Below, piece after piece: positions 1 through 64,000 of a stretch of 64,000 nt of DNA (within the stretch, counting starts at the first letter, position 1; the number at the start of each line of letters is the position of its first letter). Source of the DNA: Bacteroidaceae bacterium. GTDB taxonomy: Bacteria > Bacteroidota > Bacteroidia > Bacteroidales > Bacteroidaceae. The notes beneath the pieces are model-generated. The model was given only the letters and a program-made list of their open reading frames with translations, ran no database searches and was not told where the DNA came from. The stretch covers positions 65,523 through 129,522 of the forward strand of contig JAZRFE010000018.1 in NCBI GenBank assembly GCA_045661205.1. The letters are read 5' to 3'. A program made the position numbers and the translations under genes.

Positions 1-337
1 AGATGTCGTAGCTTGAATTGTAGAGAAGAGGAGCATTGAATGACTGACCTTGTGAGCGTTTGTAGTTCTCTTCGTCGATAACGCCTTTCTTTGCCTTGCA
101 AGCTACATACCATACGTATGCATCGCTGTTGGTGAGGGGGCTCTTAATAGCAGCCTGAATAGTATTGAGAGCGCCGGCGTTGTCACCGAGAGTGATAGCC
201 TTCTCAGCTTCTTTTGCTTTTGCCATAAGCTCTTTACGCTCTTTTTTCTGCGCTTTTATCTGTTCTTTTGTAAGCTCTTGTCCTGATACAGTGCTTGCAG
301 CCAGAACCACAGCTAAAGATAAAACTAATTTTTTCAT
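1..337 (-). CDS. secreted hypothetical protein, N-terminal part only (gene runs off the window start)
   Basis: Not in the ORF track because the window edge truncates it. Reverse-strand ATG at 337..335 gives MKKLVLSLAVVLAASTVSGQELTKEQIKAQKKERKELMAKAKEAEKAI..., a signal peptide followed by a helical Lys/Glu-rich region. The frame stays open to position 1. It lies 23 nt downstream of the gyrA stop on the same strand. Confidence 0.5.
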   Translation of the reverse strand, partial: MKKLVLSLAVVLAASTVSGQELTKEQIKAQKKERKELMAKAKEAEKAITLGDNAGALNTIQAAIKSPLTNSDAYVWYVACKAKKGVIDEENYKRSQGQSFNAPLLYNSSYDI

Positions 338-360
338 GTTCTTAAATTTTAAAAAATGAA

Positions 361-2880
361 TTATTCGTTGTTATTCTCGTTAGTATTGGGTGTTTCATTG
401 GTAATAGTTTCACCGTTCTCCTCGCCATCAACTTCGGCCTCGTGACTTACCTTACATACAGAGCTGATTGTGTCATTCTTCTTCTTGAGGTCGATGATGC
501 GTACTCCCTGTGTTGCACGACCGATTGTAGGAATCTGCTCAACAGCTGTTCTGATAGCGATACCCGATTTGTTTATTACCATCAGGTCGTTGTCGTTTGT
601 TACACCCATAATGGCAATGAGGGCACCTGTCTTTTCTGTTACATTGAGTGTCTTGACACCTTTACAACCGCGGTTCACAGTAGGATACTCGTCGCTCACT
701 GAACGCTTACCGTAGCCCTGCTCCGAGAGTACAAGGATGGTCTTGGGTGTCTCCTTGTTGAGAACTACCATTCCTACTACCTCGTCGCCTTCGTCGAGTG
801 CCATACCTCTTACACCGGTTGCTGTACGTCCCATTGTACGTACTGTGTTCTCATTGAAGCGTACGGCACGACCCTTGCGGTTTGCAAGTACGATGTCGCT
901 GTCACCGTCGGTGAGTGCCACAGAGATTACTCTGTCGTCTTCGCGGATGGTTATCGCGTTGATACCGTTAGCGCGGGGACGTGAATATTGCTCGAGGCTT
1001 GTCTTCTTAATTATACCCTGTTTAGTACAGAATATAAGGTTGTGGCTGTTGATGAAATTGCTGTCTGCAAGTGTCTTCACGCGCACGATAGCATTGAGCG
1101 AATCGTCAGAATTGATGTTGAGCAGGTTCTGTATCGCACGACCCTTTGAGTTTTTACCACCCTCGGGAAGCTCGTATACCTTGAGCCAATAGCAACGGCC
1201 ACGCTGTGTGAAGAACATCATGGTGTTGTGCATGGTGGCAGTATAGATGTGCTCTATGAAGTCTGCATCACGGGTGTCGCTGCCTCGTGAGCCTACACCG
1301 CCTCTGTTCTGAGCGCGGTATTCCGCAAGCGGAGTACGTTTGATGTAGCCCATGTGCGAGATTGTTATCACCATCTCATCGTCGGCATAGAAGTCCTCGG
1401 GGTTGAAGTCTTCCGATGCACTGTATTCTATGCGGCAACGGCGCTCGTCACCATATTTCTCTTTGATTTCGATAAGTTCGTCTTTGATAACCTTCTTGCA
1501 AAGTTCATCATTTGAGAGTACCTCTTTATAATATTCAATCTTTTTAGCAATCTCGTTGTATTCGTCGCGAAGCTGCTCTTGCAAGAGTCCTGTGAGCTGA
1601 CGCAGACGCATCTCAACGATGGCATTTGCCTGTATCTCGCTCAGATTGAAACGCTCGATAAGTCCGGCCTTTGCGTCAGCAGGTGATTTTGCTGCGCGAA
1701 TGATGCGTACTACCTCGTCGATGTTGTCCGATGCAATGATAAGTCCTTCGAGGATATGTGCACGCTCCTCGGCTTTGCGCAGGTCGAACTTTGTGCGACG
1801 TATTACCACCTCGTGGCGGTGCTCTATGAAGTTGCTAATGCAATCTTTTAATGTAAGCAGACGGGGACGCCCATGTACAAGAGCAATGCAGTTTACGCTG
1901 AACGATGTCTGCAATGCACTCATCTTGTAGAGTTTGTTCAGAAGCACATTTGCATTGGCGTCGCGTTTAACATCAATAACTATGCGCATACCCGACTGGT
2001 CGGACTCGTCGTTGATATTGGAAATGCCTTCAATCTTCTTTTCATTGACCATTGCGGCAATATCCTTTATAAGCTCTTCCTTATTTACATTGTAGGGGAT
2101 TGCTGTTACAATTATCTTGTCGTGATAGTCGCCTGCCTCTATTTCGCATACGGCGCGCATCACTACCCTTCCGCGACCTGTCTCGTAAGCGTCGCGAACT
2201 CCAGCAAGGCCATAAATGTCGCAGCCTGTGGGGAAATCGGGTGCCTTGATGTGTTGCATCAAGCCGTCAGTGTCAATCTCGGGGTTGTCGATATATGCTA
2301 CACATGCATCGATAACCTCGGTAAGGTTATGAGGCGGAATATTTGTTGCCATACCTACGGCAATACCCGATGAGCCGTTAATGAGAAGGTTGGGGATACG
2401 TGTGGGCATCAACACCGGTTCTTGTGTCTCGTTAGAATAGTTGGGAACGAAATCCACAGTCTCTTTGTAAAGGTCCTGTGCCATATCCTCACCAATCTTG
2501 CGCAGACGTGCCTCTGTGTAACGCATGGCAGCGGGTGAGTCTCCGTCAATAGAACCGAAGTTACCCTGACCGTCAATTAAAGGATAGCGCATAACCCAGC
2601 TTTGTGCCATACGCACAAGAGCCATATATACCGAAGAGTCACCATGAGGGTGATACTTACCGAGTACATCACCGACAGTACGTGCCGATTTTAGATATTT
2701 CTTATCGGAAGTGTTTCCCAATTCCATCATTCCATATAGAATACGGCGATGTACGGGCTTAAGGCCGTCGCGCACGTCGGGGAGCGCACGAGCCACGATT
2801 ACCGACATCGAGTAGTTGATGTACGAAGTACGCATCTGATCCTCGATGTTGATTTTTATAATTCTATCGTTGTCAATCAT
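361..2880 (-). CDS. gyrA: DNA gyrase subunit A
   Basis: 839 aa. Contains the active-site Tyr motif [10 protein letters not shown], the N-terminal [11 protein letters not shown] motif and C-terminal beta-pinwheel repeats. Confidence 0.97.
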
Positions 2881-3279
2881 TTAATATAAAGTATTATTAT
2901 AATCAATAAACGGAATGTGCGGTATTTGTGTGTATACCCGCGTAAAAACGTGCTAAATTACATAAAATTCACGAATTGGGCAAAAAAAAACGCAAAATTG
3001 TGTCGTGCACATCGATTGTTTTTATGAATTTTACGTGCAATAATTCAACCACTTTGGCAGTTTTTTCGAAAAAGTTGTCTGACATTTAGTGTTTTTTAAT
3101 ATGTTGGCACGGTTTTTGTAAGGATTGTTATGTAAAAATAGTTGTCCGATGCCATGCAAGATATTAATTTCGCACTCGAAAAAGCATGATTTTCATGACA
3201 AATGTTATTTGCCACTGACTTTTTGTCAGTGTAATTAGTGTTCACAAACAGTTTGAATATTGAATGAGGAGAATGAACT

Positions 3280-5853
3280 ATGAACAACCAATTTTCTAAA
3301 AATTTGTCCCGAATAATAACCTTCAGCAAAGAGGAAGCTTGTCGTCTGCGCTGCAAGAGCATCAGATCGGAGCATCTTTTGCTGGGTTTGTTGCGCGACA
3401 CAGATGGAAACGCAGCAAGCATACTCAGCAGTATGTCCGTAGACTTTGCGAAACTACGAGAGGATATTGATAAATTTTTCAACTCGGCGGATATTGCCAA
3501 CATGTCCGAAAAAGTGGAAGATGTGTCAAGCTTGGCTAATGATGAAAAAGCGCAGGATGCGTCGGATGTCGTTCTCGACGAGGATGCATCGAAAGTTTTA
3601 CGTTTTTGTATACTCGAAGCACGTATGTTAAAAAGTAATTTAGTTGATACAGAGCATCTTTTGCTCGCTATCTTGAAGGAAAAGAATAATAATGCGGCGG
3701 CAATTCTTGCCAAGAACGATGTCACCTATTCCGATGTTCGTGAGGCGTTGCAGATTAAGCCCGATGTGCGCGACGGCTTTGGCTTTACCGACGAAGATGA
3801 CGAAGAAGAGGATAATTCCGCATCGAGCGGACGTGGTTTCTCCGGCGCGCGTCAGGCATCGTCCGAGACACAGCAGAAACGTTCGTCGAACGACACTCCT
3901 GTACTCGACAATTTCGGCTTTGACATGACAAAGGCTGCCAAAGAGGGATTGCTCGACCCTGTCGTAGGTCGCGAAAAAGAGATAGAACGCATATCACAGG
4001 TTCTAAGTCGCAGAAAAAAGAACAACCCTGTGCTCATAGGTGAGCCAGGAGTGGGAAAATCTGCAATTGTCGAGGGGCTTGCCCAGCGCATTATACAGCG
4101 CAAAGTGTCGCGTGTGCTCTTTGACAAACGTATCGTGTCGCTTGACATGACTGCTGTTGTTGCAGGTACAAAATATCGCGGACAGTTTGAGGAGCGTCTG
4201 CGTGCGATACTCAACGAGCTCGAAAAGAACCCCAATATAATACTGTTCATTGACGAAATGCACACTATCGTAGGTGCAGGTTCTTCACCCGGCTCAATGG
4301 ATGCAGCAAACATTCTTAAGCCAGCTCTTGCGCGTGGACAGGTGCAGTGCATAGGTGCTACAACTCTCGATGAATACCGTAAGAGTATCGAAAAAGATGG
4401 TGCATTGGAGCGTCGTTTCCAAAAAGTTATCGTCGAGCCTACATCGGCCGATGACACTCTACATATTCTCATGAATATAAAGGAAAGATACGAAAACCAT
4501 CACAATGTAACATATACCGAAGAGGCTCTCAAGGCCTGCGTCACTTTGACCGAGAGATACATTACAGACAGATGCTTCCCCGACAAAGCCATCGATGCTA
4601 TGGATGAGGTGGGTGCACGTATGCACATGACAAATATATCTGTTCCTCGCGAGATTGAGGAGCAGGAGAAACTTGTCGAGGTTGCGCGCAGCGAGAAGCA
4701 CGAGGCTGTAAAATGTCAGGACTTTGAGCGAGCTGCCAACTATCGTGACTATGAGAAAAAGATGGAAGAGCGTCTCACCGAAATGAAAAACGAGTGGGAG
4801 AAAAGTATACGCAGCGAACGTCAGACAGTAGACGATCAGAAGGTTGCTGAAGTTGTATCAATGATTTCAGGCATTCCTGTACAGCGCATGCAACAGGATG
4901 AGTGGGCACGCTTGAGAACAATGAAGAGTGAACTCACAAGCAAGGTGGTTGCACAGGATGCCGCAATAGACAAACTCACAAAGGCCATTCTGCGTAGTCG
5001 TGTGGGATTGCAGAACCCCAACAAACCCATCGGTACATTTATGTTTCTGGGCCCCACAGGAGTGGGAAAAACATTGCTTGCAAAAGAGTTGGCACGGTTT
5101 ATGTTTGGCACCACTGATGCACTTGTACGCATCGACATGAGCGAGTATATGGAAAAATTCACAGTGTCGCGTCTTGTGGGAGCACCTCCGGGATACGTTG
5201 GTTACGATGAGGGTGGACAGCTTACCGAGCGCGTTCGTCGTCGCCCCTACTCTATTGTTCTTCTCGACGAGATAGAGAAGGCTCACACCGATGTGTTCAA
5301 CCTGCTGTTGCAAGTGATGGACGAGGGAAGACTCACCGACAGCTACGGACGCACGATAGATTTCCGCAATACAGTGATTATAATGACCTCGAACATCGGT
5401 ACACGCGAACTTAAGGATTTTGGTGCAGGAATAGGTTTTGCAAAGCACGAGAACAATGGCAATAAAGAGTATTCACGCGGAGTGATACAAAAGGCCTTGA
5501 ACAAACGTTTTGCGCCCGAGTTTATAAACCGTGTAGACGAGATTATAAACTTCGACCAGCTCGACCTTAACGCAATTATTAATATTGTGGATTTGGAGCT
5601 TGCTCAGGTGTTGAAGCGTACAAAGGAGATGGGTTATACACTATCATTGGATGCACCGGCAAAAGAGTTCCTTGCAAAGAAAGGCTACGATGTACAGTTT
5701 GGAGCGCGTCCTCTGAAGCGTGCTATTCAGAATTACATTGAAGATGAACTTTCCGAGCTTATCCTTTCCCAAACTATCGCTGCCGGTAATAACATAAGCG
5801 TTACAATCGATGCCGAAAATGACAAACTCTGTTTCACAGTTGTCAACGAATAG
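3280..5853 (+). CDS. clpC: ATP-dependent Clp protease ATP-binding subunit, ClpC type
   Basis: 857 aa with a duplicated Clp_N repeat (EHLLLGLL / EHLLLAIL). Two Walker A motifs ([16 protein letters not shown]), a UVR-like motif ([16 protein letters not shown]) and a ClpP-docking GIGF loop favour ClpC over ClpB. Confidence 0.9.
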
Positions 5854-5887
5854 AAAAGTCGGAAAGAATTGCATATAAGCAGACAAA

Positions 5888-5920
5888 ATGTCAGATGTTG
5901 ATACATCTGGCATTTTTTTT
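5888..5920 (+). terminator. rho-independent terminator after clpC
   Basis: 10-bp stem (5888..5897 / 5904..5913, one G-U pair), 6-nt loop, then a T8 run. Confidence 0.6.
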
Positions 5921-5967
5921 GTTTTATAATCATGTAGTAATCGAATAATAATAAAAAACCAAATATT

Positions 5968-8016
5968 ATGCAGAAAGGTAACATTGGGGTAACAACAGAG
6001 AATATCTTCCCCGTAATCAAAAAATTTCTTTACAGCGACCATGAGATTTTCCTCCGCGAGATTGTTTCAAATGCGATTGATGCTACACAAAAACTTAAAA
6101 CCCTTTACGAGAAGGGTGAGTTCAAAGGTGAGCTTGGCGATCTTAAAGTAACGGTTACACTCAAGGACGATGCTATCGTGGTAAGCGATAACGGTATCGG
6201 TCTTACAACTGAAGAGATTAACAAATACATCAATCAGATTGCTCTTTCGGGTGCGACTGACTTCCTTGAGAAATACAAGGATACAGCCAACTCCATTATC
6301 GGCCACTTTGGACTTGGATTTTACTCGGCATTCATGGTTTCAAAGCGTGTTGAGATTGTAACAAAATCGTACAAAGATGGTGCTAAAGCCGTTAAGTGGA
6401 GCTGTGACGGTAGCCCCGAATATGAAATCACCGAAGCAGAGAGAGAGTCTCGCGGTACCGACATCATCATGTACATCGACGAGGAGAGCAAAGAGTTCCT
6501 CGATGAATCGCGCATTTCGTCAATCCTTAACAAATACTGCAAGTTCCTCCCCGTTTCCATTGCATTCGGCAAAAAGAAAGAGTGGAAAGATGGTAAACAG
6601 GTAGAAACAGACGAGGACAATATAATCAACGACACCACTCCTTTGTGGACACGTAAACCCTCGGAGTTGAATGACGAGGATTATAAGAATTTCTATCGCA
6701 CGCTCTACCCCATGAGCGATGAACCCCTCTTCTGGATTCACTTGAATGTTGATTTCCCCTTCCACTTGACAGGAATACTCTATTTCCCCAAGATAAAGAG
6801 CAACATCGACATGCAGAGAAATAAAATACAGCTCTACTGCAATCAGGTATATGTTACCGACGAGGTAGAGGGTATTGTACCCGATTTCCTCACTTTGATG
6901 CACGGTGTTATCGACTCACCCGATATTCCTCTTAACGTCTCTCGTTCTTATCTCCAGAGCGATGCAAATGTGAAGAAAATTTCGGGTTATATCTCCAAAA
7001 AGGTATCTGACCGTTTGCAGTCAATATTTAAGAGTGACCGCAATGAGTTTGAGCAGAAGTGGAACGACCTTAAGATATTCATTGGCTACGGAATGCTCAC
7101 CGAAGAGGATTTCTATGACAAAGCAAGCAAATATGCTCTCTTGCAGGACACCGATGGCAAGAAGTACACCTACGAAGAGTACAAAACTCTCGTATCGGCT
7201 CAGCAGACAGATAAGGAGGGAAATATCATATACCTCTACACCAATAACAAGGATAAAGAATATGGCTTCATCGAGGCAGCCACAGCCAAAGGTTACAATG
7301 TGCTTTTGATGGATGGTCAGCTTGATGTTGCTCTCATCAGTCTGCTTGAGCGTAAGTTTGAAAAGACACGTTTCACACGTGTGGACAGCGATACTGTGGA
7401 GCGTCTTATCGTAAAGGAGGAGCAGAAGGAATCATCGCTCAAAAACAGTGAACGCGACATTCTCACAGGCATGTTCCAAAGCCAGATGCCAAAGATGGAG
7501 AAAAAAGAGTTCTACGTACAGGTGCAGGCAATGGGTGTGAATGGTGCTCCCATTATGATTACCCAGTCGGAATATATGCGTCGTATGAAGGAGATGGCGG
7601 CAATACAGCCCGGCATGAGTTTCTATGGTGACATGGCCGATATGTATACTGTTATTCTCAACGAAGAGCATACTTTGATTAAACGTATTCTTGGCGATGC
7701 CGAGAGCTCATGTGCAACAAAGCTCCAACCCATCGATAGCGAGAATGAGACTCTCGAAAACCGTCGTAAAGAACTTTACGATGCTCGCAAAGACAAGAAG
7801 GAGGACGAGATACCTCAGAGCGAGAAAGACGAGCTTGCCGATGTTGAGCAGAAGATTACAAAGCTCAAAAGCGACAAAGAGGCTCTTCTTGCCAAGTATG
7901 CCGTTGGCGACAAATATGTGCGTCAGCTTATAGATATCACACTTTTGCAGAACAACATGCTTACGGGTGAAGCATTGAACAATTTTGTGAAACGCAGTAT
8001 AGAACTGATGAAGTAA
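5968..8016 (+). CDS. htpG: molecular chaperone HtpG (Hsp90)
   Basis: 682 aa. Has the GHKL ATPase motif EIFLREIVSNAIDA and the GLGFYSAFMV motif. Confidence 0.95.
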   Translation: MQKGNIGVTTENIFPVIKKFLYSDHEIFLREIVSNAIDATQKLKTLYEKGEFKGELGDLKVTVTLKDDAIVVSDNGIGLTTEEINKYINQIALSGATDFLEKYKDTANSIIGHFGLGFYSAFMVSKRVEIVTKSYKDGAKAVKWSCDGSPEYEITEAERESRGTDIIMYIDEESKEFLDESRISSILNKYCKFLPVSIAFGKKKEWKDGKQVETDEDNIINDTTPLWTRKPSELNDEDYKNFYRTLYPMSDEPLFWIHLNVDFPFHLTGILYFPKIKSNIDMQRNKIQLYCNQVYVTDEVEGIVPDFLTLMHGVIDSPDIPLNVSRSYLQSDANVKKISGYISKKVSDRLQSIFKSDRNEFEQKWNDLKIFIGYGMLTEEDFYDKASKYALLQDTDGKKYTYEEYKTLVSAQQTDKEGNIIYLYTNNKDKEYGFIEAATAKGYNVLLMDGQLDVALISLLERKFEKTRFTRVDSDTVERLIVKEEQKESSLKNSERDILTGMFQSQMPKMEKKEFYVQVQAMGVNGAPIMITQSEYMRRMKEMAAIQPGMSFYGDMADMYTVILNEEHTLIKRILGDAESSCATKLQPIDSENETLENRRKELYDARKDKKEDEIPQSEKDELADVEQKITKLKSDKEALLAKYAVGDKYVRQLIDITLLQNNMLTGEALNNFVKRSIELMK

Positions 8017-8041
8017 TAAAATAGAACGTCAAATTATTTGG

Positions 8042-8076
8042 GCGCAGATTGTGTAACAGCAATCTGCGCTTTTTTT
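8042..8076 (+). terminator. rho-independent terminator after htpG
   Basis: Perfect 10-bp stem GCGCAGATTG / CAATCTGCGC, 8-nt loop, T7 run. Confidence 0.75.
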
Positions 8077-8207
8077 GTTGCATACTATTTGCCGATTTTA
8101 CACTCAATATGTAGCTATAACAATATGTGATGGCCCCAAAAGTATTAAGTGTTATTTCGGCAACCTTCCTCTGACGCTTTGTGACTTCTTTTGCAGTAAA
8201 AAACGCA

Positions 8208-9308
8208 ATGAGTAAGAACATTTTATTTAGTAACACAAGTTGGCGTTCCCATCTAATGCGTGAAACATCAGAACGTAGAACTGCCGACGAACAAAAAGAG
8301 GACAAATGCAACAAAGTAACCTCTTTCCAAACAACACCCGACCACGAGCATTATGCGAGTGAGAAACTGCTATTTGACAGCCTCCAGACGATAGTCGAAA
8401 GAATTGTTCAGGAGATAAACCGCGCCTACGAGTCGGAGAATTTTATCTACAACGAACTATTGAAAGAGAAATCCTTTGCCGAAGAGTGCGATGCGGCATT
8501 GAAGGCTGCAATAGAGAGTGAAGAGAAACGCGCGTCTGACGAGGAAAATGCAATCAAAAAAAGTCTTGGACAGTTACAGCAATTCGTCGAGTACAAAAAT
8601 CTTTTACAGCTTAATTCTCTTATCATGTATGGCTATTCGGCCATTGGTACAGGAGAAGCGGTTAATGCTGTACAAGTTTTCGCAGGATGTTACAACAGCA
8701 ATGGTGAACTTAAAGAGGATGCTTCGATACTTACTTCCATCTATCAGTTACCATTGGGACAGGCATACCGACTCAACTGTGATAAACTCGAAGATGATTC
8801 ATTGGCAAATATTTTGCTTTATGACAATGAGGGAAACATTTGTCCATTCACTCTTGAATTGAAAGATACGATATTTGTTCCCGACAGAGCAATTTCTCGT
8901 ATCGGCCTATCCTATAAAGGCACTGCACCAACAGTGGAGTCGTTTAATCTCGAAAACATAGTTGCTACTGTTGCCGATGGCACAGTAGACAGAAGCAAAC
9001 TATCCACCGAAATGCTCGAAGAGATTGCCAACATCGCACAATCGGTGATTAACGAAATGAAACGAGCAATAAATTCCGAGGAGAGTATTAAGAGCGAACT
9101 GCAAAATCAGGTATCATCTAATGCGGTTGCTTGTGAAAAGACACAGTCTCAACTCGAAAATGAGATTATACGTTCGACAGTGGTAGATAAAAACCTGCTC
9201 AATCGCGTCGAGAAGTTGGAAAGTAGATGTGTTGTGCTCAGCGAAACAGAATACAATTCCATAGAATACAAAAACAACGATACAATTTATTTTGTAATTG
9301 AGGAATAA
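8208..9308 (+). CDS. coiled-coil fibre-like protein (phage tail-fibre-like)
   Basis: The track ORF starts at a GTG (8181); the first ATG is at 8208 (MSKNILF...). N- and C-terminal heptad-rich helical segments flank a central non-helical domain. The C-terminal end SETEYNSIEYKNNDTIYFVIEE resembles endings common in phage fibre proteins. Confidence 0.5.
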   Translation: MSKNILFSNTSWRSHLMRETSERRTADEQKEDKCNKVTSFQTTPDHEHYASEKLLFDSLQTIVERIVQEINRAYESENFIYNELLKEKSFAEECDAALKAAIESEEKRASDEENAIKKSLGQLQQFVEYKNLLQLNSLIMYGYSAIGTGEAVNAVQVFAGCYNSNGELKEDASILTSIYQLPLGQAYRLNCDKLEDDSLANILLYDNEGNICPFTLELKDTIFVPDRAISRIGLSYKGTAPTVESFNLENIVATVADGTVDRSKLSTEMLEEIANIAQSVINEMKRAINSEESIKSELQNQVSSNAVACEKTQSQLENEIIRSTVVDKNLLNRVEKLESRCVVLSETEYNSIEYKNNDTIYFVIEE

Positions 9309-9310
9309 TC

Positions 9311-9484
9311 ATGGCAATATACAATTCAAATAAAGAGATAATATTCGTATCAGCAGGAAAAAGAGTCATTGCATTCATTGCAAAAGGGGCATCTATTATA
9401 TGGCAAGCGGTACGTAGTTGCTTTGGTGCAGGATGCTGGCGAGACGATAAATCGTGGAACGATAATGAGTGTTGGAAAGATTAA
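9311..9484 (+). CDS. small Cys/Trp-rich hypothetical protein (57 aa)
   Basis: Below the ORF-track size cutoff; translated by hand as MAIYNSNKEIIFVSAGKRVIAFIAKGASIIWQAVRSCFGAGCWRDDKSWNDNECWKD*. It starts 2 nt after the upstream stop and ends 19 nt before the likely start of the giant gene. Confidence 0.5.
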   Translation: MAIYNSNKEIIFVSAGKRVIAFIAKGASIIWQAVRSCFGAGCWRDDKSWNDNECWKD

Positions 9485-9503
9485 ACAAATAAAACAAAAT
9501 ATT

Positions 9504-12500
9504 ATGGCAAATTATAGCGAAAATCCGATATTGTCATCGGATGTAAATTGGAACGAGGAAGACCCTGCAAACGGTCTTTTGTGGTCAGGAAAATCTATCA
9601 GAGAGTTCCAACAAAAGAAAAACAAAGAGACAGAGATAAACACTGCAACAAAGGTGGGAGCATTGCATTTCGATGCTTCTACAATGACCCTTTATCAGTT
9701 TGCAAGCGAAGAGGCAAAAGAGTTATGGCTCAGTAACAACAACGAGGGATTGTTGCTGGGTGTTGTACCATTCAACTTCACAGGAACTCTCAACCAGATT
9801 AAAATTATCAACAATCTTGGCTCAACTAATCTTTATTACACAACTGAGAGCGAAGCTGTGGTTTTGAGTGTTGCTTTTCTTTCTCAACAAAAAAGCATCA
9901 CAGATGTTTCTTGGAGTGACGTGAACGAAGATTTTCGTGTTTCTGTAAGTGTAGACAGAGGCTCAAACGGCATTTATGAGACTATTATATCCGACCATTT
10001 GCTACTAAACGGTAAACTATTTACTGTCGATGTTAAGAAATATCTCGCCAATGGTGCCAATCGCGTAAAGATTTCGGTAAAAGGTGTGGACACAGGAATC
10101 AGCAAGAGTCTTGTTCTTACAGTAAACATCACTTCTATGTTTATCAGACCTGCCAATTTTACGTGGAATACTCCATTTATCGAGGGTAATATCTACCCTA
10201 TTGGAGGTATGAATATCGGTGGCAATCTGCAAAAACTCCTCAAAGTAAAAGTCAAAGGTAACAACTACGAAAAAAACTACACTGTTAATATTGGCTCGTC
10301 TACATACATTAACACTGCATACTACTATTCCGGAATGGAATTTCCCAGCATGGGCAGTGGCATCTATAACATTGAACTGTGGCTCGATGCTAACGGACTC
10401 GAAAGTGAGCATCTTAGCTATAATATCATCTGTGTTTCAAAAGCCGACGTAGCCACAGCGCAATTTGTAGCTCTAAACGAGATGAGTGATAGTGTACCTA
10501 ATGGTATTGAGAAAAACATTTTCGCCTACACTCTCTATAATAAGGGAGAGCAACAAAGCGACATAACAGTTCAAGTCGGTATTGATGGCCGCTTGCTTGT
10601 TGACGAAACACTCTACAATGTATCAACAGGCAGCAAAGTATACTACACAGCGGCAGTTGAATATGAAAGTGAAGCTGATAACCTTGAAGTAGATGTAACG
10701 GTAACAAACGGTAATACTGTCAATATCAAGAAACCATTGGATAACAGTGCGTTATACCCTGCCACAAAAGGTGCTACACTCTATATAAACGAGTCGAGAC
10801 GAAACAATACGCAGGCTAACAAAGAAAAATTTATTAATGAAGCCACAGGCGAAGAGATCAATGCAGTTTGGGAAAACTTTATTTTTGATACTGATGCCCA
10901 TGCTACCGACGATACAGGTAGAAAATGTCTCAATGTTCCCGCAGGCTCAAAAGTAACAATTGCAGCACAACCCCTTGCTAAATGGGGACGTGAAGGCAGT
11001 AAGACCATAGAGTTTGCATTCAAGGCGAGCAACGTCTCCAACTACAACGAGAACATCATCACCATAGCCAATGCCGACGGTAAAGGCATTCAAATCAAGC
11101 CCAAGAATGTACTTGTGCTCATGAGTGGTACAGCCAACAATAATACCCTTCAAAGTTACAACCTAAAAGACGAAGAATATGTTCATCTGCTCATCACCAT
11201 TGTCAAAGGTTATCAAAACTATGGCAACCTTTGTCAGATATACGTTAATGGTGTAAAAACCACCTCATTCGACTTCGGAAGCGAGAATTTCATCGTCTCC
11301 GCCAACATAGTTATTGGTTCATCTTCTGCCGATACTTATCTTTACAAACTGCGTGTCTATGAGCAGGGATTCGAGTGGGCTGCTGTCACCGACAACGTAG
11401 CAAACAGTCTCCCTACTCACGAAGAAAAAATAGCATACATAAATAATGTGAAATCCATCTTGGATACTAACTATAATGTAGACTACGATGCTGTTTACGG
11501 CAAACGTAATACGTTTGTCGTGGAGATGATTGATGGTGCCTCGTTCCCCGATAAACTTCACCCGGCAGGTGGTAAATGTAACACATGGATAAACATTGTA
11601 GACCGCATAGACGATGAGCTTGACGAGGAATTCAAACAACTCTTCAGTGGTGAATTAATCGCCAATCAAGAGATTGAAGGACAAGGAACAACTGCTATGA
11701 CCTATCTACGATGGAACACCCGTCAGAAATTAGGTGCAGAGTATGGCAAACGCAGAATAACTGCCAAAAAGAATGTTGCATCCTCTATGCACTCACATAA
11801 AATGGGTGCAACAAGAATGTTCAATGAACTTCACCATGCCATCGTTGGTGCAAACGAAGGTAATGGCCGAGTTGCTGTGTTTCAATATCCCGTTTATGGT
11901 TTCCAAAAGTTTACGGAAGGTACAACAACCACTTACCAATTTATCGGACTTTACACCATAGGTCCGGACAAAGGCGACAAAAAAACATTTGGATACGACA
12001 AGTACGAAGAGAGCATCATACATCTTGAGGGTGCCGACCACACCCCTCTGGGTGTTGGATTTGACTACCCATGGAGCGAACTTAAGTACAGTTCGGCAAA
12101 AGAATCACTCGGAGCTGTCAATACCAAAGGCGAAACAGTCTCGGCATGGGAGGTTGGTGCCGTCGGTAAACTTAGCACAGATAATGAGAGCGACGAAGCA
12201 GCTGTAAAGGCTGTGCTCAACACCGAGTTCCGCCCTGCCTATGACATTGTTTACAATTCCTCGACATTCATTAAAGGAATCACCTCTGAAGAGTATACCG
12301 AAATGACTGCCGACCCTATTGCATGGCGTAAAAAAGAGACTGTTGATGGAAAATCATATAGCGAACTTGAGTTCTATGTCGATGGAGAGTACGACCTATA
12401 TTACTACAATCTACAAGAAGGCAATTACAAAAAGAACGGCATAAACCTGCTTGCGCAGACAGGAGTGACATTTACTTCGGAAACACTTGCTCAAAAAGAT

Positions 12501-15062
12501 GAGAAGTTCAAAGCATGGCGCAAAACACATTTCAAAAATAACATGCAGAAATATTGGCATCTTCAAGATGCTCTATTTCATGATGCCCTACTCATCCTTA
12601 TAGGAGCATCCGACAACTTTAAGAAAAACAACTACCCTTATAAGTTCAAATCTCTTGCTGATGGCGGATTGTGGCAAAGAAGACAAGATGACCTCGATTC
12701 TATCTTCGACATCCTCAATCAGGGTTTTGCAGGAAAATCATACTCGGTACTCTTTGGTGACAAAAACAGCGGCGGAAGCATATTTCGTGGCGAAAACTCC
12801 GTATTCCACACTCTCATACAAGAGTGTTACCCCGAGGAGTTTAAAAAGATGATGCACAAAATCCTAGACAAGATGTCATCATTCTCCCCTTACGGTCAAG
12901 GAAGTATAGAGCGTCTCGTAGGTTACATAAAATCTCGTTTCTGGGATTATGCACAGGAGTATTTCCCCTCATCGGCCTACAACAAAGATGCAGAATGGAC
13001 ATACGAGGAGGCATGGAAACTTTGGGGTACACAATACACTGGTGCCGATGTGCATCCGCTTCAACAATCATTAGGTGCTCACTACGAGGCCGAAAGAGAT
13101 TGGGTAACATTGCGTATGCTATTCGTGGCATCGTACTACAACTGGGGAATATTCTCCTCGGGAAGCACCGATACATCCGAGGGACAGCTTACCTACCGTA
13201 CAGCCAGCGGAAAAACATTTACAATAACTCCGGCCATAGACTTTAATCCCACAATTCTTGTAGGTGATAGTGAGGTAAACTCGGCAGGCAGACGAATAAA
13301 TGCTGGCGAGCACGCAACTGTCATTGTTCGAGAAGTGGGAGCTAACGATACTCACGTCTATGTTCAGGGACTTGACTGGATAGCCGACCTCGGCGACCTA
13401 AGTGATTTGCAACTCGATGCCAACAATCCCGAATTGCTGATAGCCTCTAAGCGACTGAAAAGCCTGAAACTTGGTGGTGAGAGTACAGTAACCTCTAACT
13501 TAGGCAAGCTCAGTATAGGCAGTATGCCTTCACTCGAAGTAATAGATGCCCGCAATCTCGCAAACTTGTCGGGAGCAATCAACTTGCAAGGATGTCCAAG
13601 ACTAAAAACCGCTCTTTTTGCAGGAACAAACATAAGTTCAATATATCTTGCAGACGGTTCCAGAATAACCACCTTGCAGACAAGCGATAAGATGTCACAG
13701 TTGGTACTGAAAAACCTTCCACTGCTTACTGATGAAGGTTTTGAATTTACTGACGGAACAACTGTCGAATATTTGCGAATAGAAAATTGCAAGCATATAA
13801 ACGCGTTTGAACTTCTTAAGCAGTTGTACAACCTCGACAGTAAGAAACTCACTTCCATACGCGTTGTAAACTTCAATTATGTAGGAACTCGCGAAGACGT
13901 AACTATACTTATAAATCTTGCTAATAATATTGACAAAGATGGCAACTATAAAGAGTACAACGGTATCGATGCAAATGGCAATATCATTCCCGATGCTGAA
14001 GGCAGAAACTCTGTACCTGTGATAGAGGGCCGTATAGAGATTCCAAGTGCACTATATAGTGATGACATAGCCATTATTAACAATATGTACGAAGGCAAAT
14101 TGGCAATCATTTCCACTACCGGAACCTATTATGTCAAATTCGCCGACCCCGAAGTGCAGAGGATTTGTGTCGAGAATTGGGGCGATGGTACAGGTATCAC
14201 TTTGGAGCAAATAAAAAGTATAAGCAATATTGATAAAACTTTTTACAACAATACTCTCATCGAAACATTTGATGAATTAGGTAAGTTTACTTCGCTAACA
14301 AGTCTAAAGCCAACAGCTTTTAAAGGTTGTACTAATTTGAAAAGTATAGATATAAGCAACATTACTGTCTTTGGTTCTGAATGGCAGAACGGTCCATTTG
14401 AGGATACTGCGCTGGAAAGCGTGACTCTTGCCGAAGGTATGACCGAAACAGGTCAAAGACCTTTTATGAACTGCTCTAAACTGAAAAATGTGAAACTACC
14501 ATCAACGTTGATATATCTTGGAACAACCGAGTATGCTTATGGCAGCGGTGTATTTTATGGAACAGCAATAGAAGATATTGAACTACCAGCCCAACTACAA
14601 AGGATAGGCTCTAATGTGTTTTTTAAATGCCCGTTGAAAAGCATAAAATGTCCCAATACAGTGACCTACATAGGACAAAATGCGTTCCTGCGTTGTCCTT
14701 CACTAAAGGAAGTATATATGGGTGAGAATATCACCGAGATTAAGGCGAGTGTATTTGAGTATTGTACTGCATTGCGAACTGTGATAATAACTACAGTTGT
14801 CCCACCCACGGCTGGCAATAATATTTTTAGAGGTCTTACAAATTTTAATATATATGTGCCGAGTGAAAGTGTAAATGCTTATAAAGAAGCTACAAACTGG
14901 GTGAGTTATGCAAATCAAATTAAGCCTATCAATGTGGTATCTGTGCGACCGGGAATAGAAAAAGTCTCCGAAGGTGACCTCTATAAAGTGGGTAACATCT
15001 ATTGGAAAGCCGCTAATGGTCAAGACTTGTTGGAATGGGTAGAAATTTTTAATTTAGGATAA
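9504..15062 (+). CDS. giant multidomain protein: Ig-like repeats, LamG-like, CotH-like, LRR and BspA-type LRR
   Basis: The track ORF 9369..15062 overlaps the small ORF; the likely start is ATG 9504 (MANYSENPIL, about 1,852 aa). No signal peptide and no T9SS-like C-terminal domain are recognisable. A LamG-like segment lies at about 10900..11375 (IGSSSADTYLYKLRVY). A CotH-like segment lies at about 11500..13150 (IEGQGTTAMTYLRWNTRQKL; NNYPYKF...LWQRRQDDLDSIF). LRRs run from about 13370, and BspA/LRR_5-type repeats lie at about 14318..14930. Confidence 0.75.
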   Translation: MANYSENPILSSDVNWNEEDPANGLLWSGKSIREFQQKKNKETEINTATKVGALHFDASTMTLYQFASEEAKELWLSNNNEGLLLGVVPFNFTGTLNQIKIINNLGSTNLYYTTESEAVVLSVAFLSQQKSITDVSWSDVNEDFRVSVSVDRGSNGIYETIISDHLLLNGKLFTVDVKKYLANGANRVKISVKGVDTGISKSLVLTVNITSMFIRPANFTWNTPFIEGNIYPIGGMNIGGNLQKLLKVKVKGNNYEKNYTVNIGSSTYINTAYYYSGMEFPSMGSGIYNIELWLDANGLESEHLSYNIICVSKADVATAQFVALNEMSDSVPNGIEKNIFAYTLYNKGEQQSDITVQVGIDGRLLVDETLYNVSTGSKVYYTAAVEYESEADNLEVDVTVTNGNTVNIKKPLDNSALYPATKGATLYINESRRNNTQANKEKFINEATGEEINAVWENFIFDTDAHATDDTGRKCLNVPAGSKVTIAAQPLAKWGREGSKTIEFAFKASNVSNYNENIITIANADGKGIQIKPKNVLVLMSGTANNNTLQSYNLKDEEYVHLLITIVKGYQNYGNLCQIYVNGVKTTSFDFGSENFIVSANIVIGSSSADTYLYKLRVYEQGFEWAAVTDNVANSLPTHEEKIAYINNVKSILDTNYNVDYDAVYGKRNTFVVEMIDGASFPDKLHPAGGKCNTWINIVDRIDDELDEEFKQLFSGELIANQEIEGQGTTAMTYLRWNTRQKLGAEYGKRRITAKKNVASSMHSHKMGATRMFNELHHAIVGANEGNGRVAVFQYPVYGFQKFTEGTTTTYQFIGLYTIGPDKGDKKTFGYDKYEESIIHLEGADHTPLGVGFDYPWSELKYSSAKESLGAVNTKGETVSAWEVGAVGKLSTDNESDEAAVKAVLNTEFRPAYDIVYNSSTFIKGITSEEYTEMTADPIAWRKKETVDGKSYSELEFYVDGEYDLYYYNLQEGNYKKNGINLLAQTGVTFTSETLAQKDEKFKAWRKTHFKNNMQKYWHLQDALFHDALLILIGASDNFKKNNYPYKFKSLADGGLWQRRQDDLDSIFDILNQGFAGKSYSVLFGDKNSGGSIFRGENSVFHTLIQECYPEEFKKMMHKILDKMSSFSPYGQGSIERLVGYIKSRFWDYAQEYFPSSAYNKDAEWTYEEAWKLWGTQYTGADVHPLQQSLGAHYEAERDWVTLRMLFVASYYNWGIFSSGSTDTSEGQLTYRTASGKTFTITPAIDFNPTILVGDSEVNSAGRRINAGEHATVIVREVGANDTHVYVQGLDWIADLGDLSDLQLDANNPELLIASKRLKSLKLGGESTVTSNLGKLSIGSMPSLEVIDARNLANLSGAINLQGCPRLKTALFAGTNISSIYLADGSRITTLQTSDKMSQLVLKNLPLLTDEGFEFTDGTTVEYLRIENCKHINAFELLKQLYNLDSKKLTSIRVVNFNYVGTREDVTILINLANNIDKDGNYKEYNGIDANGNIIPDAEGRNSVPVIEGRIEIPSALYSDDIAIINNMYEGKLAIISTTGTYYVKFADPEVQRICVENWGDGTGITLEQIKSISNIDKTFYNNTLIETFDELGKFTSLTSLKPTAFKGCTNLKSIDISNITVFGSEWQNGPFEDTALESVTLAEGMTETGQRPFMNCSKLKNVKLPSTLIYLGTTEYAYGSGVFYGTAIEDIELPAQLQRIGSNVFFKCPLKSIKCPNTVTYIGQNAFLRCPSLKEVYMGENITEIKASVFEYCTALRTVIITTVVPPTAGNNIFRGLTNFNIYVPSESVNAYKEATNWVSYANQIKPINVVSVRPGIEKVSEGDLYKVGNIYWKAANGQDLLEWVEIFNLG

Positions 15063-15063
15063 T

Positions 15064-15267
15064 ATGGATATAAGGGAAGAAAATGGCATTACAATAATTA
15101 CTGCCGAAAATGGAAAAGTGTTACAGAGGATAAGTGACGGTGTGTTATTCGGAGACGAGGTGTGGCTTGGTAAGGCATTCACAATAGGAGGAAAGAGACT
15201 TAAGACCCCTATGCAAGAGCTACCCGAACATTTTACCGAAATTGATAATAGCGATGACCATGAATGA
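15064..15267 (+). CDS. small hypothetical protein (67 aa)
   Basis: ATG lies 1 nt after the giant gene stop. It occupies the position of the small ORFs usually found between fibre and holin genes in phages. Confidence 0.5.
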   Translation: MDIREENGITIITAENGKVLQRISDGVLFGDEVWLGKAFTIGGKRLKTPMQELPEHFTEIDNSDDHE

Positions 15268-15745
15268 TTTTATTACTTTCATTAAAGCTACCATCATTGG
15301 ACTTTTGTCGGAAATTCTTGCCTTTTTTGCGCCTATCGAGAGCAATTTTATAGCCCTCGTATGGCTCTTTGGTATGAACTTTGTGTTTGGTCTTTTGAGT
15401 GACGTGCTGCGAGGTAAGGATTTCTCCATGCGCAAGGCGATAACCTGCATTACACATGCGGCAATGTTTTTTGCGTTGTGTGCATCACTCTATGGCATTG
15501 GCTATTTTCAGAACTTATGCGAGGAGATGCTCAACCAATGCGTGTCGTCGTTCTGTTGGATTTTAGTATATTGTTACTCTACAAACATTGTAAGAAATGT
15601 ACGTACTATTTTGCGCAGTGAAACACCTGCATATAGAACACTTGACCTACTCTACAATGGCTTGACTCTTGCATTTGTAAGGACTCTGCCGTTTATTGCT
15701 GAAATTCTGAAACAGAGAAAGGAGGAACGCCATGCAAACAAGTGA
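15242..15745 (+). CDS. holin-like membrane protein
   Basis: 167 aa (the start may be M5 or M7, at 15254 or 15260). It has about four hydrophobic helices and a charged C-terminal tail (KQRKEERHANK). It sits immediately upstream of the endolysin and overlaps it. Confidence 0.6.
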   Translation: MIIAMTMNDFITFIKATIIGLLSEILAFFAPIESNFIALVWLFGMNFVFGLLSDVLRGKDFSMRKAITCITHAAMFFALCASLYGIGYFQNLCEEMLNQCVSSFCWILVYCYSTNIVRNVRTILRSETPAYRTLDLLYNGLTLAFVRTLPFIAEILKQRKEERHANK

Positions 15746-16190
15746 TATTGGATTGAGGTGTATAATTGCCTTCGAGGGTATGGAATTGAATGCCTACAAG
15801 TGTCCTGGCGGAGTATGGACCATAGGCATAGGACATACAGGAGATGTAGATGGTGTGCCCATAAGCAAGGGAATGCTAATTACAAAGGCCGATGCAATGG
15901 AACTGTTACGAGAGGATGTTAAGCGCATAGAGCGTTATCTGAATCGTCAGCCATTTGTTGGGCGTTTGACACAAGGCATGTTCGACGCACTGGTGAGCTT
16001 TATATTTAATGTGGGTACATCAGCTTTTGAAACCTCGACAATGAGAAAGCAACTGTGCATAAACGCTACAAGCGATGAAATAGTCAAAGAGTTTCATAAA
16101 TGGGTTTATGGCACCGTGAACGGTAAAAAGAAGAAACTCGATGGGCTTGTGAGACGTCGCAAGCACGAAGCTGCCATGTTCATCAATTAA
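15732..16190 (+). CDS. GH24 phage-type lysozyme (endolysin)
   Basis: 152 aa. Contains FEGMELNAYKCPGGVWTIGIGH, which matches the E-x8-(D/C)-x5-T catalytic pattern of T4/lambdoid lysozymes. Confidence 0.88.
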   Translation: MQTSDIGLRCIIAFEGMELNAYKCPGGVWTIGIGHTGDVDGVPISKGMLITKADAMELLREDVKRIERYLNRQPFVGRLTQGMFDALVSFIFNVGTSAFETSTMRKQLCINATSDEIVKEFHKWVYGTVNGKKKKLDGLVRRRKHEAAMFIN

Positions 16191-16192
16191 GT

Positions 16193-16585
16193 TTGCACAA
16201 AGCAATGCAAAAAGTATTGTTCTCTACTATAATTCTGATGCTTTTTTGTAGTTGTACTACTTCGGGTTATCTGCCTGTTGAGAGCGTCAGGGTGGATAGC
16301 ATCTTCGTATGCAAGGTTGAACGCGACAGTATCTACGAGCGCGACAGTGTGTTTGTTGCCGTAAAGGCAGACACGGTTTTTCTCACAAAAGTTCAGTATC
16401 GCTATCGCGATAGATGTGTACGTGACACAGTGAGTGTTTTGTGTTGCGATACTGTTACAAATGTTTTTCAAGTGGAGAAAAGCCTCACTTTTTGGGAGCA
16501 TATGAAACTACTGTTGGGAGAGATTGTCATGTGGGGCTCTCCTTTGCTTATTGGGCTGATGATTATTGCTCGCAAGCTATTCTGA
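16193..16585 (+). CDS. unimolecular-spanin-like lipoprotein
   Basis: 130 aa. It has an N-terminal lipoprotein signal (ILMLFCSC), a predicted beta-rich middle and a C-terminal TM helix (GSPLLIGLMIIARKLF). It starts 2 nt after the endolysin stop. Confidence 0.55.
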   Translation: MHKAMQKVLFSTIILMLFCSCTTSGYLPVESVRVDSIFVCKVERDSIYERDSVFVAVKADTVFLTKVQYRYRDRCVRDTVSVLCCDTVTNVFQVEKSLTFWEHMKLLLGEIVMWGSPLLIGLMIIARKLF

Positions 16586-16592
16586 AAAGAGT

Positions 16593-16630
16593 AAATCCTG
16601 TCTATTCGTAGAAATAGACAGGATTTTTCT
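16593..16630 (+). terminator. strong hairpin terminator between convergent genes
   Basis: Perfect 14-bp stem AAATCCTGTCTATT / AATAGACAGGATTT (16593..16606 / 16613..16626), 6-nt loop, T-rich tail. Confidence 0.8.
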
Positions 16631-16647
16631 GATATATTCTTAATGTA

Positions 16648-17118
16648 TTATTCCTCAATCTCAAATGGCATAAATCCCATCTCTTCAGCAGCCTTTTCTT
16701 TAGTCATGCAAAAGAATGTAGCCACCGAACGACAACACAAATCCTTATTACCATCATATATGCAGGCCTCAATTTCTGCCAGGTTGCGACGCTGGTTCAA
16801 TACTCGGCCACGAATCTCCAAACACTCTTCATTTGTGGAAATTGATTTCTTGAACTGCAACTCCATTTTAGCTGTTACGGCAGCAGTCTGCAATTTGCGC
16901 GACACCACCCAACCGCTTGTTTCGTCGAGTAGCAAAGCCTGGATACCACCATGCAACACATCTATCCAACCTTGATACCTCGCTTGAGGTTTCCAAAGGC
17001 AAACTACATCGTCGCCGTCCTCGTAAAATTCCATTTTAAGACCGGCCTCGTTTGTAGGGCAACAACCAATACACTGGTAGCCCTCTTTACCTATCCAGGG
17101 ATTTTTAATCTTCTTCAT
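16648..17118 (-). CDS. PaaI-family (hotdog) thioesterase
   Basis: 156 aa. Has an N-terminal CIGCCP zinc-ribbon-like motif and the VLHGGIQALLLDE hotdog core. Confidence 0.7.
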   Translation of the reverse strand: MKKIKNPWIGKEGYQCIGCCPTNEAGLKMEFYEDGDDVVCLWKPQARYQGWIDVLHGGIQALLLDETSGWVVSRKLQTAAVTAKMELQFKKSISTNEECLEIRGRVLNQRRNLAEIEACIYDGNKDLCCRSVATFFCMTKEKAAEEMGFMPFEIEE

Positions 17119-17205
17119 ACTAATTGCACATTTTTGATTTATTGTGCAAAGATAGCAACAAAATCTTCATTTACTAAGAAAAGTGTTCCAAAATATAATA
17201 AACAC

Positions 17206-17239
17206 AAAAATGGTCAGAGATTAATCTCTGACCATTTTT
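17206..17239 (-). terminator. terminator after the serine hydrolase gene
   Basis: Palindrome TGGTCAGAGA-TTAA-TCTCTGACCA flanked by A5 and T5 runs, 15 nt past the stop. Confidence 0.7.
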
Positions 17240-17253
17240 GTAGCGCATAGCTA

Positions 17254-18498
17254 TTATTTCTTATTCTCACCTATTCTGCCTGTGTACTTATCCTCAGACT
17301 TTTCGAAAGGCTGTGCAAAGAACTTTTCTGCCGCTTTGTTTACTTCTGACAACCAGGGCTGTGGGCCACCTGCGCACTGTACAACCCAAAGTTTAAGCTC
17401 CTTCTTGTGCCAGTTTACGTAGCAGTTTGTACCCCATGCACCACCGTGGCCGAACCAAGCATTTTCACCATCCTTGACAGGAGCTGCGAGACCCAAAGAA
17501 TAGCCACCGAATTGTTCGGGACGAGTAGTTACAGCAAGGATAGATTTCACAGTCTCCTCTTTGAGAATGCGAACACCATTCTCGCCAACACCCAGGTTCA
17601 TAAGCATCTTGTAGAACTTGAGCTGGTCGTTAGCTGTGGTCCACAGACCTGCACCTGCCGACGCAAATACGTGCGAGTCGTTGTAGGGACGCTGCTGCCA
17701 AGCCATCTCTTCGTGCCATTGGGCAGGAGCATTATTTTTGTATTCATAGAGCTCTATCTTATTCTCAATCTGCTTGTCTGTGGGCCAGAAACTTGTAGAC
17801 TTCATACCCAAGGGGTCAAGCACCTCTTTCTTAAGGTAGTCTTCCCATTTCATGCCTGTAACCACCTCAACGATAGCAGCACCAATGTCGATACCGGTGT
17901 TAGAGTAAGTTTCGCGCGTTCCGGGCTCAAACAAGATGGGCGAAGCTGCTGCAATTGATGCCACCTGACGAAGGGGAGCACCACCACTCCATCCACCACC
18001 TCTGACGTCGTTGCGTTTTGCGCTTATTTCAAAGGGGAAGCCACCAGTGTGGTTGAGCACCATGCGCACTGTGAGCACGTTCTTTGCTCTGCGAAGAATG
18101 CGTACACCATCTTTATCATACTCCTGAATCCACAGTTCTCTGAACTCGGGAAGATATTTTGAAACAGGGTCATCGAGTGTTATTTTTCCCTCTTCAACCA
18201 ACTTGGCAATGGTTACGCCACAGAAACCTTTGGTCTGTGAACACTGCATGAAAGCATTATCAAGATTGATTTTGCGCTTTGAAGCAACATCGGCATAACC
18301 GATACAGCAAGTCTCTTGTACACCATCCTTGTAGAATACGTTGATAGCACCCGCAAGTTGTCCACTCTCTACGTAAGGCTGCAACACCTCTTGCGCGTAA
18401 GTAGTTTTAGAGTCCTTTGCTTTCTGCGCCACAGCTGTTGTGCTGAATAAGACGAATGTCGCCAGCAGGACGCATGTAAATTTAATACTTCTTTTCAT
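17254..18498 (-). CDS. serine hydrolase, beta-lactamase/PBP family (secreted)
   Basis: 414 aa with a signal peptide, the S-x-x-K motif SQTK and the Y-x-N motif YSN. Confidence 0.8.
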   Translation of the reverse strand: MKRSIKFTCVLLATFVLFSTTAVAQKAKDSKTTYAQEVLQPYVESGQLAGAINVFYKDGVQETCCIGYADVASKRKINLDNAFMQCSQTKGFCGVTIAKLVEEGKITLDDPVSKYLPEFRELWIQEYDKDGVRILRRAKNVLTVRMVLNHTGGFPFEISAKRNDVRGGGWSGGAPLRQVASIAAASPILFEPGTRETYSNTGIDIGAAIVEVVTGMKWEDYLKKEVLDPLGMKSTSFWPTDKQIENKIELYEYKNNAPAQWHEEMAWQQRPYNDSHVFASAGAGLWTTANDQLKFYKMLMNLGVGENGVRILKEETVKSILAVTTRPEQFGGYSLGLAAPVKDGENAWFGHGGAWGTNCYVNWHKKELKLWVVQCAGGPQPWLSEVNKAAEKFFAQPFEKSEDKYTGRIGENKK

Positions 18499-18523
18499 AT
18501 TTCTTGTATTTTTAAGATAAGTA

Positions 18524-20389
18524 CTATTCTTTGCTAGATGCAGGACGTTTGCTGAAGATAGCCTTGATGCGTTTCATATCGAATTTCGCTGAACGGTCAT
18601 AGAAGTAGATACCATTCTGCTCCTGCTCGACATCTGTAAGCTGTGTGTAGCAATAACCCCATACATTTTCGGCGATGCTCATAAGGCCATCTACCTGACC
18701 TTCGAGACGTGCATAGAATTCCTCGAGTGAATGAGGAGGTGCACCGTAACCCCATGATTGCTGACTGTTGCTTGTCTTTTTATCCTGACCTTTCACCCAT
18801 TTGATGCCACCAAACTCGTCAAGAATGTAGGGCATATCAGGTTTTGTATAGGTGGGGAATTCGTAAAGATTATTATCCTTTGCGCGGTTGAAGCCAACGT
18901 TCATGCGGGGAATATCCTGTACAGCGCAGGGTGTTTGGAACCAGCGCTCACCGTTGAATACAATTTCGGTAAGTTTCTTGGGATCCTGCTCATAGTTGTG
19001 TGTACTCCAAATATCGCTTTTAATATTAACACCACCGCTCACTGTGCAGACGGGACGTGTGGGGTCCAATGCCTTTGTCATGTCATAGAGATCGCAGACG
19101 AAACGGGGGTACTGTACACGGTCGGGCCACCACTCCTCGTTCATGGGTGTCCATGTGACAATTGAGGGGTGATTGCAGTCGCGGATAATCTCCTCGGCCC
19201 ACTCGCTCATGAAGTTACGTGCCACTTCGGGGTCGTTGGCATTCATACCCCATGAGGGTGCTTCGCCCCATGTGATGTAGCCCAATTTGTCGGCCCAATA
19301 ATGGAAACGCTCTTCAAACACCTTCTGGTGCAAGCGTGCGCCGTTGAAACCTGCTGCCATAGAAAGTTCAATATCGTTCTTGAGTGCTTCGTCGCTGGGA
19401 GCTGTCCATATACCGTCGGGGTAGAATCCCTGGTCGAGCACCAAACGCTGGTAGAAAGGCTCGTTATTCAAGTAAACTTTGTTATCCTCAACGTGTATCT
19501 TGCGCATTCCTATGTATGAGTTTACAACGTCTGTAACTTTGCCTTCGCTGTTCTTCACCTCGTACACAACATCATAGAGGAAAGGCGATGAGGGGCTCCA
19601 CAACTTGGGCTTCTTGATGGGAAGAACCACATTGGTGCCGTCGTGTGCGGGAACGCTCTTGGTGGCAACCACCTTTTTGCCATCTTTTACAGTAACAGTA
19701 AAGGTACCTTTTGTTTGTGCATAGAATTTGGGTTGCACGATAATCATATTCTGGTCTATGTCGGTTGTCACCTGTGTGCGCTCTATTGCATTTTTGTCAA
19801 CAGGTTCCATCCACACAGTCTGCCAGATACCTGTGGTACGGGTATACATGCACTCGAAAGGTGCATAGCGCAAATTCTGCTTGCCGGCAGGCTGCTTAGC
19901 TGTACGTGTATCGCTGTATGCGTGCACTACCAATGAGTGCTCCTTGCCGTCAGCAATGAATTTTGTAACATCAATGGCAAAGGATGTGCTACCACCGAAG
20001 TGACGACCTGCGAGACGTCCGTCAATGTAGACCTCGGAATTATAATATACAGCACCGAAATTCAATTTTACGTTGCGTCCTTCCCACTCCTTAGGCATGC
20101 TGATGGTGCGCTGATACCAAATATTATTGATGAAATCGGTGTACTCTACACCCGAAAGTTTGCTCTCGGGGCAGAAAGGTACAATGATTTTATCATTAAA
20201 ACCCTTACTGTTGTAAAGTTTACGCTCGAGGCCCGAACCTACAAAGTCGAATGTGTAACTCCACTCTCCGTTCAGATTGACCCAATCTTGGCGTTCAAAC
20301 TGTGGACGAGGATACTCTGCTCTTGGCTGTTGTGCATAGGCAACAAGCGCGATGAGCACTGTAAGAATTGAAACCAAAATTTTCTTCAT
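18524..20389 (-). CDS. glycoside hydrolase family 2 protein (secreted)
   Basis: 621 aa with a signal peptide, a sugar-binding N-domain and NHPSIVTWTPMNEEW, which is the acid/base NE motif region. Confidence 0.8.
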   Translation of the reverse strand: MKKILVSILTVLIALVAYAQQPRAEYPRPQFERQDWVNLNGEWSYTFDFVGSGLERKLYNSKGFNDKIIVPFCPESKLSGVEYTDFINNIWYQRTISMPKEWEGRNVKLNFGAVYYNSEVYIDGRLAGRHFGGSTSFAIDVTKFIADGKEHSLVVHAYSDTRTAKQPAGKQNLRYAPFECMYTRTTGIWQTVWMEPVDKNAIERTQVTTDIDQNMIIVQPKFYAQTKGTFTVTVKDGKKVVATKSVPAHDGTNVVLPIKKPKLWSPSSPFLYDVVYEVKNSEGKVTDVVNSYIGMRKIHVEDNKVYLNNEPFYQRLVLDQGFYPDGIWTAPSDEALKNDIELSMAAGFNGARLHQKVFEERFHYWADKLGYITWGEAPSWGMNANDPEVARNFMSEWAEEIIRDCNHPSIVTWTPMNEEWWPDRVQYPRFVCDLYDMTKALDPTRPVCTVSGGVNIKSDIWSTHNYEQDPKKLTEIVFNGERWFQTPCAVQDIPRMNVGFNRAKDNNLYEFPTYTKPDMPYILDEFGGIKWVKGQDKKTSNSQQSWGYGAPPHSLEEFYARLEGQVDGLMSIAENVWGYCYTQLTDVEQEQNGIYFYDRSAKFDMKRIKAIFSKRPASSKE

Positions 20390-21747
20390 GATAGTTTTTC
20401 TTTATTAGTTTGTGATTTATGCTGTTTCTTAGCAGATGAACGATGTGGCCTCCTTGACTTTTTATCATTTTTGCTATTTGGAGTATTTGTGGTATTTGGG
20501 GCTTCGGCTGTTGTCGGTTTTTTACCGTGTCGTTTTCCGCCTCTACCGTTTCTCGATGAGTGGGAGTGGCGTTTGTCGTTTTTCAGAGGCTTCTTAGGAT
20601 TGTATTCCGGAGCCTCACCGATGCCTTCGGGCAGTGGCATCTTGTCAATAGGTTTGCCGATAAAATCTTCAATACGCTTAAATGCCAATTGGTCAATTTC
20701 GCTAACAAGAGTTATGCCACGACCTGTCGTGTTAGCGCGTGCAGTGCGCCCTACTCTATGGATATAGTCGTCGCAATCGCGGGGAACATCGTAATTGATG
20801 ACTATGCGTATATCGTCGATATCTATTCCGCGTGCTAAAATATCTGTTGCAACGAGAAGGTCAATCTTCCTGCTCTTGTACATGTACATTATTTCGTCGC
20901 GTTCCGACTGTGAAAGGTCGCTGTGCATCTCACCAACATTCAGTCCCATGCGTCGCAGAGCAACAGCCACCTCTTTCACCTTGCTTTTCTTTGAGACGAA
21001 GAGTATGACTCTCTCTGCACTCTCTTTGGTGAACATATCTTTGATGATAGCCATCTTTTGCGGCTCGTGACAAATATAAGCCTGCTGTGTTATACCATCG
21101 GCAGGCTTTGCTAGTGATAGTGTTACCTGCACCGGATTGTTCAATATATTCTTTGCAAGTTTGCGTATCTCCTCGGGCATGGTGGCCGAGAATAACATTG
21201 TTTGTCTTGTTGCCGGCAACTGCTTTGCAATGGTCATAATATCATTGTAGAAGCCCATATCGAGCATGCGGTCTGCCTCGTCAAGAATGAAGAATGACAC
21301 CTTTGATAAGTCCACGTTACCTAATGTAATATGGCTGATGAGTCGGCCGGGAGTTGCTACCAGAATGTCAGCACCCAGCGACATACCTCTTAGTTCCTGC
21401 CCATAACGGATACCATCGTTTCCGCCGTAAATTGCAACACTCGAAACATCCATGAAATATGTGAATCCCTCAAGCTGTCTGTCAATCTGCTGAGCAAGCT
21501 CACGCGTGGGTGCCATTATTATACAGTTTATGGCTTTATCGGGGTAACCTCCGCGACACAATTTATTGAGCACAGGCAGCAGATAGGCCGCAGTCTTTCC
21601 TGTACCCGTCTGAGCAACACCAATAAGGTCGCGACCCTCCATTAGCGGGAGAATAGTCTTTTCCTGTATGGGAGTACACTCTCTGAAGTTCATTGCATCG
21701 AGAGCATCAAGCACCTCGTCCTCAAAATCCAAATCGTAAAAATCCAT
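20386..21747 (-). CDS. DEAD-box ATP-dependent RNA helicase (RhlE-like) with a basic C-terminal tail
   Basis: Contains the AQTGTGKT, DEAD, SAT and HRVGRTAR motifs. Confidence 0.93.
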   Translation of the reverse strand: MDFYDLDFEDEVLDALDAMNFRECTPIQEKTILPLMEGRDLIGVAQTGTGKTAAYLLPVLNKLCRGGYPDKAINCIIMAPTRELAQQIDRQLEGFTYFMDVSSVAIYGGNDGIRYGQELRGMSLGADILVATPGRLISHITLGNVDLSKVSFFILDEADRMLDMGFYNDIMTIAKQLPATRQTMLFSATMPEEIRKLAKNILNNPVQVTLSLAKPADGITQQAYICHEPQKMAIIKDMFTKESAERVILFVSKKSKVKEVAVALRRMGLNVGEMHSDLSQSERDEIMYMYKSRKIDLLVATDILARGIDIDDIRIVINYDVPRDCDDYIHRVGRTARANTTGRGITLVSEIDQLAFKRIEDFIGKPIDKMPLPEGIGEAPEYNPKKPLKNDKRHSHSSRNGRGGKRHGKKPTTAEAPNTTNTPNSKNDKKSRRPHRSSAKKQHKSQTNKEKLS

Positions 21748-21755
21748 AAAATATT

Positions 21756-22871
21756 TTATTTAGGTGCTTTCCAATAGAGATATGCAGCAATTATGCTGTA
21801 TATGATATTCGGGAGCCATACGGCAAGTGCCACAGGTGTGTTTCCGTTGAGTGCAAATGTAGATGAGATTGTCTGGAAAAGGATATATGAAAAACTCAAT
21901 CCTAAACCTATTCCCAATGATAATCCCATTCCGCCTTTTGTCTTTTTTGATGAGAGTGATGCTCCAATCAATGTAAGAATGAAAGCTGCAAAGGACATTG
22001 CAATGCGTTTGTGGTACTCTACTTCAAACTCTTTAATATTGGCCATTCCGCGCTCTTTCTGTTTCTTGATATACTCTAACAGTTTGGGACTTGTCATTGT
22101 CTCCTGCATGCCTCGAGTTATAAGAAAGTCTGTGGGCTCGAATTTTATGATAGTGTCGAGTGGCAGTCTGTTGTCTGAACGTATTACCTCTTTGTCGTTA
22201 TATAATTCGCGAATAGTCCAATTTTTTGCAGTCCACTTGTATGGCTCCTCGGGATGATAGGTTATCGTGCGGGCAGTCATGTGCGAAACAAGTCTCTTGT
22301 CTTCGAACTTATCAAGCGAGAAACGATATCCTGTCTTGTTACGGCTTTCGTAGCGTTCAATATACGCAATGGTATTTTCATCAATCTCTAACTGGATGTT
22401 CCTAGCTGTCTCAACTTGGGACTTTCCCTTGTATTTGATTTCAAAATCTATTCGTGTCTGGCTGCTGAGTGGGATAATATAGGCACCCAACGAATATGTC
22501 AGCGCAGCAATTATTCCGGCCGAAATCATATAGGGGCGCAGAAGCCTCTTGAAACTGACTCCCGAAGCAAAAGCCGCTATAATCTCCGAATTTTCGGCCA
22601 ACTTCGAAGTGAAATATATAACCGCAATAAACACGAACAATGCACTGAACATGTTGGTTATGTGCGGGATGAAATTCAAATAATAGTCAAAGATTATGGC
22701 CTTCAAAGGAACATTGTAATTCGTGAAGTCATCGATATTCTCATTGTAATCGAACACCACCACAATAGATATAATCAATGCGATAGCGAAAAAAAACGTT
22801 CCCAAGAACTTTGATATTATGTATAGGTCGAGCCTTTTTATAAATCGCCCTCTGAAATTACTTATACCCAT
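21756..22871 (-). CDS. LptF/LptG-family (YjgP/YjgQ) permease
   Basis: 371 aa. Its TM helices flank a central soluble domain, the typical topology for this family. Confidence 0.75.
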   Translation of the reverse strand: MGISNFRGRFIKRLDLYIISKFLGTFFFAIALIISIVVVFDYNENIDDFTNYNVPLKAIIFDYYLNFIPHITNMFSALFVFIAVIYFTSKLAENSEIIAAFASGVSFKRLLRPYMISAGIIAALTYSLGAYIIPLSSQTRIDFEIKYKGKSQVETARNIQLEIDENTIAYIERYESRNKTGYRFSLDKFEDKRLVSHMTARTITYHPEEPYKWTAKNWTIRELYNDKEVIRSDNRLPLDTIIKFEPTDFLITRGMQETMTSPKLLEYIKKQKERGMANIKEFEVEYHKRIAMSFAAFILTLIGASLSSKKTKGGMGLSLGIGLGLSFSYILFQTISSTFALNGNTPVALAVWLPNIIYSIIAAYLYWKAPK

Positions 22872-22901
22872 CTAATTCCTTGCCACTTATTCAATTAATG
22901 T

Positions 22902-24032
22902 TTAAAGTCGTCGTGTCACTCTTTCGAGCATCTCTCTCTTCCACGATGCGTAATCATCGAGAAGTATGTGTTTGCGCGCCTCGCCGGTGAGCCAAACATA
23001 GAATGCCAGATTGTGGAGCGATGCTATCTGCAATGCCAGCAACTCATCGGAAACAAAGAGATGACGCAGATAAGCGCGGCTGTATATTTTATCAACATAC
23101 GATGCTCCCTCCTCTTCTATCGGTGAGAAGTCGTGCTTCCATTTTTCATTGCGCATGTTCATGATACCGTTTTTGGTAAACAGCATTCCGTTGCGACCAT
23201 TGCGGGTGGGCATCACGCAATCGAACATGTCAACACCGCGTTCTATACCCTCAAGGATGTTTGCAGGTGTTCCAACTCCCATAAGATAACGAGGCTTCTC
23301 TTTAGGTAAAATTTCATTTACCACCTCTATCATTTCATACATTTTCTCTGTGGGCTCACCAACGGCAAGACCACCGATAGCATTTCCGGCACACTCCTTT
23401 GAGGCAATATACTCCGCCGAGCGTTTTCTCAGTTCGGGATACACGCAACCTTGAACTATTGGGAATAGTGCCTGCTCGTAGCCATACATAGGCTCTGTCT
23501 CGTTGAGACGAGCAATACATCTGTCGAGCCAACGATGAGTCAATTCCATCGAGCGTTTTGCATAGTTGTAGTCCGAGTCGCCCGGAGGACACTCATCGAA
23601 AGCCATCATGATGTCTGCTCCTATTGTACGTTCGATGTCCATAACTCTTTCAGGAGAAAAGAAATGTTTAGAGCCGTCAATGTGTGAACGAAATTCTACA
23701 CCCTCTTCGCGTAGTTTACGTATGTCCTTCAACGAAAAGACCTGAAAACCACCACTATCCGTAAGTATGGGTTTCTCCCAACTGTTGAATTTGTGGAGCC
23801 CTCCGGCATTCTTCAATACGTCAAGTCCCGGACGAAGATAGAGATGATATGTATTGCCCAAAATTATTTGCGCCTTAACATCATCTCTCAACTCGGGCAT
23901 CTGTACAGCCTTTACCGAGCCGACAGTTCCTACGGGCATGAATATTGGAGTTTCAATGTCGCCATGAGCCGTATGCAGAATACCGGCTCTAGCGCATGAG
24001 TTTTTATCTGTATGTAATAAATCAAATTTCAC
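22902..24032 (-). CDS. tgt: queuine tRNA-ribosyltransferase
   Basis: 376 aa. Contains the TPIFMPVGT and LTDSGGFQ motifs. Confidence 0.95.
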   Translation of the reverse strand: MKFDLLHTDKNSCARAGILHTAHGDIETPIFMPVGTVGSVKAVQMPELRDDVKAQIILGNTYHLYLRPGLDVLKNAGGLHKFNSWEKPILTDSGGFQVFSLKDIRKLREEGVEFRSHIDGSKHFFSPERVMDIERTIGADIMMAFDECPPGDSDYNYAKRSMELTHRWLDRCIARLNETEPMYGYEQALFPIVQGCVYPELRKRSAEYIASKECAGNAIGGLAVGEPTEKMYEMIEVVNEILPKEKPRYLMGVGTPANILEGIERGVDMFDCVMPTRNGRNGMLFTKNGIMNMRNEKWKHDFSPIEEEGASYVDKIYSRAYLRHLFVSDELLALQIASLHNLAFYVWLTGEARKHILLDDYASWKREMLERVTRRL

Positions 24033-26499
24033 CCTCTAAAAAATTTATGGGATTATCTACTTTTGTATCAAGCAATGCAATGTCGAACACCTCTGATACA
24101 TCGGACACATAGTGGAATGTGAGTCCTTTGATATATATTTCGGGAATAGCCTCGATGTTACGTCTGTTTTCTGCACACAAAATGATTTCATTGATACCTG
24201 CACGTTTAGCAGCGAGAATCTTCTCCTTGATACCTCCTACGGGAAGCACCTTTCCGCGAAGTGTTATCTCGCCTGTCATTGCAACGTTTTTCTTCACTCG
24301 TCGCTGTGTCAGTGCCGAAGCGATGGCTGTGGCCATGGTAATTCCGGCCGAAGGACCGTCTTTGGGAATAGCTCCTTCGGGAACATGCAAGTGTATGTTC
24401 CATTTCTCGAAAATATCTACCGGGATGTTTAGCTTGTCGGCATGTGCCTTCACATATTCCAACGCCAACATTGCCGACTCCTTCATCACGTCACCAAGGT
24501 TACCGGTAACAGTCATCTTGCCGTTTTTACCTCTACTCAGGCTTGTCTCGACGAAAAGAATTTCGCCACCGACTGCTGTCCATGCAAGACCTGTAACCAC
24601 TCCTGCATATTCGTTTCCTTGATATTTCTCGCGTGAGAACTCCTCTATTCCCAGCAATTCACGAAGTTGTTCGGGTTCAATGACGCTGTATTTGTTTTCA
24701 TTCTCAGACGCCATATTGAAAGCTATGCGACGGCATATTTTCCCGATTTTCTTTTTCAATTCACGCACGCCCGACTCACGAGTGTAGCTCTCGATGATTT
24801 TCTCTATTGCAGCATCACTGATGGTAACATTCTCATCGAATATACCATTTGCCTTCATTTCGTCGGGGATAAGATGTCTGCGTGCAATCTCCACCTTCTC
24901 CTCTGTGAGATAGCCACCTACTTCAATTATCTCCATGCGGTCGAGCAAGGGTGCGGGTATGGTATTAAGGTTGTTTGCCGTAGCAACAAACATCACCTTT
25001 GAAAGGTCGTAATCGATGTCGAGGAAGTTATCGTGGAATGCATTGTTCTGTTCGGGATCGAGAACTTCGAGCAATGCAGCAGCAGGATTACCATGCATGG
25101 CATCCTGACCAATTTTGTCAATCTCGTCAAGAATGATTACAGGGTTGCCTGTGCCGGCCTTCATCATCCCTTTAAGAATACGTCCGGGCATGGCACCTAT
25201 ATATGTTTTTCTATGGCCGCGAATCTCCGACTCATCGTGCACTCCACCCAACGACATGCGTACATATTTACGGTTAAGTGCATCGGCAATGGATTTTCCC
25301 AAAGATGTTTTTCCTACACCCGGAGGGCCGTAAAGACAGATGATAGGAGATTTCAGATCACCGCGCAATTTTATTACTGCAAGATGCTCAAGAATTCTCT
25401 CCTTAACCTTTTCCATTCCGTAGTGATCCTTGTCGAGGACAACCTTGGCATTGTTTATGTCAAGATTATCGTCGCTGTAGAAGCTCCAGGGAAGGGCAAG
25501 CATCACCTGAAGATAGTTTAGCTGCACGTTATAGTCGGGAGACTGTATGTTAAGTCGCTCCAATTTACGCACCTCGCGTTCAAAAACGTCCGAAGGCTCC
25601 TCCTCCCAATACTTGTCGCATGCCTTCATGCGAAGCTCTGAAGCATCACTCTCAACAGTGTTTCCTGTGCCCAACTCCTCTTGAATATTTTTCATTTGTT
25701 GGTGGAGGAAATATTCGCGCTGTTGTTTATCAAGTTCAATATGTGTTCTTGAACGAACCTTCTCGCGAAGCTCTGCTGCTGCCAACTCTTTCTTGAGCTG
25801 TCTCAGCAATGCGTATGCTCTCTCTACTGCCGAATCCTCTTCCAGGAATTTTATCTTCTCGGCAGTGGAAGCATCGCAAGTAATACACAGATAGTTTATT
25901 AAAGAAATATCGCTTTGAATGTTTTTGAATGAGTAAAGAATCTCAGGAGAATTATTCTCGTTGAGTTCCATAATCTTCAACATTATATCGCGACAATCCT
26001 GCACTAAAACATCGAATTCTTCATTGTCTTTTCCGGCGGGAATCTCCTCGAAACGCTCAACTGTGCCACGTATATACGGAGTGTGTCTTGTGAATCTTTT
26101 TACCTTCACACGCTGAAAACCATGCAGAATGGCTGTAACATTACCATTAGGCAATTCCATCACCTTCATGATTTTTGCAACTGTACCCACATCGTATATA
26201 TCCTGGAATTTGGGATCGTCTTTCCTCTCGTCCTTTTGCGTGACAACAGCTACATAGCCCTGCGAGTCGGACATCTCCTGTACAAGTTTCAGAGAAGATT
26301 CTCTGCCCACCGACACAGGAAGTGCCACAGAGGGAAACAATGACATATTACGCAAGGGTAAAATCGGAAGCACATTTCCGAATTCAATTTTTGAGTAATC
26401 TTCTTCGTTGCCATCTACTGTGGCAAACATTGATACACGTTCAAGCCCGTAGTTATCACTTTTCTTAATCTTGAATGTCTTTTTATTGCGTTGTTGCAT
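24022..26499 (-). CDS. lon: endopeptidase La (Lon protease)
   Basis: 825 aa. Has Walker [10 protein letters not shown] and the catalytic Ser motif [12 protein letters not shown]. Confidence 0.96.
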
Positions 26500-26519
26500 A
26501 GAATTTTATCTTTCAATTG

Positions 26520-26527
26520 CAAATATA
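26520..26527 (-). promoter_or_regulatory. candidate Bacteroidetes -7 box (TATATTTG) for lon
   Basis: TAnnTTTG on the minus strand, about 20 nt upstream of the lon ATG. A second copy lies further upstream. Confidence 0.3.
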
Positions 26528-26731
26528 GCACCTATAAATAAGCAAAAACAAACAATTCACTATTATGATTGTCTGTTTTTGCAATATTTAGCGCAAATAT
26601 ACAAAAAATAAATGAAAAATAAGCATGCGTCAGCAAAAAAATGTGTTTGCCAAGAGGAACCGGAATGCGCCGGCCGGAATTCATATTACTCGTGCAACAC
26701 CATGCGCAGCTTATTAAGCAGAAACAGCCTG

Positions 26732-27553
26732 TTAATACTGCTCTTTTTCGTTGGGGAAGTCCATGCTCTTAACATCGCCCACATAGTTGCCGACAGCGTC
26801 GCATATCACTTCGTTCAGGTTGGCATATCTACGCAAGAAACGGGGGCTGAATCCACCGGTCATTCCCAACATATCGGCACAAACGAGTATCTGGCCATCA
26901 ACGTCGGCTCCAGCACCAATACCAATGATGGGAATGTTCAGGCTGTCTGAAACCTTTTTTGCCAAAGCAGCAGGTATTTTCTCAAGTACAATGGCAAAGC
27001 AACCTGCCTCCTGAAGGAGCTTGGCATCACGAATCAATTTATTTGCCTCTTCTTCGTCACGTGCACGCACGGTGTAAGTACCGAACTTGTTTATACTCTG
27101 AGGCATAAGTCCAAGATGTCCCATGATAGGAATTCCCGCATCAAGTATTTTGCGTACAGAAGGAAGAATCTCTTCGCCACCCTCGAGTTTCAATGCGTCG
27201 GCATGGCTCTCTTTCATTATTCTTATGGCATTCTTCACCGCTTCGTCGGCATTAACTTGGTATGTTCCAAAGGGCATATCCACCACTACGATTGCACGTT
27301 TTACGGCACGTACCACCGATTTTGCATGGTAAATCATCTGCTCAAGAGTAATTGGCAGTGTGGTAACATTACCGGCCATGACGTTCGATGCAGAATCGCC
27401 TACAAGAATGGCATCCACTCCGGCAGCATCAATAATAGATGCCATGGTGTAATCATAGGCTGTAAGCATAGCTATTTTCTCGCCTTTAGCCTTCATCTCA
27501 ATCAAACGGTGAGTAGTAACCTTACGGGGGTCATCAACAATATATTTAGACAT
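26732..27553 (-). CDS. panB: 3-methyl-2-oxobutanoate hydroxymethyltransferase
   Basis: 273 aa. Contains the MLTAYDY and LVGDS motifs. Confidence 0.93.
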
Positions 27554-27614
27554 ATTTTTGAATATTTTTTATGTTCAAGAAAAATGTATTTGAAGGTTTG
27601 TAAACTTCTGTTTG

Positions 27615-27622
27615 CAAAGTTA
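27615..27622 (-). promoter_or_regulatory. candidate -7 box (TAACTTTG) for panB
   Basis: TAnnTTTG on the minus strand, about 60 nt upstream of the panB ATG. Confidence 0.3.
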
Positions 27623-27775
27623 GAAACAATTTCCTAAACTGAACAACAATATAAAGAAAAGATTGTAGCTGACACAACAAACTGCACCCATGCAACCTCT
27701 GCGTGTGTGCAGTTTGTGCATGGAGTGCATCTTTTACTCTGTGAGTATTACCTCACAAAGGAATGTGTAAAAAGT

Positions 27776-28042
27776 TTAGTACGTTCTTTTTCTGAAAAAT
27801 GAGAGCAATGACCGATATATACGTCGATAAAGGCAGAAACGCGAGAGAAACATCAAGTATTCTCCAACTATTTCTTTTAAAATATTTTCGGGACGCAGCG
27901 ATTTCCTCAACGACAATAAATTATCTTTCATCTTAGCTTCGGCACGTATCATGCGACATTTATTGTCGATGCGCGCAACGCGTAACTGCTCAATGCTTTT
28001 GATGTTTGAATAGTCAGTTTTTTTCATCGCTTGCAACTTCAT
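27776..28042 (-). CDS. small hypothetical protein (third gene of the YtxH cluster)
   Basis: 88 aa, helical and basic. It overlaps the upstream gene on the same strand. Confidence 0.45.
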   Translation of the reverse strand: MKLQAMKKTDYSNIKSIEQLRVARIDNKCRMIRAEAKMKDNLLSLRKSLRPENILKEIVGEYLMFLSRFCLYRRIYRSLLSFFRKRTY

Positions 28043-28394
28043 TGAAAAACATTTTGCTCAACTTCCCGACAAATACATTCACAAATAGCTCTTTGCGGAA
28101 CAGATACACAACACATGCAATTAATGCCACCGTTCCACCCACAACTAATGAGCCATAAAAAATGCCAATGAATTGTGTCACAAGTATCATTATGGCGAAA
28201 ATTACAAAAAGAAGAGCAATCACCGACAAGAGAACAACAATGAGAGCGCATAGAACGTCGCTCGCGATAATAGAGAGGCTCTCTACACTCTGTAACTTTA
28301 TATCCTCTATCTTCAAACGCACATACTCTTTGAAGCTATCCGTTACTTTATCGAAATTATCTCCTGCTCTCATAAACAAACGATTATTCCACAA
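28014..28394 (-). CDS. small membrane protein (Holin-X/DUF1469-like)
   Basis: 126 aa with an amphipathic N-terminus and two long hydrophobic helices. Confidence 0.5.
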   Translation of the reverse strand: MWNNRLFMRAGDNFDKVTDSFKEYVRLKIEDIKLQSVESLSIIASDVLCALIVVLLSVIALLFVIFAIMILVTQFIGIFYGSLVVGGTVALIACVVYLFRKELFVNVFVGKLSKMFFNEVASDEKN

Positions 28395-28614
28395 TGGTTA
28401 TGTTCTCACTCTTCTCAGAAATATTCTCCATACTGCCACATGCGTGTGAGTGACATTCGCTCATTGCATCGCTGACACACTCTTTGGCCTCGTCTACTCT
28501 CTTTTTGATATTGTCACACACCTCTTTGCGAGACTTCGGCGCAAGCAACATCAACACAGCTCCTCCGACAACCATTCCACCGGCAAAAGCCAACCAATTC
28601 TCTAACTTCATCAT
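28384..28614 (-). CDS. YtxH-like general stress protein
   Basis: The likely start is the ATGATG at 28614 (MMKLENWLAFAGGMVVGGAVLMLLAPKSRKE), giving an N-terminal TM segment followed by a helical region. Confidence 0.55.
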   Translation of the reverse strand: MMKLENWLAFAGGMVVGGAVLMLLAPKSRKEVCDNIKKRVDEAKECVSDAMSECHSHACGSMENISEKSENITIVE

Positions 28615-28731
28615 AATGTTAAAATTTAAGTTTATAGCTTTTCTTGAATTCTCACAAAAGAATTGTGCAGTGAGCAACTACCACGCCGACAAAAAAAAGA
28701 TTATTTTTTTGAATCACTCACTCTCTTGCAC

Positions 28732-28739
28732 TATCTTTG
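28732..28739 (+). promoter_or_regulatory. candidate -7 box (TATCTTTG)
   Basis: TAnnTTTG 36 nt upstream of the ATG at 28775. Confidence 0.35.
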
Positions 28740-28774
28740 CAAAAGATCAAGAATATTAATAGAACAAACAAGTT

Positions 28775-29578
28775 ATGAAAAAGTGCGCATATATTCTTAT
28801 TTTAATCATTGCAACAGCATTAGCATCGTGCAATGGAACTATAAATACTTCGTCAGGGAACAATGTCGGCAACGACGAGTTTTTTACAAAGAATTGGCAT
28901 ATAGTAAGCCTCCTCGATTCCACCGACTCGGTCTCACCCAAATATGAAATTGATGTTTCAATTAATTTTTTAGAGTCAGCAAACAAAGAGCGTGAGAAGA
29001 AAATCAACAACCTCATTCTCTACTCTGCATTCAGTTATGAAAACCTTACGCCCGAGGTAGCAATCGACTCGTTCGTATCCGAGGCCTTGACTGAATATGC
29101 CGACTTGCGTCACGACTATGTGAACGAAAAACAGATAAACAGTAATCCTGAGTGGTTTAATATCAAACATCACAAAAAAACGTATGTAGAGTGTGGTCAC
29201 AAAGATTTCATAAATTACATTATCCACGATATGTTTTACAATGGTGCCTCTCAACCCACTGACAGATACCTCATTCTTACCCTCAACCCCGAAACAGGCG
29301 AGGAGTTAAATTTACAGGATATCTTCAAGGAAAATTCCGAGGAGTATCTTTATAGCCGATTGCTTGACGCTCTTGCCGAGAAGATAGGCGCAAACAGCCG
29401 TCAGGAGATTGAGGAGAAAGGTTTCCTCCGGTTCAACGACATATACCCTACTGAAAACTTCATAATGAAAGAGGATAGCATCCTTTTCTATTATAACGTG
29501 TATGAACTTGCACCCCGTGAAGTGGGCACAATCATTTTAGGATTTAAATACGAAGATTTAGCAATAATTTTGAAATAA
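28775..29578 (+). CDS. DUF3298/DUF4163-type lipoprotein
   Basis: 267 aa with the lipoprotein signal ATALASC. The C-terminal part (ILFYYNVYELAPREVGTI) is typical of DUF3298. Confidence 0.6.
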   Translation: MKKCAYILILIIATALASCNGTINTSSGNNVGNDEFFTKNWHIVSLLDSTDSVSPKYEIDVSINFLESANKEREKKINNLILYSAFSYENLTPEVAIDSFVSEALTEYADLRHDYVNEKQINSNPEWFNIKHHKKTYVECGHKDFINYIIHDMFYNGASQPTDRYLILTLNPETGEELNLQDIFKENSEEYLYSRLLDALAEKIGANSRQEIEEKGFLRFNDIYPTENFIMKEDSILFYYNVYELAPREVGTIILGFKYEDLAIILK

Positions 29579-29582
29579 CACA

Positions 29583-30206
29583 ATGGAACATATACTTAAA
29601 TATTTCCCCACTCTCAGCGAGAAACAGAAAAAGCAGTTTGCTGCACTCTACGATCTATATTTCGACTGGAACAGCAAGATTAATGTCATATCACGCAAGG
29701 ATATAGAAAATCTCTATCTCCACCACGTGCTTCACTCCTTAGGAATAGCAAAAATGATAAACTTCCGTGCGGGAACAACGGTCATGGATTTTGGGTGCGG
29801 AGGAGGTTTTCCCGGCGTACCTCTCGCAATACTTTTCCCCGATGTAAAACTTCATCTTGTAGACAGTATTGGTAAGAAGGTGAGAGTGGCACGTGAAATA
29901 TCCGAGGCAATTGGCCTCGAAAATATTACCTTTGCCCATAGTCGTGGCGAAGATGTGAAAGAGAAATTCAACTTTGTCGTCAGTCGCGCAGTGATGCCTC
30001 TTGCCGACCTCATAAAAATATGTCGTAAGAATGTAAACAAAGAGCAGCACAATGCCCTTCCTAACGGCATTATATGTCTCAAAGGAGGTGACCTTAATGC
30101 AGAGGTGCAGCCGTTCAAAAAATGCGTTGACATGATTGACCTCTACGACAATTTCAAAGAGGAGTTTTTCAAAGGCAAGAAGGTTGTCTACGTACCTATA
30201 AACTGA
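29583..30206 (+). CDS. rsmG: 16S rRNA (guanine527-N7)-methyltransferase
   Basis: 207 aa. Has the SAM motif DFGCGGGFPGVPLAI. Confidence 0.9.
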   Translation: MEHILKYFPTLSEKQKKQFAALYDLYFDWNSKINVISRKDIENLYLHHVLHSLGIAKMINFRAGTTVMDFGCGGGFPGVPLAILFPDVKLHLVDSIGKKVRVAREISEAIGLENITFAHSRGEDVKEKFNFVVSRAVMPLADLIKICRKNVNKEQHNALPNGIICLKGGDLNAEVQPFKKCVDMIDLYDNFKEEFFKGKKVVYVPIN

Positions 30207-30216
30207 TACTCGCAAC

Positions 30217-30855
30217 ATGGAACTCAAAAGAATGGTATTTAACCCCGTAGATGTAAACTGTTACATCTTGTGGGACGAGAGCAAGGAGGCTGTCATCATA
30301 GATGCAGCAGTACTTTTTGACGAAGAGAAAGATGAGTTGAAGAATTTTATACGCAGCAATGGGCTCACAGTAAAACATCACTTGAACACACATCTGCATT
30401 TCGACCATATCTTCGGCAACCCCTTCATTGAGCAAGAGTTTGGAATAAAATCAGAATCACACGACAAGGACTGGCCCTGGGCTGAAACAATTGCCGAACG
30501 AGTTGCGCGCTTCGGATTAAGATACACCGAGAAAATACCGGCTATTGGCAAGGTGTTGCACGATGGCGATACAATAACATTTGGAAATTCCACCCTGCAT
30601 GCCATTCATATACCCGGGCACTCACCCGGTAGCCTTGCCTATTATTGCGCTGAGAGCAATATTCTATTCTCGGGCGATGCTCTTTTCCAGGGTAGCATAG
30701 GACGAACCGATTTTGCCGATTCCGATTACAATACATTAATCAACAGCATAAAAGAGAAATTATTCTCACTGCCCGATGAAACCCGAGTCTATCCGGGACA
30801 TGGTGACAGCACCACCATTGCATTTGAAAAACAGTACAACAGATTTCTTTTATAA
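30217..30855 (+). CDS. MBL-fold metallo-hydrolase (glyoxalase II-like)
   Basis: 212 aa. Contains the HLHFDH (HxHxDH) motif and a downstream HIPGHSPG. Confidence 0.85.
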   Translation: MELKRMVFNPVDVNCYILWDESKEAVIIDAAVLFDEEKDELKNFIRSNGLTVKHHLNTHLHFDHIFGNPFIEQEFGIKSESHDKDWPWAETIAERVARFGLRYTEKIPAIGKVLHDGDTITFGNSTLHAIHIPGHSPGSLAYYCAESNILFSGDALFQGSIGRTDFADSDYNTLINSIKEKLFSLPDETRVYPGHGDSTTIAFEKQYNRFLL

Positions 30856-30917
30856 AAAATATTAGGACAGAAATTAACTCTGCCCTAATATTTTTTATTC
30901 GCAATAACAAATTGTTA

Positions 30918-32012
30918 CTATTTAATATATTCTTCAAGAACTGAATAAAGCGCCTCGGTATTTACACCCTTTCGTAAAATAGTTCCTTCGCGGTCAAAAA
31001 TTATATTATAAGGCGAACTGTTTATACCGTATGAGAATACAGCCTTGCTACCCCACCCCTGTACGTCTGATATATGATTCCACCACAGACCATTCTTATT
31101 GATAGCATCATTCCAGACTGCAACATCTTTCTCAATGGCAAAGCTCACAAAATCGACACTCTCTTTGTATGTGTCAGCCAAAGCCTTGAAGTCATTGACA
31201 TGTTTCTGCACTTGACGACCCGTTGGGCACCATATATGTAATACAGTAATTTTTCCTTTACCCACAAAATCAGATAATTTTACAGGTTTGCCGGCATTGG
31301 TATAAGCGGAAAAGTCAAGAAACCTTTTACCTTCGGCTGTCAGGATTTTATTTGTAAAAGTATTCTCTATGTGCCTGATGGTTGTGTCTCTCTTGTTCTC
31401 AAGAGGCATTGCTGATATCAGCTCAAGACCTTTTTCGGGAGCAATGATATCATAATTCTTTGTTAGAATATATGATGCCATAGGGTTGTCAATGTTGTTC
31501 TCAATATTGCGTGCCACATATTCACTACGCACAATGCTTATAACCTTCATGCCCTTATCAGCCTCTTCAGCACCCTTTTCCGACAATGTTTCCACTTTGC
31601 TTTTTTGGTAGAATTTCATAAACATGATATTCAGGATATCTATTGAGTCGTTATACTCTTGCAGACGCGTATTTAGGAAGGTACCCGAGTAAGTCGAGCG
31701 TTTGGCACCGATGTTTACATTAACTTCACCGGGCTCGACAAAAAACTCGGCATTGGAACGCACCTTACCATTCACCACTGAAACAAGGTAACAAAGCATA
31801 GGCTCACATCTCTCACCTTCAAATGAGAAGTGACCATCTTTGACGCTCGACCAACCGATAGTGCGCACATTGCCTTTGTCGATATATTGCAGGCAGACAC
31901 TGTCGCCAATATTAACTCCCTGCTCCACTGTACCGTTTACGGTAAATTTGCATTTGTTTCCGCATGCCATAAGACATGCACAAAATAAAAGTAAGAAAAA
32001 GAATTTATTCAT
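30918..32012 (-). CDS. TlpA/AhpC-TSA-like thioredoxin-fold lipoprotein with a DUF4369-like N-domain
   Basis: The likely start is M8 (MNKFFFLLLFCACLMACGNK, a lipoprotein signal). The thioredoxin-fold motif is degenerate: WCPTG replaces WCxxC. Confidence 0.7.
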   Translation of the reverse strand: MNKFFFLLLFCACLMACGNKCKFTVNGTVEQGVNIGDSVCLQYIDKGNVRTIGWSSVKDGHFSFEGERCEPMLCYLVSVVNGKVRSNAEFFVEPGEVNVNIGAKRSTYSGTFLNTRLQEYNDSIDILNIMFMKFYQKSKVETLSEKGAEEADKGMKVISIVRSEYVARNIENNIDNPMASYILTKNYDIIAPEKGLELISAMPLENKRDTTIRHIENTFTNKILTAEGKRFLDFSAYTNAGKPVKLSDFVGKGKITVLHIWCPTGRQVQKHVNDFKALADTYKESVDFVSFAIEKDVAVWNDAINKNGLWWNHISDVQGWGSKAVFSYGINSSPYNIIFDREGTILRKGVNTEALYSVLEEYIK

Positions 32013-32029
32013 TTCTATATAGTAATAAA

Positions 32030-32662
32030 TCAAAGATTAGATATTTTTACAACAACATCATACATGGCGAGAATCTCATCCTTTCTCACTGTAAACGCCG
32101 GATAGTTGGGCGAAGTGCACACAAGTACATCTTTGTCGTCGGTCGATGTGGAACAGTGTTTAATAAAACGCGAGTCATGTGTAACAATCATATACACCCT
32201 ATCTACGTTCACCGTTGCGAACGGGTCCATCTTATTAACTCCAATAATGTCCCCGGGATTTATTTCGGGTTGCATGGATGTTCCCACCACCGGAAAAAAG
32301 AAATCGGCTTTCATTCCCGGAATGCTTACAAATGTATCGGGCGTTTCGCATTCATCATTCATCGCATCACGCATACCGGCACTGACAGTGATTGAATTAT
32401 AGTATGGAGAAACATTCTGAAGATATTCTGACGGAGAATCATCTTCTTTGTACATATTGCCATTGCCATTTAAAATCCACTCGATTGACACCTCGGGGAA
32501 ACATTTGTTAATGGCACGTATCAGTTCCATTGACACACTTCCCGCCTCATTTAGTTGCCTGTTTAGAGTGCGCTGAGGAATCTCAAGCACGACACTTGCT
32601 CTGCTCACGTTAAGATTGTTATCAGCCAATAGAATCAATATACGTTTTTTTATATTCTCCAT
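32030..32662 (-). CDS. CI/LexA-type repressor (HTH plus S24 peptidase)
   Basis: 210 aa. It has an N-terminal HTH (VSRASVVLEIPQRTLNRQL), the S24 catalytic Ser motif GTSMQP and a downstream Lys in RFIKH. Confidence 0.85.
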   Translation of the reverse strand: MENIKKRILILLADNNLNVSRASVVLEIPQRTLNRQLNEAGSVSMELIRAINKCFPEVSIEWILNGNGNMYKEDDSPSEYLQNVSPYYNSITVSAGMRDAMNDECETPDTFVSIPGMKADFFFPVVGTSMQPEINPGDIIGVNKMDPFATVNVDRVYMIVTHDSRFIKHCSTSTDDKDVLVCTSPNYPAFTVRKDEILAMYDVVVKISNL

Positions 32663-32761
32663 TTATATTGCTACACTTTTTATAAAAAATGTCATTATTG
32701 TTTTATAATCAATGCGATAAAATGTAATGAGTGAATATGCCTTATTTAGATTGATTACAAA

Positions 32762-32777
32762 TAGCCAAATTTGGCTA
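32762..32777. promoter_or_regulatory. perfect 16-bp palindrome, candidate operator
   Basis: TAGCCAAATTTGGCTA lies in the divergent region between the repressor and ORF 32927. It ends 32 nt upstream of a TATATTTG -7 box. Confidence 0.45.
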
Positions 32778-32808
32778 AATATTATATCCATTTTCTTGAT
32801 TTAGGGAT

Positions 32809-32816
32809 TATATTTG
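32809..32816 (+). promoter_or_regulatory. candidate -7 box (TATATTTG), rightward
   Basis: TAnnTTTG. A second box, TACATTTG, lies at 32864..32871, upstream of the ATG at 32927. Confidence 0.3.
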
Positions 32817-32926
32817 TACACGAAAAGTGTTATTTCAACAACCTAAATAGTCGGTTCCGTCTCTACATTTGCACAAACATACGATAAAAATTGATACTGA
32901 CAAAACAAACATAACTAATAATTGAT

Positions 32927-33304
32927 ATGAGCGAAAAAGAATTATGCAAAAAGGTCTCACAAAGTGAGCGACTAATTGAAAAATGTCTCGAATGGTATGA
33001 ATATTTGTATTACAAATTTTTCAGAAGAGAAAAGACGTGGTGCAGCCATCTTGTCGAGTACTACTGTATACACAGGAATTTTCATGAACAAAAGTTCGTT
33101 CAAGACTTTCTAGAAGAGCGTAAAGGAATTCTTTCCAATAATCGCCATCGCATGGTCGTAAATGTCATCCCCGATATTCCGGACACATGCGAAGTGGGCA
33201 AAGTGATGCTTTACAGCAAAGGCAAATATATTCACGAAGCAACATTAAAAATAAGAAAACCTTTAACAGAAAACAATATCGTTTTCTGGTCGTTCGATAA
33301 ATGA
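32927..33304 (+). CDS. hypothetical protein in the Cro/antirepressor position
   Basis: 125 aa. Transcribed divergently from the repressor. No motif was recognised. Confidence 0.45.
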   Translation: MSEKELCKKVSQSERLIEKCLEWYEYLYYKFFRREKTWCSHLVEYYCIHRNFHEQKFVQDFLEERKGILSNNRHRMVVNVIPDIPDTCEVGKVMLYSKGKYIHEATLKIRKPLTENNIVFWSFDK

Positions 33305-33326
33305 GAAAACAATGCACCACAAACAA

Positions 33327-33368
33327 AAAATCCCTTCCGTATGCAATACCAAATACAGAAGGGATTTT
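33327..33368. terminator. bidirectional hairpin between convergent genes
   Basis: 11-bp stem AAAATCCCTTC / GAAGGGATTTT with a 20-nt loop, flanked by A and T runs. Confidence 0.55.
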
Positions 33369-33385
33369 TTGTCATAAGCACCGAA

Positions 33386-33814
33386 CTATTCTCTATCAAT
33401 CTTTCTTCTTGAGTACAACAGTTCGTTAATTGCCGAAGCTGTGCTGTTGTTCAATGAGCGTAAAAGCATTGCCGAGTCGGGTTTGACATTGTCAAGCCAA
33501 CGTGCAGTCAGCGCAGTCTCTACATAGTTACATGCAAGAAGCTGTAAAGAATCGGCCTGAGCATCATCCCAGTTGCTCGGCAATGCCAACAAAAATTCAA
33601 CACTATCGTCGGTAGCCGACATACGCGCAAAAGGCAACATTAATTGCAACAACTCATCTATGGCTGCAAGCCACAAAGGTTCTACCCTCTCATTGTCGTC
33701 ATCACAATATGCAATCGCCAGATTATTCTCATTTTTCAAAGCAAGGAGAGCCGTCTGACGTTTCATCCCATCGAAAATCTTATTTTTATCTATACAAATA
33801 TTCATATAAAGCAA
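33386..33814 (-). CDS. head-completion/connector-like protein, paralog 1
   Basis: 142 aa or less (alternative starts at M4 and M17). It shares a C-terminal motif with ORFs 39100 and 39617 (Y-[LV]-V..W[LI]...P[DA]...EL). Confidence 0.5.
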   Translation of the reverse strand: MLYMNICIDKNKIFDGMKRQTALLALKNENNLAIAYCDDDNERVEPLWLAAIDELLQLMLPFARMSATDDSVEFLLALPSNWDDAQADSLQLLACNYVETALTARWLDNVKPDSAMLLRSLNNSTASAINELLYSRRKIDRE

Positions 33815-33919
33815 AATTATAAAAAAGAGAAACGAACAATATTACTGAATCTGTACCGCGTATAAAATGTAATTGTCGATTCATGAACATGTCGTTTCTC
33901 TTTTCCTTATCAACAATAA

Positions 33920-34201
33920 TCAACCTTCGAGTATTTTTACAAGTTGAAACTCACTGCGACAGCACAACTTTATAAAGAGTCCGCTCAACACGCCGAGTAA
34001 AGTAATCTCACACTTCTCTTCGTCGATGCCGAAGTCATCGTGAAACAGATATTCTTCCTCGCCATCGATACTTGCAAAAACCTCCACAGGATAAGGCCCT
34101 GCCTTATGTACTCTCACTCTTATGTCCCCTCCAAGAGATTTTATAGGAACCGTTTCCCATACATCGCCATTCTTGGCAAATGAAATATTCACAACAGCCA
34201 T
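33920..34201 (-). CDS. small hypothetical structural-module protein
   Basis: 93 aa. It starts 4 nt after the upstream stop. Confidence 0.45.
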   Translation of the reverse strand: MAVVNISFAKNGDVWETVPIKSLGGDIRVRVHKAGPYPVEVFASIDGEEEYLFHDDFGIDEEKCEITLLGVLSGLFIKLCCRSEFQLVKILEG

Positions 34202-34205
34202 ATAA

Positions 34206-34838
34206 CTACTTGTTATTGTTACACAAAGCGGCAGCCAGACTCATGAAGGCATTCGCCGCATCATATTTCTCAAACACATTACACACAAGTCCTGCACACT
34301 GATAGGCAACAGCTTGCAATAGAGAATCGTTATTCGATGCAAGCCCCTTGCTGCTATTATAGGTACCCTCGTAGAGTAAATACTCCACAGTGGGTATCGA
34401 ATCCTCTTCAACAGGATAAACATAAAGCAGTATCCCCTGGGCGGACGGCACCTCTATACAAACAGGAGATGATTTTCCCGCGCGTGTGTATTTGTTTGCT
34501 TGCGCAGCGTCTGCCACTGAGCCCGGAGAGGAAACATTGTAACATGGGTGTAGCCAATTATCCAACTTAAACGAAACGAGTCTGACATAATCCTCAGGTA
34601 ATATAATCACACCATATTCACCATTCCAAAGAGAGAGATTGCAGTTTGCCATACTCTTCCCATTCAACATGCCACTCTTTTTATTCATCTGAACAAAAAG
34701 CACAGCCTCGGGAAGCAGCTCCGAAATATATTTATCAAGCAACAATGTGTCGTCGGTAATAAGCGAAATGCTATTCTCGCTCTGCGCTTCGTTGAGCAGT
34801 GTGCGCACCTTCTCTTTAAGTACACTATCGGCCATCAT
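34206..34838 (-). CDS. head-tail connector/adaptor-like protein
   Basis: About 210 aa. The ATG at 34838 forms an ATGA overlap with the upstream stop. It sits two genes downstream of the capsid gene. Confidence 0.45.
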   Translation of the reverse strand: MMADSVLKEKVRTLLNEAQSENSISLITDDTLLLDKYISELLPEAVLFVQMNKKSGMLNGKSMANCNLSLWNGEYGVIILPEDYVRLVSFKLDNWLHPCYNVSSPGSVADAAQANKYTRAGKSSPVCIEVPSAQGILLYVYPVEEDSIPTVEYLLYEGTYNSSKGLASNNDSLLQAVAYQCAGLVCNVFEKYDAANAFMSLAAALCNNNK

Positions 34839-35341
34839 AACCAATTAGGGAACGAAATGCGCAATTCATCTGCTTTGGCACGAACAGCCCCTTTATTCTG
34901 AAGTTCCGAAAGAGAAACCTTATAAGGCTCACCCATCAGCACACTACGCGCCTGCTGTACGTTGGTCACATTTACAAAGACCTCCTGTTTGCAATTCTCA
35001 TCGACAGGAGCGGCCTCGGCAACCGACTCTTTTTCTTCAATTTTTTCAGTGGAACCTATCACTATCTCACCGTTGCGAAACTGCTCACTCTCCTCTATGG
35101 CCTTCTGGTAAAGAGGGTTGTCGGTGACATAATTTGCAGGAGTCATTCCCGCCGAATTGATTGAACCACCTGTAAAGTCCACACGCAACAGAGCCTTTCC
35201 CACTCTGAAATAGCAACTGCGCTCTATCTGCCCTCTAATCTCGTAAGTAACTTTTCTTTTCATAAACCAAATAACTTTTCTTAAAATGCGTCGCAGTCTG
35301 TAAGTTGCATATTTGTGTGCATTCCCCACAAACTGCGACAC
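34835..35341 (-). CDS. hypothetical head-associated protein
   Basis: 168 aa (alternative start M27 at 35263, MKRKVTYEIRG). It has an acidic middle and a C-terminal helix-extension-helix-like segment (VSLSELQNKGAVRAKADELRISFPNW). Confidence 0.45.
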   Translation of the reverse strand: MSQFVGNAHKYATYRLRRILRKVIWFMKRKVTYEIRGQIERSCYFRVGKALLRVDFTGGSINSAGMTPANYVTDNPLYQKAIEESEQFRNGEIVIGSTEKIEEKESVAEAAPVDENCKQEVFVNVTNVQQARSVLMGEPYKVSLSELQNKGAVRAKADELRISFPNWL

Positions 35342-35361
35342 GATTATATAAATTTATACTA

Positions 35362-36981
35362 CTAAGCAGCCATGATTTCGCCGGTGAACTCAATCCAGCT
35401 GCTACCGGTGAAGGTTACCACTGTTCCCGCTGCGAATTTCACCGTAGTACCGTCTTCCTTGAAGACATCGGCTGTAAGAATTACAACATCGTTCACAGCA
35501 GGCGACTGAGGCAGAGAATCTGCGCTTATCACACGCGAAGCACCGGGAATGCTTCTTGCTGCTGCGTTAGCACCATTTACCCAAATGTGCGAGTAACCCT
35601 TCAAACAGAGACAGTCGATAGTCATCACCACCTCTCGTTTAGCCTCCTCACCCTCTACATTCTCGCTCTTGCAATCCTCGTTTTTCATCCAATAACGCAC
35701 AAGACCATTCTCGTCGATAAGACCGCCGCAATGCGAGTAACCGAGGGCGTCGAGTGTGGGGTCGTGAACAAGGTCTATATCACCGAATACTGTGTGAATC
35801 TTTGTACACTCAAGGTCGAATACCTTGCTGCCTGTCACAGTGATATTCTTGTGAAGAGTTAAGTCGATTTTCTGAATATCGTTCAGCAACTGCTTACCCA
35901 ACAACCAGATAGCCTTCTTCGAGCAATTATAGCCGGTGAATTTCACCATTGAAAGGTTGATTAAGTCAGCAAAAGTGATGGTTGCCGAGAGGTCGTACTG
36001 ACGTTTGAACTGCCAGCGCAAGCCCTTAGAGAAGTAATCCCATTGATAACCCATGGCTGCATCCATAGCCTGCACCTTAAACTTACCGGGCTGACCTACC
36101 CACGCTGTGCGACAGCTCTCCAGACGGAACTGACGAAGAACAGCCTCGGCAATCTGCGACTGACTAAAAGGCAAGCGTTTTTTCTGCGCCTTGAAGTAAT
36201 CACTCACAATGCTGTTACACAACTGTTTCTGCAAATACATGCGTTCGGGAACGGGAACAATGGTGCTGGGAGCAATAAACTTCTGAGTCTCATATGCAGC
36301 CGAAGACAGAAGTATAATCTCAGTGCCGGCAGGGATTGTGGGCACTACGCAATAGTCATCGGTAGCATTCACTTTAGGGCCATTGACAGCCATGGCGATG
36401 GGAGCCTCTGTGGTGCTGTTCTTACCCACGAAGAAAAGCATCAGATCCACACCGGGAAGCTCTGTCTGACCAGACGAGTCGTAACCGTTTACACCTTTAC
36501 AGATAGCCGTGTAGTACTCCTGAAAGATTTTGCGGTCGGCAGTTGTGGCAAAGGGAATCTCGGCACGTGTGGCATTGATGCCTTCATACTCGGCACTTGT
36601 AGTAGCTTTAGAGCGTTTCTCGTCTATGAGATAGTGGTCTACCTCGAACGAAGTTACAGGCACCTGACGAGTAATTCTGCGTTTGATGGTGTCAATAATA
36701 CTCTCGTCGCTTGCAATCATTGTGATTTTCGAGTCAATCTCGGGCTGGATAAACTCGCCACCGAGTTCCGAAGCATTAGAAACGGTAGTAGCCTCACCGC
36801 TACCATGTGTCGCATAACCCGCAATACCCTTTGAAGCTGTGGGTGAACCGGGCGCAACCACCGTTGCCATAGCCATTAACACACCTCCCGTGCTCTCCTC
36901 GAAGAGATACAAGGCAATGCTCACCAATGAAAGAAGAACAAACAAAGGATTCTTCTTAACAAATAAAAAAAGTTTTTTCAT
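35362..36981 (-). CDS. putative major capsid protein (HK97-fold)
   Basis: 539 aa. It lies directly downstream of the scaffold-like gene. The N-terminal pattern PEIDSKITMIASDESIIDTIKRRI..VPVTSFEVDHYLID resembles the N-arm/P-domain start of HK97-fold capsid proteins. The alternative start at 36876 removes a hydrophobic leader. Confidence 0.6.
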   Translation of the reverse strand: MKKLFLFVKKNPLFVLLSLVSIALYLFEESTGGVLMAMATVVAPGSPTASKGIAGYATHGSGEATTVSNASELGGEFIQPEIDSKITMIASDESIIDTIKRRITRQVPVTSFEVDHYLIDEKRSKATTSAEYEGINATRAEIPFATTADRKIFQEYYTAICKGVNGYDSSGQTELPGVDLMLFFVGKNSTTEAPIAMAVNGPKVNATDDYCVVPTIPAGTEIILLSSAAYETQKFIAPSTIVPVPERMYLQKQLCNSIVSDYFKAQKKRLPFSQSQIAEAVLRQFRLESCRTAWVGQPGKFKVQAMDAAMGYQWDYFSKGLRWQFKRQYDLSATITFADLINLSMVKFTGYNCSKKAIWLLGKQLLNDIQKIDLTLHKNITVTGSKVFDLECTKIHTVFGDIDLVHDPTLDALGYSHCGGLIDENGLVRYWMKNEDCKSENVEGEEAKREVVMTIDCLCLKGYSHIWVNGANAAARSIPGASRVISADSLPQSPAVNDVVILTADVFKEDGTTVKFAAGTVVTFTGSSWIEFTGEIMAA

Positions 36982-37011
36982 AAAGTAAATATTTAAATAG
37001 TTAATAAAAAA

Positions 37012-37809
37012 TTACGCTTTCAATGCAGCATCAAGCAAGGTGTTTTCTTTGGGGCGTCGAGTTGTCTGTGCAGGGGCCACACTGTTCATGCCCTTGGGAA
37101 GACCATCGCCAAACTCCTCCTGCATACGTCTGATGTTCGTATTTCTGCCTTTTATGTTTCCTGCGGCAAAGGCATCCTCCACGTCTTGCTCATATCTTAT
37201 CGCATGTTCCAATGCCTGACACACTTCGGGTGTATAACTTCCCGACAAAATGGGGAAAACAAGCTGTTCCCACACATTGTCCATAAAATCGGCAGGCTCA
37301 TAACCATGCTCGCGGCAGAAGTTCTCAATCACAGGACGGCTTCTTTCGAGGTTGGCCTCATACTCTCTGCGATTACGTGCCATCTCATAGGCCTCTTTGC
37401 GACGCTCCTCGTCCATGAGCAACATCTCTTCGTACTCGGGCGAACCCTCTTCAAAGTCGAGAAAAGATTTTCCATAATATCGTGCCATAGCAGCGTGAGA
37501 ACTACGTTTGCCCTGCACGACATCCGACAACAGTTGGGCAAGACGAGGGTCGAGCTCAAGGATAGAAGCCAGACGCTCATTCTGTTCATAATTACTTCGG
37601 AAAAACTCTTTCAGCATCTCTTGCGACTCGGGAGAGTTCAATTTGAAAGACTTTCCAAAAAACTCCTGCAACCACTCTTCAATGGCTGCATAAGGATTTG
37701 TCACAGTGCTTTCTGTTTGCACTGCCTGCTCGGCTCCGGGCTGAGCCTGCAACTCTGCATTATGCTCTGCGGCCGGTACCTGTTCCTGATTTTGATAAAT
37801 TTTATCCAT
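37012..37809 (-). CDS. scaffolding-like protein
   Basis: The likely start is ATG 37809 (MDKIYQNQEQ). The protein is acidic, predicted to be all-helical and Glu/Arg-rich (EERRKEAYEMARNRREYEANLERSR). It lies immediately upstream of the capsid gene. Confidence 0.5.
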   Translation of the reverse strand: MDKIYQNQEQVPAAEHNAELQAQPGAEQAVQTESTVTNPYAAIEEWLQEFFGKSFKLNSPESQEMLKEFFRSNYEQNERLASILELDPRLAQLLSDVVQGKRSSHAAMARYYGKSFLDFEEGSPEYEEMLLMDEERRKEAYEMARNRREYEANLERSRPVIENFCREHGYEPADFMDNVWEQLVFPILSGSYTPEVCQALEHAIRYEQDVEDAFAAGNIKGRNTNIRRMQEEFGDGLPKGMNSVAPAQTTRRPKENTLLDAALKA

Positions 37810-37912
37810 ACAATTGATATTTATTTGTTTCGTCGGCAAAGTAAAGGCTGAATGCAAAGTTTAAGGTTGCAGAATTAACACTTTGAGAATTGCAGTCCAT
37901 CATTTTGGGCAC

Positions 37913-37943
37913 AAAAAAAGCGAGACAACCGAAGTTGCCTCGC
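37913..37943 (-). terminator. rho-independent terminator (minus strand) after ORF 38056
   Basis: On the minus strand: GCGAGGCAAC-TTCG-GTTGTCTCGC followed by T7. This is a 10-bp stem (one G-U pair) with a UUCG loop. Confidence 0.75.
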
Positions 37944-38055
37944 GTACATTGCTTATATAAGCCTAATAAATATATCACAAAACCATAGAAACATACCGGC
38001 AGATACCAATATGCATAAATAAAAATTCAGATTAATGACGCCGCTATTAAATTGA

Positions 38056-38484
38056 TTAGAAGTTAGTGGTGCCTGCGTCGCAGTATGAGTCTACAATTTC
38101 CGCTCTGTATATAGTTTCATTAATTCGCGAAACCTTTACATAATCGTTAGTCTCTGCCTTAAGTAGATAGAATAGCTCACATTTACTTTCTGATGTATTA
38201 TTGACCCTGAAGCATTTATATTGCCCAACTTCTATTCCTGATATAGAACCATCTTTAACACAACTATTTGAAAGGTACCCTTCCCACCATTTATTTGTAT
38301 TATCACCTGATGGAACATCTGGTACGACAATATCTACAGAATTATTTGATGCAGCAATCATGTTCTCTGTACTTAATCTGTGCTCCTTTATTTCAGGATA
38401 AATAAATATTTTTTTCATTGTTATTAATGACGATTTTGTGAGTTTAATGTGTTTTCCATTTGCAAATTTATATAAAATAATCAT
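38056..38484 (-). CDS. hypothetical protein, AT-rich cargo gene
   Basis: 142 aa (the likely start is M23 at 38418, MKKIFIYPEIK). It is visibly more AT-rich than its neighbours and has its own terminator. Confidence 0.45.
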   Translation of the reverse strand: MIILYKFANGKHIKLTKSSLITMKKIFIYPEIKEHRLSTENMIAASNNSVDIVVPDVPSGDNTNKWWEGYLSNSCVKDGSISGIEVGQYKCFRVNNTSESKCELFYLLKAETNDYVKVSRINETIYRAEIVDSYCDAGTTNF

Positions 38485-38629
38485 TATGCGATAAAAAATA
38501 AGGCTACAAATACAAATTTATAATATAAAATAACGATTTGCACTCTATGCTATTTAAAGCATTTGTTCATTTTTTTAATTACCAAAAAAAATGTGTTAAT
38601 TCTGCATACAAATTCGGGGATTTTGATTA

Positions 38630-38637
38630 TATTTTTG
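38630..38637 (+). promoter_or_regulatory. candidate -7 box (TATTTTTG) for the rightward packaging operon
   Basis: TAnnTTTG 15 nt upstream of the ATG at 38653. Confidence 0.3.
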
Positions 38638-38652
38638 TAGTCAAAAAAGATT

Positions 38653-39093
38653 ATGGAACAGAACAGTGAAATCACCGTCGGTGAAATGCGAAAACAGGCC
38701 ATCATCGACACCTTTTTTGAAACAATGAAAAATTGCCGCAAAATCGATCCTTTTGCCTCTTTGGAGAAAATCATCGAAAAGGCAGCAAATACAAAAGCTC
38801 CGCGTTTCTTTGTCTCTTTTGAAAATGCCCGACGATTCGTATCGATGCTTGTACGCAAGAAGAGACTGCCTCTTGTGAACAAAAACAAGCTGGAGATGTA
38901 CAAAGAACTCTTTCGTCGCTACAAGAAACAGCGTCAAGAAGATTTTACAAGCAGAGTCATCAACTACACCCTACTCGAAAAAATCATTGAAGAGCCGGCG
39001 CCTTCGTTCTATCTCGACACAGAGACCTTCCGTTGTCTGCTCTACAAGGCACTTAGAGAAAGAAATCACGAACTTTCATTCTGTAAAATCTAA
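38653..39093 (+). CDS. small protein with an internal tandem duplication (possible DNA-binding or small-terminase role)
   Basis: 146 aa. It has two repeats, LEKIIEKAANTKAPRFFVSFENARRFVSML and LEKIIEEPAPSFYLDTETFRCLLYKA. It is the first gene of the operon that ends in terL. Confidence 0.5.
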   Translation: MEQNSEITVGEMRKQAIIDTFFETMKNCRKIDPFASLEKIIEKAANTKAPRFFVSFENARRFVSMLVRKKRLPLVNKNKLEMYKELFRRYKKQRQEDFTSRVINYTLLEKIIEEPAPSFYLDTETFRCLLYKALRERNHELSFCKI

Positions 39094-39099
39094 TCAGCT

Positions 39100-39612
39100 A
39101 TGAGACGAAAAGAAGAGCTTAAAATTTCCACCTACGATGTTACGCAACGTATATATACATATAGTTACTATGTTGGCGAATCTCGGCGAAACAGTGGGTT
39201 GCCCATAAAACTTGCGGCAAGTATGCAGGCATCGCCCGATGACCATCATCAGCTAAACGACCACATGAATGTTGCTGCAAGCGAATTGGTAAAAATGATA
39301 AACAGTACTTTTTGTGAATGCACTACATCAAGTGTGCCCGACAGCGAACACGCCGGCTACTCAATTCTTAAATTCAGGCTCATCCCCCCGCAATACTTCC
39401 CCATGCACTTGTTTGGCGAGTTGCAAAAAAACATGACAAGCTATTTGGTGATGCGCACCCTGCAACAGTGGATATTGCAACATAAACCCGACGAGGCTGT
39501 AATAACCACGTCAGAGGCCGAGAAACTTACCATTCAACTGCGTGAACTGATGAACTGTCGAGTGAAACCGCGTAAAGGTCAAAACGCAACAAAAACAAAC
39601 ATAGAACTTTAA
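39100..39612 (+). CDS. connector-like protein, paralog 2
   Basis: 170 aa. The C-terminal segment MTSYLVMRTLQQWILQHKPDEA...LRELM aligns with paralogs 1 and 3. Confidence 0.5.
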   Translation: MRRKEELKISTYDVTQRIYTYSYYVGESRRNSGLPIKLAASMQASPDDHHQLNDHMNVAASELVKMINSTFCECTTSSVPDSEHAGYSILKFRLIPPQYFPMHLFGELQKNMTSYLVMRTLQQWILQHKPDEAVITTSEAEKLTIQLRELMNCRVKPRKGQNATKTNIEL

Positions 39613-39616
39613 TGAA

Positions 39617-40090
39617 ATGGAATACAATATCTTGATAAAAAAGGAAGATCTTGTCCACCGGATAGACCTTCTTACCCACTATCACGCCGAGAGTGAAAAG
39701 CGTAAAGATATAAACGCTGATATAGGCGAGACTTCGTTCGACGACGAAGAACTTTTGGAGGGCTTTCTCACAAAGGCTGCAAACGAACTTATTGCAGCAC
39801 AAGCGGGCCGTTTCGAGAATATATCATTCAAGAGCAATCGCAACTATATTGATATAACCTTTGTTGCGAGCAATGAAAATGGTGAGCATCTGACACCCAT
39901 CCTAAAGCAGGCAATAACAGACTATCTTGTAAATGAGATAATGACGCAATGGTTGCTGATACGCTATCCCGCATGGAGTCAGACATACATTGCAATGAGA
40001 GGCGAACTACACTCACAAGTAAAAGAACTTTTTGCAGCTTTTTGCAATAAAAAAATCAGACGACGCTCCACAAACCTCGCAGGAATATGA
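39617..40090 (+). CDS. connector-like protein, paralog 3
   Basis: 157 aa. The C-terminal segment ITDYLVNEIMTQWLLIRYPAWS...VKELF aligns with paralogs 1 and 2. It overlaps terL by 4 nt. Confidence 0.5.
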   Translation: MEYNILIKKEDLVHRIDLLTHYHAESEKRKDINADIGETSFDDEELLEGFLTKAANELIAAQAGRFENISFKSNRNYIDITFVASNENGEHLTPILKQAITDYLVNEIMTQWLLIRYPAWSQTYIAMRGELHSQVKELFAAFCNKKIRRRSTNLAGI

Positions 40091-42117
40091 CGCTTATGGC
40101 AGAGATCCCACAAATGATAGAAGAAAATTATAGACGGTTGAAGATAAATTCGGCCGTCTATAATCCGGTGACCGGCGAAGGCTCCACATCCGTTGCGCGC
40201 AAATGGATTGAGATTGAAGGTTTTCCCCTCACACGTATGAACCTTCCATTAGATATGTTGAACGAAAAACTCACAGAGGAACTTATCGAAAAGGGAGCGC
40301 ATGGGTTTCTTGTGGCTCATGGTAACAAAAATCCAACCCATAGGAATATAATAACATTATGGCTTGAATTTTGCCGTAAGCGCATAAAATACGACTTTGA
40401 ATATTGGGCGAAAACGATGGCTGTAATCTCGGACAAAGGTCGAGGACGCGACATACCTTTCACTCTCAACCGCCCACAGCGTTTCTATCTTAGCGAAATG
40501 GAAAAGCTGCGTTGCGCAGAAAAACCGATAGACATCATATTATGCAAAGCGAGACAATGGGGAGGCTCTACACTGACACAGCTCTATATGCTTTGGATAC
40601 AGCTTGTTCACAAACGCAATTGGAACTCGGTGATATGTGGCGATGTAGAGAAACAATCCTCGATAGTTGCCGGTATCATGGCCAAGGTGATTAACAACTA
40701 TCCTTTGTGGGCCACTGGAGGCAAAAAACTTACCACTACGCCCTATCAAGGCACACAAAAGACAAGAACAATAAGCTGGAGCAACAGCCGATACTCTCTA
40801 GGCTCTTCGCAAAAGCCCGACTCTCTTCGAAGCGAAGATATAAGCATGGCCCATCTCACCGAGGTCGGGCTGTGGAAAGCTACTGCCGGAAGAAAACCCG
40901 AGGATCTTGTACAGTCAATCTTTGGTTCGATAGCCGGAGGAGCATACACTGTTAAGGTAATGGAGTCCACTGCAAAAGGAGTAGGAAATTTCTTTCATCG
41001 CACATGGATAGATGCCACAGCCGGACGAAACAATTTTACCCCCGTATTTGTACCCTGGTACACTATCGACCTATACAGCAAGCAGCTCACTCCTGCCGAC
41101 TACACACCATTCATAGAAAGCATGAACGAGTACGAGCAACAGCTTTTCGCGTTAGGTGCCACACTCGAAGCCATCGCATGGTACCGAGACAAAAGGCGTG
41201 AAATGCCCGAAGAATGGCGACTCTTCTCCGAGTTTCCCTCTACTGCAAACGAAGCCTTCCAAAGCACAGGCCGACGCGTATTCAAAATTTCGTACGTTAA
41301 AAACCTACGTGAATATTGTGTTCCTCCTGCGTGGACGGGTGACATTGTAAGCAGGGAAAAATATGATGTAGAGCACAGAGCAAATAAAAGTATTGTTACT
41401 TTTGAACCATTGCAACCAGGTGAACCCGACGACAAGAATGTGCTCAAAGTGTGGCTGATGCCCGACACACAACACAACTACCGCGACCGTTACATCGTAA
41501 CAGTGGATGTTGGTGGTGTCTCCGAAAAAGCCGACTACTCCTGCATAATGGTTGCAGATAGACTGCCCATGCTCGAAGGTGGTGTTCCCGAAATAGCAGC
41601 CTGCTGGCACGGACACATTGAGCACGATAAACTCGCGTGGAAAGCTGTTGAAATAGCAAAAGCATACAACAACGCATTGCTTGTGATAGAGTCGAACACC
41701 CTGGAGACAGAGGGTACCGAAGGCGACAATTTCGAGTATATACTCAACGAGATTGCCGGGAAATATAGCAATCTTTACAGTCGTACATCCTCGCAGGAGA
41801 TAAGACAAGGACGGCCACGCCGTTGGGGATTTCACACAAATCCATCCACCAAGCCCATGGTCATAAATTTCCTTATAAAAGCCATACGCGATGGTTTATA
41901 TGTGGAACGATGCATCGAGACCACGTACGAACTCGACTTATACGAACTAAAAGAGAATGGTAAAGAGATGGGAGCCGTCGAAGGCAACCATGACGACCGC
42001 GTAATGGCAACAGCAATCCTTATATGGATATGTTACAACTACCCTTTGCCCACAGCTCAGCAAACAGAGAAAACAGGAAGAAGCCGTACAAGGATAGTAA
42101 GTGAGGCTAGTATATAA
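40087..42117 (+). CDS. terL: terminase large subunit
   Basis: 676 aa. ATPase motifs are a Walker A-like CKARQWGGST, a Walker B-like ISMAHLTE and the coupling motif FPSTANEAF. Nuclease acidic motifs are YIVTVDVGG, LLVIESN and GNHDDRVMA. Confidence 0.88.
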   Translation: MTLMAEIPQMIEENYRRLKINSAVYNPVTGEGSTSVARKWIEIEGFPLTRMNLPLDMLNEKLTEELIEKGAHGFLVAHGNKNPTHRNIITLWLEFCRKRIKYDFEYWAKTMAVISDKGRGRDIPFTLNRPQRFYLSEMEKLRCAEKPIDIILCKARQWGGSTLTQLYMLWIQLVHKRNWNSVICGDVEKQSSIVAGIMAKVINNYPLWATGGKKLTTTPYQGTQKTRTISWSNSRYSLGSSQKPDSLRSEDISMAHLTEVGLWKATAGRKPEDLVQSIFGSIAGGAYTVKVMESTAKGVGNFFHRTWIDATAGRNNFTPVFVPWYTIDLYSKQLTPADYTPFIESMNEYEQQLFALGATLEAIAWYRDKRREMPEEWRLFSEFPSTANEAFQSTGRRVFKISYVKNLREYCVPPAWTGDIVSREKYDVEHRANKSIVTFEPLQPGEPDDKNVLKVWLMPDTQHNYRDRYIVTVDVGGVSEKADYSCIMVADRLPMLEGGVPEIAACWHGHIEHDKLAWKAVEIAKAYNNALLVIESNTLETEGTEGDNFEYILNEIAGKYSNLYSRTSSQEIRQGRPRRWGFHTNPSTKPMVINFLIKAIRDGLYVERCIETTYELDLYELKENGKEMGAVEGNHDDRVMATAILIWICYNYPLPTAQQTEKTGRSRTRIVSEASI

Positions 42118-42120
42118 ACA

Positions 42121-42148
42121 GGAAGGTGCAGCAAAAGCTGCACCTTCC
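42121..42148 (+). terminator. hairpin between convergent terL and the TRIC-family gene
   Basis: Perfect 12-bp stem GGAAGGTGCAGC / GCTGCACCTTCC with an AAAA loop. No clear T run follows. Confidence 0.5.
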
Positions 42149-42168
42149 CTACTTAACCATATCAAAAT

Positions 42169-42789
42169 TTATTTATCCTCGTCGGCACCACTAAGCACCG
42201 GCAAGCATATATTGTATTTCACGGCAAGCGTTCTAACAACAAAAACCGCAATACCGCAAATTATTTGTGTCATATGTACCTCCATTCCAAGTCTGTCGCA
42301 CAAGCAATAGACAAGAGCACCGATAACGCAGGCCATGGCATAAATCTCTTTTCTAAAGAACAGAGGCTCCTCATTGATGAATATATCTCGCATTACACCA
42401 CCTGCCGAACCGGTCAAAGTAGCCATTACCACAGCAACCCATATCGGATAGTCGAGAGCCAAAGTCTTTTCCACACCAACGACAACGAAAAGTGCCAGAC
42501 CAATGGTGTCGAATATAAAAAACGTATTGTTCAGGTGGATAAGGTATTTACCAAAAAGAATTACCCAGAAAAGTGCGAATGCTGAGCAGATAAGATACAT
42601 TGAATTAGTCATCCAGAAAGGAGTCACATCCAACAACACGTCACGAATAGTACCACCTCCGATAGCAGTAACCACTCCCACAACATAAGCACCGAACCAG
42701 TCAAAACGTTTCGCCGATGCCAATCGTATACCACTTATGGCAAAAGCAAATGTGCCCGCAAACTCCAAAACATCTACAAATGAAGGCAT
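42169..42789 (-). CDS. trimeric intracellular cation channel family protein (UPF0126/YadS-like)
   Basis: 206 aa and polytopic, with duplicated GG-x-xRD motifs (GGGTIRDVLL, AGGVMRDIFI). Confidence 0.8.
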   Translation of the reverse strand: MPSFVDVLEFAGTFAFAISGIRLASAKRFDWFGAYVVGVVTAIGGGTIRDVLLDVTPFWMTNSMYLICSAFALFWVILFGKYLIHLNNTFFIFDTIGLALFVVVGVEKTLALDYPIWVAVVMATLTGSAGGVMRDIFINEEPLFFRKEIYAMACVIGALVYCLCDRLGMEVHMTQIICGIAVFVVRTLAVKYNICLPVLSGADEDK

Positions 42790-42890
42790 TATATCTTAAT
42801 AATTGATTAAACATTTATAAATATCACCTCATTTTTGTCGAGACGACAAAAATCAACTGCAAAAATAAATGAAAATAATTTGAAAATAGC

Positions 42891-42898
42891 TACATTTG
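42891..42898 (+). promoter_or_regulatory. candidate -7 box (TACATTTG)
   Basis: TAnnTTTG 33 nt upstream of the ATG at 42931. Confidence 0.35.
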
Positions 42899-42930
42899 TA
42901 AAATAGTTATCAATAAAAATTAGAATACAC

Positions 42931-43287
42931 ATGAAAATAATAGCAATATTGTTTTTTGCAGCCACACTCTCTTTTTCACTTTACTCCTGCGATTCCATTG
43001 AAAACTCATTGAATGAGATGCAAGAAATATGTGAGGATGTAGAGGAGAATTACAAAGAATATACCGATAAGGATTTAGAAAAAATCACTTTGCGTTTCTC
43101 CGAAATAGAAGAAAAGATGGAAGAGAGAGAACTCACAAAAAGCGAACAGAAAAGGCTTGCTAAGTTGAAAGGCAAATATTATGGCATTGTTACCAAAAAC
43201 GCATTGAACGAGTCGCAAAAAAAAATTAAAAAAATCTCCGAGGAGTTAGAAAGTCTTGTCGAAGGTTTTATTGAGGGTCTCGAATAA
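42931..43287 (+). CDS. small coiled-coil lipoprotein
   Basis: 118 aa with the lipoprotein signal LSFSLYSC, followed by a Glu/Lys-rich helix. Confidence 0.55.
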   Translation: MKIIAILFFAATLSFSLYSCDSIENSLNEMQEICEDVEENYKEYTDKDLEKITLRFSEIEEKMEERELTKSEQKRLAKLKGKYYGIVTKNALNESQKKIKKISEELESLVEGFIEGLE

Positions 43288-43299
43288 CAAAAAAATAAA

Positions 43300-44619
43300 A
43301 TGTTAGGTGCTATTGCAGGGGATATTATCGGTTCTTCTTACGAGTTTAATCCCACAAAAGAATATAACTTTGAACTGTTTCGCGAGGGAGCATACCCCAC
43401 AGACGATACAGTGATGACGCTTGCTGTGGCAGAGTGGCTCGTCGAAGACAGCGAACACAGCCACGAAGGATTATCGCAATACATGCGTAAATGGGGACGC
43501 AAGTTCCCCGACTCAGGCTATGGCAACATGTTCAGCGAATGGTTGAGCGATGAAAACACCTCAGCCTATAATAGTTATGGTAATGGCAGCGCAATGCGAG
43601 TAAGCCCGGTGGGATTATACGCAGCAACACTCGACGAAGCATTATGCCTTGCAAAAATATCAGCCGAAGTAACCCACAACCATCCCGAGGGCATAAAAGG
43701 TGCTCAAGCTGTTGCCGCTGCAATATGGATGGCAAAAAGAGGCGAAACAAAAGATAGCATCCGCTGTTACATCGAAAAAGAGTTCGGCTACGATCTAAAA
43801 CAAAAGATAAAAGATATACGCAAGGATTACGAGTTCGACGAAACATGCCAAAGAACAGTTCCTGAAGCAATTATAGCCTATCTCGAGGGTGAAAACTTCG
43901 AAGATGTCATCCGTTTGGCCATCTCTTTAGGTGGCGATGCAGACACATTGGCGGCAATAGCCGGTTCCATTGCCACTGCCACCCCGCAAAAGGAATACAA
44001 GGTTCCCGAAAATATCAAGCACTACTGCCTCTCATTGATGCATCCTAGAATGATAAGCGGAATGTACACATTCTTCCATTATCTCGACCATCCTGTCATC
44101 GACGCGCCCATACGAAATTCCTATAAAGTCGACGAAAGAATATATGCCGGCGAGTACCCTGCCACATCAAATGCTGTATTGGGGCGCAGAGAGGCCGCAC
44201 GTTTCACAAAGTTTGGAATAACACATTTTATCGACCTGACCGAAGCAGGAGAATTATCGCCTTACAATCAATGGCTACCTGCAAACTGCACATATACACG
44301 CTTTCCAATAAAAGATTGTGACACACCTACATCAATGGAGGGTGTTACTGAAATGCTTAAAGGCATAATAGAGACAATCAAGAGCAGTGTGAATGCTAAA
44401 GTATATATCCACTGTCGTGGGGGTATAGGACGCACAGGGACAATCGTGGGGTGTTACTACGCGCTGCTTTTAAAAGACTTCACAGCCTCGATGAATTTAT
44501 TGGAGAGACAGTTTTCACAATGCCCCAAGTCAGCATTCAGACGCACTCCCGAGACGCTTAAGCAACGCCAATTCATAATGAGATACGCCGACTACGTTTC
44601 AAGCAATAGTTACACGTAA
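43300..44619 (+). CDS. ADP-ribosylglycohydrolase fused to a dual-specificity/Cys-based phosphatase domain
   Basis: 439 aa. The N-terminal ARH signature is MLGAIAGDIIGSSYEF...DDTVMT...GGDADT. The C-terminal part carries the PTP loop HCRGGIGRTG (HCx5R). Confidence 0.75.
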   Translation: MLGAIAGDIIGSSYEFNPTKEYNFELFREGAYPTDDTVMTLAVAEWLVEDSEHSHEGLSQYMRKWGRKFPDSGYGNMFSEWLSDENTSAYNSYGNGSAMRVSPVGLYAATLDEALCLAKISAEVTHNHPEGIKGAQAVAAAIWMAKRGETKDSIRCYIEKEFGYDLKQKIKDIRKDYEFDETCQRTVPEAIIAYLEGENFEDVIRLAISLGGDADTLAAIAGSIATATPQKEYKVPENIKHYCLSLMHPRMISGMYTFFHYLDHPVIDAPIRNSYKVDERIYAGEYPATSNAVLGRREAARFTKFGITHFIDLTEAGELSPYNQWLPANCTYTRFPIKDCDTPTSMEGVTEMLKGIIETIKSSVNAKVYIHCRGGIGRTGTIVGCYYALLLKDFTASMNLLERQFSQCPKSAFRRTPETLKQRQFIMRYADYVSSNSYT

Positions 44620-45371
44620 AATTCAAGTCCGTCGTAAGCAAGATGCACGTTGCGAGGAAGCACCTTCTCTATTTTTGCATGCAGACCTATGTGGTGCATC
44701 ATGTGAGTAAAATAGACCTTCTGCGGTTTTAAATAGTTAATGACACTGTATGCCTCCAATACCGTCTGATGCGACCCATGAGGCTTTGAAAAACGCAGAG
44801 CATTAATCACGAGAGTTTCAACACCCAATAGTTTGTCAAGCTCTTCAGGCTCTATGAAACTCATATCTGTAATATATGCAAAAGCCCCAATACGATATCC
44901 GAGTATAGGCAATTTTCCATGAAATACCCTTATAGGCTCTATTGTAAACTCGCCAATGGTGAGCTTTTTACCCTGCTCCACACTATGCAACATTAGGTTG
45001 GGAACACCGGGATATTTTACATCTGAAAAGCAGTAAGGCAGCACACTCTTCACATGCTCGACTGTGTGCCCATCGGCATAAACAGGAATATCACCCTTGC
45101 GACAAAACGGGCGTAAGTCGTCGAGCCCGCCGGTGTGGTCGTAATGTTTATGAGTGAGCAGTACAGCATCAATCTTATTGAAAGGTCTGTTCAGCATCTG
45201 GGTTCTGAAATCTGGACCACAATCGATAAGTACTCTGCTGTTGCCACTCTCAATAAGAGCCGATGAACGCAAACGCGAATCACGAGGATCGTTAGAACGA
45301 CACACTTCGCACCCACAACCAAGTTCCGGTACACCCGTAGAAGTGCCACTACCCAATATTGTGATTTTCAT
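44610..45371 (-). CDS. MBL-fold metallo-hydrolase (PhnP-like)
   Basis: 253 aa. Contains THKHYDHTGGLDDL (HxHxDH). Confidence 0.8.
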   Translation of the reverse strand: MKITILGSGTSTGVPELGCGCEVCRSNDPRDSRLRSSALIESGNSRVLIDCGPDFRTQMLNRPFNKIDAVLLTHKHYDHTGGLDDLRPFCRKGDIPVYADGHTVEHVKSVLPYCFSDVKYPGVPNLMLHSVEQGKKLTIGEFTIEPIRVFHGKLPILGYRIGAFAYITDMSFIEPEELDKLLGVETLVINALRFSKPHGSHQTVLEAYSVINYLKPQKVYFTHMMHHIGLHAKIEKVLPRNVHLAYDGLEFYV

Positions 45372-45387
45372 ACTAAAAGCTAAATTA

Positions 45388-46395
45388 TTAATAAATCACA
45401 TTGACCTCGGGGTAAATGTCCACATTAAACTTTTCCTTCACCGACATCTGTATCTGTGTAGCAAAATCCATCACCTCTTTTCCGGTTGCCCCTCCGAGGT
45501 TCACCACCACCAATGCCTGGTTGCGATAAACACCAACATGTTCGCCGCTTTTCTCCTTCCAGCTGCATTTGTCAATAAGCCATCCAGCCGAAAGTTTCAC
45601 ACCTCCTTCAGCCGGATAGGTAGGCATTCCGGGATAAAGTTCTTTGAGCTTTTCGGCATGAATAGAGTCCACCACAGGGTTCATAAAAAAGCTGCCGGCA
45701 CTTCCTATCTCGGCAGGGTCAGGCAATTTTGCAGCACGTGTCTCACATATCGCAGCACGAATATTTTCGGCAGTTATGCCACCCATAGCCTCGCATCTCT
45801 CCTTAAGATTACCATACGAAAGTACATACTTAGGCAGTTTGTTCAATTTGAATACAACATGCGTAATTACATTTTTCCCTTTTTCGCTATTCTTGAAAAT
45901 ACTGTTGCGATAGCCATAGGAACAATCGTTATTAGTAAATGATACAGCACAAGACTTTTCAAGTGAAACAGCTTCGACTTTTACGATTAAGTCACCCGCT
46001 TCTACTCCATATGCACCAACATTCTGCACAGCACTTGCACCCACCTCACCGGGAATTGCCGAGAGATTTTCCAATCCCTGCCACCCTTGCTCTACGGTGT
46101 AAGCTACAAAATCATCCCAATTTATTCCGCTGCCGGCACGTACAAAAACCGCATCTTCTGTCTCGCCAATAATCTCCACACCTTTTATTGCCGAGTGCAG
46201 AACTACGCCATTGTAATCTCCCATAAAAAGCAGATTACTGCCACCGCCGATAACCAAATGCTTTGTATTACCAAGATGTTTGGCAATAGTGATGACATCT
46301 TCGGGAGTACTGAATTCTACAAAATGTGCAGCCTTGACGTTCATGCCGAAAGTATTATGCGGCAAGAGCGAATATGAGGAATAATGCTTTATCAT
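45388..46395 (-). CDS. murB: UDP-N-acetylenolpyruvoylglucosamine reductase
   Basis: 335 aa. Has the N-terminal NTFGM motif and the FAD-binding GGGSNLLF motif. Confidence 0.92.
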   Translation of the reverse strand: MIKHYSSYSLLPHNTFGMNVKAAHFVEFSTPEDVITIAKHLGNTKHLVIGGGSNLLFMGDYNGVVLHSAIKGVEIIGETEDAVFVRAGSGINWDDFVAYTVEQGWQGLENLSAIPGEVGASAVQNVGAYGVEAGDLIVKVEAVSLEKSCAVSFTNNDCSYGYRNSIFKNSEKGKNVITHVVFKLNKLPKYVLSYGNLKERCEAMGGITAENIRAAICETRAAKLPDPAEIGSAGSFFMNPVVDSIHAEKLKELYPGMPTYPAEGGVKLSAGWLIDKCSWKEKSGEHVGVYRNQALVVVNLGGATGKEVMDFATQIQMSVKEKFNVDIYPEVNVIY

Positions 46396-46502
46396 AAACT
46401 AAAAATCATAAATTCATCGCGAAGATAGCGTAAATCGGCAGCAGAAACAAAATTTATTTAAAAAATTAAAACCCACATTATGGTAAAATCGTTACAAATG
46501 AT

Positions 46503-46510
46503 TAATTTTG
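46503..46510 (+). promoter_or_regulatory. candidate -7 box (TAATTTTG) for pheS
   Basis: TAnnTTTG 40 nt upstream of the ATG at 46550. Confidence 0.35.
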
Positions 46511-46549
46511 CACGATTAATATAGAGAAAATAACATATCAATAAAAAAT

Positions 46550-47569
46550 ATGATAGAGCAGATAGAAAAATTGCTTGAAGAGATTAAAAACATCACAGCA
46601 AGCAACGCAGAAGAGTTAGAAGCCCTGCGCCTGAAATACCTCAGCAAAAAAGGTATCATCAACGGCCTCATGGCACAGTTCCGCGAAGTACCCGCTGAGC
46701 AGAAAAAAGAGTTCGGAGTAAAACTCAATGAGCTCAAAAATGCAACGCAAGAAAAGATAAATACATTAAAGGAGAGCCTCGAGAGCAAGGAAGAGGAGCA
46801 GTGCGAGCTCGACCTCACACGTCCCGGCTACCCTGCAAAATTGGGAACACGCCACCCCCTTTCCATTGTCAAAAACGAAATAATTGATATCTTCTCACGT
46901 TTAGGCTTTTCAATTGCCAACGGTGTTGAGGTTGAGGACGACTGGCACGTATTTTCGGCAATGAACTTCGCCGACGACCATCCCGCTCGTGACATGCAGG
47001 ATACATTCTTCGTAGAGGCGCACCCCGACATCATCCTGCGCACACACACCAGTAGCGTGCAGAGTCGCGTAATGGAGACTTCGCAGCCCCCCATCCGCAT
47101 CATCGCTCCCGGACGTGTGTACCGCAACGAGGCTATCAGCTACCGTGCACACTGTTTCTTTCACCAGTTGGAGGCACTTTATATCGACAAAAACGTATCA
47201 TTCACCGACCTCAAGCAGGTGCTCTTGCTTTTTGCCAAGGAGATGTTTGGCAACGACACAAAGATACGTCTTCGCCCCTCATATTTTCCCTTCACAGAGC
47301 CTTCAGCCGAAATGGACATCAGCTGTAACATCTGCGGCGGTAAGGGTTGTCCCTTCTGCAAAGGCACAGGATGGGTAGAGATTCTCGGTTGCGGAATGGT
47401 AGATCCCAATGTCCTCGAACTCTGCGGTATCGACAGCAAGGAGTATTCGGGTTACGCACTCGGAATGGGTATCGAGCGCATCACAAACCTCAAATATCAG
47501 GTAAAAGACTTGCGTCTCTTTAGCGAGAACGACATCCGTTTCCTAAAACTCTTTGAGAGTGCAAACTAA
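46550..47569 (+). CDS. pheS: phenylalanine--tRNA ligase alpha subunit
   Basis: 339 aa. Contains class II motifs including FPFTEPSAEMDI and GMGIERI. Confidence 0.96.
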   Translation: MIEQIEKLLEEIKNITASNAEELEALRLKYLSKKGIINGLMAQFREVPAEQKKEFGVKLNELKNATQEKINTLKESLESKEEEQCELDLTRPGYPAKLGTRHPLSIVKNEIIDIFSRLGFSIANGVEVEDDWHVFSAMNFADDHPARDMQDTFFVEAHPDIILRTHTSSVQSRVMETSQPPIRIIAPGRVYRNEAISYRAHCFFHQLEALYIDKNVSFTDLKQVLLLFAKEMFGNDTKIRLRPSYFPFTEPSAEMDISCNICGGKGCPFCKGTGWVEILGCGMVDPNVLELCGIDSKEYSGYALGMGIERITNLKYQVKDLRLFSENDIRFLKLFESAN

Positions 47570-47587
47570 CAAGCACCGACGTTTAAG

Positions 47588-48262
47588 ATGAAAAACGAGG
47601 AACTATATAAAAAAGTACTCGAATATTTTGAAAAAGCAATACCGGTAGCCGAGACGGAGCTACATTATGAGAATCCGTTTCAGCTGCTTATTGCCGTAAT
47701 ACTGTCGGCACAATGCACCGACAGACGTGTGAACATGGTCACCCCCGATCTTTTCGCCGCTTACGACACGCCCGAGGAGCTTGCTCAAGCCCATCCCGAC
47801 GAAATATTCAACTACATTAAAAGCATATCGTTCCCCAACAATAAGGCACGTTACCTTGTGGGTATGGCGCAACAGCTTGTCGAGAAATACGGAGGTCGTG
47901 TACCCGATACACTCGAAGAGCTCACCACCCTGCCCGGTGTTGGTCGCAAGACGGCAAATGTCATTCAGGCAGTCGTGTTCAACAAATCGGCAATGGCTGT
48001 CGACACCCATGTCTTTCGAGTGAGTCACCGCATAGGACTTGTACCCAAAAGCTGCACCACCCCATACAGCGTGGAGAAAAGGCTTGTAAAGTACATCCCC
48101 GAGTCCATAATTCCACGTGCACACCATTGGCTGATACTGCATGGAAGATACACCTGCAAGGCACGTAACCCCGAATGCGCCAAGTGCGGCCTCATAGATG
48201 TCTGCAAAGAATACTGCCGTCGCACAATAAAAGCGAGCAAGGCAACAAATAAAAATATTTAA
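47588..48262 (+). CDS. nth: endonuclease III
   Basis: 224 aa. Has the HhH-GPD motif LPGVGRKTANV and the 4Fe-4S cluster C-x6-C-x2-C-x5-C. Confidence 0.94.
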   Translation: MKNEELYKKVLEYFEKAIPVAETELHYENPFQLLIAVILSAQCTDRRVNMVTPDLFAAYDTPEELAQAHPDEIFNYIKSISFPNNKARYLVGMAQQLVEKYGGRVPDTLEELTTLPGVGRKTANVIQAVVFNKSAMAVDTHVFRVSHRIGLVPKSCTTPYSVEKRLVKYIPESIIPRAHHWLILHGRYTCKARNPECAKCGLIDVCKEYCRRTIKASKATNKNI

Positions 48263-48306
48263 TATATTTTTTATAAAAACAGAGCCGAAACTTAAACAGA
48301 AAAAGT

Positions 48307-48314
48307 TATATTTG
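48307..48314 (+). promoter_or_regulatory. candidate -7 box (TATATTTG) for pgk
   Basis: TAnnTTTG about 66 nt upstream of the pgk start. Confidence 0.35.
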
Positions 48315-48379
48315 CAAAATGTTGCAATAAAGCATACATAAGTAAGAAATTTTTAATCACATTTCATAAAAACAAAGCA

Positions 48380-49633
48380 ATGATGACAATTGACAATTAC
48401 AAATTTGCCGGTAAAAAGGCAATCGTTCGCGTAGACTTCAACGTTCCCTTGAACGAAGAGGGTAAAATCACAGACGACACTCGCATCCGTGGTGCACTAC
48501 CCACACTTAAGAAAGTGTTGACTGACGGTGGTGCACTCATCATCATGTCACACATGGGCAAGCCCAAAGGCAAGGTAAATGCAAAATACTCTTTGAGCCA
48601 GATTGTTGACGCTGTATCAGAGAAATTGGGCGTAGCTGTACAGTTCGCTCCCGACTGCGCAAAGGCAGCTGAGGCAGCAGCAGCTCTCAAAGCAGGTAAA
48701 GTTCTTTTGCTTGAGAACCTCCGTTTCTATCCCGAGGAGGAGGGCAAACCCGTAGGTATCGATAAAGAGGATCCCGCATACAACGATGCAAAGAAAGCAA
48801 TGAAAGAGTCTCAGAAAGAGTTCTCTAAGACATTGGCATCATACGCTGACTGCTACATCAACGACGCATTCGGTACAGCACACCGTCGTCACGCATCAAC
48901 AGCTGTTATCGCTGACTACTTCAACGAGGATAGCAAGATGCTCGGTTACTTGATGGAAAAAGAGGTTCAGGCAGTAGACAACATCCTCAAAGACATCAAA
49001 CGCCCCTTCACAGCAATCATGGGTGGTTCTAAGGTATCTACAAAGATCGGTATCATCGAGAACCTCATGGACAAAGTAGACAACCTTATCCTTTGCGGTG
49101 GTATGACATATACATTTGCTAAGGCTCAGGGCGGTGTTGTAGGTAACTCAATCGTTGAGGATGACAAACTCCAGCTTGCTCTCGACATTATTGAGCAGGC
49201 TAAGGCAAAAGGTGTTAACCTTGTACTCGCAACAGACTGCGTAGCTGCTGATGCCTTCTCAAACGACGCAAACACACAGGTTGTTTCAGTTGCAGAAATC
49301 CCCGAAGGTTGGGAGGGCTTGGATGCTGGTCCCAACGCACGCGAAGCATTTGCTTCTGCAATCGAGAATGCAAAGACAATCCTTTGGAACGGTCCCGCAG
49401 GTGTATTCGAGTTTGATAACTTCACAGCAGGTTCACGCGCAATTGCCGAGGCTATTGCAAAGGCTACTGCAAACGGCGCATTCTCACTCATAGGTGGTGG
49501 TGACTCAGTAGCATGTATCAACAAGTTCGGTATGGCCGACCAGGTATCATACATCTCAACAGGTGGTGGTGCTCTCCTCGAGGCAATCGAAGGTAAGGTA
49601 CTCCCCGGAGTTGCAGCTATCAAAGGCGAATAA
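48380..49633 (+). CDS. pgk: phosphoglycerate kinase
   Basis: 417 aa. Contains RVDFNVPL and a C-terminal GGGDS motif. Confidence 0.97.
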
Positions 49634-49655
49634 TAACATTCGATAAATAACGTAT

Positions 49656-49685
49656 AAACAGCGCGGCACTCCGCGCTGTTTATAT
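49656..49685 (+). terminator. terminator after pgk
   Basis: Perfect 11-bp stem AAACAGCGCGG / CCGCGCTGTTT with a CACT loop. Confidence 0.65.
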
Positions 49686-49714
49686 ATATAAAAACAAGCA
49701 GTCATATACCTTTT

Positions 49715-51919
49715 ATGGGAGAGAAACGTATAAGCGAAATACAGCGCAAGGCAAACATGATGTTACGTGAGAAACGTCTGAAACCGGCACTCGAGCAGAT
49801 GGGCGAAGAGATAGAGACGCTCAACAGTTGGGAATTGCGCACAAAATACTCCGAGGTTACGACTGCCTACAAATACATGCTCGAATACATGTGCAAAGGC
49901 ATGCCCGACCCTAACCGCAGCCATCTGCACAGTGAACTGATAGGCAAAGCCTATCTCCTTAACGACGAAATTGCCATCTCACGTCTATCGGAACACTCGT
50001 TGAGTGTCTATTGCCAGATGCGCAGAAAATACAAAGGCGAGGCAGACATCGCCACATATCATAACAAACTTCGCGAACACTCCATGGCAAGGGCTATGAT
50101 GCAGTTGATGCCAGGGAACGAAGAGAAAACGAAAGAACTAGCACGACGCCACGAGCAGGATAGTGCCGAGTTATTCATGCAACTGTGGAGCACAAGCTCA
50201 TGGGGAAACAAGCAACGCACCGAAGTTATGGAGGTGCTCAACGACTTTGAAGTGGACAATAGCGACAAAGCCATGATTGTAAGTGCAATCACCATCAGTT
50301 TGCTAAAACTCTTCGACCCCGTCAAAGCAATATTCCTGTGTGACGCATGCACACACGACGAAGTTGGCATATCGCAGCGTGCCCTCGTTGGCCTTTTCAT
50401 CACTGCCTTCATCAACAATCATCGCATAGAACACTACCCCGAGCTGAAAAGCAGAATAGTGCAACTGTGCGAAACGCCCGATTTTGAATCGCGATTGCTC
50501 ATTATACAGTTACAGTTCCTTCGCACTCGCGAGACACAGAAAATAGACCGCAAGATGCGCGAAGAGATAATCCCTGCAATGCTCAAGAACCCCAATCTTC
50601 GCAATGCAAAACTCGGTCTCGACCTAGACAAAGAGTTTGATGAGGACGACAAAAATCCCGAGTGGCAGGCATGGCTCGACAACGACGCAATAAAAAACAA
50701 ACTCGACGAAATGGCACAGTGGCAGACCGAGGGAGCAGACGTCTACATGAGTACATTCTCCCAGCTCAAACACTTCCCATTCTTTAACGAAATGGCAAAC
50801 TGGTTCCGCCCATTTGACCTTCACAACTCAACAATTTCGGGAATAATACCCTCGACAGCCGACACTCATAATGCCAATCTTCTGAAAACGCTCTTTGCAT
50901 CGAAATTCTTCTGCAACAGCGATAAATACTCATTCAGTTTCACACTGCAACAAGTTCCCGAAGAGCAACGTGGCATGCTCATGCAGCAGCTTGGTGAACA
51001 GCATGGTGAGGAGATTGCCAATCCCGATACCGAGCAACCTGCCATCCCCCGTAAGGTCGAAGAGGAGCTGCAAGGCAACCAATACATACAAGACCTCTAC
51101 CGTTTCTTCAAGCTCTCCAGCTTTAAGAACGAATTTACCGACCCCTTCACACTCTCGCTCAACATGCTTGAATGCGAGTACACAAGCAACATATTCAGCA
51201 GCACACAAAGCATGTTGCGCATATTCCGCTACCTTTTACAAAAAGAGTATTATGCCGAAGCGTATGAAATAGGCGACAGCATAGAAAAGTCCAAAGACAC
51301 AACAGTTTGTGACGCACAATTCTATCAGGAGATGGGCTACTGCAAGCAAAAGGCCGGCGAATATGACGAAGCAATAAAATACTACAATAAAGCAGACATC
51401 ATCAAGCCCGACACATTATGGACTATACGCCATACAGCACAGTGCCACAGGATGCGTCGCGACCCCAAGAGCGCACTGCCCTATTATCTGCAAGCCGAGC
51501 AACTTGTACCGGACAACCGTGCCATTCTGTTGCAAACAGGAGAGTGTCTGGTTGCACTCAAGAGGTACGACGAGGCTTTTACACGTTTCTTCAAGGTTGA
51601 ATATATGGAGCCCGACTCCCTTCGCTCATGGCGCGCAATAGCATGGTGCTCATTCATGGTAGGTAAATACGAACAGGCACAGGAGTACTATTCACGTCTG
51701 CATGCTGCACCCAAACGCAATATGCAGGACTGGCTCAATGCAGCCCATGTAGAGCTTGTTCTTGGCAACAACAGTGTGGCTATCGACTATTACCGTAAAG
51801 CTGCTACACTGTGCAAAGACGACGAATTTTCTGCAAGTCTCTTTGGAGACAAAAAAGTGCTACTTTCTAAAGGTGTTTCCCTCAACGACCTGATATTAAT
51901 AAGGGACATTGTAGGCTGA
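49715..51919 (+). CDS. large TPR-repeat protein
   Basis: 734 aa. C-terminal TPR-like repeats include [24 protein letters not shown] and related units. Confidence 0.65.
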
Positions 51920-51983
51920 TAGCATAAGTCATCACAAACAAAAACCACAATACTATTGTTATCCATACAAAAAAGAATTTTGT

Positions 51984-53705
51984 ATGGAATGGTTAGTAAA
52001 CATTTTGCGTACACATCCCGAAATTGCAATATTTCTCACCCTGGGATTAGGAGCATACATCGGACGTATACGCGTTAAAGGCTTCAGCCTGGGAGTAGTA
52101 ACAAGCGTATTGTTGGTGGGAGTTCTTATAGGTCAGCTGAAGATACCCATTGGGGCTACCCTTAAGCCCGTCGCCTTTCTTCTATTCCTCTTTGCCATAG
52201 GCTACAAAGTGGGACCTCAATTTTTCCGAGGACTTAAAAAAGATGGACTTCCTCAAGTCTATTTTGCAATAGTGATGTGCGTGTTCATTCTTGTCGTCAC
52301 GTGGGTAACAGCACTTGTCATGGGATATAATGTCGGTGAGGCCGCAGGACTGCTCTCCGGCGCACAGACTATAAGTGCTGTGATAGGCGTTGCCGGCGAC
52401 ACCATCAACGGCCTTGCAATATCCGAAAGCGACAAACTGAAATTAATCAATATAATCCCTGTGGCTTATGCTGTAACATATATATACGGAACAGCCGGCT
52501 CGGCATGGATAATGTCAAGCATAGGCCCCAAAATGCTTGGAGGAGTAGAAAAGGTAAAAGCAGCCTGCAAGGAACTTGAAAAAAAGATGGGCAGCAGCGT
52601 CGGCGAAGAGCCCGGAGTATCTACTGCCGAACGTCCCGTTGTTTTTCGTGCCTATAAAATCACAAACAGTTGGTTCGATGATACCCGTAGTGTAGCTTCG
52701 CTCGAAGAACTTTTCGCTTCGCAAGAGAAACGTCTCTTTGTGGAACGAATACGCAAGGGAAACAATATAATTAATGAAGTCACCCCCGAAACAATGCTTG
52801 CCATTGGTGACGAGGTGGTGCTCACCGGTCGTCGCGAATATGCCATTGGCGAGGAGGAGTGGATAGGTAGCGAGGTAGATGACGAGACACTGCTCGATTT
52901 TCCTGTGATGCAGTTACGCGTATTAGTCACAGGAAAGAAGAAAAATAGCGGTCACCCCTCTTACGACGGAAAAAGTATTGCACAGTTACGTCAAGAGAAA
53001 TTCATGCATGGCGTCAGCATACGTCGCATCACACGTATAGGAGTGAACATACCCGTCTTTCCGGCTACAATAATCAATGCCGGCGATACCATTGAACTTG
53101 TAGGCAAGAAATTCGACGTTCAGCCGGCAGCAAAGGCTATTGGCTACCCCGACCCGGAAACAAACACCACCGATGTGGTATTCCTCACAGCAGGCATTGT
53201 CGTGGGTTGTCTGGTGGGTGTACTCACTCTGCATTTAGGAGGTGTACCCATCAGCCTGAGCACTAGCGGCGGAGCACTCATCGCCGGGTTATTCTTCGGT
53301 TGGTGGCATTCACGTCGCCCCACCATGGGGGCAATACCCGAGGCCGCCCTTTGGGTGTTCAACAATATGGGACTTAACATCTTCATTGCCATTGTAGGAA
53401 TAAGTGCCGGCCCGGGGTTTGTGCAAGGTTTCCGAGAGATAGGATTCTCACTCTTTTGCGCAGGAATTGTAGCCACAAGTCTACCCCTCATATTTGGACT
53501 TTATATAGCTACACGTTGGTTTAAGTTCCATCCCGCAATAGCACTTGGATGTTGTTGTGGAGCACGAACAACCACAGCAGCCATAGGTGCGGTGCAAGAG
53601 GCAATAGGCAGCGAAACACCCGCATTGGGCTATACAGTAACATACGCAGTGGGTAACACATTGCTCATATTGTGGGGTGTAGTCATAGTTCTACTTATTC
53701 ATTAA
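51984..53705 (+). CDS. aspT: aspartate:alanine antiporter family transporter (AAEx; YidE/YbjL-type)
   Basis: 573 aa. Two polytopic membrane halves are separated by cytoplasmic RCK_C/TrkA_C-like domains. It lies immediately upstream of the aspartate 4-decarboxylase gene. Confidence 0.75.
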
Positions 53706-53730
53706 AGTTTCACATATAAATATATTTACC

Positions 53731-55389
53731 ATGAACAAGTTACTCAAAGACAAAAGTGAAGTACCATCTTTCGGGAAAGAGATGGAAAAGATAAGTCCCT
53801 TTGAACTTAAAAACCGCCTTATAGAACTTGCCGACGAGAGAATAAAAAGAAGCATGCACACTATGCTCAATGCCGGTCGTGGCAATCCTAACTGGGTAGC
53901 AACCCTTCCACGTGAAGCATTCTTTATGTTTGGAAAGTTCGGAATGAAAGAGTGCCGACTCAATTTTGAAAGAAACGATGGCATCGCAGGTGTTCCGCAA
54001 AAAGAGGGCATTGCTAAACGTTTTGAGCAGTTTCTCGAAGAGAATGCGCGTACCCCTGAAGGGAAATTTCTTGCGCAATGTTACGAATATATGCTCACCG
54101 AGCATAAGGTGAACCCAGATGAGCTTGTACTCGAATGGGCAGAGTGTGTCGTGGGCAACCAATACCCTGTACCCGATCGTATACTCAAACACACAGAGCT
54201 AATTACTCGCGACTATCTTGCACAAGAACTTTGTGCGGGACGTCCCCCACAGGGCGAGTTCGACCTTTTTGCAACAGAAGGCGGAACGGCTGCAATGTGC
54301 TACATATTCGACTCGCTCGAACAGAACTTCCTTCTTCACAAAGGCGATCAAGTGGCATTAATGACTCCTGTATTTACGCCATACATAGAAATTCCCGAAC
54401 TCGAAAGGTATAAGTTCAAGGTTACAAATATCCCCGCTGACCGTATGAGCGAAGATGGACTGCACCTGTGGCAATACAACGAAAAGGCCATCAATAAGCT
54501 GCGCGATCCATCGTACAAGGCACTCTTTGTAGTAAACCCCAGTAACCCTCCGAGTTACATGATAGACGAAAAGAGCGTTGCTATGATTGTAGACATCGTC
54601 AATCGCTGGAACCCCAACCTGATGATAATAACCGACGACGTATACGCGACATATGTACCGGGATTCCAATCGCTCATGGCACAACTGCCACACAATACAA
54701 TATGTGTCTACTCATTCTCGAAATATTTTGGAGCAACGGGATGGCGTCTTGCTGTCACTGCCATGCACCGAGACAACATCTTCGATGAACTTTTGAAGCG
54801 TCTCCCACGCAAACGCAAAGGAGAACTTCAGAAGAGATACGGAAGCATACGCAGTGACGTCGAGAATATGCGATTCATTGACCGCATGGTTGCCGACAGT
54901 CGTCAGGTAGCACTAAACCACACAAGTGGACTCTCACTGCCACAACAGTTCCAGATGAGCCTCTTTGCCCTCTACTCCATACTCGACACACGTTCCGAGA
55001 ATAAGTTCCGCGAAGGAATGCACAATATAATAAACTCGCGCCTGCAAACATTGTGGAAGAGCATGGGATTCACCCTTCTACCCGACCCTACACGTGCAGG
55101 CTATTACTCCGAGATAGACCTTCTTGTTTGGGCGAGAAAATTCTATGGCGAAGATTTTGTCGATTATTTGAAACTCAATTACAGCCCTCTGGATATTGTC
55201 TTTAGGCTTGCGACGGAGACATCACTTGTAGTACTCAACGGCGGAGGTTTCGACGGCCCCGAATGGAGCATAAGAGTCTCACTTGCCAATCTCAACGAAC
55301 AGGACTATGAAACGATAGGTAAAAATATCAGGAACATTCTCGAAAGCTATGCCGAGAAATGGAAAAACTCGCTACCAGTGGAAGTTTAA
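53731..55389 (+). CDS. asdA: aspartate 4-decarboxylase (PLP-dependent, class I aminotransferase fold)
   Basis: 552 aa. Has the PLP-Lys motif SFSKYFGATGWRLA. Its length and N-terminal region are typical of AsdA. Confidence 0.8.
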   Translation: MNKLLKDKSEVPSFGKEMEKISPFELKNRLIELADERIKRSMHTMLNAGRGNPNWVATLPREAFFMFGKFGMKECRLNFERNDGIAGVPQKEGIAKRFEQFLEENARTPEGKFLAQCYEYMLTEHKVNPDELVLEWAECVVGNQYPVPDRILKHTELITRDYLAQELCAGRPPQGEFDLFATEGGTAAMCYIFDSLEQNFLLHKGDQVALMTPVFTPYIEIPELERYKFKVTNIPADRMSEDGLHLWQYNEKAINKLRDPSYKALFVVNPSNPPSYMIDEKSVAMIVDIVNRWNPNLMIITDDVYATYVPGFQSLMAQLPHNTICVYSFSKYFGATGWRLAVTAMHRDNIFDELLKRLPRKRKGELQKRYGSIRSDVENMRFIDRMVADSRQVALNHTSGLSLPQQFQMSLFALYSILDTRSENKFREGMHNIINSRLQTLWKSMGFTLLPDPTRAGYYSEIDLLVWARKFYGEDFVDYLKLNYSPLDIVFRLATETSLVVLNGGGFDGPEWSIRVSLANLNEQDYETIGKNIRNILESYAEKWKNSLPVEV

Positions 55390-55396
55390 CAAATCA

Positions 55397-55438
55397 TTGC
55401 GAATGCATCAATAAACCGTTGCATTCGCAACGTTTTTT
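55397..55438 (+). terminator. terminator after asdA
   Basis: Perfect 11-bp stem TTGCGAATGCA / TGCATTCGCAA followed by a T6 run. Confidence 0.7.
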
Positions 55439-55517
55439 ATGGTATCATTAATATCCGAATGAAAATTAACCGTATATTTGTAGAATATCACCAATAGAAA
55501 ATAAAACAGACATAAAT

Positions 55518-58226
55518 ATGAAACAACTAAAATTACTACTTGCAGGGGTGCTGCTATCAACAACATTCCTTGCAGCACAAGCACAAAGAGCCTTCACGCA
55601 CAACGACGTAGAGAAGTGGCAACGCATCACCTCACGCACCATTTCCGATGATGGCAAGTGGGTGGCAACAACCTTTGCGCCGTGGCGAGGCGATTCACGT
55701 GTGGAACTCTATTCTGTCGATGGCAAAGAGAAAAAAACATTTTCTCCTGCAAGCGAGTATCGCTTTTCATCCTCATCGCAAAACTTTATTGTAAAAGAGG
55801 TAGCAGAACTTCACCTCACAGACTCACTTAAGTTGATGAAAGCAAAAAAGATGCCTATGGACAAACTTACCATCAACAATCTTGCAAACGGCAGTAAATG
55901 GCAAATAGACTCACTTGTAACCTACCGACTCTCCGACTCGCACGACATTATCGCCTACAAGCGAGTGCACAATGACTCATCGCTGATAATCTCTGATCTT
56001 AACGGCGAAGAGATAACAAGAATTTCAAAGGTCACACAATACTCATTTGCCAAGAAGAGCGCGACTCTCTACTTCACCACCAAAGATACGGTTGGCGATA
56101 GAAACCCCGGCCTTTATATTTGGCACAATGGCGACACACACCCTACACTCATCAAATCCGGAAAGGAGAACTTTACAAATATCACCATCAGTGAGAATGG
56201 TGAAAAAATAGCATTCCTCTACACCGACACCCCAAAAGAGAGCAAGCGTACAATGGCACTATGGCTATCTGAAAATGGAGACACAGCACGTCAAATAGTA
56301 ACTTGCAGCACAAATGGAGTACCCGAAAATTGGATAATTGCATCAAACTACAATCCATGGTTCTCGAAAGACATGAAACGCATATATTTAGCAACAATGC
56401 CCATGCCCCTCGAAAAAGACACAACTATATTGGAAAGCAATCGCCCCAATGTACAGGTGTGGAGCTGGAACGAGCCTGTGCAGTACACCGTGCAGAAATA
56501 CAATTTCAACAACGACATAAAACGCAACTACACTGCTGTATACAACATAGCAAACAGTACACTCACACAAATATCCGACACAGCACTACCCCATCTGCGA
56601 CTCCCAAGCAACGGAGTCGGCGAGTGGGCAATACTCTCTACAAGTACTCCATATTCACTATCGTCGATGTGGGAAGGTCGCACACGTAGCGACTATTATA
56701 AGGTATCGCTTGTAACAGGCGAACGCACTCCTATCACAGCAGGCGACTATACAAATTACAGCCTCTCGGCGTGCAACAAGTATGCAATTGGATATAACCC
56801 CACCGATAGTTGCTGGTACACAGTAAACCTGCAAACAGAAAAGAATCAGCTCACACGACTCACCGACCCCGACACATTTATTGCATGGGACGAAGATAAC
56901 GACGTACCCGACTATCCAGCCCCTCATGGCATCGCCGGTTGGACAAAAGATGACGCACAAGTACTCATATACGACCGGTACGACATTTGGGCATTCAATC
57001 CCGACGGCAGACAAAAAGCATTGAACCTCACAAAGAACGGTCGCACCAACCACATCCGCTACCGTCGTCTGCGCATCGAGGAGAATGAGACTTACATCGA
57101 TACAAAAAAGGCCTCAATGCTCGCAGGCTTCAACGAAATAGATAAAACCACACAGTTCTTCATTATCAAAAACCTTGTATCGTCTGCATCACCCAAACAA
57201 CTCACCGAAGGCCTCTATCGCTACGGCAATCTCGTAAAAGCCAAGAAGTGTGATAAATACATATACACTCGCGAGAATACAAAAACCTTCCCCGACGTGT
57301 GGGTAGCAGATATATCATTAAAGAAAGAGCGACAGCTATCACAGGGTATTGAGCAACAAAAAACATTCATCTGGAACAGATCTGAACTTGTATCGTGGAA
57401 CTCTTACGAGGGAACAAAGCTCGAAGGAGTTCTCTACCTCCCCGACAACTTTGACCCCAATAAAAAATACCCGATGATAGTAAACTTCTATGAGCGTAAT
57501 TCCGATAATCTGCACAGCTATCGTACCCCTCAACCTCACCGTTCGACAATAGACTATTGCAGCTATCTCAGCGACGGTTACATCATCTTCAACCCCGATG
57601 TACGTTACTCGGGAGGCTACCCAGGCAAAAACTGTTACGACTGTGTAATGTCGGGCATAGACGAGCTACTCACACGCGGTTACATCGACTCAACGCGCAT
57701 AGGAGCGCAGGGCCACAGTTGGGGCGGTTATCAGGTAGCCTACCTCGCTACACGCACCGACCGTTTCGCTGCCATAGAGTCGGGCGCACCTGTTGTGAAT
57801 ATGTTCAGTGCATACGGCGGCATCCGTTGGGGTAGTGGCAAGGCACGAGCATTCCAATACGAGCACACACAAAGTCGCTTGGGCGGCACCCCTTGGAGTC
57901 ATCCCGAACGCTACCACGAAAGCTCACCACTCTTTGCAATGGACAAAGTAAATACACCTATACTCATCATGCACAATGACCAGGATGGCCATGTGCCTTG
58001 GTATCAGGGAATAGAATATTTCGTAGCACTCAAACGATTAGGCAAACCTGCTTGGCTGCTCAACTACACAGGCGAACCCCACTGGCCTATGAAATATCCC
58101 AACTCCATGGACTTTCAGATACGCATGAAACAGTTCTTCGACCACTACCTGAAAGATGCACCCATGCCCAAGTGGATGAGCGAAGGAGTGCCCGCTGTGA
58201 AACAACCTTATGAATTAGGCTATTAA
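55518..58226 (+). CDS. S9-family serine peptidase (prolyl oligopeptidase/DPP-like), secreted
   Basis: 902 aa with a signal peptide, a beta-propeller N-region and the catalytic GHSWGG motif, plus a downstream Asp and His. Confidence 0.85.
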   Translation: MKQLKLLLAGVLLSTTFLAAQAQRAFTHNDVEKWQRITSRTISDDGKWVATTFAPWRGDSRVELYSVDGKEKKTFSPASEYRFSSSSQNFIVKEVAELHLTDSLKLMKAKKMPMDKLTINNLANGSKWQIDSLVTYRLSDSHDIIAYKRVHNDSSLIISDLNGEEITRISKVTQYSFAKKSATLYFTTKDTVGDRNPGLYIWHNGDTHPTLIKSGKENFTNITISENGEKIAFLYTDTPKESKRTMALWLSENGDTARQIVTCSTNGVPENWIIASNYNPWFSKDMKRIYLATMPMPLEKDTTILESNRPNVQVWSWNEPVQYTVQKYNFNNDIKRNYTAVYNIANSTLTQISDTALPHLRLPSNGVGEWAILSTSTPYSLSSMWEGRTRSDYYKVSLVTGERTPITAGDYTNYSLSACNKYAIGYNPTDSCWYTVNLQTEKNQLTRLTDPDTFIAWDEDNDVPDYPAPHGIAGWTKDDAQVLIYDRYDIWAFNPDGRQKALNLTKNGRTNHIRYRRLRIEENETYIDTKKASMLAGFNEIDKTTQFFIIKNLVSSASPKQLTEGLYRYGNLVKAKKCDKYIYTRENTKTFPDVWVADISLKKERQLSQGIEQQKTFIWNRSELVSWNSYEGTKLEGVLYLPDNFDPNKKYPMIVNFYERNSDNLHSYRTPQPHRSTIDYCSYLSDGYIIFNPDVRYSGGYPGKNCYDCVMSGIDELLTRGYIDSTRIGAQGHSWGGYQVAYLATRTDRFAAIESGAPVVNMFSAYGGIRWGSGKARAFQYEHTQSRLGGTPWSHPERYHESSPLFAMDKVNTPILIMHNDQDGHVPWYQGIEYFVALKRLGKPAWLLNYTGEPHWPMKYPNSMDFQIRMKQFFDHYLKDAPMPKWMSEGVPAVKQPYELGY

Positions 58227-58241
58227 CTAAAAAACATAACT

Positions 58242-59165
58242 ATGGAAAAGATTGGAAAACTGATACATCTCATAGCCGTTGCAACACTGCTTGCAGTATC
58301 AAGTTGCAGCAACAAACCCATGAGAGCACTTATCGTCTCGGGACAGAACAACCACAACTGGAAAGTGAGTCATCCCGTTATTAAAGAGATACTCGACAAC
58401 TCAGGAATGTTCACCTCGGAAATTGCATTAACACCCCCAGCCGGTGGTAACATGAGCAGTTTCGACCCCCAATTTGAAAAATACGATGTCGTTGTACTCG
58501 ACTACAATGGTGATCGCTGGAGCGCAAAAACCGACAGCGCATTCCTCAATTATGTCCGTAAAGGCGGTGGAGTCATCGTATACCATGCAGCTGATAACGC
58601 TTTTGCAGGATGGGAAGAGTTCAATAAGATAATCGCCCTCGGAGGATGGGAGGGAAGAAACGAAAAGTCGGGACCTTACTGCTATCTCGAAAATGGCAAT
58701 TTGAAACTCGACTACTCACCCGGTCATGGAGGTTCACATGGGATGCAACGTCAATTCCCCATGCACTGTCGTAACGACAAACACCCTATCACGAAAGGTC
58801 TTCCCGACAATTGGTTGCATGCACAAGACGAAATGTACGACCGCATGCGTGGTCCGGCAAACATAAAGGATTTGCTCTACTCGGGAACTGCCGATAAGAA
58901 TACAGGTGGCTCAGGTCGCGAAGAGCCATTGATATTTACAGTTGATTACGGAAAGGCCCGCATCTTCCACATAATGTTAGGACATTGCGGCCCTACAAAA
59001 GAAAACAACCCCGCCATGCAATGCGTCGGTTTCCAGACACTGCTGTTGCGTGGAGCAGAATGGGCTGCAACAGGTAAAGTGACTCAGCCGCTCCCCACCG
59101 ACTTTCCCACTGAAAAATCAATATCACTGCGAATAGATTACGGAAAAAGCAAAGCAAATAAATAG
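58242..59165 (+). CDS. ThuA-domain lipoprotein
   Basis: 307 aa with the lipoprotein signal LLAVSSCS. The ThuA-like core is VVLDYNGDRW...GGGVIVYHAADNAF. Confidence 0.65.
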   Translation: MEKIGKLIHLIAVATLLAVSSCSNKPMRALIVSGQNNHNWKVSHPVIKEILDNSGMFTSEIALTPPAGGNMSSFDPQFEKYDVVVLDYNGDRWSAKTDSAFLNYVRKGGGVIVYHAADNAFAGWEEFNKIIALGGWEGRNEKSGPYCYLENGNLKLDYSPGHGGSHGMQRQFPMHCRNDKHPITKGLPDNWLHAQDEMYDRMRGPANIKDLLYSGTADKNTGGSGREEPLIFTVDYGKARIFHIMLGHCGPTKENNPAMQCVGFQTLLLRGAEWAATGKVTQPLPTDFPTEKSISLRIDYGKSKANK

Positions 59166-59195
59166 AAACGTCAGACTCCACATTCACTAAAAATA

Positions 59196-59226
59196 TTAGC
59201 TCCGGCATTTAATGTGCCGGAGCTAA
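59196..59226. terminator. bidirectional hairpin between convergent genes
   Basis: Perfect 12-bp stem TTAGCTCCGGCA / TGCCGGAGCTAA with a 7-nt loop. Confidence 0.65.
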
Positions 59227-59247
59227 TTATATATATTAAGCTAATAC

Positions 59248-61527
59248 TTATCTGTTCTTGTTTACCATTGCGTCGATAACAGCAACGGCTGTAACATTGA
59301 CAATGTCGCGAACAGAGCTTTCAAAATCGATAAAGTGGATAGCCTTGTTCAATCCCATCTGGATGGGGCCGATTACCTCTGTGTCAGCACTCATAGCCTG
59401 TACAAATTTGTACGAAGCATTAGCCGATGTGAGGTTGGGGAATACCAAAGTATTTACATCAAGACCTTTCAGACGAGTGAAGGGGTATTTATTGTCGCGC
59501 AGATTCTTATCCATAGCAACATTCACCTGCATTTCACCATCGATAGCCCAATCGGGATGTTCGCTCTGCAACTCCTCGATAGCACTGTGAACAGCAGCTG
59601 CGCTACCACCGGTATCAGTTCCAAAGTTAGAATAAGAGACCATAGCCATCACAGGAGTGTGGTTGAAGAAACGTACCGACTTTTCGCACAGACGAGCAAT
59701 ATCCTTCATAACCTCTTTTGAGGGGTGGCGGTTAATCAAAGTATCGGCAACAAAGTATGTACCCTTCTTTGAATTAAGAATGTGCATTGTAGCAAAATTG
59801 TCGAATCCGGGCTGTAAACCGATAACCTCACGAGCAACCTTAATGGTATTTGAGTATTTAGTATAAAGACCGGTGATGAAGGCATCAGCGTCGCCTACCT
59901 CAACCATCATCATGCCGAAATAGTTACGCTCGAACATCTTATCGTTAGCCTCCTCAAATGTATAACCTTCGCGGCAACGATTCTCAGCAAGAATTTTTGC
60001 ATACTTTTCGCGACGTGCCGACTCTCTGTCGTGACGCAGGTTTACAACCTCTATGCCCTCAAGACTCAGGTCAAGCTCGGCAGCAAGTTTCTCTATACGC
60101 TCGTCATTACCCAAAAGAATAGGATTACAAATACCAAGAGACTTCGCCTCGACAGCAGCTTTAAGCATTGTGGGGTGAGTACCCTCGGCAAACACCACAC
60201 GCTGGGGGTTGGTGCGGGCAGTCTCGTGCAACTGCTGTGTGAGTTTCGACTCACGACCCATAAGCTCGAGCAAGTGCTCTTTGTATTTACCCCAATCGCT
60301 GATAGTCTTACGCGCTACACCACTCTCAATGGCAGCCATAGCCACAGCAGTAGAAACCTCAGTAAGCAGGCGGGGATCAACAGGTTTCGGAATAAAATAG
60401 TCACGACCGAATGTGAGGTTGCTCACATGGTAAACCTTGTTCACAATCTCTGGGACGGGCTGCTTTGCAAGAGCTGCAATAGCACGTACAGCAGCAATCT
60501 TCATCTCCTCGTTAATAGCTTTTGCAGCAGTGTCAAGCGCACCACGGAAGATGTAAGGGAATCCGATTACATTGTTTATCTGGTTAGGATAGTCCGAACG
60601 ACCGGTACTCATAAGCACATCGGGGCGGCTCGCCATAGCCTCTTCATAAGTAATCTCAGGTACAGGGTTAGCAAGAGCAAAAACAATTGGGTCTTTTGCC
60701 ATCGAACGTACCATATCCTGTGAAAGGATATTACCTTTTGAAAGTCCAAGGAACACATCGGCACCCACCATAGCCTCTTCGAGAGTGTGAATATCTGTGC
60801 GAGTGGTTGCAAACTCCAGTTTCTCGGGAGTAAGGTTTGCTCTCTCAGTAGAGATAACACCGCGGCTGTCGAGCATCACCACGTTCTCCTTTTTCACACC
60901 CACTGACACATAAAGGCGAGCACATGAGATAGCAGCAGCACCGGCACCGTTCACAACAACCTTTACATCGGCGATATTCTTACCATTAACCTCAAGGGCA
61001 TTCAACAATCCTGCAGCCGAAATAATAGCAGTACCATGCTGGTCATCGTGCATCACAGGGATGTCGAGTTCCTCTTTCAGGCGGCGCTCAATCTCGAAAC
61101 ACTCGGGAGCCTTGATATCTTCTAGGTTGATACCACCGAAAGTGGGAGAGATAGCCTTTACAGCCTCTACAAACTTATCAGGGTCTTTCTCGTCCACCTC
61201 AATATCAAATACGTCGATACCTGCATAGATTTTGAACAAAAGTCCTTTACCCTCCATCACAGGCTTACCGCTGAGCGCACCAATATCACCGAGACCCAAT
61301 ACGGCAGTACCGTTTGAGATTACGGCAACAAGGTTACCCTTATCAGTATATTTATAAGCATTCTCCTGATCTTTCTGAATCTCAAGACAAGGCTCGGCAA
61401 CTCCGGGTGAGTAAGCCAAGCTCAAATCCATTTGTGTAAAATAAGGTTTAGTAGGAACAACCTCAATCTTTCCGGGGCGTTTCCCCTCGTGATACTTAAG
61501 AGCCTCTTCTTTTGTAATCTTTGTCAT
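59248..61527 (-). CDS. maeB: NADP-dependent malic enzyme with a PTA-like C-terminal domain
   Basis: 759 aa. It has an N-terminal malic enzyme domain ([16 protein letters not shown]) and a phosphate acetyltransferase-like C-terminal half. Confidence 0.92.
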
Positions 61528-61551
61528 AAAATATATTGTATAAAAAACTTT

Positions 61552-64000
61552 TTACTTCTTTCTAACTCTCACAGGAGCCTCGGGAACACCGGGCAAAGCC
61601 GGATATTTCTCTAACTCCTTCAACAAAAACTCAACACCCTTGTTTAGCTGATTATCATTTCCAAGATAATCTTCAAAAGGATTGATATCAACCTCGAAAT
61701 CGGGTGTAACACCTGTACCTTCAATCAACCACTCGCCCTCTTTGGAGTATGAAGTGAAGAAAGGTGTACGCATATCCTGACCATCTATGTAGGGGCGCGA
61801 GCCTGTAATACCTACAATACCACCCCATGTGCGGCAACCCATAAGTTTACCAATACCAAGTTTTCGGAATCCGTGGGGGAACTGGTCGCCGTCAGACATT
61901 GAATATTTATCCACCAGACAGAGCTTTGGACCATAATGACTCTCGGCAGGCACTACACCACCCTTACGGTTGCGTCCCATGGTTATGCGATATACCTCGC
62001 GCTGCAAACGTTCAAGAATCATAGGCGACACATTACCACCACCGTTCATACGGTCATCGATAATAAGAGCCTTCTTTTCGAGCTGCGGGTAGAAATATTT
62101 TGTAAAGAAAGTCATGCCGTTTGCGCCCATATCGGGAATGTGAACATATCCAACTTTACCACCCGAAAGTGAATCAACAATAGCAATGTTACGTGTTATC
62201 CAGTCGTGGTAAGCAAGTCCCTGCTCCGACGCGATGGGTTTAACATATACTCGACGAACGCCATCAGCAGCAGACTTAGTATTCACATCAAGTGCAACAG
62301 TCATTCCAACCTTGCCAACAAGAGCCTCATAAATCTCGGAGAAATTCTTAGCGGGAACACCATCTATTGCAACGATATAATCACCGCTTTTCACGTTTAC
62401 GCCGGGAGCACGCAAGGGCGACTTTGCACCACTGTTCCAATCTTCACCTTCAAAAATATAATCGATGCGGTAGTTGCCATTATTGTCTTTAGAGAATTTA
62501 CCACCAAGCAGACCCACTGCAACAGCTTTTGGAGCAGGTGCCTCGCCCGATGTGATATATGCGTGGCCAACGCCAGCCTCTCCTATCATCTCACTGATAA
62601 GATAAGTGAGGTCGTGACGATGATTCACATAAGGAAGCATCACTGCATAACGGTCGTGCATTACCTTCCAGTCGGCACCATGCATATTCTCCACATAGAA
62701 ACCATCGCGGAATACACGCCACGACTCATTAAACATCTGATACCACTCTTTTCGGTGGTCGATAGTCATAGGCAAGTTTGAAGTGCTCACCTTCTTCGCG
62801 CCGCCGGGATTATTGATATCAGCAATTTTACCACCCGAGAGAAGAGCCTTTTTCGTTGCAGGGAAGTAACATACTACACTACCCATATCACTGCTGCGGC
62901 TCTCCATTGTTGCAATCTCCAGGCTCTTGTTCTTGCCATTATGCGAATAGAAGAGTTTGCCATTATAGACACCTCCCAAAGAATAGCCTCCATCCTCTTC
63001 AAAGAGAACAGCAGCACGTTCTTCAATGCCATCAAAGTCAATCTCTACAATATTTTCATCACTCTTCTTCTCACCCTTCTTTTTAGGCTCCTCCTTTTTC
63101 TCAGCAACTTTATCGTTCATTGCAAACTCATCAGCCTTGAACTCGTTAGGCAACGGAGTCTCCTTTTTCAGAGGAAGGACAAAAAGATAATTGCGTTTAG
63201 AGAAACTTGTGTTCCACTCTACTGATGAATAATTAATCTCATATTTTCGGTAAGAGACAAAGAAGAGATATTTTCCATCATCAGACCAACGGGGGCTGTT
63301 CGCGTCGAACCATTTTATAGTAACAGGTACACTAACCTTTTTAGCCATACTATATATGTACACGCGGTTCATGCCATTCTCGGCCTCAGTAGTATATGCC
63401 ACCCAATTATTATCGGGAGAGAGTTGTACGTCGAAAACATTTCCATCATTGCTTGCAATGATACGTGTGAGCGACTTTGATACAACATCGTAGCGATAAA
63501 CCTCACGTTTGTCTGTGCTGAAAAGCAGGAATTTGCTATCACTACTCCATTTCGGAGACGAGGGGTAACCATCCCTGAAAGATGTCACAGCCTTTGCCGA
63601 CGAAGGCTCATTCATCTTCTCGGTGTCTAGTAGGTAGAGCTGATACTCACCGGCCTTATCCGAGAAATATGCAATCCATTTGCCATCGGGCGACCAGGCA
63701 GCATCACGCTCATGACCATTGGGAGTATTTGTCAGGTTGTACACAGCACCATTCTGTGCAGGTACCGAGAATATCTCGCCACGAGCAGCAACAAGAGCAC
63801 GCTCGCCGTCAGGCGACATTGTGCAAGCATATCCGCTTACAGTGCGGAATTCGGAACGTGACGACAGATTAATGTCACTCAGAGAAATGTTTACCTTTGA
63901 GCATTTACCGTCGGCAACAACATATTTGTAAATATAACCACCATTCTCGAAAACAATATACTTGTCCGATGCAGCAGGGAATTTAATATCATACTCTTTA
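61552..64000 (-). CDS. tricorn-protease-like S41 peptidase, C-terminal about 815 aa (the gene continues beyond the window end)
   Basis: The track ORF starts at an internal Met (63819). Hand translation shows the frame stays open to position 64000 (KEYDIKFPAASDKYIVFENGGYIYKY...). Beta-propeller repeats, a PDZ-like domain and an S41 domain (IIDDRMNGGGNVS) are present. Confidence 0.85.
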   Translation of the reverse strand, partial: KEYDIKFPAASDKYIVFENGGYIYKYVVADGKCSKVNISLSDINLSSRSEFRTVSGYACTMSPDGERALVAARGEIFSVPAQNGAVYNLTNTPNGHERDAAWSPDGKWIAYFSDKAGEYQLYLLDTEKMNEPSSAKAVTSFRDGYPSSPKWSSDSKFLLFSTDKREVYRYDVVSKSLTRIIASNDGNVFDVQLSPDNNWVAYTTEAENGMNRVYIYSMAKKVSVPVTIKWFDANSPRWSDDGKYLFFVSYRKYEINYSSVEWNTSFSKRNYLFVLPLKKETPLPNEFKADEFAMNDKVAEKKEEPKKKGEKKSDENIVEIDFDGIEERAAVLFEEDGGYSLGGVYNGKLFYSHNGKNKSLEIATMESRSSDMGSVVCYFPATKKALLSGGKIADINNPGGAKKVSTSNLPMTIDHRKEWYQMFNESWRVFRDGFYVENMHGADWKVMHDRYAVMLPYVNHRHDLTYLISEMIGEAGVGHAYITSGEAPAPKAVAVGLLGGKFSKDNNGNYRIDYIFEGEDWNSGAKSPLRAPGVNVKSGDYIVAIDGVPAKNFSEIYEALVGKVGMTVALDVNTKSAADGVRRVYVKPIASEQGLAYHDWITRNIAIVDSLSGGKVGYVHIPDMGANGMTFFTKYFYPQLEKKALIIDDRMNGGGNVSPMILERLQREVYRITMGRNRKGGVVPAESHYGPKLCLVDKYSMSDGDQFPHGFRKLGIGKLMGCRTWGGIVGITGSRPYIDGQDMRTPFFTSYSKEGEWLIEGTGVTPDFEVDINPFEDYLGNDNQLNKGVEFLLKELEKYPALPGVPEAPVRVRKK

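Follow-up and report, generated by a model that had tools for sequence, protein, structure and literature searches.

Two phage-derived operon blocks set among core genes of a ruminant-gut Bacteroidaceae bacterium: a candidate domesticated, GTA-like particle system

Are two sets of phage genes that lie about 15 kb apart on the chromosome of an uncultured ruminant-gut Bacteroidaceae bacterium mere prophage remnants, or the parts of one system that the host has kept? The window, i.e., the whole 64-kb stretch of DNA that was analyzed, contained both phage-derived loci where the initial annotation had placed them, as confirmed by profile matches, except that the regulatory part of the first one began earlier, at position 8147. 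The two loci, which were found in opposite orientation, were the following:

Locus A, 8.15-16.6 kb: fibre, 1852-aa receptor-binding-type protein, holin, lysozyme and u-spanin-like protein
Locus B, 32.0-42.1 kb: CI/S24 repressor, scaffold, SU10-type capsid protein, adaptor-like proteins and large terminase (TerL)

The genes between them had been described as cellular, and the profile searches agreed for Lon (E-value 3e-209), a GH2 enzyme (3e-190), Tgt (3e-107), PanB (1e-67), GidB/RsmG and a 4HBT thioesterase, which were all core genes. Every ORF of both loci was intact, with the overlaps reported before. Neither an integrase nor a replication gene nor a tRNA was found anywhere in the 64 kb. As the first reading had it, no att-like repeats were detected flanking the loci, nor were any long inverted repeats seen there. 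Its statement that a portal gene was missing from the whole window also held, and no remnant of a portal, c6 or giant-protein gene was present in the 64 kb. The GC skew switched sign near 16.6-17 kb, and GC3 was 0.41 in locus A versus 0.48 in the core genes. An intact temperate prophage was rejected for lack of an integrase, att sites, a replication module, and contiguous structural genes with portal and tail.

The features of locus A were as follows:

8147..8194, plus strand: putative promoter, motif AAGTGTTATTTCGGCAACCT at 8147-8166, 23-nt spacer and TTTGC at 8190-8194 (25.0 bits)
8208..9308, plus strand: A366, coiled-coil fibre-like protein of 366 aa, weak Phage_tail_C / tail-tip match at its C-terminus
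9504..15062, plus strand: A1897, large receptor-binding-type virion protein (phrog_24896, phrog_14959) with a C-terminal BspA-type LRR domain
15064..15267, plus strand: A67, small conserved 67-aa ORF, 54-61% identity in L090-L093
15260..15745, plus strand: holin-like protein, three TM-like segments, weak Phage_holin_4_1 match
15732..16190, plus strand: endolysin, Phage_lysozyme (E 1e-37; phrog_7)
16205..16585, plus strand: u-spanin-like protein of 130 aa, lipobox-like N-terminus and C-terminal TM segment

A1897 comprised 1852 aa when read from the ATG at 9504 and 1897 aa from 9369. The best Foldseek matches of its AF2 model (pLDDT 79.7) were gut-phage LRR/CotH/internalin-like proteins (E 1e-63 to 1e-26), and the DGRs of temperate Bacteroides phages usually target proteins about 2000 aa long (PMC12694917). 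The N-terminus of A366 (ILFSNTSW) was similar to that of a motif-driven 629-aa fibre in L208 (L numbers designate the related sequences), homologues of A67 came after the large protein in phage relatives too, and the u-spanin-like protein had cassette homologues at 30-57% identity.

Locus B was organized as follows:

32030..32662, minus strand: CI-type repressor (HTH and Peptidase_S24)
32762..32777: 16-bp perfect palindrome TAGCCAAATTTGGCTA between CI and B125, conserved in L005 and L006
32825..32872, plus strand: motif, 23-nt spacer and TTTGC upstream of B125 (28.7 bits)
32927..33304, plus strand: B125, conserved 125-aa protein, divergent from CI
33386..33814, minus strand: B142, c0-family paralogue (phrog_19255-like)
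33920..34201, minus strand: B93, conserved small head-operon ORF
34206..34844, minus strand: B212, head-to-tail adaptor-like protein (phrog_22135), syntenic with BKO1-TP3 gp45
34835..35341, minus strand: B168, conserved ORF after the capsid gene
35362..36876 (ORF extendable to 36981), minus strand: major capsid protein of SU10/DUF5309 type, by alignment to Bacteroides-phage DUF5309/SU10_MCP proteins
37012..37809, minus strand: scaffold-like protein
37864..37883, minus strand: motif upstream of the scaffold/capsid operon (29.6 bits)
38056..38484, minus strand: B142b, low-GC accessory ORF (GC3 0.27)
38653..39093, plus strand: B146, first packaging-operon gene (phrog_27246), homologue upstream of TerL in TP phages
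39100..40090, plus strand: B170 and B157, two c0-family paralogues
40087..42117, plus strand: TerL (phrog_2), 40% identical to BF1-TP2 TerL

The phage gene set assigned to this locus stood, small ORFs for head completion included, with the exception of B142b, which probably lies outside the core system. The capsid family profile matched the PDB capsid chain 9in6_M (E 3e-7), and the B212 homologue in L217 gave a weak SU10_adaptor match. B146 is a candidate small terminase, assigned by position only. The palindrome is a candidate CI operator, and B125, whose AF2 model was too poor for use, might at a guess be the switch or an activator.

The gene sets of the two loci made up one contiguous late operon in intact relatives (L089, BKO1-TP3), which bore out the earlier suggestion that the two loci are complementary. 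The temperate Bacteroides phages BKO1-TP3 (PQ571269), BF1-TP2 (PQ571263) and BS-TP4 (PQ571277) (PMC12694917) and the prophages L089 and L216 matched the present cassette in gene families and local order, with TerL divergent from scaffold, major capsid protein, the ~145-aa and ~212-aa proteins, the large receptor-binding protein and lysis genes, and they also carried a c6 homologue, a P22-type portal and a giant polyvalent protein. Nevertheless, they were 58-68 kb long, with integrase, replication and recombination modules, and their capsid proteins were only 23-55% identical to that of locus B.

A second line of evidence was provided by the motif AAnTGTyAWWWCnGCAACCT, followed after a 23-nt spacer by TTTGC, which was specific to the cassette. 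Three copies occurred in the 64-kb window, where 0.02 were expected by chance; these were the only PWM matches of at least 12 bits, and all three stood in sense orientation at the 5' ends of phage-derived operons. Thirty shuffles yielded no match of 20 bits or more. The distance from the motif to TTTGC was fixed at 23 nt, the locus A copy lay 43 nt upstream of the first ORF, and about 57 related loci had the copy before the scaffold/capsid operon at the corresponding place. The packaging operon of the window had no copy, and in relatives the motif was also located upstream of the packaging, portal and receptor-binding protein operons. None of the intact phage relatives tested had it. This distribution suggests that several loci are under common regulation through the motif.

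Furthermore, locus B belonged to an integrase-less cassette that adjoins core genes in the genomes of at least 80 species of Bacteroidaceae. Capsid relatives with 68-97% identity were present in 92 GTDB species representatives, gene order was the same throughout, and no integrase or replication gene was seen in the related cassette loci. The flanks were core genes: atpD-atpC-atpB, the start of the ATP synthase operon, came after CI in 22 loci, and murB and an MBL-fold hydrolase adjoined the TerL side in 7-13 loci, depending on the count. The capsid gene was intact in 80 out of 80 loci, and dN/dS was 0.055 for the capsid gene and 0.09 for TerL, compared with 0.05-0.12 for the flanking host genes.

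The initial annotation had proposed looking for the same positions in relatives and for purifying selection, and both were found. The locus B site shared both flanks with L006 and the CI-side flank with L005 and L009, although L005, a close relative, was without the TerL module. In L149 the locus A site was flanked by the same two genes, c5968 (93%) and the thioesterase (89%), and contained the motif followed by holin (86% identity), lysozyme (72%) and spanin (59%). In these syntenic comparisons dS exceeded 1 for host and element genes alike and dN/dS was 0.02-0.2, so that selection was purifying despite saturated synonymous sites. Judged from these sequences, both loci of the window are old residents of their chromosomal sites. 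Purifying selection alone would also fit a still-mobile element.

The fibre genes of locus A, which varied between genomes, were absent from the same site in L149 and were closest to those of the phage contig L091, whose capsid protein shares only 23% identity with the locus B capsid; therefore, the two loci are not simply the halves of one ancestral prophage.

On this evidence we favor, with some reserve, the reading in which the two loci are operon blocks belonging to one phage-particle system that is spread over several loci, has no integrase and is fixed in the chromosome. It would derive from a temperate podovirus family with an SU10-type capsid, a P22-type portal and a genome of about 58-68 kb, and be kept in a ruminant-hindgut Bacteroidaceae clade.

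The complete particle gene set including the portal was seen in L220, L214 and L197. In L220 it was contiguous over about 20.5 kb, adjoining ligA. The same motif preceded a separate operon for ejection proteins and portal, made up of c54, c72 (an LPD23 polyvalent protein) and P22_portal, beside ligA in L197, L131 and L214; in L214 c54, c72 and the portal gene came directly after atpA and atpG, which end the atp operon, and in L217 the whole F-ATPase operon was placed between CI and the start of this operon (an 80-aa ORF and c54), in a stretch that ended before c72 and the portal. This third motif-driven locus was observed in relatives and not within the window. Since neither the window nor, in its closest relatives, the 10 kb on either side of locus B contained a portal, c6 or ejection-protein gene, the window copy may be incomplete.

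This gap gives some weight to a different role, in which the element acts only upon infection by a related ~58-kb phage (L083/L216 type), whose portal and tail it would borrow in the manner of a satellite, or whose assembly it would poison as a defence. Active relatives with capsid identities of 55-73% and portals of their own occur in the same habitats, a CI-type repressor would confer immunity, and locus A shows exchange with active phages. Capsid-forming PICIs and other satellites have an integrase, a replication module and att sites, and move between sites. The present system resembles them in being a small set with its own capsid and terminase genes plus a repressor, but all of these satellite traits were absent, and a phage satellite (PICI, cf-PICI or P4-like) was rejected for want of an integrase, a primase/replication module and variable integration sites. 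Its position was instead fixed across species, most relatives had their own motif-driven portal operon, and the lineage-specific motif was absent from the candidate helpers; helper dependence or interference thus appears unlikely, though not far-fetched.

We hold it improbable that the loci are a grounded prophage still spreading by in situ headful packaging of the lateral-transduction type, in which one ~58-kb head would carry the whole 34-kb region, core genes included, and entry would rely on homologous recombination instead of an integrase. Such spread would agree with the missing integrase, with capsid and scaffold lengths like those of the 58-68 kb relatives in a split element of only 28-34 kb, and with the documented lateral transduction in Bacteroides (PMC12946183). 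Capsid distances did not follow AtpD distances either (r 0.15, not significant), and this weak correlation is no demonstration of strictly vertical descent. Nevertheless, dS was saturated at the syntenic sites, and the differences in architecture from clade to clade fit slow rearrangement better than repeated replacement.

Two unrelated, decaying prophage remnants without current function are very improbable. The lack of a portal or tail-hub gene in the window, the lower GC3 of locus A and the fact that the nearest relatives of the two loci belong to different capsid lineages could be read in this way, but ordinary debris was largely refuted by host-like dN/dS, by a motif excess far above chance and by ORFs all intact at dS >1, in a cassette that is present in more than 80 species; the earlier argument against decay was thereby strengthened. 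Pseudogenes, relaxed selection and strain-specific presence, the marks of a decaying cryptic prophage, were not observed, although the fibre genes of locus A varied between genomes. A recent split of one prophage in this strain by inversion or translocation, suggested by the opposite orientation, the change in GC skew and the contiguity in intact phages, is hardly credible, since both sites are already occupied in relatives at saturated dS, the borders have no inverted repeats, and the nearest contiguous, integrase-bearing prophages, which in close relatives would by the initial annotation have spoken for a recent rearrangement, were distant (23-55% capsid identity) and motif-less.

A multi-locus, co-regulated domesticated system is well supported by the conserved cassette, the selection acting on it, the shared sites, the common motif and the motif-driven portal operon of relatives. 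In this system the CI/S24 repressor would hold the switch, probably through the palindrome at 32762-32777, and upon its loss the promoters with the 20-nt motif would fire together, possibly with B125 as the motif reader, which is a guess. Scaffold and capsid protein would then build procapsids on a portal encoded by the third locus (c54, c72, portal), and B146 and TerL would package DNA, presumably chromosomal because these genes can neither excise nor replicate. B212 and B168 would complete the head, and locus A would supply the fibre and the LRR receptor-binding protein, followed by lysis through holin, lysozyme and spanin.

The dispersed GTA-like system proposed initially was supported in part, by the complementary, integrase-less loci, their conserved sites and the shared motif, but the repressor was of phage type and the loci were not two simple halves. 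In RcGTA and other alphaproteobacterial GTAs, the head and packaging genes are domesticated, with fibre and lysis genes at separate loci, as in the present case; these genes are regulated in common, passed on as part of the chromosome and subject to purifying selection. RcGTA is siphovirus-like, carries the portal gene within an HK97-type head cluster, is controlled by the host regulators CtrA and GafA and packages about 4 kb, whereas the present system derives from a podovirus and has a phage-type repressor. Like a GTA, it combined phage structural and packaging genes lacking integration, excision and replication functions with clade-wide conservation at syntenic core positions under purifying selection, and its loci would share regulation through the motif. 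Control by host circuits was not observed, the element's own CI/S24 protein being the only regulator recognized. The capsid protein was as long as in the intact 58-kb phages, so the head may hold more than the gene set, unlike in classical GTAs, whose particles carry essentially random host DNA in pieces that cannot encode the whole GTA; in this size the present system may depart from a GTA.

The closest known analogue is the FpGTA of Faecalibacterium prausnitzii, which has a podovirus-like origin, lacks integrase and replication genes, is near-ubiquitous in its gut clade and has one operon for head and packaging (TerS, TerL, portal, scaffold, MCP) and, far from it, another for fibre, RBP, holin and endolysin; its particles and 8.5-kb packaged DNA were demonstrated experimentally (PMC12946183). 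The present system is likewise podovirus-derived, integrase-less and divided between head/packaging and fibre/lysis operons, a matching layout, and in function it would be GTA-like. It differs in phylum and in ancestral phage, in the third operon that joins the portal to the polyvalent LPD23 protein, and in the CI/S24 repressor and dedicated 20-nt promoter motif.

As an old, immobile, virus-derived gene set that shares one promoter motif in more than 80 species, the system is a credible candidate for the first of GTA-like type in the phylum. A fuller account, which we advance tentatively, would be that a podovirus contributing about 20 genes was domesticated in the ancestor of a large ruminant-gut Bacteroidaceae clade as the first GTA-like system of Bacteroidota, and later fell apart into three or four operons among core genes (the ATP synthase operon, ligA and lon-tgt-panB), held together as one regulon by a private motif, with the fibre/receptor-binding protein operon refreshed by recombination with circulating phages. 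If the head still holds about 58 kb, the whole split element and its embedded core genes would fit in one headful, which would re-enter related genomes via homologous recombination.

The gene content of the two loci was established from the ORF listing and family scans, which bore out the initial annotation of both. Locus A (8.15–16.6 kb) consisted of six genes, all on the plus strand:

8208–9308, plus strand, 366-aa coiled-coil fibre-like protein
from the ATG at 9504, plus strand, large protein of 1852 aa (A1897) matching phrog_24896 and phrog_14959, with a BspA-type LRR C-terminus
plus strand, 67-aa ORF (A67)
plus strand, holin-like protein with three TM-like segments and a weak holin-family match
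plus strand, phage lysozyme (E 1e-37)
plus strand, 130-aa protein with a lipobox-like N-terminus and a C-terminal TM segment, a u-spanin topology

Locus B (32.0–42.1 kb) was composed of the following units, with numbers in the gene names giving lengths in amino acids:

32030–32662, minus strand, CI-type HTH/S24 repressor (CI)
divergent from CI, the 125-aa gene B125
minus strand, head operon with scaffold, capsid, B168, B212, B93 and B142
plus strand, packaging operon with B146, B170, B157 and the large terminase (TerL)

The genes between the two loci encoded Lon, Tgt, PanB, a GH2 glucuronidase, RsmG, a thioesterase and other cellular proteins. Neither a tRNA, an integrase nor a replication gene was found in the window, and the search for direct or inverted repeats at the borders, as an att site or the trace of an inversion, gave chance-level matches only, as the initial annotation had claimed. 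Its statement that the portal is missing also held, with no remnant of a portal, of the giant protein or of c6 (a protein of ~960 aa in relatives) found in the window. The cumulative GC skew peaked at ~16.6–17 kb (window 16000–18000), coinciding with the right end of locus A; the skew was positive left of the peak and negative right of it, regardless of gene strand further right, and the peak may mark either a terminus of replication or the breakpoint of an old inversion. A perfect 38-bp palindrome (halves ACAAAAATGGTCAGAGATT and AATCTCTGACCATTTTTGT) was located at 17204–17241, between the thioesterase gene and a gene at 17254–18498 that is missing from the syntenic contig L149 of a relative.

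An AlphaFold model of residues 1–1150 of A1897 (pLDDT 79.7) consisted of a string of beta-sandwich domains. Its best structural matches were uncharacterised LRR/CotH/internalin-like proteins of gut phages, some of them crAss-like (E 1e-63 to 1e-26), and the matches in the PDB were generic Ig and macroglobulin domains only. Diversity-generating retroelements of cultured temperate Bacteroides phages usually target proteins of ~2000 aa (PMC12694917), which together with the structural matches makes host recognition a reasonable predicted role for A1897. No relative of this protein was found in IMG/VR. Stand-alone BspA-type LRR proteins of 450–1055 aa often adjoin locus-B-type gene sets of other genomes on either side (L016, L026, L031, L036, L046, L053, L057 and L074); in the window, this domain forms the C-terminus of A1897.

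The capsid assignment in locus B was based on alignment with DUF5309/SU10_MCP proteins of Bacteroides phages, a weak SU10_MCP match and a match of the family profile to the solved capsid protein 9in6_M (E 3e-7). A sequence search of the PDB with TerL gave no match. The single-sequence model of B125 (pLDDT 42.6) was too poor for a structure search, and a function of this protein as an activator is a guess. The proteins encoded by B142 (33386–33814) and by B170 and B157 (39100–40090) are phrog_19255-like paralogues of ~150 aa forming the protein cluster c0, the most multiplied family in this type of gene set. A further gene, B142b (38056–38484), lies between the divergent head and packaging operons and has a very low GC content (0.32; GC3 0.27); its homologues were seen in L008 and L137 only, and it was probably gained recently as an accessory gene.

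The arrangement in intact relatives was analyzed in three induced temperate Bacteroides phages of 64–68 kb, BF1-TP2, BKO1-TP3 and BS-TP4, whose TerL was 40% identical to that of the window. The window and the three phages had a local order in common, namely scaffold, capsid, a protein of ~145 aa, one of ~212 aa, a very large protein and lysis genes. The phages additionally carried a P22-type portal, a giant polyvalent protein, an integrase and a repressor. The literature search on BF1-TP2 returned nothing relevant. Furthermore, the chromosomal prophage L089 contained in one stretch the giant protein, portal, TerL, scaffold, SU10_MCP capsid and four small genes, an 1880-aa homologue of A1897 (47–49% identity) followed by holin, lysozyme and spanin-like genes, the c6 protein (950 aa) and an integrase. 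In the complete phages of this family, loci A and B therefore correspond to consecutive stretches of a single late operon. A simple one-inversion model would restore a contiguous late operon in the window but fails because CI would stay 15 kb away. No PDB match was obtained for c6 by single-sequence or profile search, and it resembled neither A1897 nor A375.

Relatives of the capsid gene were then sought in one genome per GTDB species, which gave 92 relatives, of which 80 loci were fetched. Their capsids were 68–97% identical, and almost all came from Bacteroidaceae MAGs of ruminant hindguts. The gene order of this set, hereafter the cassette, was near-constant:

leftward packaging operon, B146, two c0 genes and TerL
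rightward operon, scaffold, capsid, B168, B212, (B93), holin-like, spanin-like, c6 (~960 aa) and B142
leftward gene, B125
rightward gene, CI

The cassette was flanked by core genes, with an integrase in none of the flanks. The start of the ATP synthase operon (atpD-atpC-atpB) followed CI in 22 loci, murB and an MBL-fold hydrolase gene lay beside TerL in several (7–13, depending on the count), and a TolC/HlyD/MacB pump was found in the flank of six. The capsid gene was intact in 80 of 80 loci; the "stop" flags raised in the survey of ORF intactness were artefacts of over-extended ORF starts, the TerL of L006, for example, being intact. Selection on the cassette genes is strong: the dN/dS check suggested in the initial annotation indicated purifying selection, with values of 0.055 for the capsid and 0.09 for TerL, in the same range as the adjacent host genes (0.05–0.12). 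The capsid relatives in IMG/VR reached only 63–67% identity, so the cassette lineage is distinct from the circulating phages. It may have been inherited in a way that is not strictly vertical: distances between capsids did not follow those between AtpD proteins, a comparison uninformative as a test of vertical descent.

The sub-clade of the window (L005–L013, capsid identity 88–97%) lacked holin, spanin and c6 between B93 and B142. The chromosomal position of locus B was conserved in members of this sub-clade, both flanks being shared with L006 and the CI-side flank (trx, MBL, rsmG, panB and lon) with L005 and L009; L005 was without the TerL module. The segment 42169–44619 of the window, between TerL and the MBL-hydrolase/murB pair, encodes a glycine transporter, a DUF6565 protein and a fusion of ADP-ribosylglycohydrolase and dual-specificity phosphatase. 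In several other species nothing separates TerL from that pair, so this 2.5-kb block, also found in L006, looks like an insertion in the clade of the window.

The two loci were connected by a putative promoter element, first noticed as a 20-nt direct repeat during the repeat search. With ≤3 mismatches allowed, the window contained three copies of the motif AAGTGTTATTTC(RR)CAACCT, where 0.02 would be expected:

43 nt upstream of the first locus A gene, sense
upstream of B125, sense
upstream of the scaffold gene, sense

In each case a spacer of exactly 23 nt separated the copy from a downstream TTTGC, a sequence similar to the Bacteroides -7 box. With a weight matrix built from related loci, the three sites scored 25–30 bits, nothing else in the 64 kb reached 12 bits, and 30 shuffles gave zero matches of ≥20 bits. 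The genes downstream of the matches were scaffold (57), a c0 gene of the packaging operon (24), B146 (17), B125 (3) and a new gene, c54 (3). No match of ≥13 bits was present in the intact phages L001, L002, L004 and L080–L093, and the sole match in an intact phage (L003, 14.2 bits) was inside the early region. This makes the motif a specific feature of the chromosomal lineage, one that locus A shares. As a CI operator, a perfect 16-bp palindrome located between CI and B125 is a likelier candidate than the motif.

A metagenome scan with the motif pattern recovered at least 120 stretches, comprising many cassette loci and several new contexts. In L197, L131 and L214 the motif was followed by c54, a small ORF, c72 (1118–1715 aa, with an LPD23 domain and resembling polyvalent ejection proteins) and a P22-type portal. 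The host gene ligA came after this operon in L197 and L214, and the L131 contig ended within the portal gene. These portal operons ruled out the reading, drawn from the few NCBI matches, that cassette genomes are without a portal. One contig, L217, carried the packaging and head operons, B125, CI, a complete nine-gene F-ATPase operon and the start of the c54 operon, and L220 represented the unsplit form, from TerL through CI to c54, c72 and a portal adjoining ligA (~20.5 kb), with no integrase or replication gene in this set. Thus, the gene set tolerates being split by core genes, as has happened repeatedly, and a portal does belong to the lineage. Further operons preceded by the motif encoded fibre-like and LRR proteins (L208 and L173). 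Neither the window nor the 10-kb flanks of its closest relatives contained portal, c72 or c6, and the genome of the window may be without them.

In many species, the complete F1Fo ATP synthase operon and a DUF4369 thioredoxin-like gene separate the portal operon from the CI end of the cassette, as seen in L217 (10916–17956) and, for the end of the atp operon, in L214 (1–3351). The CI gene of the window runs directly, with a 4-nt overlap, into a DUF4369/AhpC gene, an arrangement that looks like the outcome of removing the atp and portal operons from between them. The motif also precedes a different operon in L123 (1924–12238) and L164 (633–8889), encoding proteins of ~200, 264, 230, ~1500, 152, 552, 214 and 235 aa without BLAST similarity to any cassette protein, which may belong to a second lineage using this promoter. 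A match upstream of a 1316-aa RHS/YD-repeat toxin-like protein in the metagenome contig L109 (144–4321) may have arisen by chance or mark a co-opted promoter.

The site of locus A was also found in L149, with a c5968 gene 93% and a thioesterase gene 89% identical to those of the window and, between them, the motif, holin (86%), lysozyme (72%) and spanin (59%), but no fibre and no large protein. Host and lysis genes alike gave dS values of 1.7–2.1 or saturated (dN/dS 0.02–0.17). This synteny, which the initial annotation had named as a point to be checked, indicates a conserved site with the lysis operon as an old resident. The closest relatives of A1897 (65–71%), A67 (54%), holin (84%) and lysozyme (78%) were encoded by the phage-like contig L091, whose capsid was only 23% identical to that of locus B. 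Both layouts suggest a two-step origin: the lysis operon of the clade would have stood at its own site under the cassette promoter, and the fibre and receptor-binding genes would have come in later, as additions or in place of earlier ones, through recombination with a phage in circulation. Composition set the loci apart in part, the GC3 of locus B (0.47) being like that of the core genes (0.48 ± 0.04) and that of locus A lower (0.41), in agreement with such recombination.

Cassette conservation, selection and the motif supported the multi-locus, domesticated reading of the initial annotation, and a putative co-regulated particle gene set is the reading we consider probable. Within it, real particle-mediated DNA transfer is a tentative proposition. 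A helper-dependent or interference role is unlikely, and self-transfer by in-situ headful packaging is slightly more so. That the loci are inert debris is improbable, plain decay being made very unlikely by the data. A recent rearrangement of one prophage is scarcely credible, such a split being excluded by the data.

The closest published analogue of such a gene set is the FpGTA of Faecalibacterium, in which a 10.5-kb head/packaging operon and a 5.5-kb operon for fibre, receptor-binding protein, holin and endolysin are ~125 kb apart (PMC12946183). The initial statement that no GTA is described in Bacteroidota stood: none was found in the literature searched for Bacteroidota, Bacteroidales or the rumen, nor is one reported for Bacteroidales in PMC12946183.

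The motif offers a simple handle, since its weight matrix, used alongside profiles of portal, capsid and TerL, could locate every component of the system in any given genome and could also predict the regulon. The case shows a domesticated phage dismantled by chromosomal rearrangement while selection retains its parts, as where the ATP synthase operon lies between the head locus and the portal operon. Bacteroidales have very high rates of DNA exchange, for which a co-regulated, capsid-encoding system conserved in at least 80 species would offer a concrete candidate vehicle.

Follow-up and report, generated by a model that had tools for sequence, protein, structure and literature searches.

The lysis cassettes of known type 10 secretion systems are chromosomal, vertically inherited and under purifying selection. 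Some phages of Gram-negative hosts have lysis cassettes whose spanin is unimolecular (phage T1 gp11 type), and domesticated lysis or fibre genes standing apart from head-tail genes are found with the Rhodobacter capsulatus gene transfer agent and in the Pseudomonas pyocin lysis cassette. In the type 10 system of Yersinia entomophaga (holin, endolysin and spanin), lysis of a subpopulation frees large Tc toxins (PMC10847048). Benler et al. 2021 (PMC8008677) noted CotH domains in phage genomes as unstudied, and diversity-generating retroelements act on BS-TP4 gp14 and BS-TP1 gp27 (PMC12694917). Among the papers searched, the only one to contain both 'T10SS' and 'Bacteroidota' deals with the prediction of type 9 secretion.

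The seven-gene cassette examined here lies within a 64,000-nucleotide stretch of a Bacteroidaceae genome (the window). As in type 10 systems (Serratia ChiWXYZ; Yersinia entomophaga, PMC10847048), a chromosomal holin, endolysin and spanin stand outside a prophage, the candidate cargo has no signal sequence, and release by lysis would be the expected outcome. Type 10 systems have an inner and outer spanin pair, whereas a single spanin of the unimolecular type is present here; furthermore, the candidate cargo is a phage fibre and a CotH/LRR giant protein missing in most relatives, the phylum is Bacteroidota, no regulator was identified and export is a prediction. The T1 gp11-type cassettes share with this locus a holin-like protein, a GH24 muramidase (E-x8-C-x5-T), a lipoprotein with a C-terminal membrane helix, and genes that overlap or abut, but here the set has become a fixed, vertically inherited part of a bacterial chromosome, its spanin matches no Pfam or PHROG family and the one Pfam match of its holin falls short of the curated cut-off. 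Likeness to the R. capsulatus agent and the pyocin cassette lies in phage-derived lysis genes kept by host-level selection away from a complete virion set; unlike in those systems, no cognate particle cluster is shown here, and the head-like island present in the window has no recognisable portal or tail genes.

The earlier note on this DNA had described seven genes in one tight operon between two terminators, and this was borne out by the ORF positions, gaps and boundary hairpins (Table 1). Seven co-oriented ORFs on the + strand occupy positions 8208-16585 with intergenic gaps of -14 to +19 nt. The left hairpin is kept in aligned relatives (L024, L026, L029). As the full scan found 8 terminator-like sites against 7.6 expected in shuffles, the hairpins are backed by their position, not their number. 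Housekeeping genes (gyrA, clpB and htpG) form the left flank, with htpG 191 nt upstream of the cassette; on the right, a 4HBT thioesterase gene begins 62 nt downstream, and beta-lactamase-like, GH2, DEAD helicase, LptF/G, Tgt, Lon and PanB genes are also present.

Table 1. Positions in the window of the cassette genes, their boundary elements and two genes of a second phage-derived island (island 2).
Feature	Position	Strand	Evidence
Terminator-like hairpin 3' of htpG, left operon boundary	8040..8071	+	13-pair stem, 6 G-C pairs, then T run
Putative promoter and 5' leader block of lysis cassette, conserved (ATTTCGGCAACC ... TTCTTTTGCAGTAAAAAA)	8150..8207	+	Alignment with relatives
g1, full-length phage fibre-like protein of 366 aa	8208..9308	+	Homologues, shared N-terminus
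g2, 57-aa protein accompanying giant gene in phages	9311..9484	+	tblastn
g3, giant protein, 1852 aa, no signal sequence	9504..15062	+	Pfam, PHROG, AlphaFold2/Foldseek
g4, 67-aa protein following giant gene in phages	15064..15267	+	Identity to phage loci
g5, holin-like membrane protein, 161 aa	15260..15745	+	Hydrophobic segments, PHROG, synteny
g6, GH24 (T4 or lambda type) muramidase	15732..16190	+	PF00959, E 1e-37; phrog_7 endolysin, E 1.5e-54
g7, spanin-like, one-piece (unimolecular) type	16205..16585	+	N-terminal lipoprotein signal, C-terminal membrane helix
Right-boundary hairpin between convergent g7 and 4HBT thioesterase genes	16593..16626	.	15-pair stem
Capsid-like gene, island 2	35362-36981		phrog_26635
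Large terminase, island 2	40087-42117		phrog_2

The arrangement htpG, holin, lysozyme, spanin recurs in L024/25, L026-28 and L029-33, five looked-up contig sets that represent three lineages of the genus besides that of the window. In the window and in L029/L030, where the spanin-4HBT junction is also syntenic, the lysis genes are bounded by htpG and the 4HBT thioesterase gene; in the other sampled relatives they lie directly 3' of htpG. DNA identity with relatives is 81-83% in the flanks and 71% in the three lysis genes, whose identity matrices follow that of HtpG. In the closest pair, dS of the lysis genes is 0.02-0.07 compared with 0.06 for htpG, and dN/dS is 0.03-0.26 for most pairs (0.04, 0.08 and 0.18 for the three genes of L026 against L029). 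These ratios show purifying selection on the three lysis genes, which co-diverge with the chromosome in every sampled relative lineage. Judged by this synteny and divergence, the lysis cassette is chromosomal, vertically inherited and fixed in the genus. A further (fifth) htpG-linked lineage may be represented by an 8,235-bp contig, to which P0124, P0217 and P0288 were assigned by matching size. Genes g1-g4 are absent from all of L024-L033. The relatives L024-L033 hold the lysis trio and not the seven-gene form, which is seen in one genome only, given that each of g1, g3 and g7 clusters with no other sequence among about 15 billion proteins. The new result of these comparisons concerns the three lysis genes.

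Position, several hydrophobic segments and a Pfam Phage_holin_4_1 match below the curated cut-off mark g5 as holin-like; it also matches phrog_15037 (E 1e-11), and alignment with all relatives favours its start at 15260 over 15242. It shares 83-85% identity with its syntenic counterparts in L024, L026 and L029 and with the gene of phage contig L009. The putative muramidase g6 shares with L024, L026, L029 and L033 the spacing E15-x8-C24-x5-T30, which we take to be the GH24 catalytic motif. In g7, for which Pfam and PHROG gave no family match, hydrophobic segments span residues 4-23 and 102-125; the lipobox is an atypical FCSC in the window and canonical (VGGC, FAAC, LVGC) in relatives. Identity of g7 to syntenic genes is 54-61%, with dN/dS of 0.06-0.26 across distant pairs.

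The block at 8150-8207, which abuts the g1 start codon in the window, has an aligned counterpart in L024, L026 and L029, directly 5' of their holin genes. The local alignment scores 5 SD over shuffles, the observed score being reached by at least 1 in 500 shuffles. A single copy of its motif TTYTTTGCARDAAAA is present in every htpG-linked locus (L024-L033), and none of the 74 other loci fetched has one. The block presumably acts as a promoter, and g1-g4 fit exactly between it and the holin gene.

Phage contig L009 has five of the seven genes in the same order: g2, g3, g4, holin and lysozyme, with product identities of 58, 65, 55, 84 and 78%, respectively. The order in L009 is an SU10-like capsid protein (PF17236, E 2e-25; phrog_26635, E 2e-183), proteins of 143, 214 and 737 aa, g2, the giant, g4, an 81-aa protein, holin and lysozyme; its DNA identity to Bacteroides phages BKO1-TP3 and BS-TP4 is 70-71%. 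On this collinearity, the seven-gene cassette is of phage origin. The fibre, small ORF, giant, small ORF, holin, lysozyme order is thus common to L009 and the window. In BS-TP4 a 2645-aa giant follows capsid, 167-aa and 212-aa genes, whereas no head, portal or tail gene is contiguous here, and the cassette instead has host housekeeping flanks and a host-lineage promoter block on its 5' side. The housekeeping genes on both sides place the cassette outside any prophage. No flanking direct repeats and no tRNA genes were found, and no scanned ORF matched an integrase family. The conservative view, which sees here the end of a tailed phage that serves adsorption and lysis, therefore describes the origin of the locus and not its present state. 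The idea that such genes are always embedded in complete prophages in relatives fits the giant protein and fails for the lysis genes, which are chromosomal and follow htpG.

Among the genes 5' of the holin, g1 has homologues P0138 (59% identity, 350 aa) and P0139 (66%). Its start is taken as native since its N-terminus MSKNILFSNTSWRSHL is common to P0139, P0144 and P0147. Residues 28-65 match a short motif that recurs in numerous long proteins whose annotation is unknown, residues 341-364 match Pfam Phage_tail_C weakly (E 0.004, below the curated cut-off), and the C-terminus is weakly similar to the C-termini of proteins encoded directly 5' of g2 in L005, L006, L007 and L009. Matches to g2 (tblastn, 38-58% identity) lie directly 5' of the giant gene in L005, L006, L007, L009, L012, L016, L019 and L021. 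Those to g4 (38-61% identity) lie directly 3' of it in L004-L009 and L012, and about 1.9 kb further downstream in L002. The g4 and holin genes overlap by 8 nt.

The giant protein g3, like g1, is full length relative to its homologues, and its 313 homologues at E <= 1e-10 argue against a chance ORF. It consists of a conserved, uncharacterised N-terminal part (aa 1-700), a middle part, and LRR repeats in its C-terminal third (aa ~1300-1852); Pfam matches are LRR_5 (E 3e-33) and LRR_8, and PHROG matches are 24896 (E 4e-92) and 14959 (E 5e-43). Pfam gave no CotH hit for g3 itself. An AlphaFold2 model of aa 701-1300 (pLDDT 84.7, pTM 0.89) was compared with the PDB by Foldseek, and the best matches were the Bacillus cereus CotH kinase structures 5JD9 and 5JDA (E 3e-5, probability 1.0, TM-score 0.55-0.58 normalised to target); the fold is shared at a sequence identity of 9%. 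The best viral structural matches were LRR or CotH proteins of gut phages. This region is therefore predicted to have a CotH-kinase-like fold, in agreement with the earlier description of the protein as LRR/CotH-like. The description of the giant and fibre-like proteins as signal-less also stood: g1, g2, g3 and g4 have no hydrophobic segment, and a Pfam search of the cassette ORFs gave no match to a type 9 secretion C-terminal domain. As with CotH domains in phage genomes, that of g3 forms one part of a large phage protein with several domains. In contrast to CotH-family phage proteins with a hypervariable C-type lectin, in g3 the fusion is to LRR repeats. It also differs from the retroelement targets BS-TP4 gp14 and BS-TP1 gp27 in that its C-terminus is a BspA-type LRR and no scanned ORF matched a reverse-transcriptase family. 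All g3 relatives with readable surroundings are in a phage or prophage structural module, 3' of tape-measure, baseplate or capsid genes (BS-TP1, NatCom_3357, BS-TP4, L006-L008, L011, L012), and outside the window the family was met in phage genomes only.

The reading that we prefer, at about an even chance of being correct, is that the last part of a late operon, from an old prophage of the BS-TP4/L009 type of Bacteroides phages, has become fixed in the chromosome at this locus, in two layers. The first (15260-16585) would be a lysis cassette taken over by the host, and the second (8208-15267) an adsorption-apparatus block from the same type of phage, most likely present in the common ancestor, deleted independently elsewhere and whole only in the window's genome among those sampled. 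When the promoter fires, the signal-less fibre and giant proteins would be made together with the lysis proteins; the holin would open the inner membrane, the muramidase cut the wall and the spanin break the outer membrane. The burst would then free the cytoplasmic content, including g1 and g3, by the mechanism of type 10 secretion. Release of the giant protein by such lysis is mechanistically plausible; co-transcription of the seven genes, activity of the lysis proteins and escape of g1 and g3 are steps that we infer.

The g1-g4 block was probably ancestral and lost repeatedly, since one further genome appears to keep a 58-codon g1 stub ahead of its lysis genes. A 2,250-bp NCBI contig seems to hold the stub P0159 (58 aa), holin P0219 (84%) and spanin P0356 (64%), which were placed together by shared source and contig size; g1 would be ancestral on the strength of this size match. 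The contig leaves no room for g2-g4 (5.9 kb). The P0219 holin groups with the L024 lineage, itself a clean deletion, suggesting independent deletions.

A fairly unlikely alternative is a true type-10-secretion-like system, with g1-g4 as selected cargo freed by a lysing subpopulation and the CotH-kinase/LRR giant and fibre acting outside the cell as adhesin, kinase or bacteriocin-like factor. Its one real support is the vertically inherited chromosomal lysis cassette, outside any prophage and under purifying selection. The Y. entomophaga precedent (PMC10847048) and cargo genes without signal sequence in the same operon and under the same promoter as the lysis genes also favour it, and if g1 is ancestral, an 1852-codon ORF intact across a divergence with saturated synonymous sites would imply selection. 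However, the cargo is absent in 3 of 3 sampled relative lineages and a stub in another, so that it appears dispensable wherever the lysis cassette is kept; the phage setting of the g3 relatives also argues against selected cargo, and no regulator gene adjoins the cassette.

Rather less probable is a recent arrival of g1-g4 from an L009-like phage, by recombination through the holin and lysozyme genes, the block being intact because it is young and the lysis genes old. The L009 holin and lysozyme are similar enough for homologous exchange. The window and L024 each resemble the L009 copies of both genes a little more than they resemble one another, so exchange with phages may have taken place. 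The absence of g1-g4 from relatives and the single-member clusters of g1 and g3 agree with late arrival. On the other hand, the left junction coincides with the native start codon of g1, the chromosomal promoter lying immediately before it, the g1 stub is seemingly in the same place in a second genome, a sliding-window comparison shows no recombination breakpoint, and the closest known phage copy of g3 has no more than 65% identity.

The earlier statement that no capsid or tail genes are nearby holds for the cassette's immediate neighbours and fails for the window, where a second phage-derived island at 32-42 kb, 15 to 25 kb downstream, contains capsid-like, terminase and several more phage-family genes. 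It is very doubtful that the cassette supplies fibres and lysis in trans to a gene transfer agent-like or satellite-like element with heads elsewhere, e.g. in this island. In favour, the island has no lysis genes, whereas its metagenome relatives hold their own holin and spanin between a 212-aa gene and a repressor-like pair; PHROGs 26635 and 22135 are common to the island and the L009 head genes; and the giant gene lies downstream of capsid and ~212-aa genes in BS-TP4, L008, L009 and L011 (directly after the ~212-aa gene in BS-TP4, one or two genes later in L008 and L009). Against it, the window has no recognisable portal, tail or integrase gene, and the island keeps the native gene order of its own element family, so that an inversion did not part it from the cassette. 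Nothing links regulation of the two, and the lysis trio also occurs in relatives that may or may not have island 2.

That the locus is the 3' end of an intact, inducible prophage was rejected as next to impossible, since despite its late-operon gene order it lacks an integrase, attachment repeats and any adjoining head or tail gene, and its close housekeeping flanks are syntenic with relatives.

Values of GC3 are 0.31-0.41 in g1-g4, 0.44-0.46 in the three lysis genes and mostly 0.42-0.53 in host genes, and the lower values of g1-g4 fit a later arrival. Without selection, an ORF of 5.6 kb would soon be interrupted; as that of g3 is still open, a mere leftover and an ancestral block fit together poorly unless g1-g4 have been selected or refreshed by recombination.

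The most solid new result of the analysis was a host-adopted phage lysis cassette beside htpG that is conserved across the genus. In the window, its three genes (g5-g7) are part of a cluster of seven plus-strand ORFs with gaps of -14 to +19 nt, bearing out the tight spacing described in the earlier note, and the two bounding terminators proposed there correspond to hairpins on either side. The absence of secretion signals from the putative cargo was likewise upheld: g1-g4 contain no hydrophobic segment, and no type 9 secretion C-terminal domain was found in them. The cluster is flanked upstream by gyrA, clpB, and htpG, and downstream by genes for a 4HBT thioesterase, a beta-lactamase-like protein, GH2, a DEAD helicase, LptF/G, Tgt, Lon, PanB, RsmG, and others. 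Among the scanned ORFs, no head, portal, tail, replication, or integration genes were contiguous with the cassette. Since the flanks are housekeeping genes, no tRNA genes occur in the window, and an attachment-repeat check at the boundaries detected no flanking repeats, the cassette lies outside any prophage. The observation in the earlier note is largely upheld. The conservative reading of the cluster as the end of a tailed phage stands for its origin, which is established as phage, but not for its present state, as an intact prophage is refuted by the housekeeping flanks. Similarly, the statement that no capsid genes lie nearby holds for genes contiguous with the cassette but not for the window, which carries a second phage-derived stretch at 32-42 kb (island 2). 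An Rfam scan of the window returned zero RNA families, g1-g7 matched no PADLOC defence-system family, and a sigma-70-type promoter scan was uninformative for Bacteroidales. In the upstream flank, the longest form of the ClpB ORF (window 3280-5853) is 857 aa, while the called genes are 830 aa in most relatives and 842 aa in the related locus L027; translation probably begins some 27 codons further in than 3280.

Features of the cassette and of island 2, in window coordinates
Feature	Coordinates	Strand	Product and remarks
Hairpin and T run after htpG	8040-8071
g1, fibre-like	8208-9308	+	366 aa
g2, small ORF	9311-9484	+	57 aa
g3, giant protein	9504-15062	+	1852 aa
g4, small ORF	15064-15267	+	67 aa
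g5, holin-like	15260-15745	+	161 aa; start 15260 set by alignment with relatives
g6, GH24 muramidase	15732-16190	+	152 aa
g7, lipoprotein with C-terminal membrane helix	16205-16585	+	126 aa
15-pair hairpin between g7 and convergent thioesterase gene	16593-16626
S24 peptidase, repressor-like	32030-32662	-	210 aa
i125, no match	32927-33304	+	125 aa
No match	33386-33814	-	142 aa
ORF	33920-34201	-	93 aa
phrog_22135	34206-34844	-	212 aa
No match	34835-35341	-	168 aa
phrog_26635, capsid-like	35362-36981	-	539 aa
phrog_22323	37012-37857	-	281 aa
No family match	38056-38484	-	142 aa; GC3 0.27 versus 0.42-0.53 in neighbours
ORF	38653-39093	+	146 aa
phrog_19255	39100-39612	+	170 aa
phrog_19255	39617-40090	+	157 aa
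phrog_2, large terminase	40087-42117	+	676 aa

The g5 product has several hydrophobic segments within its 161 aa, its gene overlaps g6 by 14 nt, and it matched phrog_15037 (E 1e-11). Against the holin family PF05105, with a curated cut-off of 22.2 bits, the window copy scored 17.6 bits and the copy in L024, an htpG-linked locus of a relative, 21.0 bits. The g6 product matched PF00959 (E 1e-37), and its E15-x8-C24-x5-T30 spacing was kept in all copies from all five lineages. We take E-x8-C-x5-T to be the catalytic motif of the GH24 endolysin, and the motif of g6 is predicted to be intact. No Pfam or PHROG family model matched g7, which has the architecture of a unimolecular spanin (lipobox and C-terminal membrane helix). 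Its lipobox (window 16205-16260) reads FCSC versus VGGC, FAAC, or LVGC in relatives, and this atypical form could reflect relaxed constraint on the window's copy. IMG/VR scans with the holin (single protein and alignment) and with g1 yielded no relatives. Exact-match searches with the window's giant protein and thioesterase retrieved no recorded contig.

Clustered at 90% identity, the window HtpG groups with proteins from metagenome-assembled genomes of Bacteroidaceae or Bacteroidales, 58 in all; three further members of this cluster were examined for locus context. Downstream of the htpG encoding P0125 (L024, L025, and 22 similar places) are genes for a 161-aa protein, a Phage_lysozyme, and a 124-aa protein, followed by an inserted block, 4HBT, and the beta-lactamase-like gene. 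The same three lysis genes follow htpG at the loci of P0126 (L026-L028, including GCA_017547585.1) and P0136 (L029-L033), and in L029 and L030 4HBT comes immediately after the spanin gene, which is also the arrangement of the window. The lysis cassette is chromosomal, non-prophage, and syntenic in these three other lineages. Of the seven-gene cassette whose recurrence in other genomes the earlier note proposed to check, the three lysis genes are found throughout L024-L033, and g1-g4 are absent there.

Between the window and L024, DNA identity was 81-83% in the flanks and 71% in the three lysis genes, and window 8080-15259 had no counterpart. Protein identity was 84% for the holin, 70% for the lysozyme, 54% for the spanin, and 95% for HtpG, with dS in the flanking genes saturated (>1.2). 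Across loci, the identity matrices of the three lysis proteins follow that of HtpG. Values of dN/dS for the lysis genes were 0.03-0.26 in most pairs (0.04, 0.08, and 0.18 for L026 versus L029), and sliding-window identity revealed no recombination breakpoint across the three genes. In the closest pair, L029 versus L033, the lysis-gene dS of 0.02-0.07 matches the htpG dS of 0.06, which argues for vertical descent under purifying selection. The cassette is thus maintained by selection in the host lineage. Searches for relatives gave 58 holin clusters at 67-86% identity and, with the spanin, a list of 151 proteins; a source was named for few of them, in each case a Bacteroidaceae or Bacteroidales genome assembled from metagenomes. 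Several holin/spanin pairs derived from equal-sized contigs, and at one such length (8,235 bp) an HtpG of the cluster is encoded as well.

The stretch behind the cassette is an insertion hotspot, given a 5.5-kb block between the spanin and 4HBT genes in L024 (L024:13600-19100) and L025. This block contains genes for an ECF sigma factor and a 3-keto-disaccharide hydrolase, umuC-like and umuD-like genes, and two small ORFs. Beyond 4HBT in L029 (L029:11365-19120), a KAP NTPase gene and a run of small unknown ORFs stand where the window has its beta-lactamase-like and GH2 genes.

Judged by its homologues, the giant protein g3 is a phage protein. It matched LRR_5 (E 3e-33), PHROG 24896 (E 4e-92), and PHROG 14959 (E 5e-43) and, among phage records, MT835639 (29% identity over 92% of its length), gp27 of Bacteroides phage BS-TP1, and phage NatCom_3357. 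A total of 313 homologues were recovered, and every genomic context examined was phage-like, e.g. a PhageMin_Tail (tape-measure-type) gene in L006, a crAss-type capsid gene in L007, and P22-type portal, terminase-like, and capsid-like genes in L008. In L011, an Alistipes contig, terminase-like and 212-like genes lie upstream and a lysozyme gene downstream, and in L012, a Prevotella isolate, the homologue is flanked by a tail fibre gene (phrog_22546, E 5e-239) on one side and a tape measure gene on the other. The BS-TP1 homologue follows tape measure, baseplate hub, and tail fibre genes and two small ORFs, and the order in NatCom_3357 is tape measure, Dit, 800-aa protein, two small ORFs, giant, 179-aa protein, holin, endolysin. 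In most phage-like loci examined, g2 and g4 accompany the giant gene. The closest homologue (65% identity) is encoded on the phage contig L009, with the order SU10-like capsid protein, 143 aa, 214 aa, 737 aa, g2, giant, g4, 81 aa, holin, lysozyme; its holin and lysozyme are 84% and 78% identical to those of the window, and its DNA is 70-71% identical to Bacteroides phages BKO1-TP3 and BS-TP4. In BS-TP4, the portal gene is followed on the opposite strand by terminase-like, rhomboid-like, and small genes; the order then runs 263-aa gene, capsid, 167 aa, 212 aa, 2645-aa giant, with an endolysin gene farther along. The paper on these phages reports BS-TP1 gp27 and BS-TP4 gp14 as targets of diversity-generating retroelements and describes such targets as unannotated proteins of ~2000 aa (PMC12694917). 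Of the marks of a giant protein targeted in this way, a nearby reverse transcriptase and template repeat and a variable C-type lectin end, the scanned ORFs of the window showed no match to a reverse-transcriptase family, and g3 ends in LRR_5.

The earlier description of g3 as LRR/CotH-like agrees with its LRR_5 match and with a structural model of aa 701-1300. An AlphaFold2 model from 86 aligned homologues reached a pLDDT of 84.7 and a pTM of 0.89; an 8-sequence alignment gave a pLDDT of 49, too poor for use. In Foldseek searches, the only significant PDB matches were the Bacillus cereus CotH kinase structures 5JD9 and 5JDA (E 3e-5 and 8e-5, probability 1.0, TM-score to target 0.55-0.58), and the best viral matches were LRR or CotH proteins of uncultured gut phages, Bacillus phage G gp353, and a crAss-like phage. 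The modelled region is predicted to adopt a CotH-like kinase fold. At E <= 0.01 PF08757 did not match g3, a precomputed match existed for 7 of the 120 listed homologues, and a sequence search of solved structures returned LRR matches to the C-terminus and none to aa 701-1300. The invariant motifs ATDNFKKNxYPYK and RQDDLD are candidates only for the catalytic site, with D1037, N1042, D1063, and D1065 as candidate residues. CotH-family kinase domains in phage genomes have been noted as unstudied (Benler et al., PMC8008677), and the window places one of these gut-phage giants where study apart from the virion is possible.

The 130-nt stretch preceding g1 can be aligned to the sequence ahead of the holin gene in L024, L026, and L029 (local alignment 5 SD above shuffles), with shared blocks ATTC-GCAAAC and TTCTTTGCAGTAAAA ending 6-10 nt before the start codon. 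The motif TTYTTTGCARDAAAA occurred once per htpG-linked locus and in 0 of 74 other loci. As the g1 N-terminus (MSKNILFS.T.W..HL) is common to the homologues P0139, P0144, and P0147, the g1 start is considered native; taken with the shared upstream block, this places g1-g4 exactly between the putative promoter block and the holin start codon. The common N-terminus led to rejection of a holin 5' remnant at the g1 start and, with the equal length of homologue P0138, of g1 as a shortened fibre.

An ancestral position of g1-g4 at this locus is somewhat favoured over recent arrival, which remains a serious contender. Recent arrival is consistent with a GC3 of 0.31-0.41 in g1-g4, compared to 0.44-0.46 in the three lysis genes and mostly 0.42-0.53 in host genes, with the single-member clusters formed by g1 and by g3, and with the window's copies resembling those of phage L009 slightly more than the syntenic ones. 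It is countered by P0159, an apparent g1 stub ahead of lysis genes in a second genome. In this 58-aa protein from a 2,250-bp NCBI contig, a promoter-like stretch (...LYFLLQKKS) is read through into MSKNILFSDTCWRSHLMRETTERKSADELKEDKSN, followed by a stop. Holin P0219 (84% identity) and spanin P0356 (64%), each a single-member cluster, also derive from an NCBI contig of 2,250 bp. Such a contig is too small for g2-g4, so the g1 stub most likely sits directly ahead of the lysis trio. The L024 lineage, with which P0219 groups, has a clean deletion, implying that deletion occurred independently at least twice. Were g1-g4 ancestral, an ORF of 5.6 kb kept intact in g3 would imply selection or refreshment by recombination with phages, which keeps the cargo reading alive. 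The ancestral phage adsorption genes of the cassette would then survive in the window's genome. An NCBI contig of 48,251 bp is the apparent common source of P0147, a 505-aa fibre with the g1-type N-terminus, and P0248, a holin of the g5 family (75% identity), probably representing a second fibre-plus-lysis arrangement in another genome.

Host-adopted phage lysis cassettes are known mainly from Proteobacteria and Clostridia, in type 10 secretion, pyocin lysis, and toxin release. By comparative evidence, such a cassette is fixed, vertically inherited, and under purifying selection in a group of gut or rumen Bacteroidaceae, and in at least one genome it remains joined to phage adsorption genes with which it probably arrived. 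In the proposed mechanism, a single transcript would run from the conserved promoter block to the hairpin at 16593, and the holin, muramidase, and spanin would burst the cell, setting free cytoplasmic proteins including g1 and g3. Release by lysis works in this way in type 10 secretion (PMC10847048). The window shares with type 10 systems a chromosomal, non-prophage lysis cassette under host-lineage selection, but signal-less cargo linked to the cassette across relatives, a feature of those systems, is lacking, as g1-g4 are absent from L024-L033. Decisive for membership in that class would be cargo release that depends on the cassette, with expression in a subpopulation. While the comparisons establish the gene content, ancestry, synteny, and selection of the cassette, the type-10-like reading is a mechanistically plausible hypothesis. 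We consider it rather unlikely, though possible, that this is a genus-old phage operon under one host promoter, in which lysis by g5-g7 releases signal-less g3 and g1, and that most lineages dropped the cargo and kept the cassette for another use. If true, Bacteroidota would gain their first type-10-secretion-like system, in which a phage adsorption protein has become extracellular cargo; among the papers searched, the only one naming both T10SS and Bacteroidota concerned type 9 secretion prediction. The window offers a defined locus and putative promoter at which to study why Bacteroidales retain the means of self-lysis, for which vesicle or public-goods release, phage-like particle release, and protein export are possible uses.

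Island 2 is flanked by host genes (AhpC-like and glycine transporter) and contains no integrase, lysis genes, or recognisable portal or tail gene. A metagenome scan with its capsid-like protein yielded 50 loci, many of which represent a compact element. This element starts with an integrase gene, followed by terminase and three small genes on one strand; on the other strand are 281-aa-like, capsid-like, 168-like, 212-like, and sometimes 93-like genes. Next come genes for a holin with 32-38% identity to g5, a spanin-like protein, and a 986-aa protein, and finally the i125/S24 repressor-like pair. The window copy keeps this order but lacks the integrase, lysis genes, and 986-aa gene, which makes island 2 an immobilised relic of its own rather than the cassette's other half. 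A single inversion (8.1-33.3 kb) splitting one prophage was rejected, as island 2, including i125/S24, is collinear with many metagenomic elements. With respect to a gene-transfer-agent-like dispersed system, which would have a complete head-tail gene set conserved in relatives, capsid-like and terminase genes were present at 34-42 kb, and no portal or tail gene was recognised in the window. One metagenome (contigs JAEIGA01..., loci L041-L069, with L051:1300-20500 examined in detail) was rich in compact elements, whose 986-aa protein is phrog_32516 and whose mapped part of ~13 kb held no recognised portal or tail gene; these are possibly temperate phages of small size, or else satellites of BS-TP4-like phages that encode a capsid. 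Beyond island 2, window 43300-44619 encodes a 439-aa fusion of ADP-ribosylglycohydrolase and dual-specificity phosphatase domains (PF03747 plus PF22784/PF22785), the phosphatase domain being of a kind found in polymorphic toxin systems.

Follow-up and report, generated by a model that had tools for sequence, protein, structure and literature searches.

Gene content of the locus

The window (the whole 64-kb stretch of DNA analysed) contains at 32030-42148 a block of ~10 kb, composed of a CI/LexA-type repressor and two divergent operons (Table 1). The leftward operon encodes a scaffold-like protein, an SU10-type capsid protein and four small proteins, and the rightward operon encodes three small proteins followed by the large terminase (TerL). 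This cassette is flanked directly by housekeeping genes on both sides, a DUF4369/AhpC-TSA thioredoxin-like (TlpA-like) gene on the left and a UPF0126/TRIC-type channel gene on the right, and housekeeping genes extend on both flanks for >20 kb. The remaining window includes gyrA, clpB and htpG, named via Pfam/PHROGs, as well as lon, tgt, pheS, pgk, nth and murB, among others, named by eye from their translations without family search. A second phage-derived cluster in the same window (8181-16975), with a holin-like gene, an endolysin and a 1897-aa protein, originates outside the phage family of the cassette.

A prior sequence-only reading of this DNA had listed the same open reading frames, all of which exist, with coordinates exact or off by a few codons. 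It had also described a CI-type repressor at one end, a leftward scaffold-like and capsid-like gene order, a duplicated-repeat small protein in the rightward operon, a terminase with intact ATPase and nuclease residues, and housekeeping genes directly outside, and these assignments are borne out by the family matches, the layout of full phages and the residue conservation given below.

Table 1. Features of the cassette, with family matches or remarks, and dN/dS of the genes in close pairs
Feature	Position	Strand	Match or remark	dN/dS
CI/LexA-type repressor, S24 self-cleaving peptidase domain	32030..32662	-	Pfam Peptidase_S24 2.9e-07, phrog_4 1.2e-18	
125-aa protein (o125)	32927..33304	+	divergent from repressor, its conserved companion	
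Hairpin, 20-nt arms, 95% complementary	33323..33372	.	repeat I1, between convergent o125 and o142	
o142, last gene of leftward operon, third o157/o170 paralogue	33386..33814	-	phrog_19255	0.06-0.16; 0.68 in one near-identical pair
o93, small cassette-specific protein	33920..34201	-	orthologues in 45 loci	0.04-0.10
o212, virion-module protein	34206..34838	-	phrog_22135 6e-16	0.07-0.25
o168, directly after capsid gene as in full phages	34835..35341	-	orthologues in 66 loci	0.02-0.24; zero dN in one near-identical pair
Major capsid protein, SU10/DUF5309 type	35362..36981	-	phrog_26635 2e-24	0.01-0.04
Scaffold-like acidic protein, first gene of leftward operon	37012..37809	-	phrog_22323 4e-11	0.04-0.16; one pair gave no value
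Shared promoter/operator motif (putative) AAAGTGTTAATTCTGCA	37868..37884	-	~60 nt upstream of scaffold gene	
142-aa ORF inserted in divergent promoter region	38056..38484	-	own terminator (terminator-like hairpin) 37920-37943	
Second motif copy AATGTGTTAATTCTGCA, inverted	38590..38606	+	47 nt upstream of o146; repeat I8	
o146, internally duplicated small protein, first gene of rightward operon	38653..39093	+	phrog_27246 4e-18, internal repeat D1	0.01-0.09; zero dN in one near-identical pair
o170, paralogue of o157 and o142	39100..39612	+	phrog_19255 4e-05	mostly 0.04-0.27; 0.55 and 0.68 in two near-identical pairs
o157	39617..40090	+	phrog_19255	0.04-0.21
Large terminase	40087..42117	+	phrog_2 2.4e-19	0.03-0.11
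Hairpin, 13-bp stem	42120..42149	.	between terL and convergent TRIC-type gene	

The repressor motifs, recognized by eye, are the GTSM serine, the RFIKH lysine and an Ala-Gly site within VSAGM, and the stop codon of the repressor and the start codon of the TlpA-like host gene overlap. The repressor occupies the same cassette end in loci L013, L073 and L118/L119, and partial copies are found in L031, L049 and L082. The 125-aa protein has no family match in Pfam or PHROGs; in at least 9 loci an orthologue adjoins the repressor or the end of the cassette, and by its position the protein is a candidate regulator. The adjoining hairpin is likely a two-way terminator.

In the leftward operon, the scaffold-like gene precedes the capsid gene, as it does in every relative and in full phages, and a scaffold function is inferred from its position and composition. 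The capsid protein is 24% identical to gp56 ('DUF5309 family protein') of Bacteroides phage BF1-TP2 and retains 26 of 27 phage-invariant residues. Pfam SU10_MCP is matched by 7 of 10 members of its family (best 2.5e-33), the window copy alone scoring 0.052, and it is via the family that the protein is assigned to the HK97-fold class. The true start of o168 is probably the ATG at 35263 (~142 aa), from which it is 36% identical to a 130-aa gene of the prophage L086. The o212 gene also follows the capsid gene in full phages (homologues BF1-TP2 gp54 and a 188-aa gene in L086); a profile search against the PDB, one of the checks proposed for the ORFs, gave no match, and a role as adaptor is a guess. 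No family match in Pfam or PHROGs was found for o93. The earlier reading of the four small genes of this operon as head-completion or connector-like was not confirmed by these searches.

In the rightward operon, homologues of o146 lie upstream of terL in full phages (BF1-TP2 gp58, L086, L121), and this position makes o146 a candidate DNA-recognition or small-terminase-like subunit. The next two genes had been read as two connector-like paralogs. Their paralogy holds (o170 is 25% identical to o157), but the family has a third member in o142, and the connector label could not be confirmed. The o157-type gene is thus triplicated in the cassette, compared with a single copy in full phages (BF1-TP2 gp59; L121 13977-14462), and no copy was detected in L085/L086. 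Because L121 and BF1-TP2 keep their one copy just upstream of terL, the family is suggested to be a packaging accessory rather than a connector. Foldseek, also among the proposed checks, was run on the AlphaFold2 model of o157 (pLDDT 80.7) and gave no match in the PDB and only one in BFVD, an uncharacterised podovirus protein (E 2e-5). The terminase is 40% identical to BF1-TP2 gp60 over 99% of its length and keeps 133 of 135 phage-invariant columns, including K154ARQWGGST162, E259, D474 and H635DD637; neither terminase nor capsid protein carries inactivating changes. The cassette ends on the right at the hairpin after terL, a place occupied by the portal or portal operon in related phages.

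The two operons diverge from a region in which a conserved TATATTTTTGTA box follows the second motif copy, and a GCAACC/GCATAC-type element upstream of both operons is conserved across loci. A motif common to both operons and kept across species is counted as support for their putative co-regulation. The divergent intergenic region is 843 bp in the window, compared with a median near 250 bp across loci. The 142-aa ORF inserted in it has no homologue in any locus compared and is lineage-specific, lying outside the conserved cassette.

Long form and phage origin

Most relatives carry a longer, 13-kb form of the cassette with three more genes, encoding a 964-aa virion-type protein, a holin-like protein and a lipoprotein, but no endolysin gene. 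The window cassette is a derived short form, shortened from the 13-kb form, and is aptly described as head-and-packaging-only, a label that does not extend to most relatives. The 138-aa gene at the end of the long form is 41% identical to o142. In the full phages L085, L086, L102 and L120, the 964-aa gene follows a separate portal; in the cassettes it is kept and relocated, and the portal is gone. In L118/L119, where the long form is complete, it lies between DUF4488 and ATP synthase genes, and no recombinase is present.

The cassette is homologous to the temperate Bacteroides phages BF1-TP2, BKO1-TP3 and BS-TP4, together with related prophages and IMG/VR contigs (~55-68 kb). Like the cassette, these phages have an SU10-type capsid protein, with scaffold and capsid genes leftward, and an o146-like gene (in some also an o157-like gene) and terL rightward. 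Unlike the cassette, they have a P22-type portal, a giant 3600-4500-aa protein, tail and lysis genes, antirepressors and more, ~12-15 genes having been kept in the cassette. Full phages and cassette share 61-73% identity in the capsid protein and 59-64% in the terminase. In phylogenetic trees, 76 distinct cassette terminases form one clade and 57 capsid proteins another, with no phage sequence inside either and full phages (~55-68 kb) as sister groups. The cassette thus arose once, in the ancestor of a clade of uncultured animal-gut Bacteroidaceae, and descends, now fixed in the chromosome, from a temperate podovirus-type Bacteroidales phage (~55-68 kb) of the type that has a P22-type portal, an SU10-type capsid protein and a giant polyvalent protein.

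Absence of portal and mobility genes

No portal, integrase, replication, tail or lysis genes are present inside 32030-42148, and there are no tRNA genes. An HMM built from five related P22-type portals was run on the window and 87 loci and matched only the five phages; the 64-kb window gave no match, and neither did the sequence up to 10 kb from the cassette in about 76 species, confirming the proposed capsid and terminase module without portal. In relatives that have one, the portal lies directly after terL or within ~8 kb (21 of 21 portal-bearing IMG/VR relatives, and 4 more distant genome relatives). Several ORFs of the cassette lack an assignable function, and one of them might be a divergent portal, or the cassette might be a mobile capsid-forming satellite with an integrase just outside; both are highly unlikely. 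The largest unassigned ORF of the window cassette has 212 codons, and the families with detectable phage homologues (scaffold, capsid, o168, o212, o146, the o157 family and TerL) co-occur with a canonical P22-type portal in full phages, as does the 964-aa protein of the long form, which adjoins a separate portal in the four phages above. A hidden portal among these ORFs was rejected on this ground. A satellite is contradicted by the long housekeeping flanks, by the recombinase-free borders of L118/L119 and by the lack of att-like repeats at the cassette. Without integrase, replication gene or convincing flanking repeat, the cassette is not mobile, and its absence from the IMG/VR viral contigs fits an element never packaged as a unit.

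Conservation and inheritance

The proposed check on conservation across species showed the same gene order in most of the best 80 species-representative genomes and in further metagenome contigs, the carriers being uncultured Bacteroidaceae from animal guts (largely ruminant), about 76 species in number. In 9 close pairs, dN/dS is far below 1 for all cassette genes with measurable dS, nearly all values across genes and pairs falling at 0.01-0.25, over dS values that reach and exceed 1. It is also far below 1 in loci showing only o170-o157-terL, and is 0.05-0.07 in some species where the capsid operon does not lie within 10 kb of these genes. Across 14 loci, the identities of the terminase and of the adjacent MurB are correlated (Pearson 0.92), and mean identity is 82% for the capsid protein, 78% for the terminase and 65% for MurB. 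The left flank is common to the window, L013 and L073, and the right flank to the window, L009 and L073. The flanks of L034 are 93-98% identical to those of L041-43, and its terminase only 79%.

These comparisons indicate that the cassette is inherited with the chromosome under strong purifying selection. The absence of most phage modules, the further losses in relatives and the foreign genes inserted within or beside the locus in some of them could be taken as signs of an ordinary decaying prophage remnant without function, a reading scarcely tenable given the shared architecture in about 76 species, the low dN/dS, the full-length ORFs with intact catalytic residues and the co-divergence with murB. 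Given its chromosomal inheritance and its maintenance in an intact state by selection across about 76 species, the cassette is predicted to be a functional device of phage origin, of a hitherto undescribed kind, rather than a dead prophage.

Proposed mechanism and alternatives

In tailed phages, the terminase fills the shell only through the portal. Since the cassette lacks one, portal and tail would have to come in trans. We favour, with a probability of about 0.4, a stress- or phage-induced shell and terminase system completed by portals and tails from infecting or induced related phages. This proposal starts from the observation that both operons are conserved and intact, and its later steps are inferred. 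DNA damage or phage infection would remove the repressor and both operons would fire, the scaffold and capsid protein would form shells, and the DNA-recognition proteins and terminase of the cassette would select and pump DNA. Portal and tail would be supplied by relatives of the ancestral phage family in the same hosts, and the cassette would act like a capsid-forming satellite without mobility, diverting phage portals and tails into its own shells, loaded with DNA of its own choosing. If so, the host would gain phage interference, chromosomal DNA transfer, or both. Helper candidates exist in the full phages with similar capsid proteins and terminases, and a cassette (L027) and a related prophage (L086) occur together in the MAG RGIG7365. 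Resident helpers would be rare, since full related prophages make up only ~5 of the best 80 species matches.

A possible but more doubtful explanation is a GTA-like multi-locus system, of which the cassette is the head and packaging locus, with unlinked portal, tail and endolysin genes, packaging host DNA for relatives. It is consistent with the vertical inheritance, single origin and purifying selection, with the host-type stress repressor, and with the higher conservation of the capsid protein than of MurB; a capsid more conserved than its housekeeping neighbours looks like part of a self-contained, co-adapted GTA-type machine rather than of an arms race with helpers. An unlinked chromosomal portal is plausible because the long form has holin-like and lipoprotein genes without an endolysin, so that some needed functions lie at other loci and the system would already extend over more than one. 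The selected o170-o157-terL segments distant from the capsid operon point the same way, and the divergent L034 terminase between near-identical flanks is as expected from allele exchange by recombination. By contrast, none of the about 76 species has a portal in the cluster, unlike described GTAs, and the 964-aa gene was retained and relocated without the portal that it follows in phages. Of the best 120 portal-family matches, both long contigs that were inspected (98 and 55 kb) proved to be full phages, and the single named MAG protein turned out to be the portal of prophage L086. The case is also weakened by the other phage-derived cluster of the window, which comes from a different phage family.

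A particle-independent role such as phage defence, with shell and scaffold proteins poisoning or sequestering assembly intermediates of related phages and the terminase nuclease cutting the concatemers of these phages, would need no portal, but is improbable. The portal loss looks specific rather than accidental, the cassette lies at a site where relatives have insertions of variable defence/toxin islands (type III restriction-modification in L009, RHS toxins in L050), and its capsid protein is 71-73% identical to those of co-resident phage types, near enough for co-assembly. However, tight constraint on ~12 genes with measurable dS, including small head-module proteins and the full terminase, is seemingly in excess of what a poison would require.

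Comparison with known systems

As had been proposed, the cassette, with neither portal nor integrase, falls outside the current definitions of both cf-PICIs and GTAs. The P4 and PLE satellites have no capsid gene of their own and remodel the helper capsid (capsid-size redirection), and are mobile and integrase-bearing. The cassette would share their dependence on the virion parts of another phage under the favoured mechanism, but has its own capsid gene and no integrase.

GTAs (RcGTA type, and the podovirus-like FpGTA of Faecalibacterium) resemble the cassette in having phage-derived structural genes fixed in the chromosome, vertical inheritance, slow evolution, purifying selection and host-type regulation, and in lacking an integrase or replication module. 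To our knowledge, all described GTAs have the portal in the main cluster, with tail genes included. Their defining property is the packaging of random host DNA. Among the papers retrieved, none reports a GTA in Bacteroidaceae (PMC12946183).

The cf-PICIs (e.g. EcCIEDL933) are likewise small (10-15 kb), with their own capsid protein and terminase, no tail genes and a repressor at the end, and need phage-made parts for particle completion, as the cassette would under the favoured mechanism. They encode int, alpA, rep, portal, head protease, head-tail connectors and HNH-TerS-TerL, and are transferred from cell to cell and across species (bioRxiv 10.1101/2022.09.08.507074). The cassette differs in lacking integrase, replication gene, portal, protease and HNH, in its inherited chromosomal positions and co-divergence with host genes, and in its closeness to phages, with a capsid protein 61-73% identical to phage capsids, compared with mostly <40% for cf-PICI proteins.

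Gene content of the cassette

The cassette lies between a gene for a TlpA-like thioredoxin-fold protein and a gene for a TRIC-type channel, and its structural genes are arranged in two divergent operons. The leftward operon encodes, in order, a scaffold-like protein, the capsid protein and four small ORFs (o168, o212, o93 and o142), and the rightward operon encodes o146, o170, o157 and the large terminase TerL. The capsid assignment is based on a match to phrog_26635 (2e-24), a 24% identity to a protein with the annotation 'DUF5309 family protein', gp56 of the temperate Bacteroides phage BF1-TP2 (a deposited genome), and matches to Pfam SU10_MCP in 7/10 aligned members of the family (best 2.5e-33). 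The terminase matches phrog_2 (2.4e-19), and is 40% identical to BF1-TP2 gp60 across 99% of its length. The small ORFs o142, o170 and o157 are paralogues (phrog_19255).

The sequence-only reading had labelled most of the small ORFs as head-completion or connector-like, for which no support was obtained by Pfam searches with o157 relatives, PDB searches or Foldseek searches of PDB and BFVD. No Pfam family was detected among 55 remote o157-family homologues, and PDB sequence and profile searches gave no meaningful match for the o157 family, the o212 family, the terminase, the capsid protein or the 964-aa protein of related cassettes. A confident AlphaFold2 model of o157 gave no match in PDB by Foldseek, and a single match in BFVD, an uncharacterised podovirus protein. 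For the capsid protein, AlphaFold2 with input homologues 78-94% identical yielded no usable model (pLDDT 36). Its N-terminus contains a conserved hydrophobic helix (MKKLFLFVKKNPLFVLLSLVSIALYLF), also found in related phage capsid proteins. Such a start is unusual for this type of protein, and is reminiscent of a membrane anchor or of a signal that is cleaved off.

Coordinates of features in the window and, where a locus handle is given, in related loci
Feature	Position	Strand	Basis or remark
Cassette	32030-42148
CI/LexA-type repressor, S24 peptidase domain	32030-32662	-	Pfam/PHROGs
125-aa gene, divergent	32927-33304	+
Hairpin bounding cassette	33323-33372
Capsid protein, leftward operon	35362-36981	-	family matches
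Capsid protein residues 1-26, hydrophobic helix	36904-36981
Scaffold-like protein, leftward operon	37012-37809	-
17-nt motif, first copy	37868-37884
Terminator of 142-aa ORF	37920-37943
Inserted 142-aa ORF	38056-38484	-
17-nt motif, second copy	38590-38606
o146, first gene of rightward operon	38653-39093	+
Large terminase, 676 aa, rightward operon	40087-42117	+
Hairpin bounding cassette	42120-42149
Three genes following terL	42169-44619
Second phage-derived cluster	8181-16975	+	between htpG and a beta-lactamase-family gene
955-965-aa gene, cassettes	L002 703-3597; L005 1070-3949; L118 13874-16759
955-965-aa gene, full phages	L085 12819-15650; L120 12016-14580
Giant proteins, full phages	L120 1-10008; L121 1-9905
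Type III restriction-modification system	L009 134-7711
RHS toxin genes	L050 140-7136

Absence of a portal gene

BF1-TP2 has this divergent layout too, with a 622-aa portal gene immediately after it, and a P22-type portal (PF16510) is found directly after terL or at most ~8 kb away in 21/21 portal-bearing relatives in IMG/VR, and likewise directly after terL or within ~8 kb in four more distant genome relatives. The window and 87 loci were translated in six frames and searched with an HMM built from five related P22-type portals. It matched only the five phages at E <= 10, and nothing in the window or the cassette loci, which speaks against a hidden portal and bears out the earlier claim that the module lacks one. 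Neither the 64-kb window nor the sequence up to 10 kb from the cassette in ~76 species yielded a portal or tail gene, and no cassette ORF matched a head protease family. The largest unassigned ORF of the window cassette has 212 codons. The scaffold-like protein, the capsid protein, o168, o212, o146, the o157 family and TerL all have phage homologues that co-occur with a canonical portal, so none of these families replaces it.

Conservation, forms and origin

Over 3800 database sequences are related to the terminase, the best 120 of them being 73-91% identical, and the best 120 of 700 capsid protein relatives are 78-94% identical. In a scan of one genome per species, the best 80 loci belong nearly all to 'Bacteroidaceae bacterium' MAGs from animal guts, largely those of ruminants. 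All cassette relatives are MAGs or metagenome contigs, and these collections match the window organism at no more than ~90% protein identity. Conservation across species, a check proposed in the sequence-only reading, was confirmed by tblastn mapping, which gave the same gene order in most of the species-scan loci.

The cassette occurs in two forms. The long form of ~13 kb, present in most loci, has four genes to the left of o93, in the order holin-like, lipoprotein, 955-965-aa (phrog_32516) and o142 orthologue, with the repressor and o125 genes located beyond them. The short form lacks the holin-like, lipoprotein and 955-965-aa genes, and is found in the window and five related loci (L010, L013, L014, L073 and L077). 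The 955-965-aa family has no PDB or Pfam match. Several related full phages have its gene after that of the portal (the copy in L086 is shorter, 683 aa), and the long form retains the 964-aa gene without that portal. The 964-aa protein was rejected as a portal itself, as a separate portal adjoins it in the full phages or prophages L085, L086, L102 and L120.

In neighbour-joining trees, 76/76 distinct cassette terminases and 57/57 cassette capsid proteins each form a single clade with no phage sequence inside, the sisters being full phage L088 for the terminase and full phages L085/L086/L102 for the capsid protein, and the short form is a monophyletic subclade. These topologies point to a single domestication event, including the loss of the portal, and a later deletion leading to the short form of the window. 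An IMG/VR scan with the same peptide patterns recovered phages with terminases 59-64% identical, on contigs of up to ~62 kb, and nothing at the terminase identity of at least 72% that defines the cassette clade.

Selection and inheritance

The cassette genes are largely under purifying selection, with dN/dS values (Nei-Gojobori, nine close pairs, a few entries being uncomputed due to saturated dS or failed alignment) of 0.01-0.04 for the capsid protein, 0.03-0.11 for the terminase, 0.04-0.16 for the scaffold, 0.01-0.09 for o146, 0.05-0.17 for o157, 0.07-0.25 for o212, 0.02-0.24 for o168 and 0.04-0.10 for o93, and, in the long form, 0.05-0.19 for the 964-aa protein, 0-0.06 for the holin-like protein and 0.15-0.33 for the lipoprotein. 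For o170 and o142, values of 0.55-0.68 come from two near-identical pairs with few substitutions. The terminase ATPase and nuclease motifs, read as intact from the sequence alone, are so by comparison: the window terminase keeps 133/135 columns invariant in 20 related phage terminases, including the Walker-A-type K154ARQWGGST162, E259, D474 and H635DD637, and the capsid protein keeps 26/27 invariant columns.

The left flank is common to the window, L013 and L073, the right flank to the window, L009 and L073, and the MBL-fold gene and murB of the window immediately adjoin terL in many long-form species. Across 14 loci with murB nearby, pairwise identities of the terminase and MurB are correlated (Pearson 0.92, Spearman 0.71), and cassette proteins are more conserved than the products of neighbouring genes (mean identities of 82% and 78% for the capsid protein and the terminase, against 71% for the neighbouring MBL-fold protein and 65% for MurB). 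Between L034 and L041-L043, flanking housekeeping genes are 93-98% identical, whereas the terminases at the same position are 79% identical, which suggests occasional replacement of cassette alleles between lineages; inheritance is not purely clonal.

Pfam and PHROGs searches found no integrase, excisionase, replication or primase genes in the cassette or beside it, and no alpA match on any cassette ORF. The window contains no tRNA genes, and only short chance-level direct repeats were found around the cassette, with no convincing att sites. DUF4488 and ATP synthase genes flank the complete long form in L118/L119. An intact or recently inactivated Caudoviricetes prophage would have modules for integration (integrase/att), replication, portal, tail and lysis, and would be distributed patchily among strains; the absence of these modules and the conservation of the cassette across species at inherited positions argue against this reading. 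At the level of its genes, the comparisons show the cassette to be an old, single-origin, selected capsid-plus-terminase set with intact enzyme residues and no portal nearby, and not mobile, while simple decay, a hidden portal and a nearby integrase are contradicted by the data.

Boundaries, regulation and insertions

The cassette is bounded by strong hairpins, and the end of the repressor gene, at its stop codon, overlaps with the beginning of the gene for the TlpA-like protein. The repressor has Ser/Lys and Ala-Gly features, read from its sequence, that are typical of self-cleaving S24 repressors, and is presumably self-cleaving. The same 17-nt motif precedes both operons in the window, and a GCAACC/GCATAC-type element together with a Bacteroides-type TAnnTTTG-like box is conserved across species upstream of the scaffold gene and o146.

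Insertions are tolerated in the divergent promoter region and on the left side of the terminase operon. The divergent promoter region in the window contains an inserted 142-aa ORF with its own terminator, of which none of the relatives has a homologue. A type III restriction-modification system was taken up at the cassette locus in L009, and RHS toxin genes lie beside the cassette in L050. Apart from the second phage-derived cluster, the rest of the 64-kb window consists of housekeeping genes, including gyrA, clpB and htpG (assigned by Pfam/PHROGs) and lon, tgt, panB, pheS, nth, pgk and a malic enzyme gene (read by eye from translations). In the window, terL is separated by three inserted genes from the MBL-fold/murB pair, its immediate neighbour in many long-form species. 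They encode a DUF6565 protein, a TRIC-type channel and a 439-aa protein that joins ADP-ribosylglycohydrolase and dual-specificity phosphatase domains of the 'Swiss Army Knife'/polymorphic-toxin type, the last of which could be a conflict-system gene. Among the loci examined, they are confined to the window, L009 and L073, apart from the channel, which also occurs in L008.

Comparison with known elements

[quoted passage not shown] The cassette has in common with them only its own major capsid protein, its own large terminase and the absence of tail genes; neither of its ends carries a module of integrase, alpA and replication genes, the portal HMM and family searches found no portal or head protease of its own, and no small ORF could be identified as a head-tail connector. 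With GTAs it shares the mode of inheritance, being a chromosomally fixed, phage-derived structural cluster that is vertically inherited under purifying selection. GTAs are defined, in addition, by host genes for a complete particle (portal, head and tail) and by particles filled with random fragments of host DNA that are too short to encode the particle. All GTAs described to our knowledge retain the portal in the cluster, in contrast to the cassette. Encapsulin nanocompartments consist of an HK97-fold shell gene and a cargo enzyme, without scaffold or terminase, whereas the cassette capsid gene adjoins a scaffold-like gene and is paired with a terminase operon under selection, and no cargo-type enzyme was found in the cassette.

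Searches of the literature on Bacteroides and Bacteroidota GTAs, satellites and portal-less elements gave nothing matching the cassette, and no description of a GTA, capsid-forming satellite or portal-less capsid/terminase locus in Bacteroidaceae. Given its partial likeness to cf-PICIs and GTAs and the lack of a matching published description, the cassette is placed among domesticated phage elements, and that it represents a new category, though less likely than not, is a serious possibility.

Possible function

Tailed-phage terminases translocate DNA through the portal vertex only, so the cassette would require a portal in trans unless it works without filling capsids, as in a particle-independent defence role, which we consider quite improbable. 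The favoured reading, to which we assign a probability of roughly 0.4, is that the portal would be supplied by phages of the ancestral family. Lacking portal and tail genes, the cassette would omit the parts that a pirate gets ready-made, and keep those that determine shell identity and packaging specificity. These phages and the cassette have hosts in common, since the MAG RGIG7365 contains both a cassette (L027) and a full related prophage with a portal (L086). Capsid proteins of the ancestral phage family are 61-73% identical to those of the cassette (71-73% for the L086 prophage). L027 and L086 form a natural candidate pair for the study of helper dependence. In the related full phages L120 and L121, giant proteins (3851-4510 aa) are encoded directly upstream of the portal, one of them of the polyvalent-protein type with InPase, AAA_34, Helicase_C_4 and LPD38 domains.

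The main alternative, somewhat less probable, is a GTA-like system with portal and tail genes at unlinked loci. It is consistent with the vertical inheritance of the cassette, a capsid protein more conserved than housekeeping genes, the presence in the long form of lysis-type genes without an endolysin, and selection that still acts on o170-o157-terL in loci without an adjacent capsid operon. Such 'TerL-only' loci are weakened as evidence for a split system by the restriction-modification or RHS-toxin islands inserted in several of them, which may push the capsid operon past the 10-kb flank. Supply by phages could also take a more specific form, which we hold only tentatively: an immobile, host-inherited cassette with its own shell and terminase might be deliberately portal-less and act only through capture of the portal-tail complex of an infecting phage, leading to the packaging of host-chosen DNA. 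If true, infection would be turned into the production of particles carrying host-chosen DNA, combining defence and gene transfer in one device.

Phage-derived devices retained by bacteria, such as GTAs, tailocins and satellites, shape gene flow and phage resistance. The Bacteroidaceae are a dominant family of the gut, and we know of no such device reported from them. In this case, a capsid-plus-terminase set lacking the protein thought indispensable for capsid filling has persisted through speciation in a whole clade. It would be either a GTA whose parts are dispersed as in no known case, or an element owned by the host that exploits the portals of incoming phages, and either reading, if true, would reveal a new way in which DNA is transferred or phages are interfered with in the gut and the rumen. 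Among the cassette proteins are also uncharacterised families under strong constraint, namely the o157/o170/o142 triplet, o146, o212 and the 964-aa protein.

A second phage-derived cluster

The second cluster in the window encodes a 375-aa protein with a weak Phage_tail_C match, a 1897-aa protein (phrog_24896, phrog_14959) with C-terminal BspA leucine-rich repeats, a holin-like protein (31% identity to its counterpart in long-form cassettes), a phage lysozyme (1e-37), a 130-aa lipoprotein-like protein and a 110-aa ORF. It was ruled out as the missing tail and lysis half of the cassette, as its large proteins have no homologue in the cassette-related phages; a metagenome scan found no relatives either, and for both reasons it was left out of the system. 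Since homologues of the large proteins are found instead in another phage, BS-TP1, and in gut phage contigs, the cluster looks like an independent remnant or domesticated piece.
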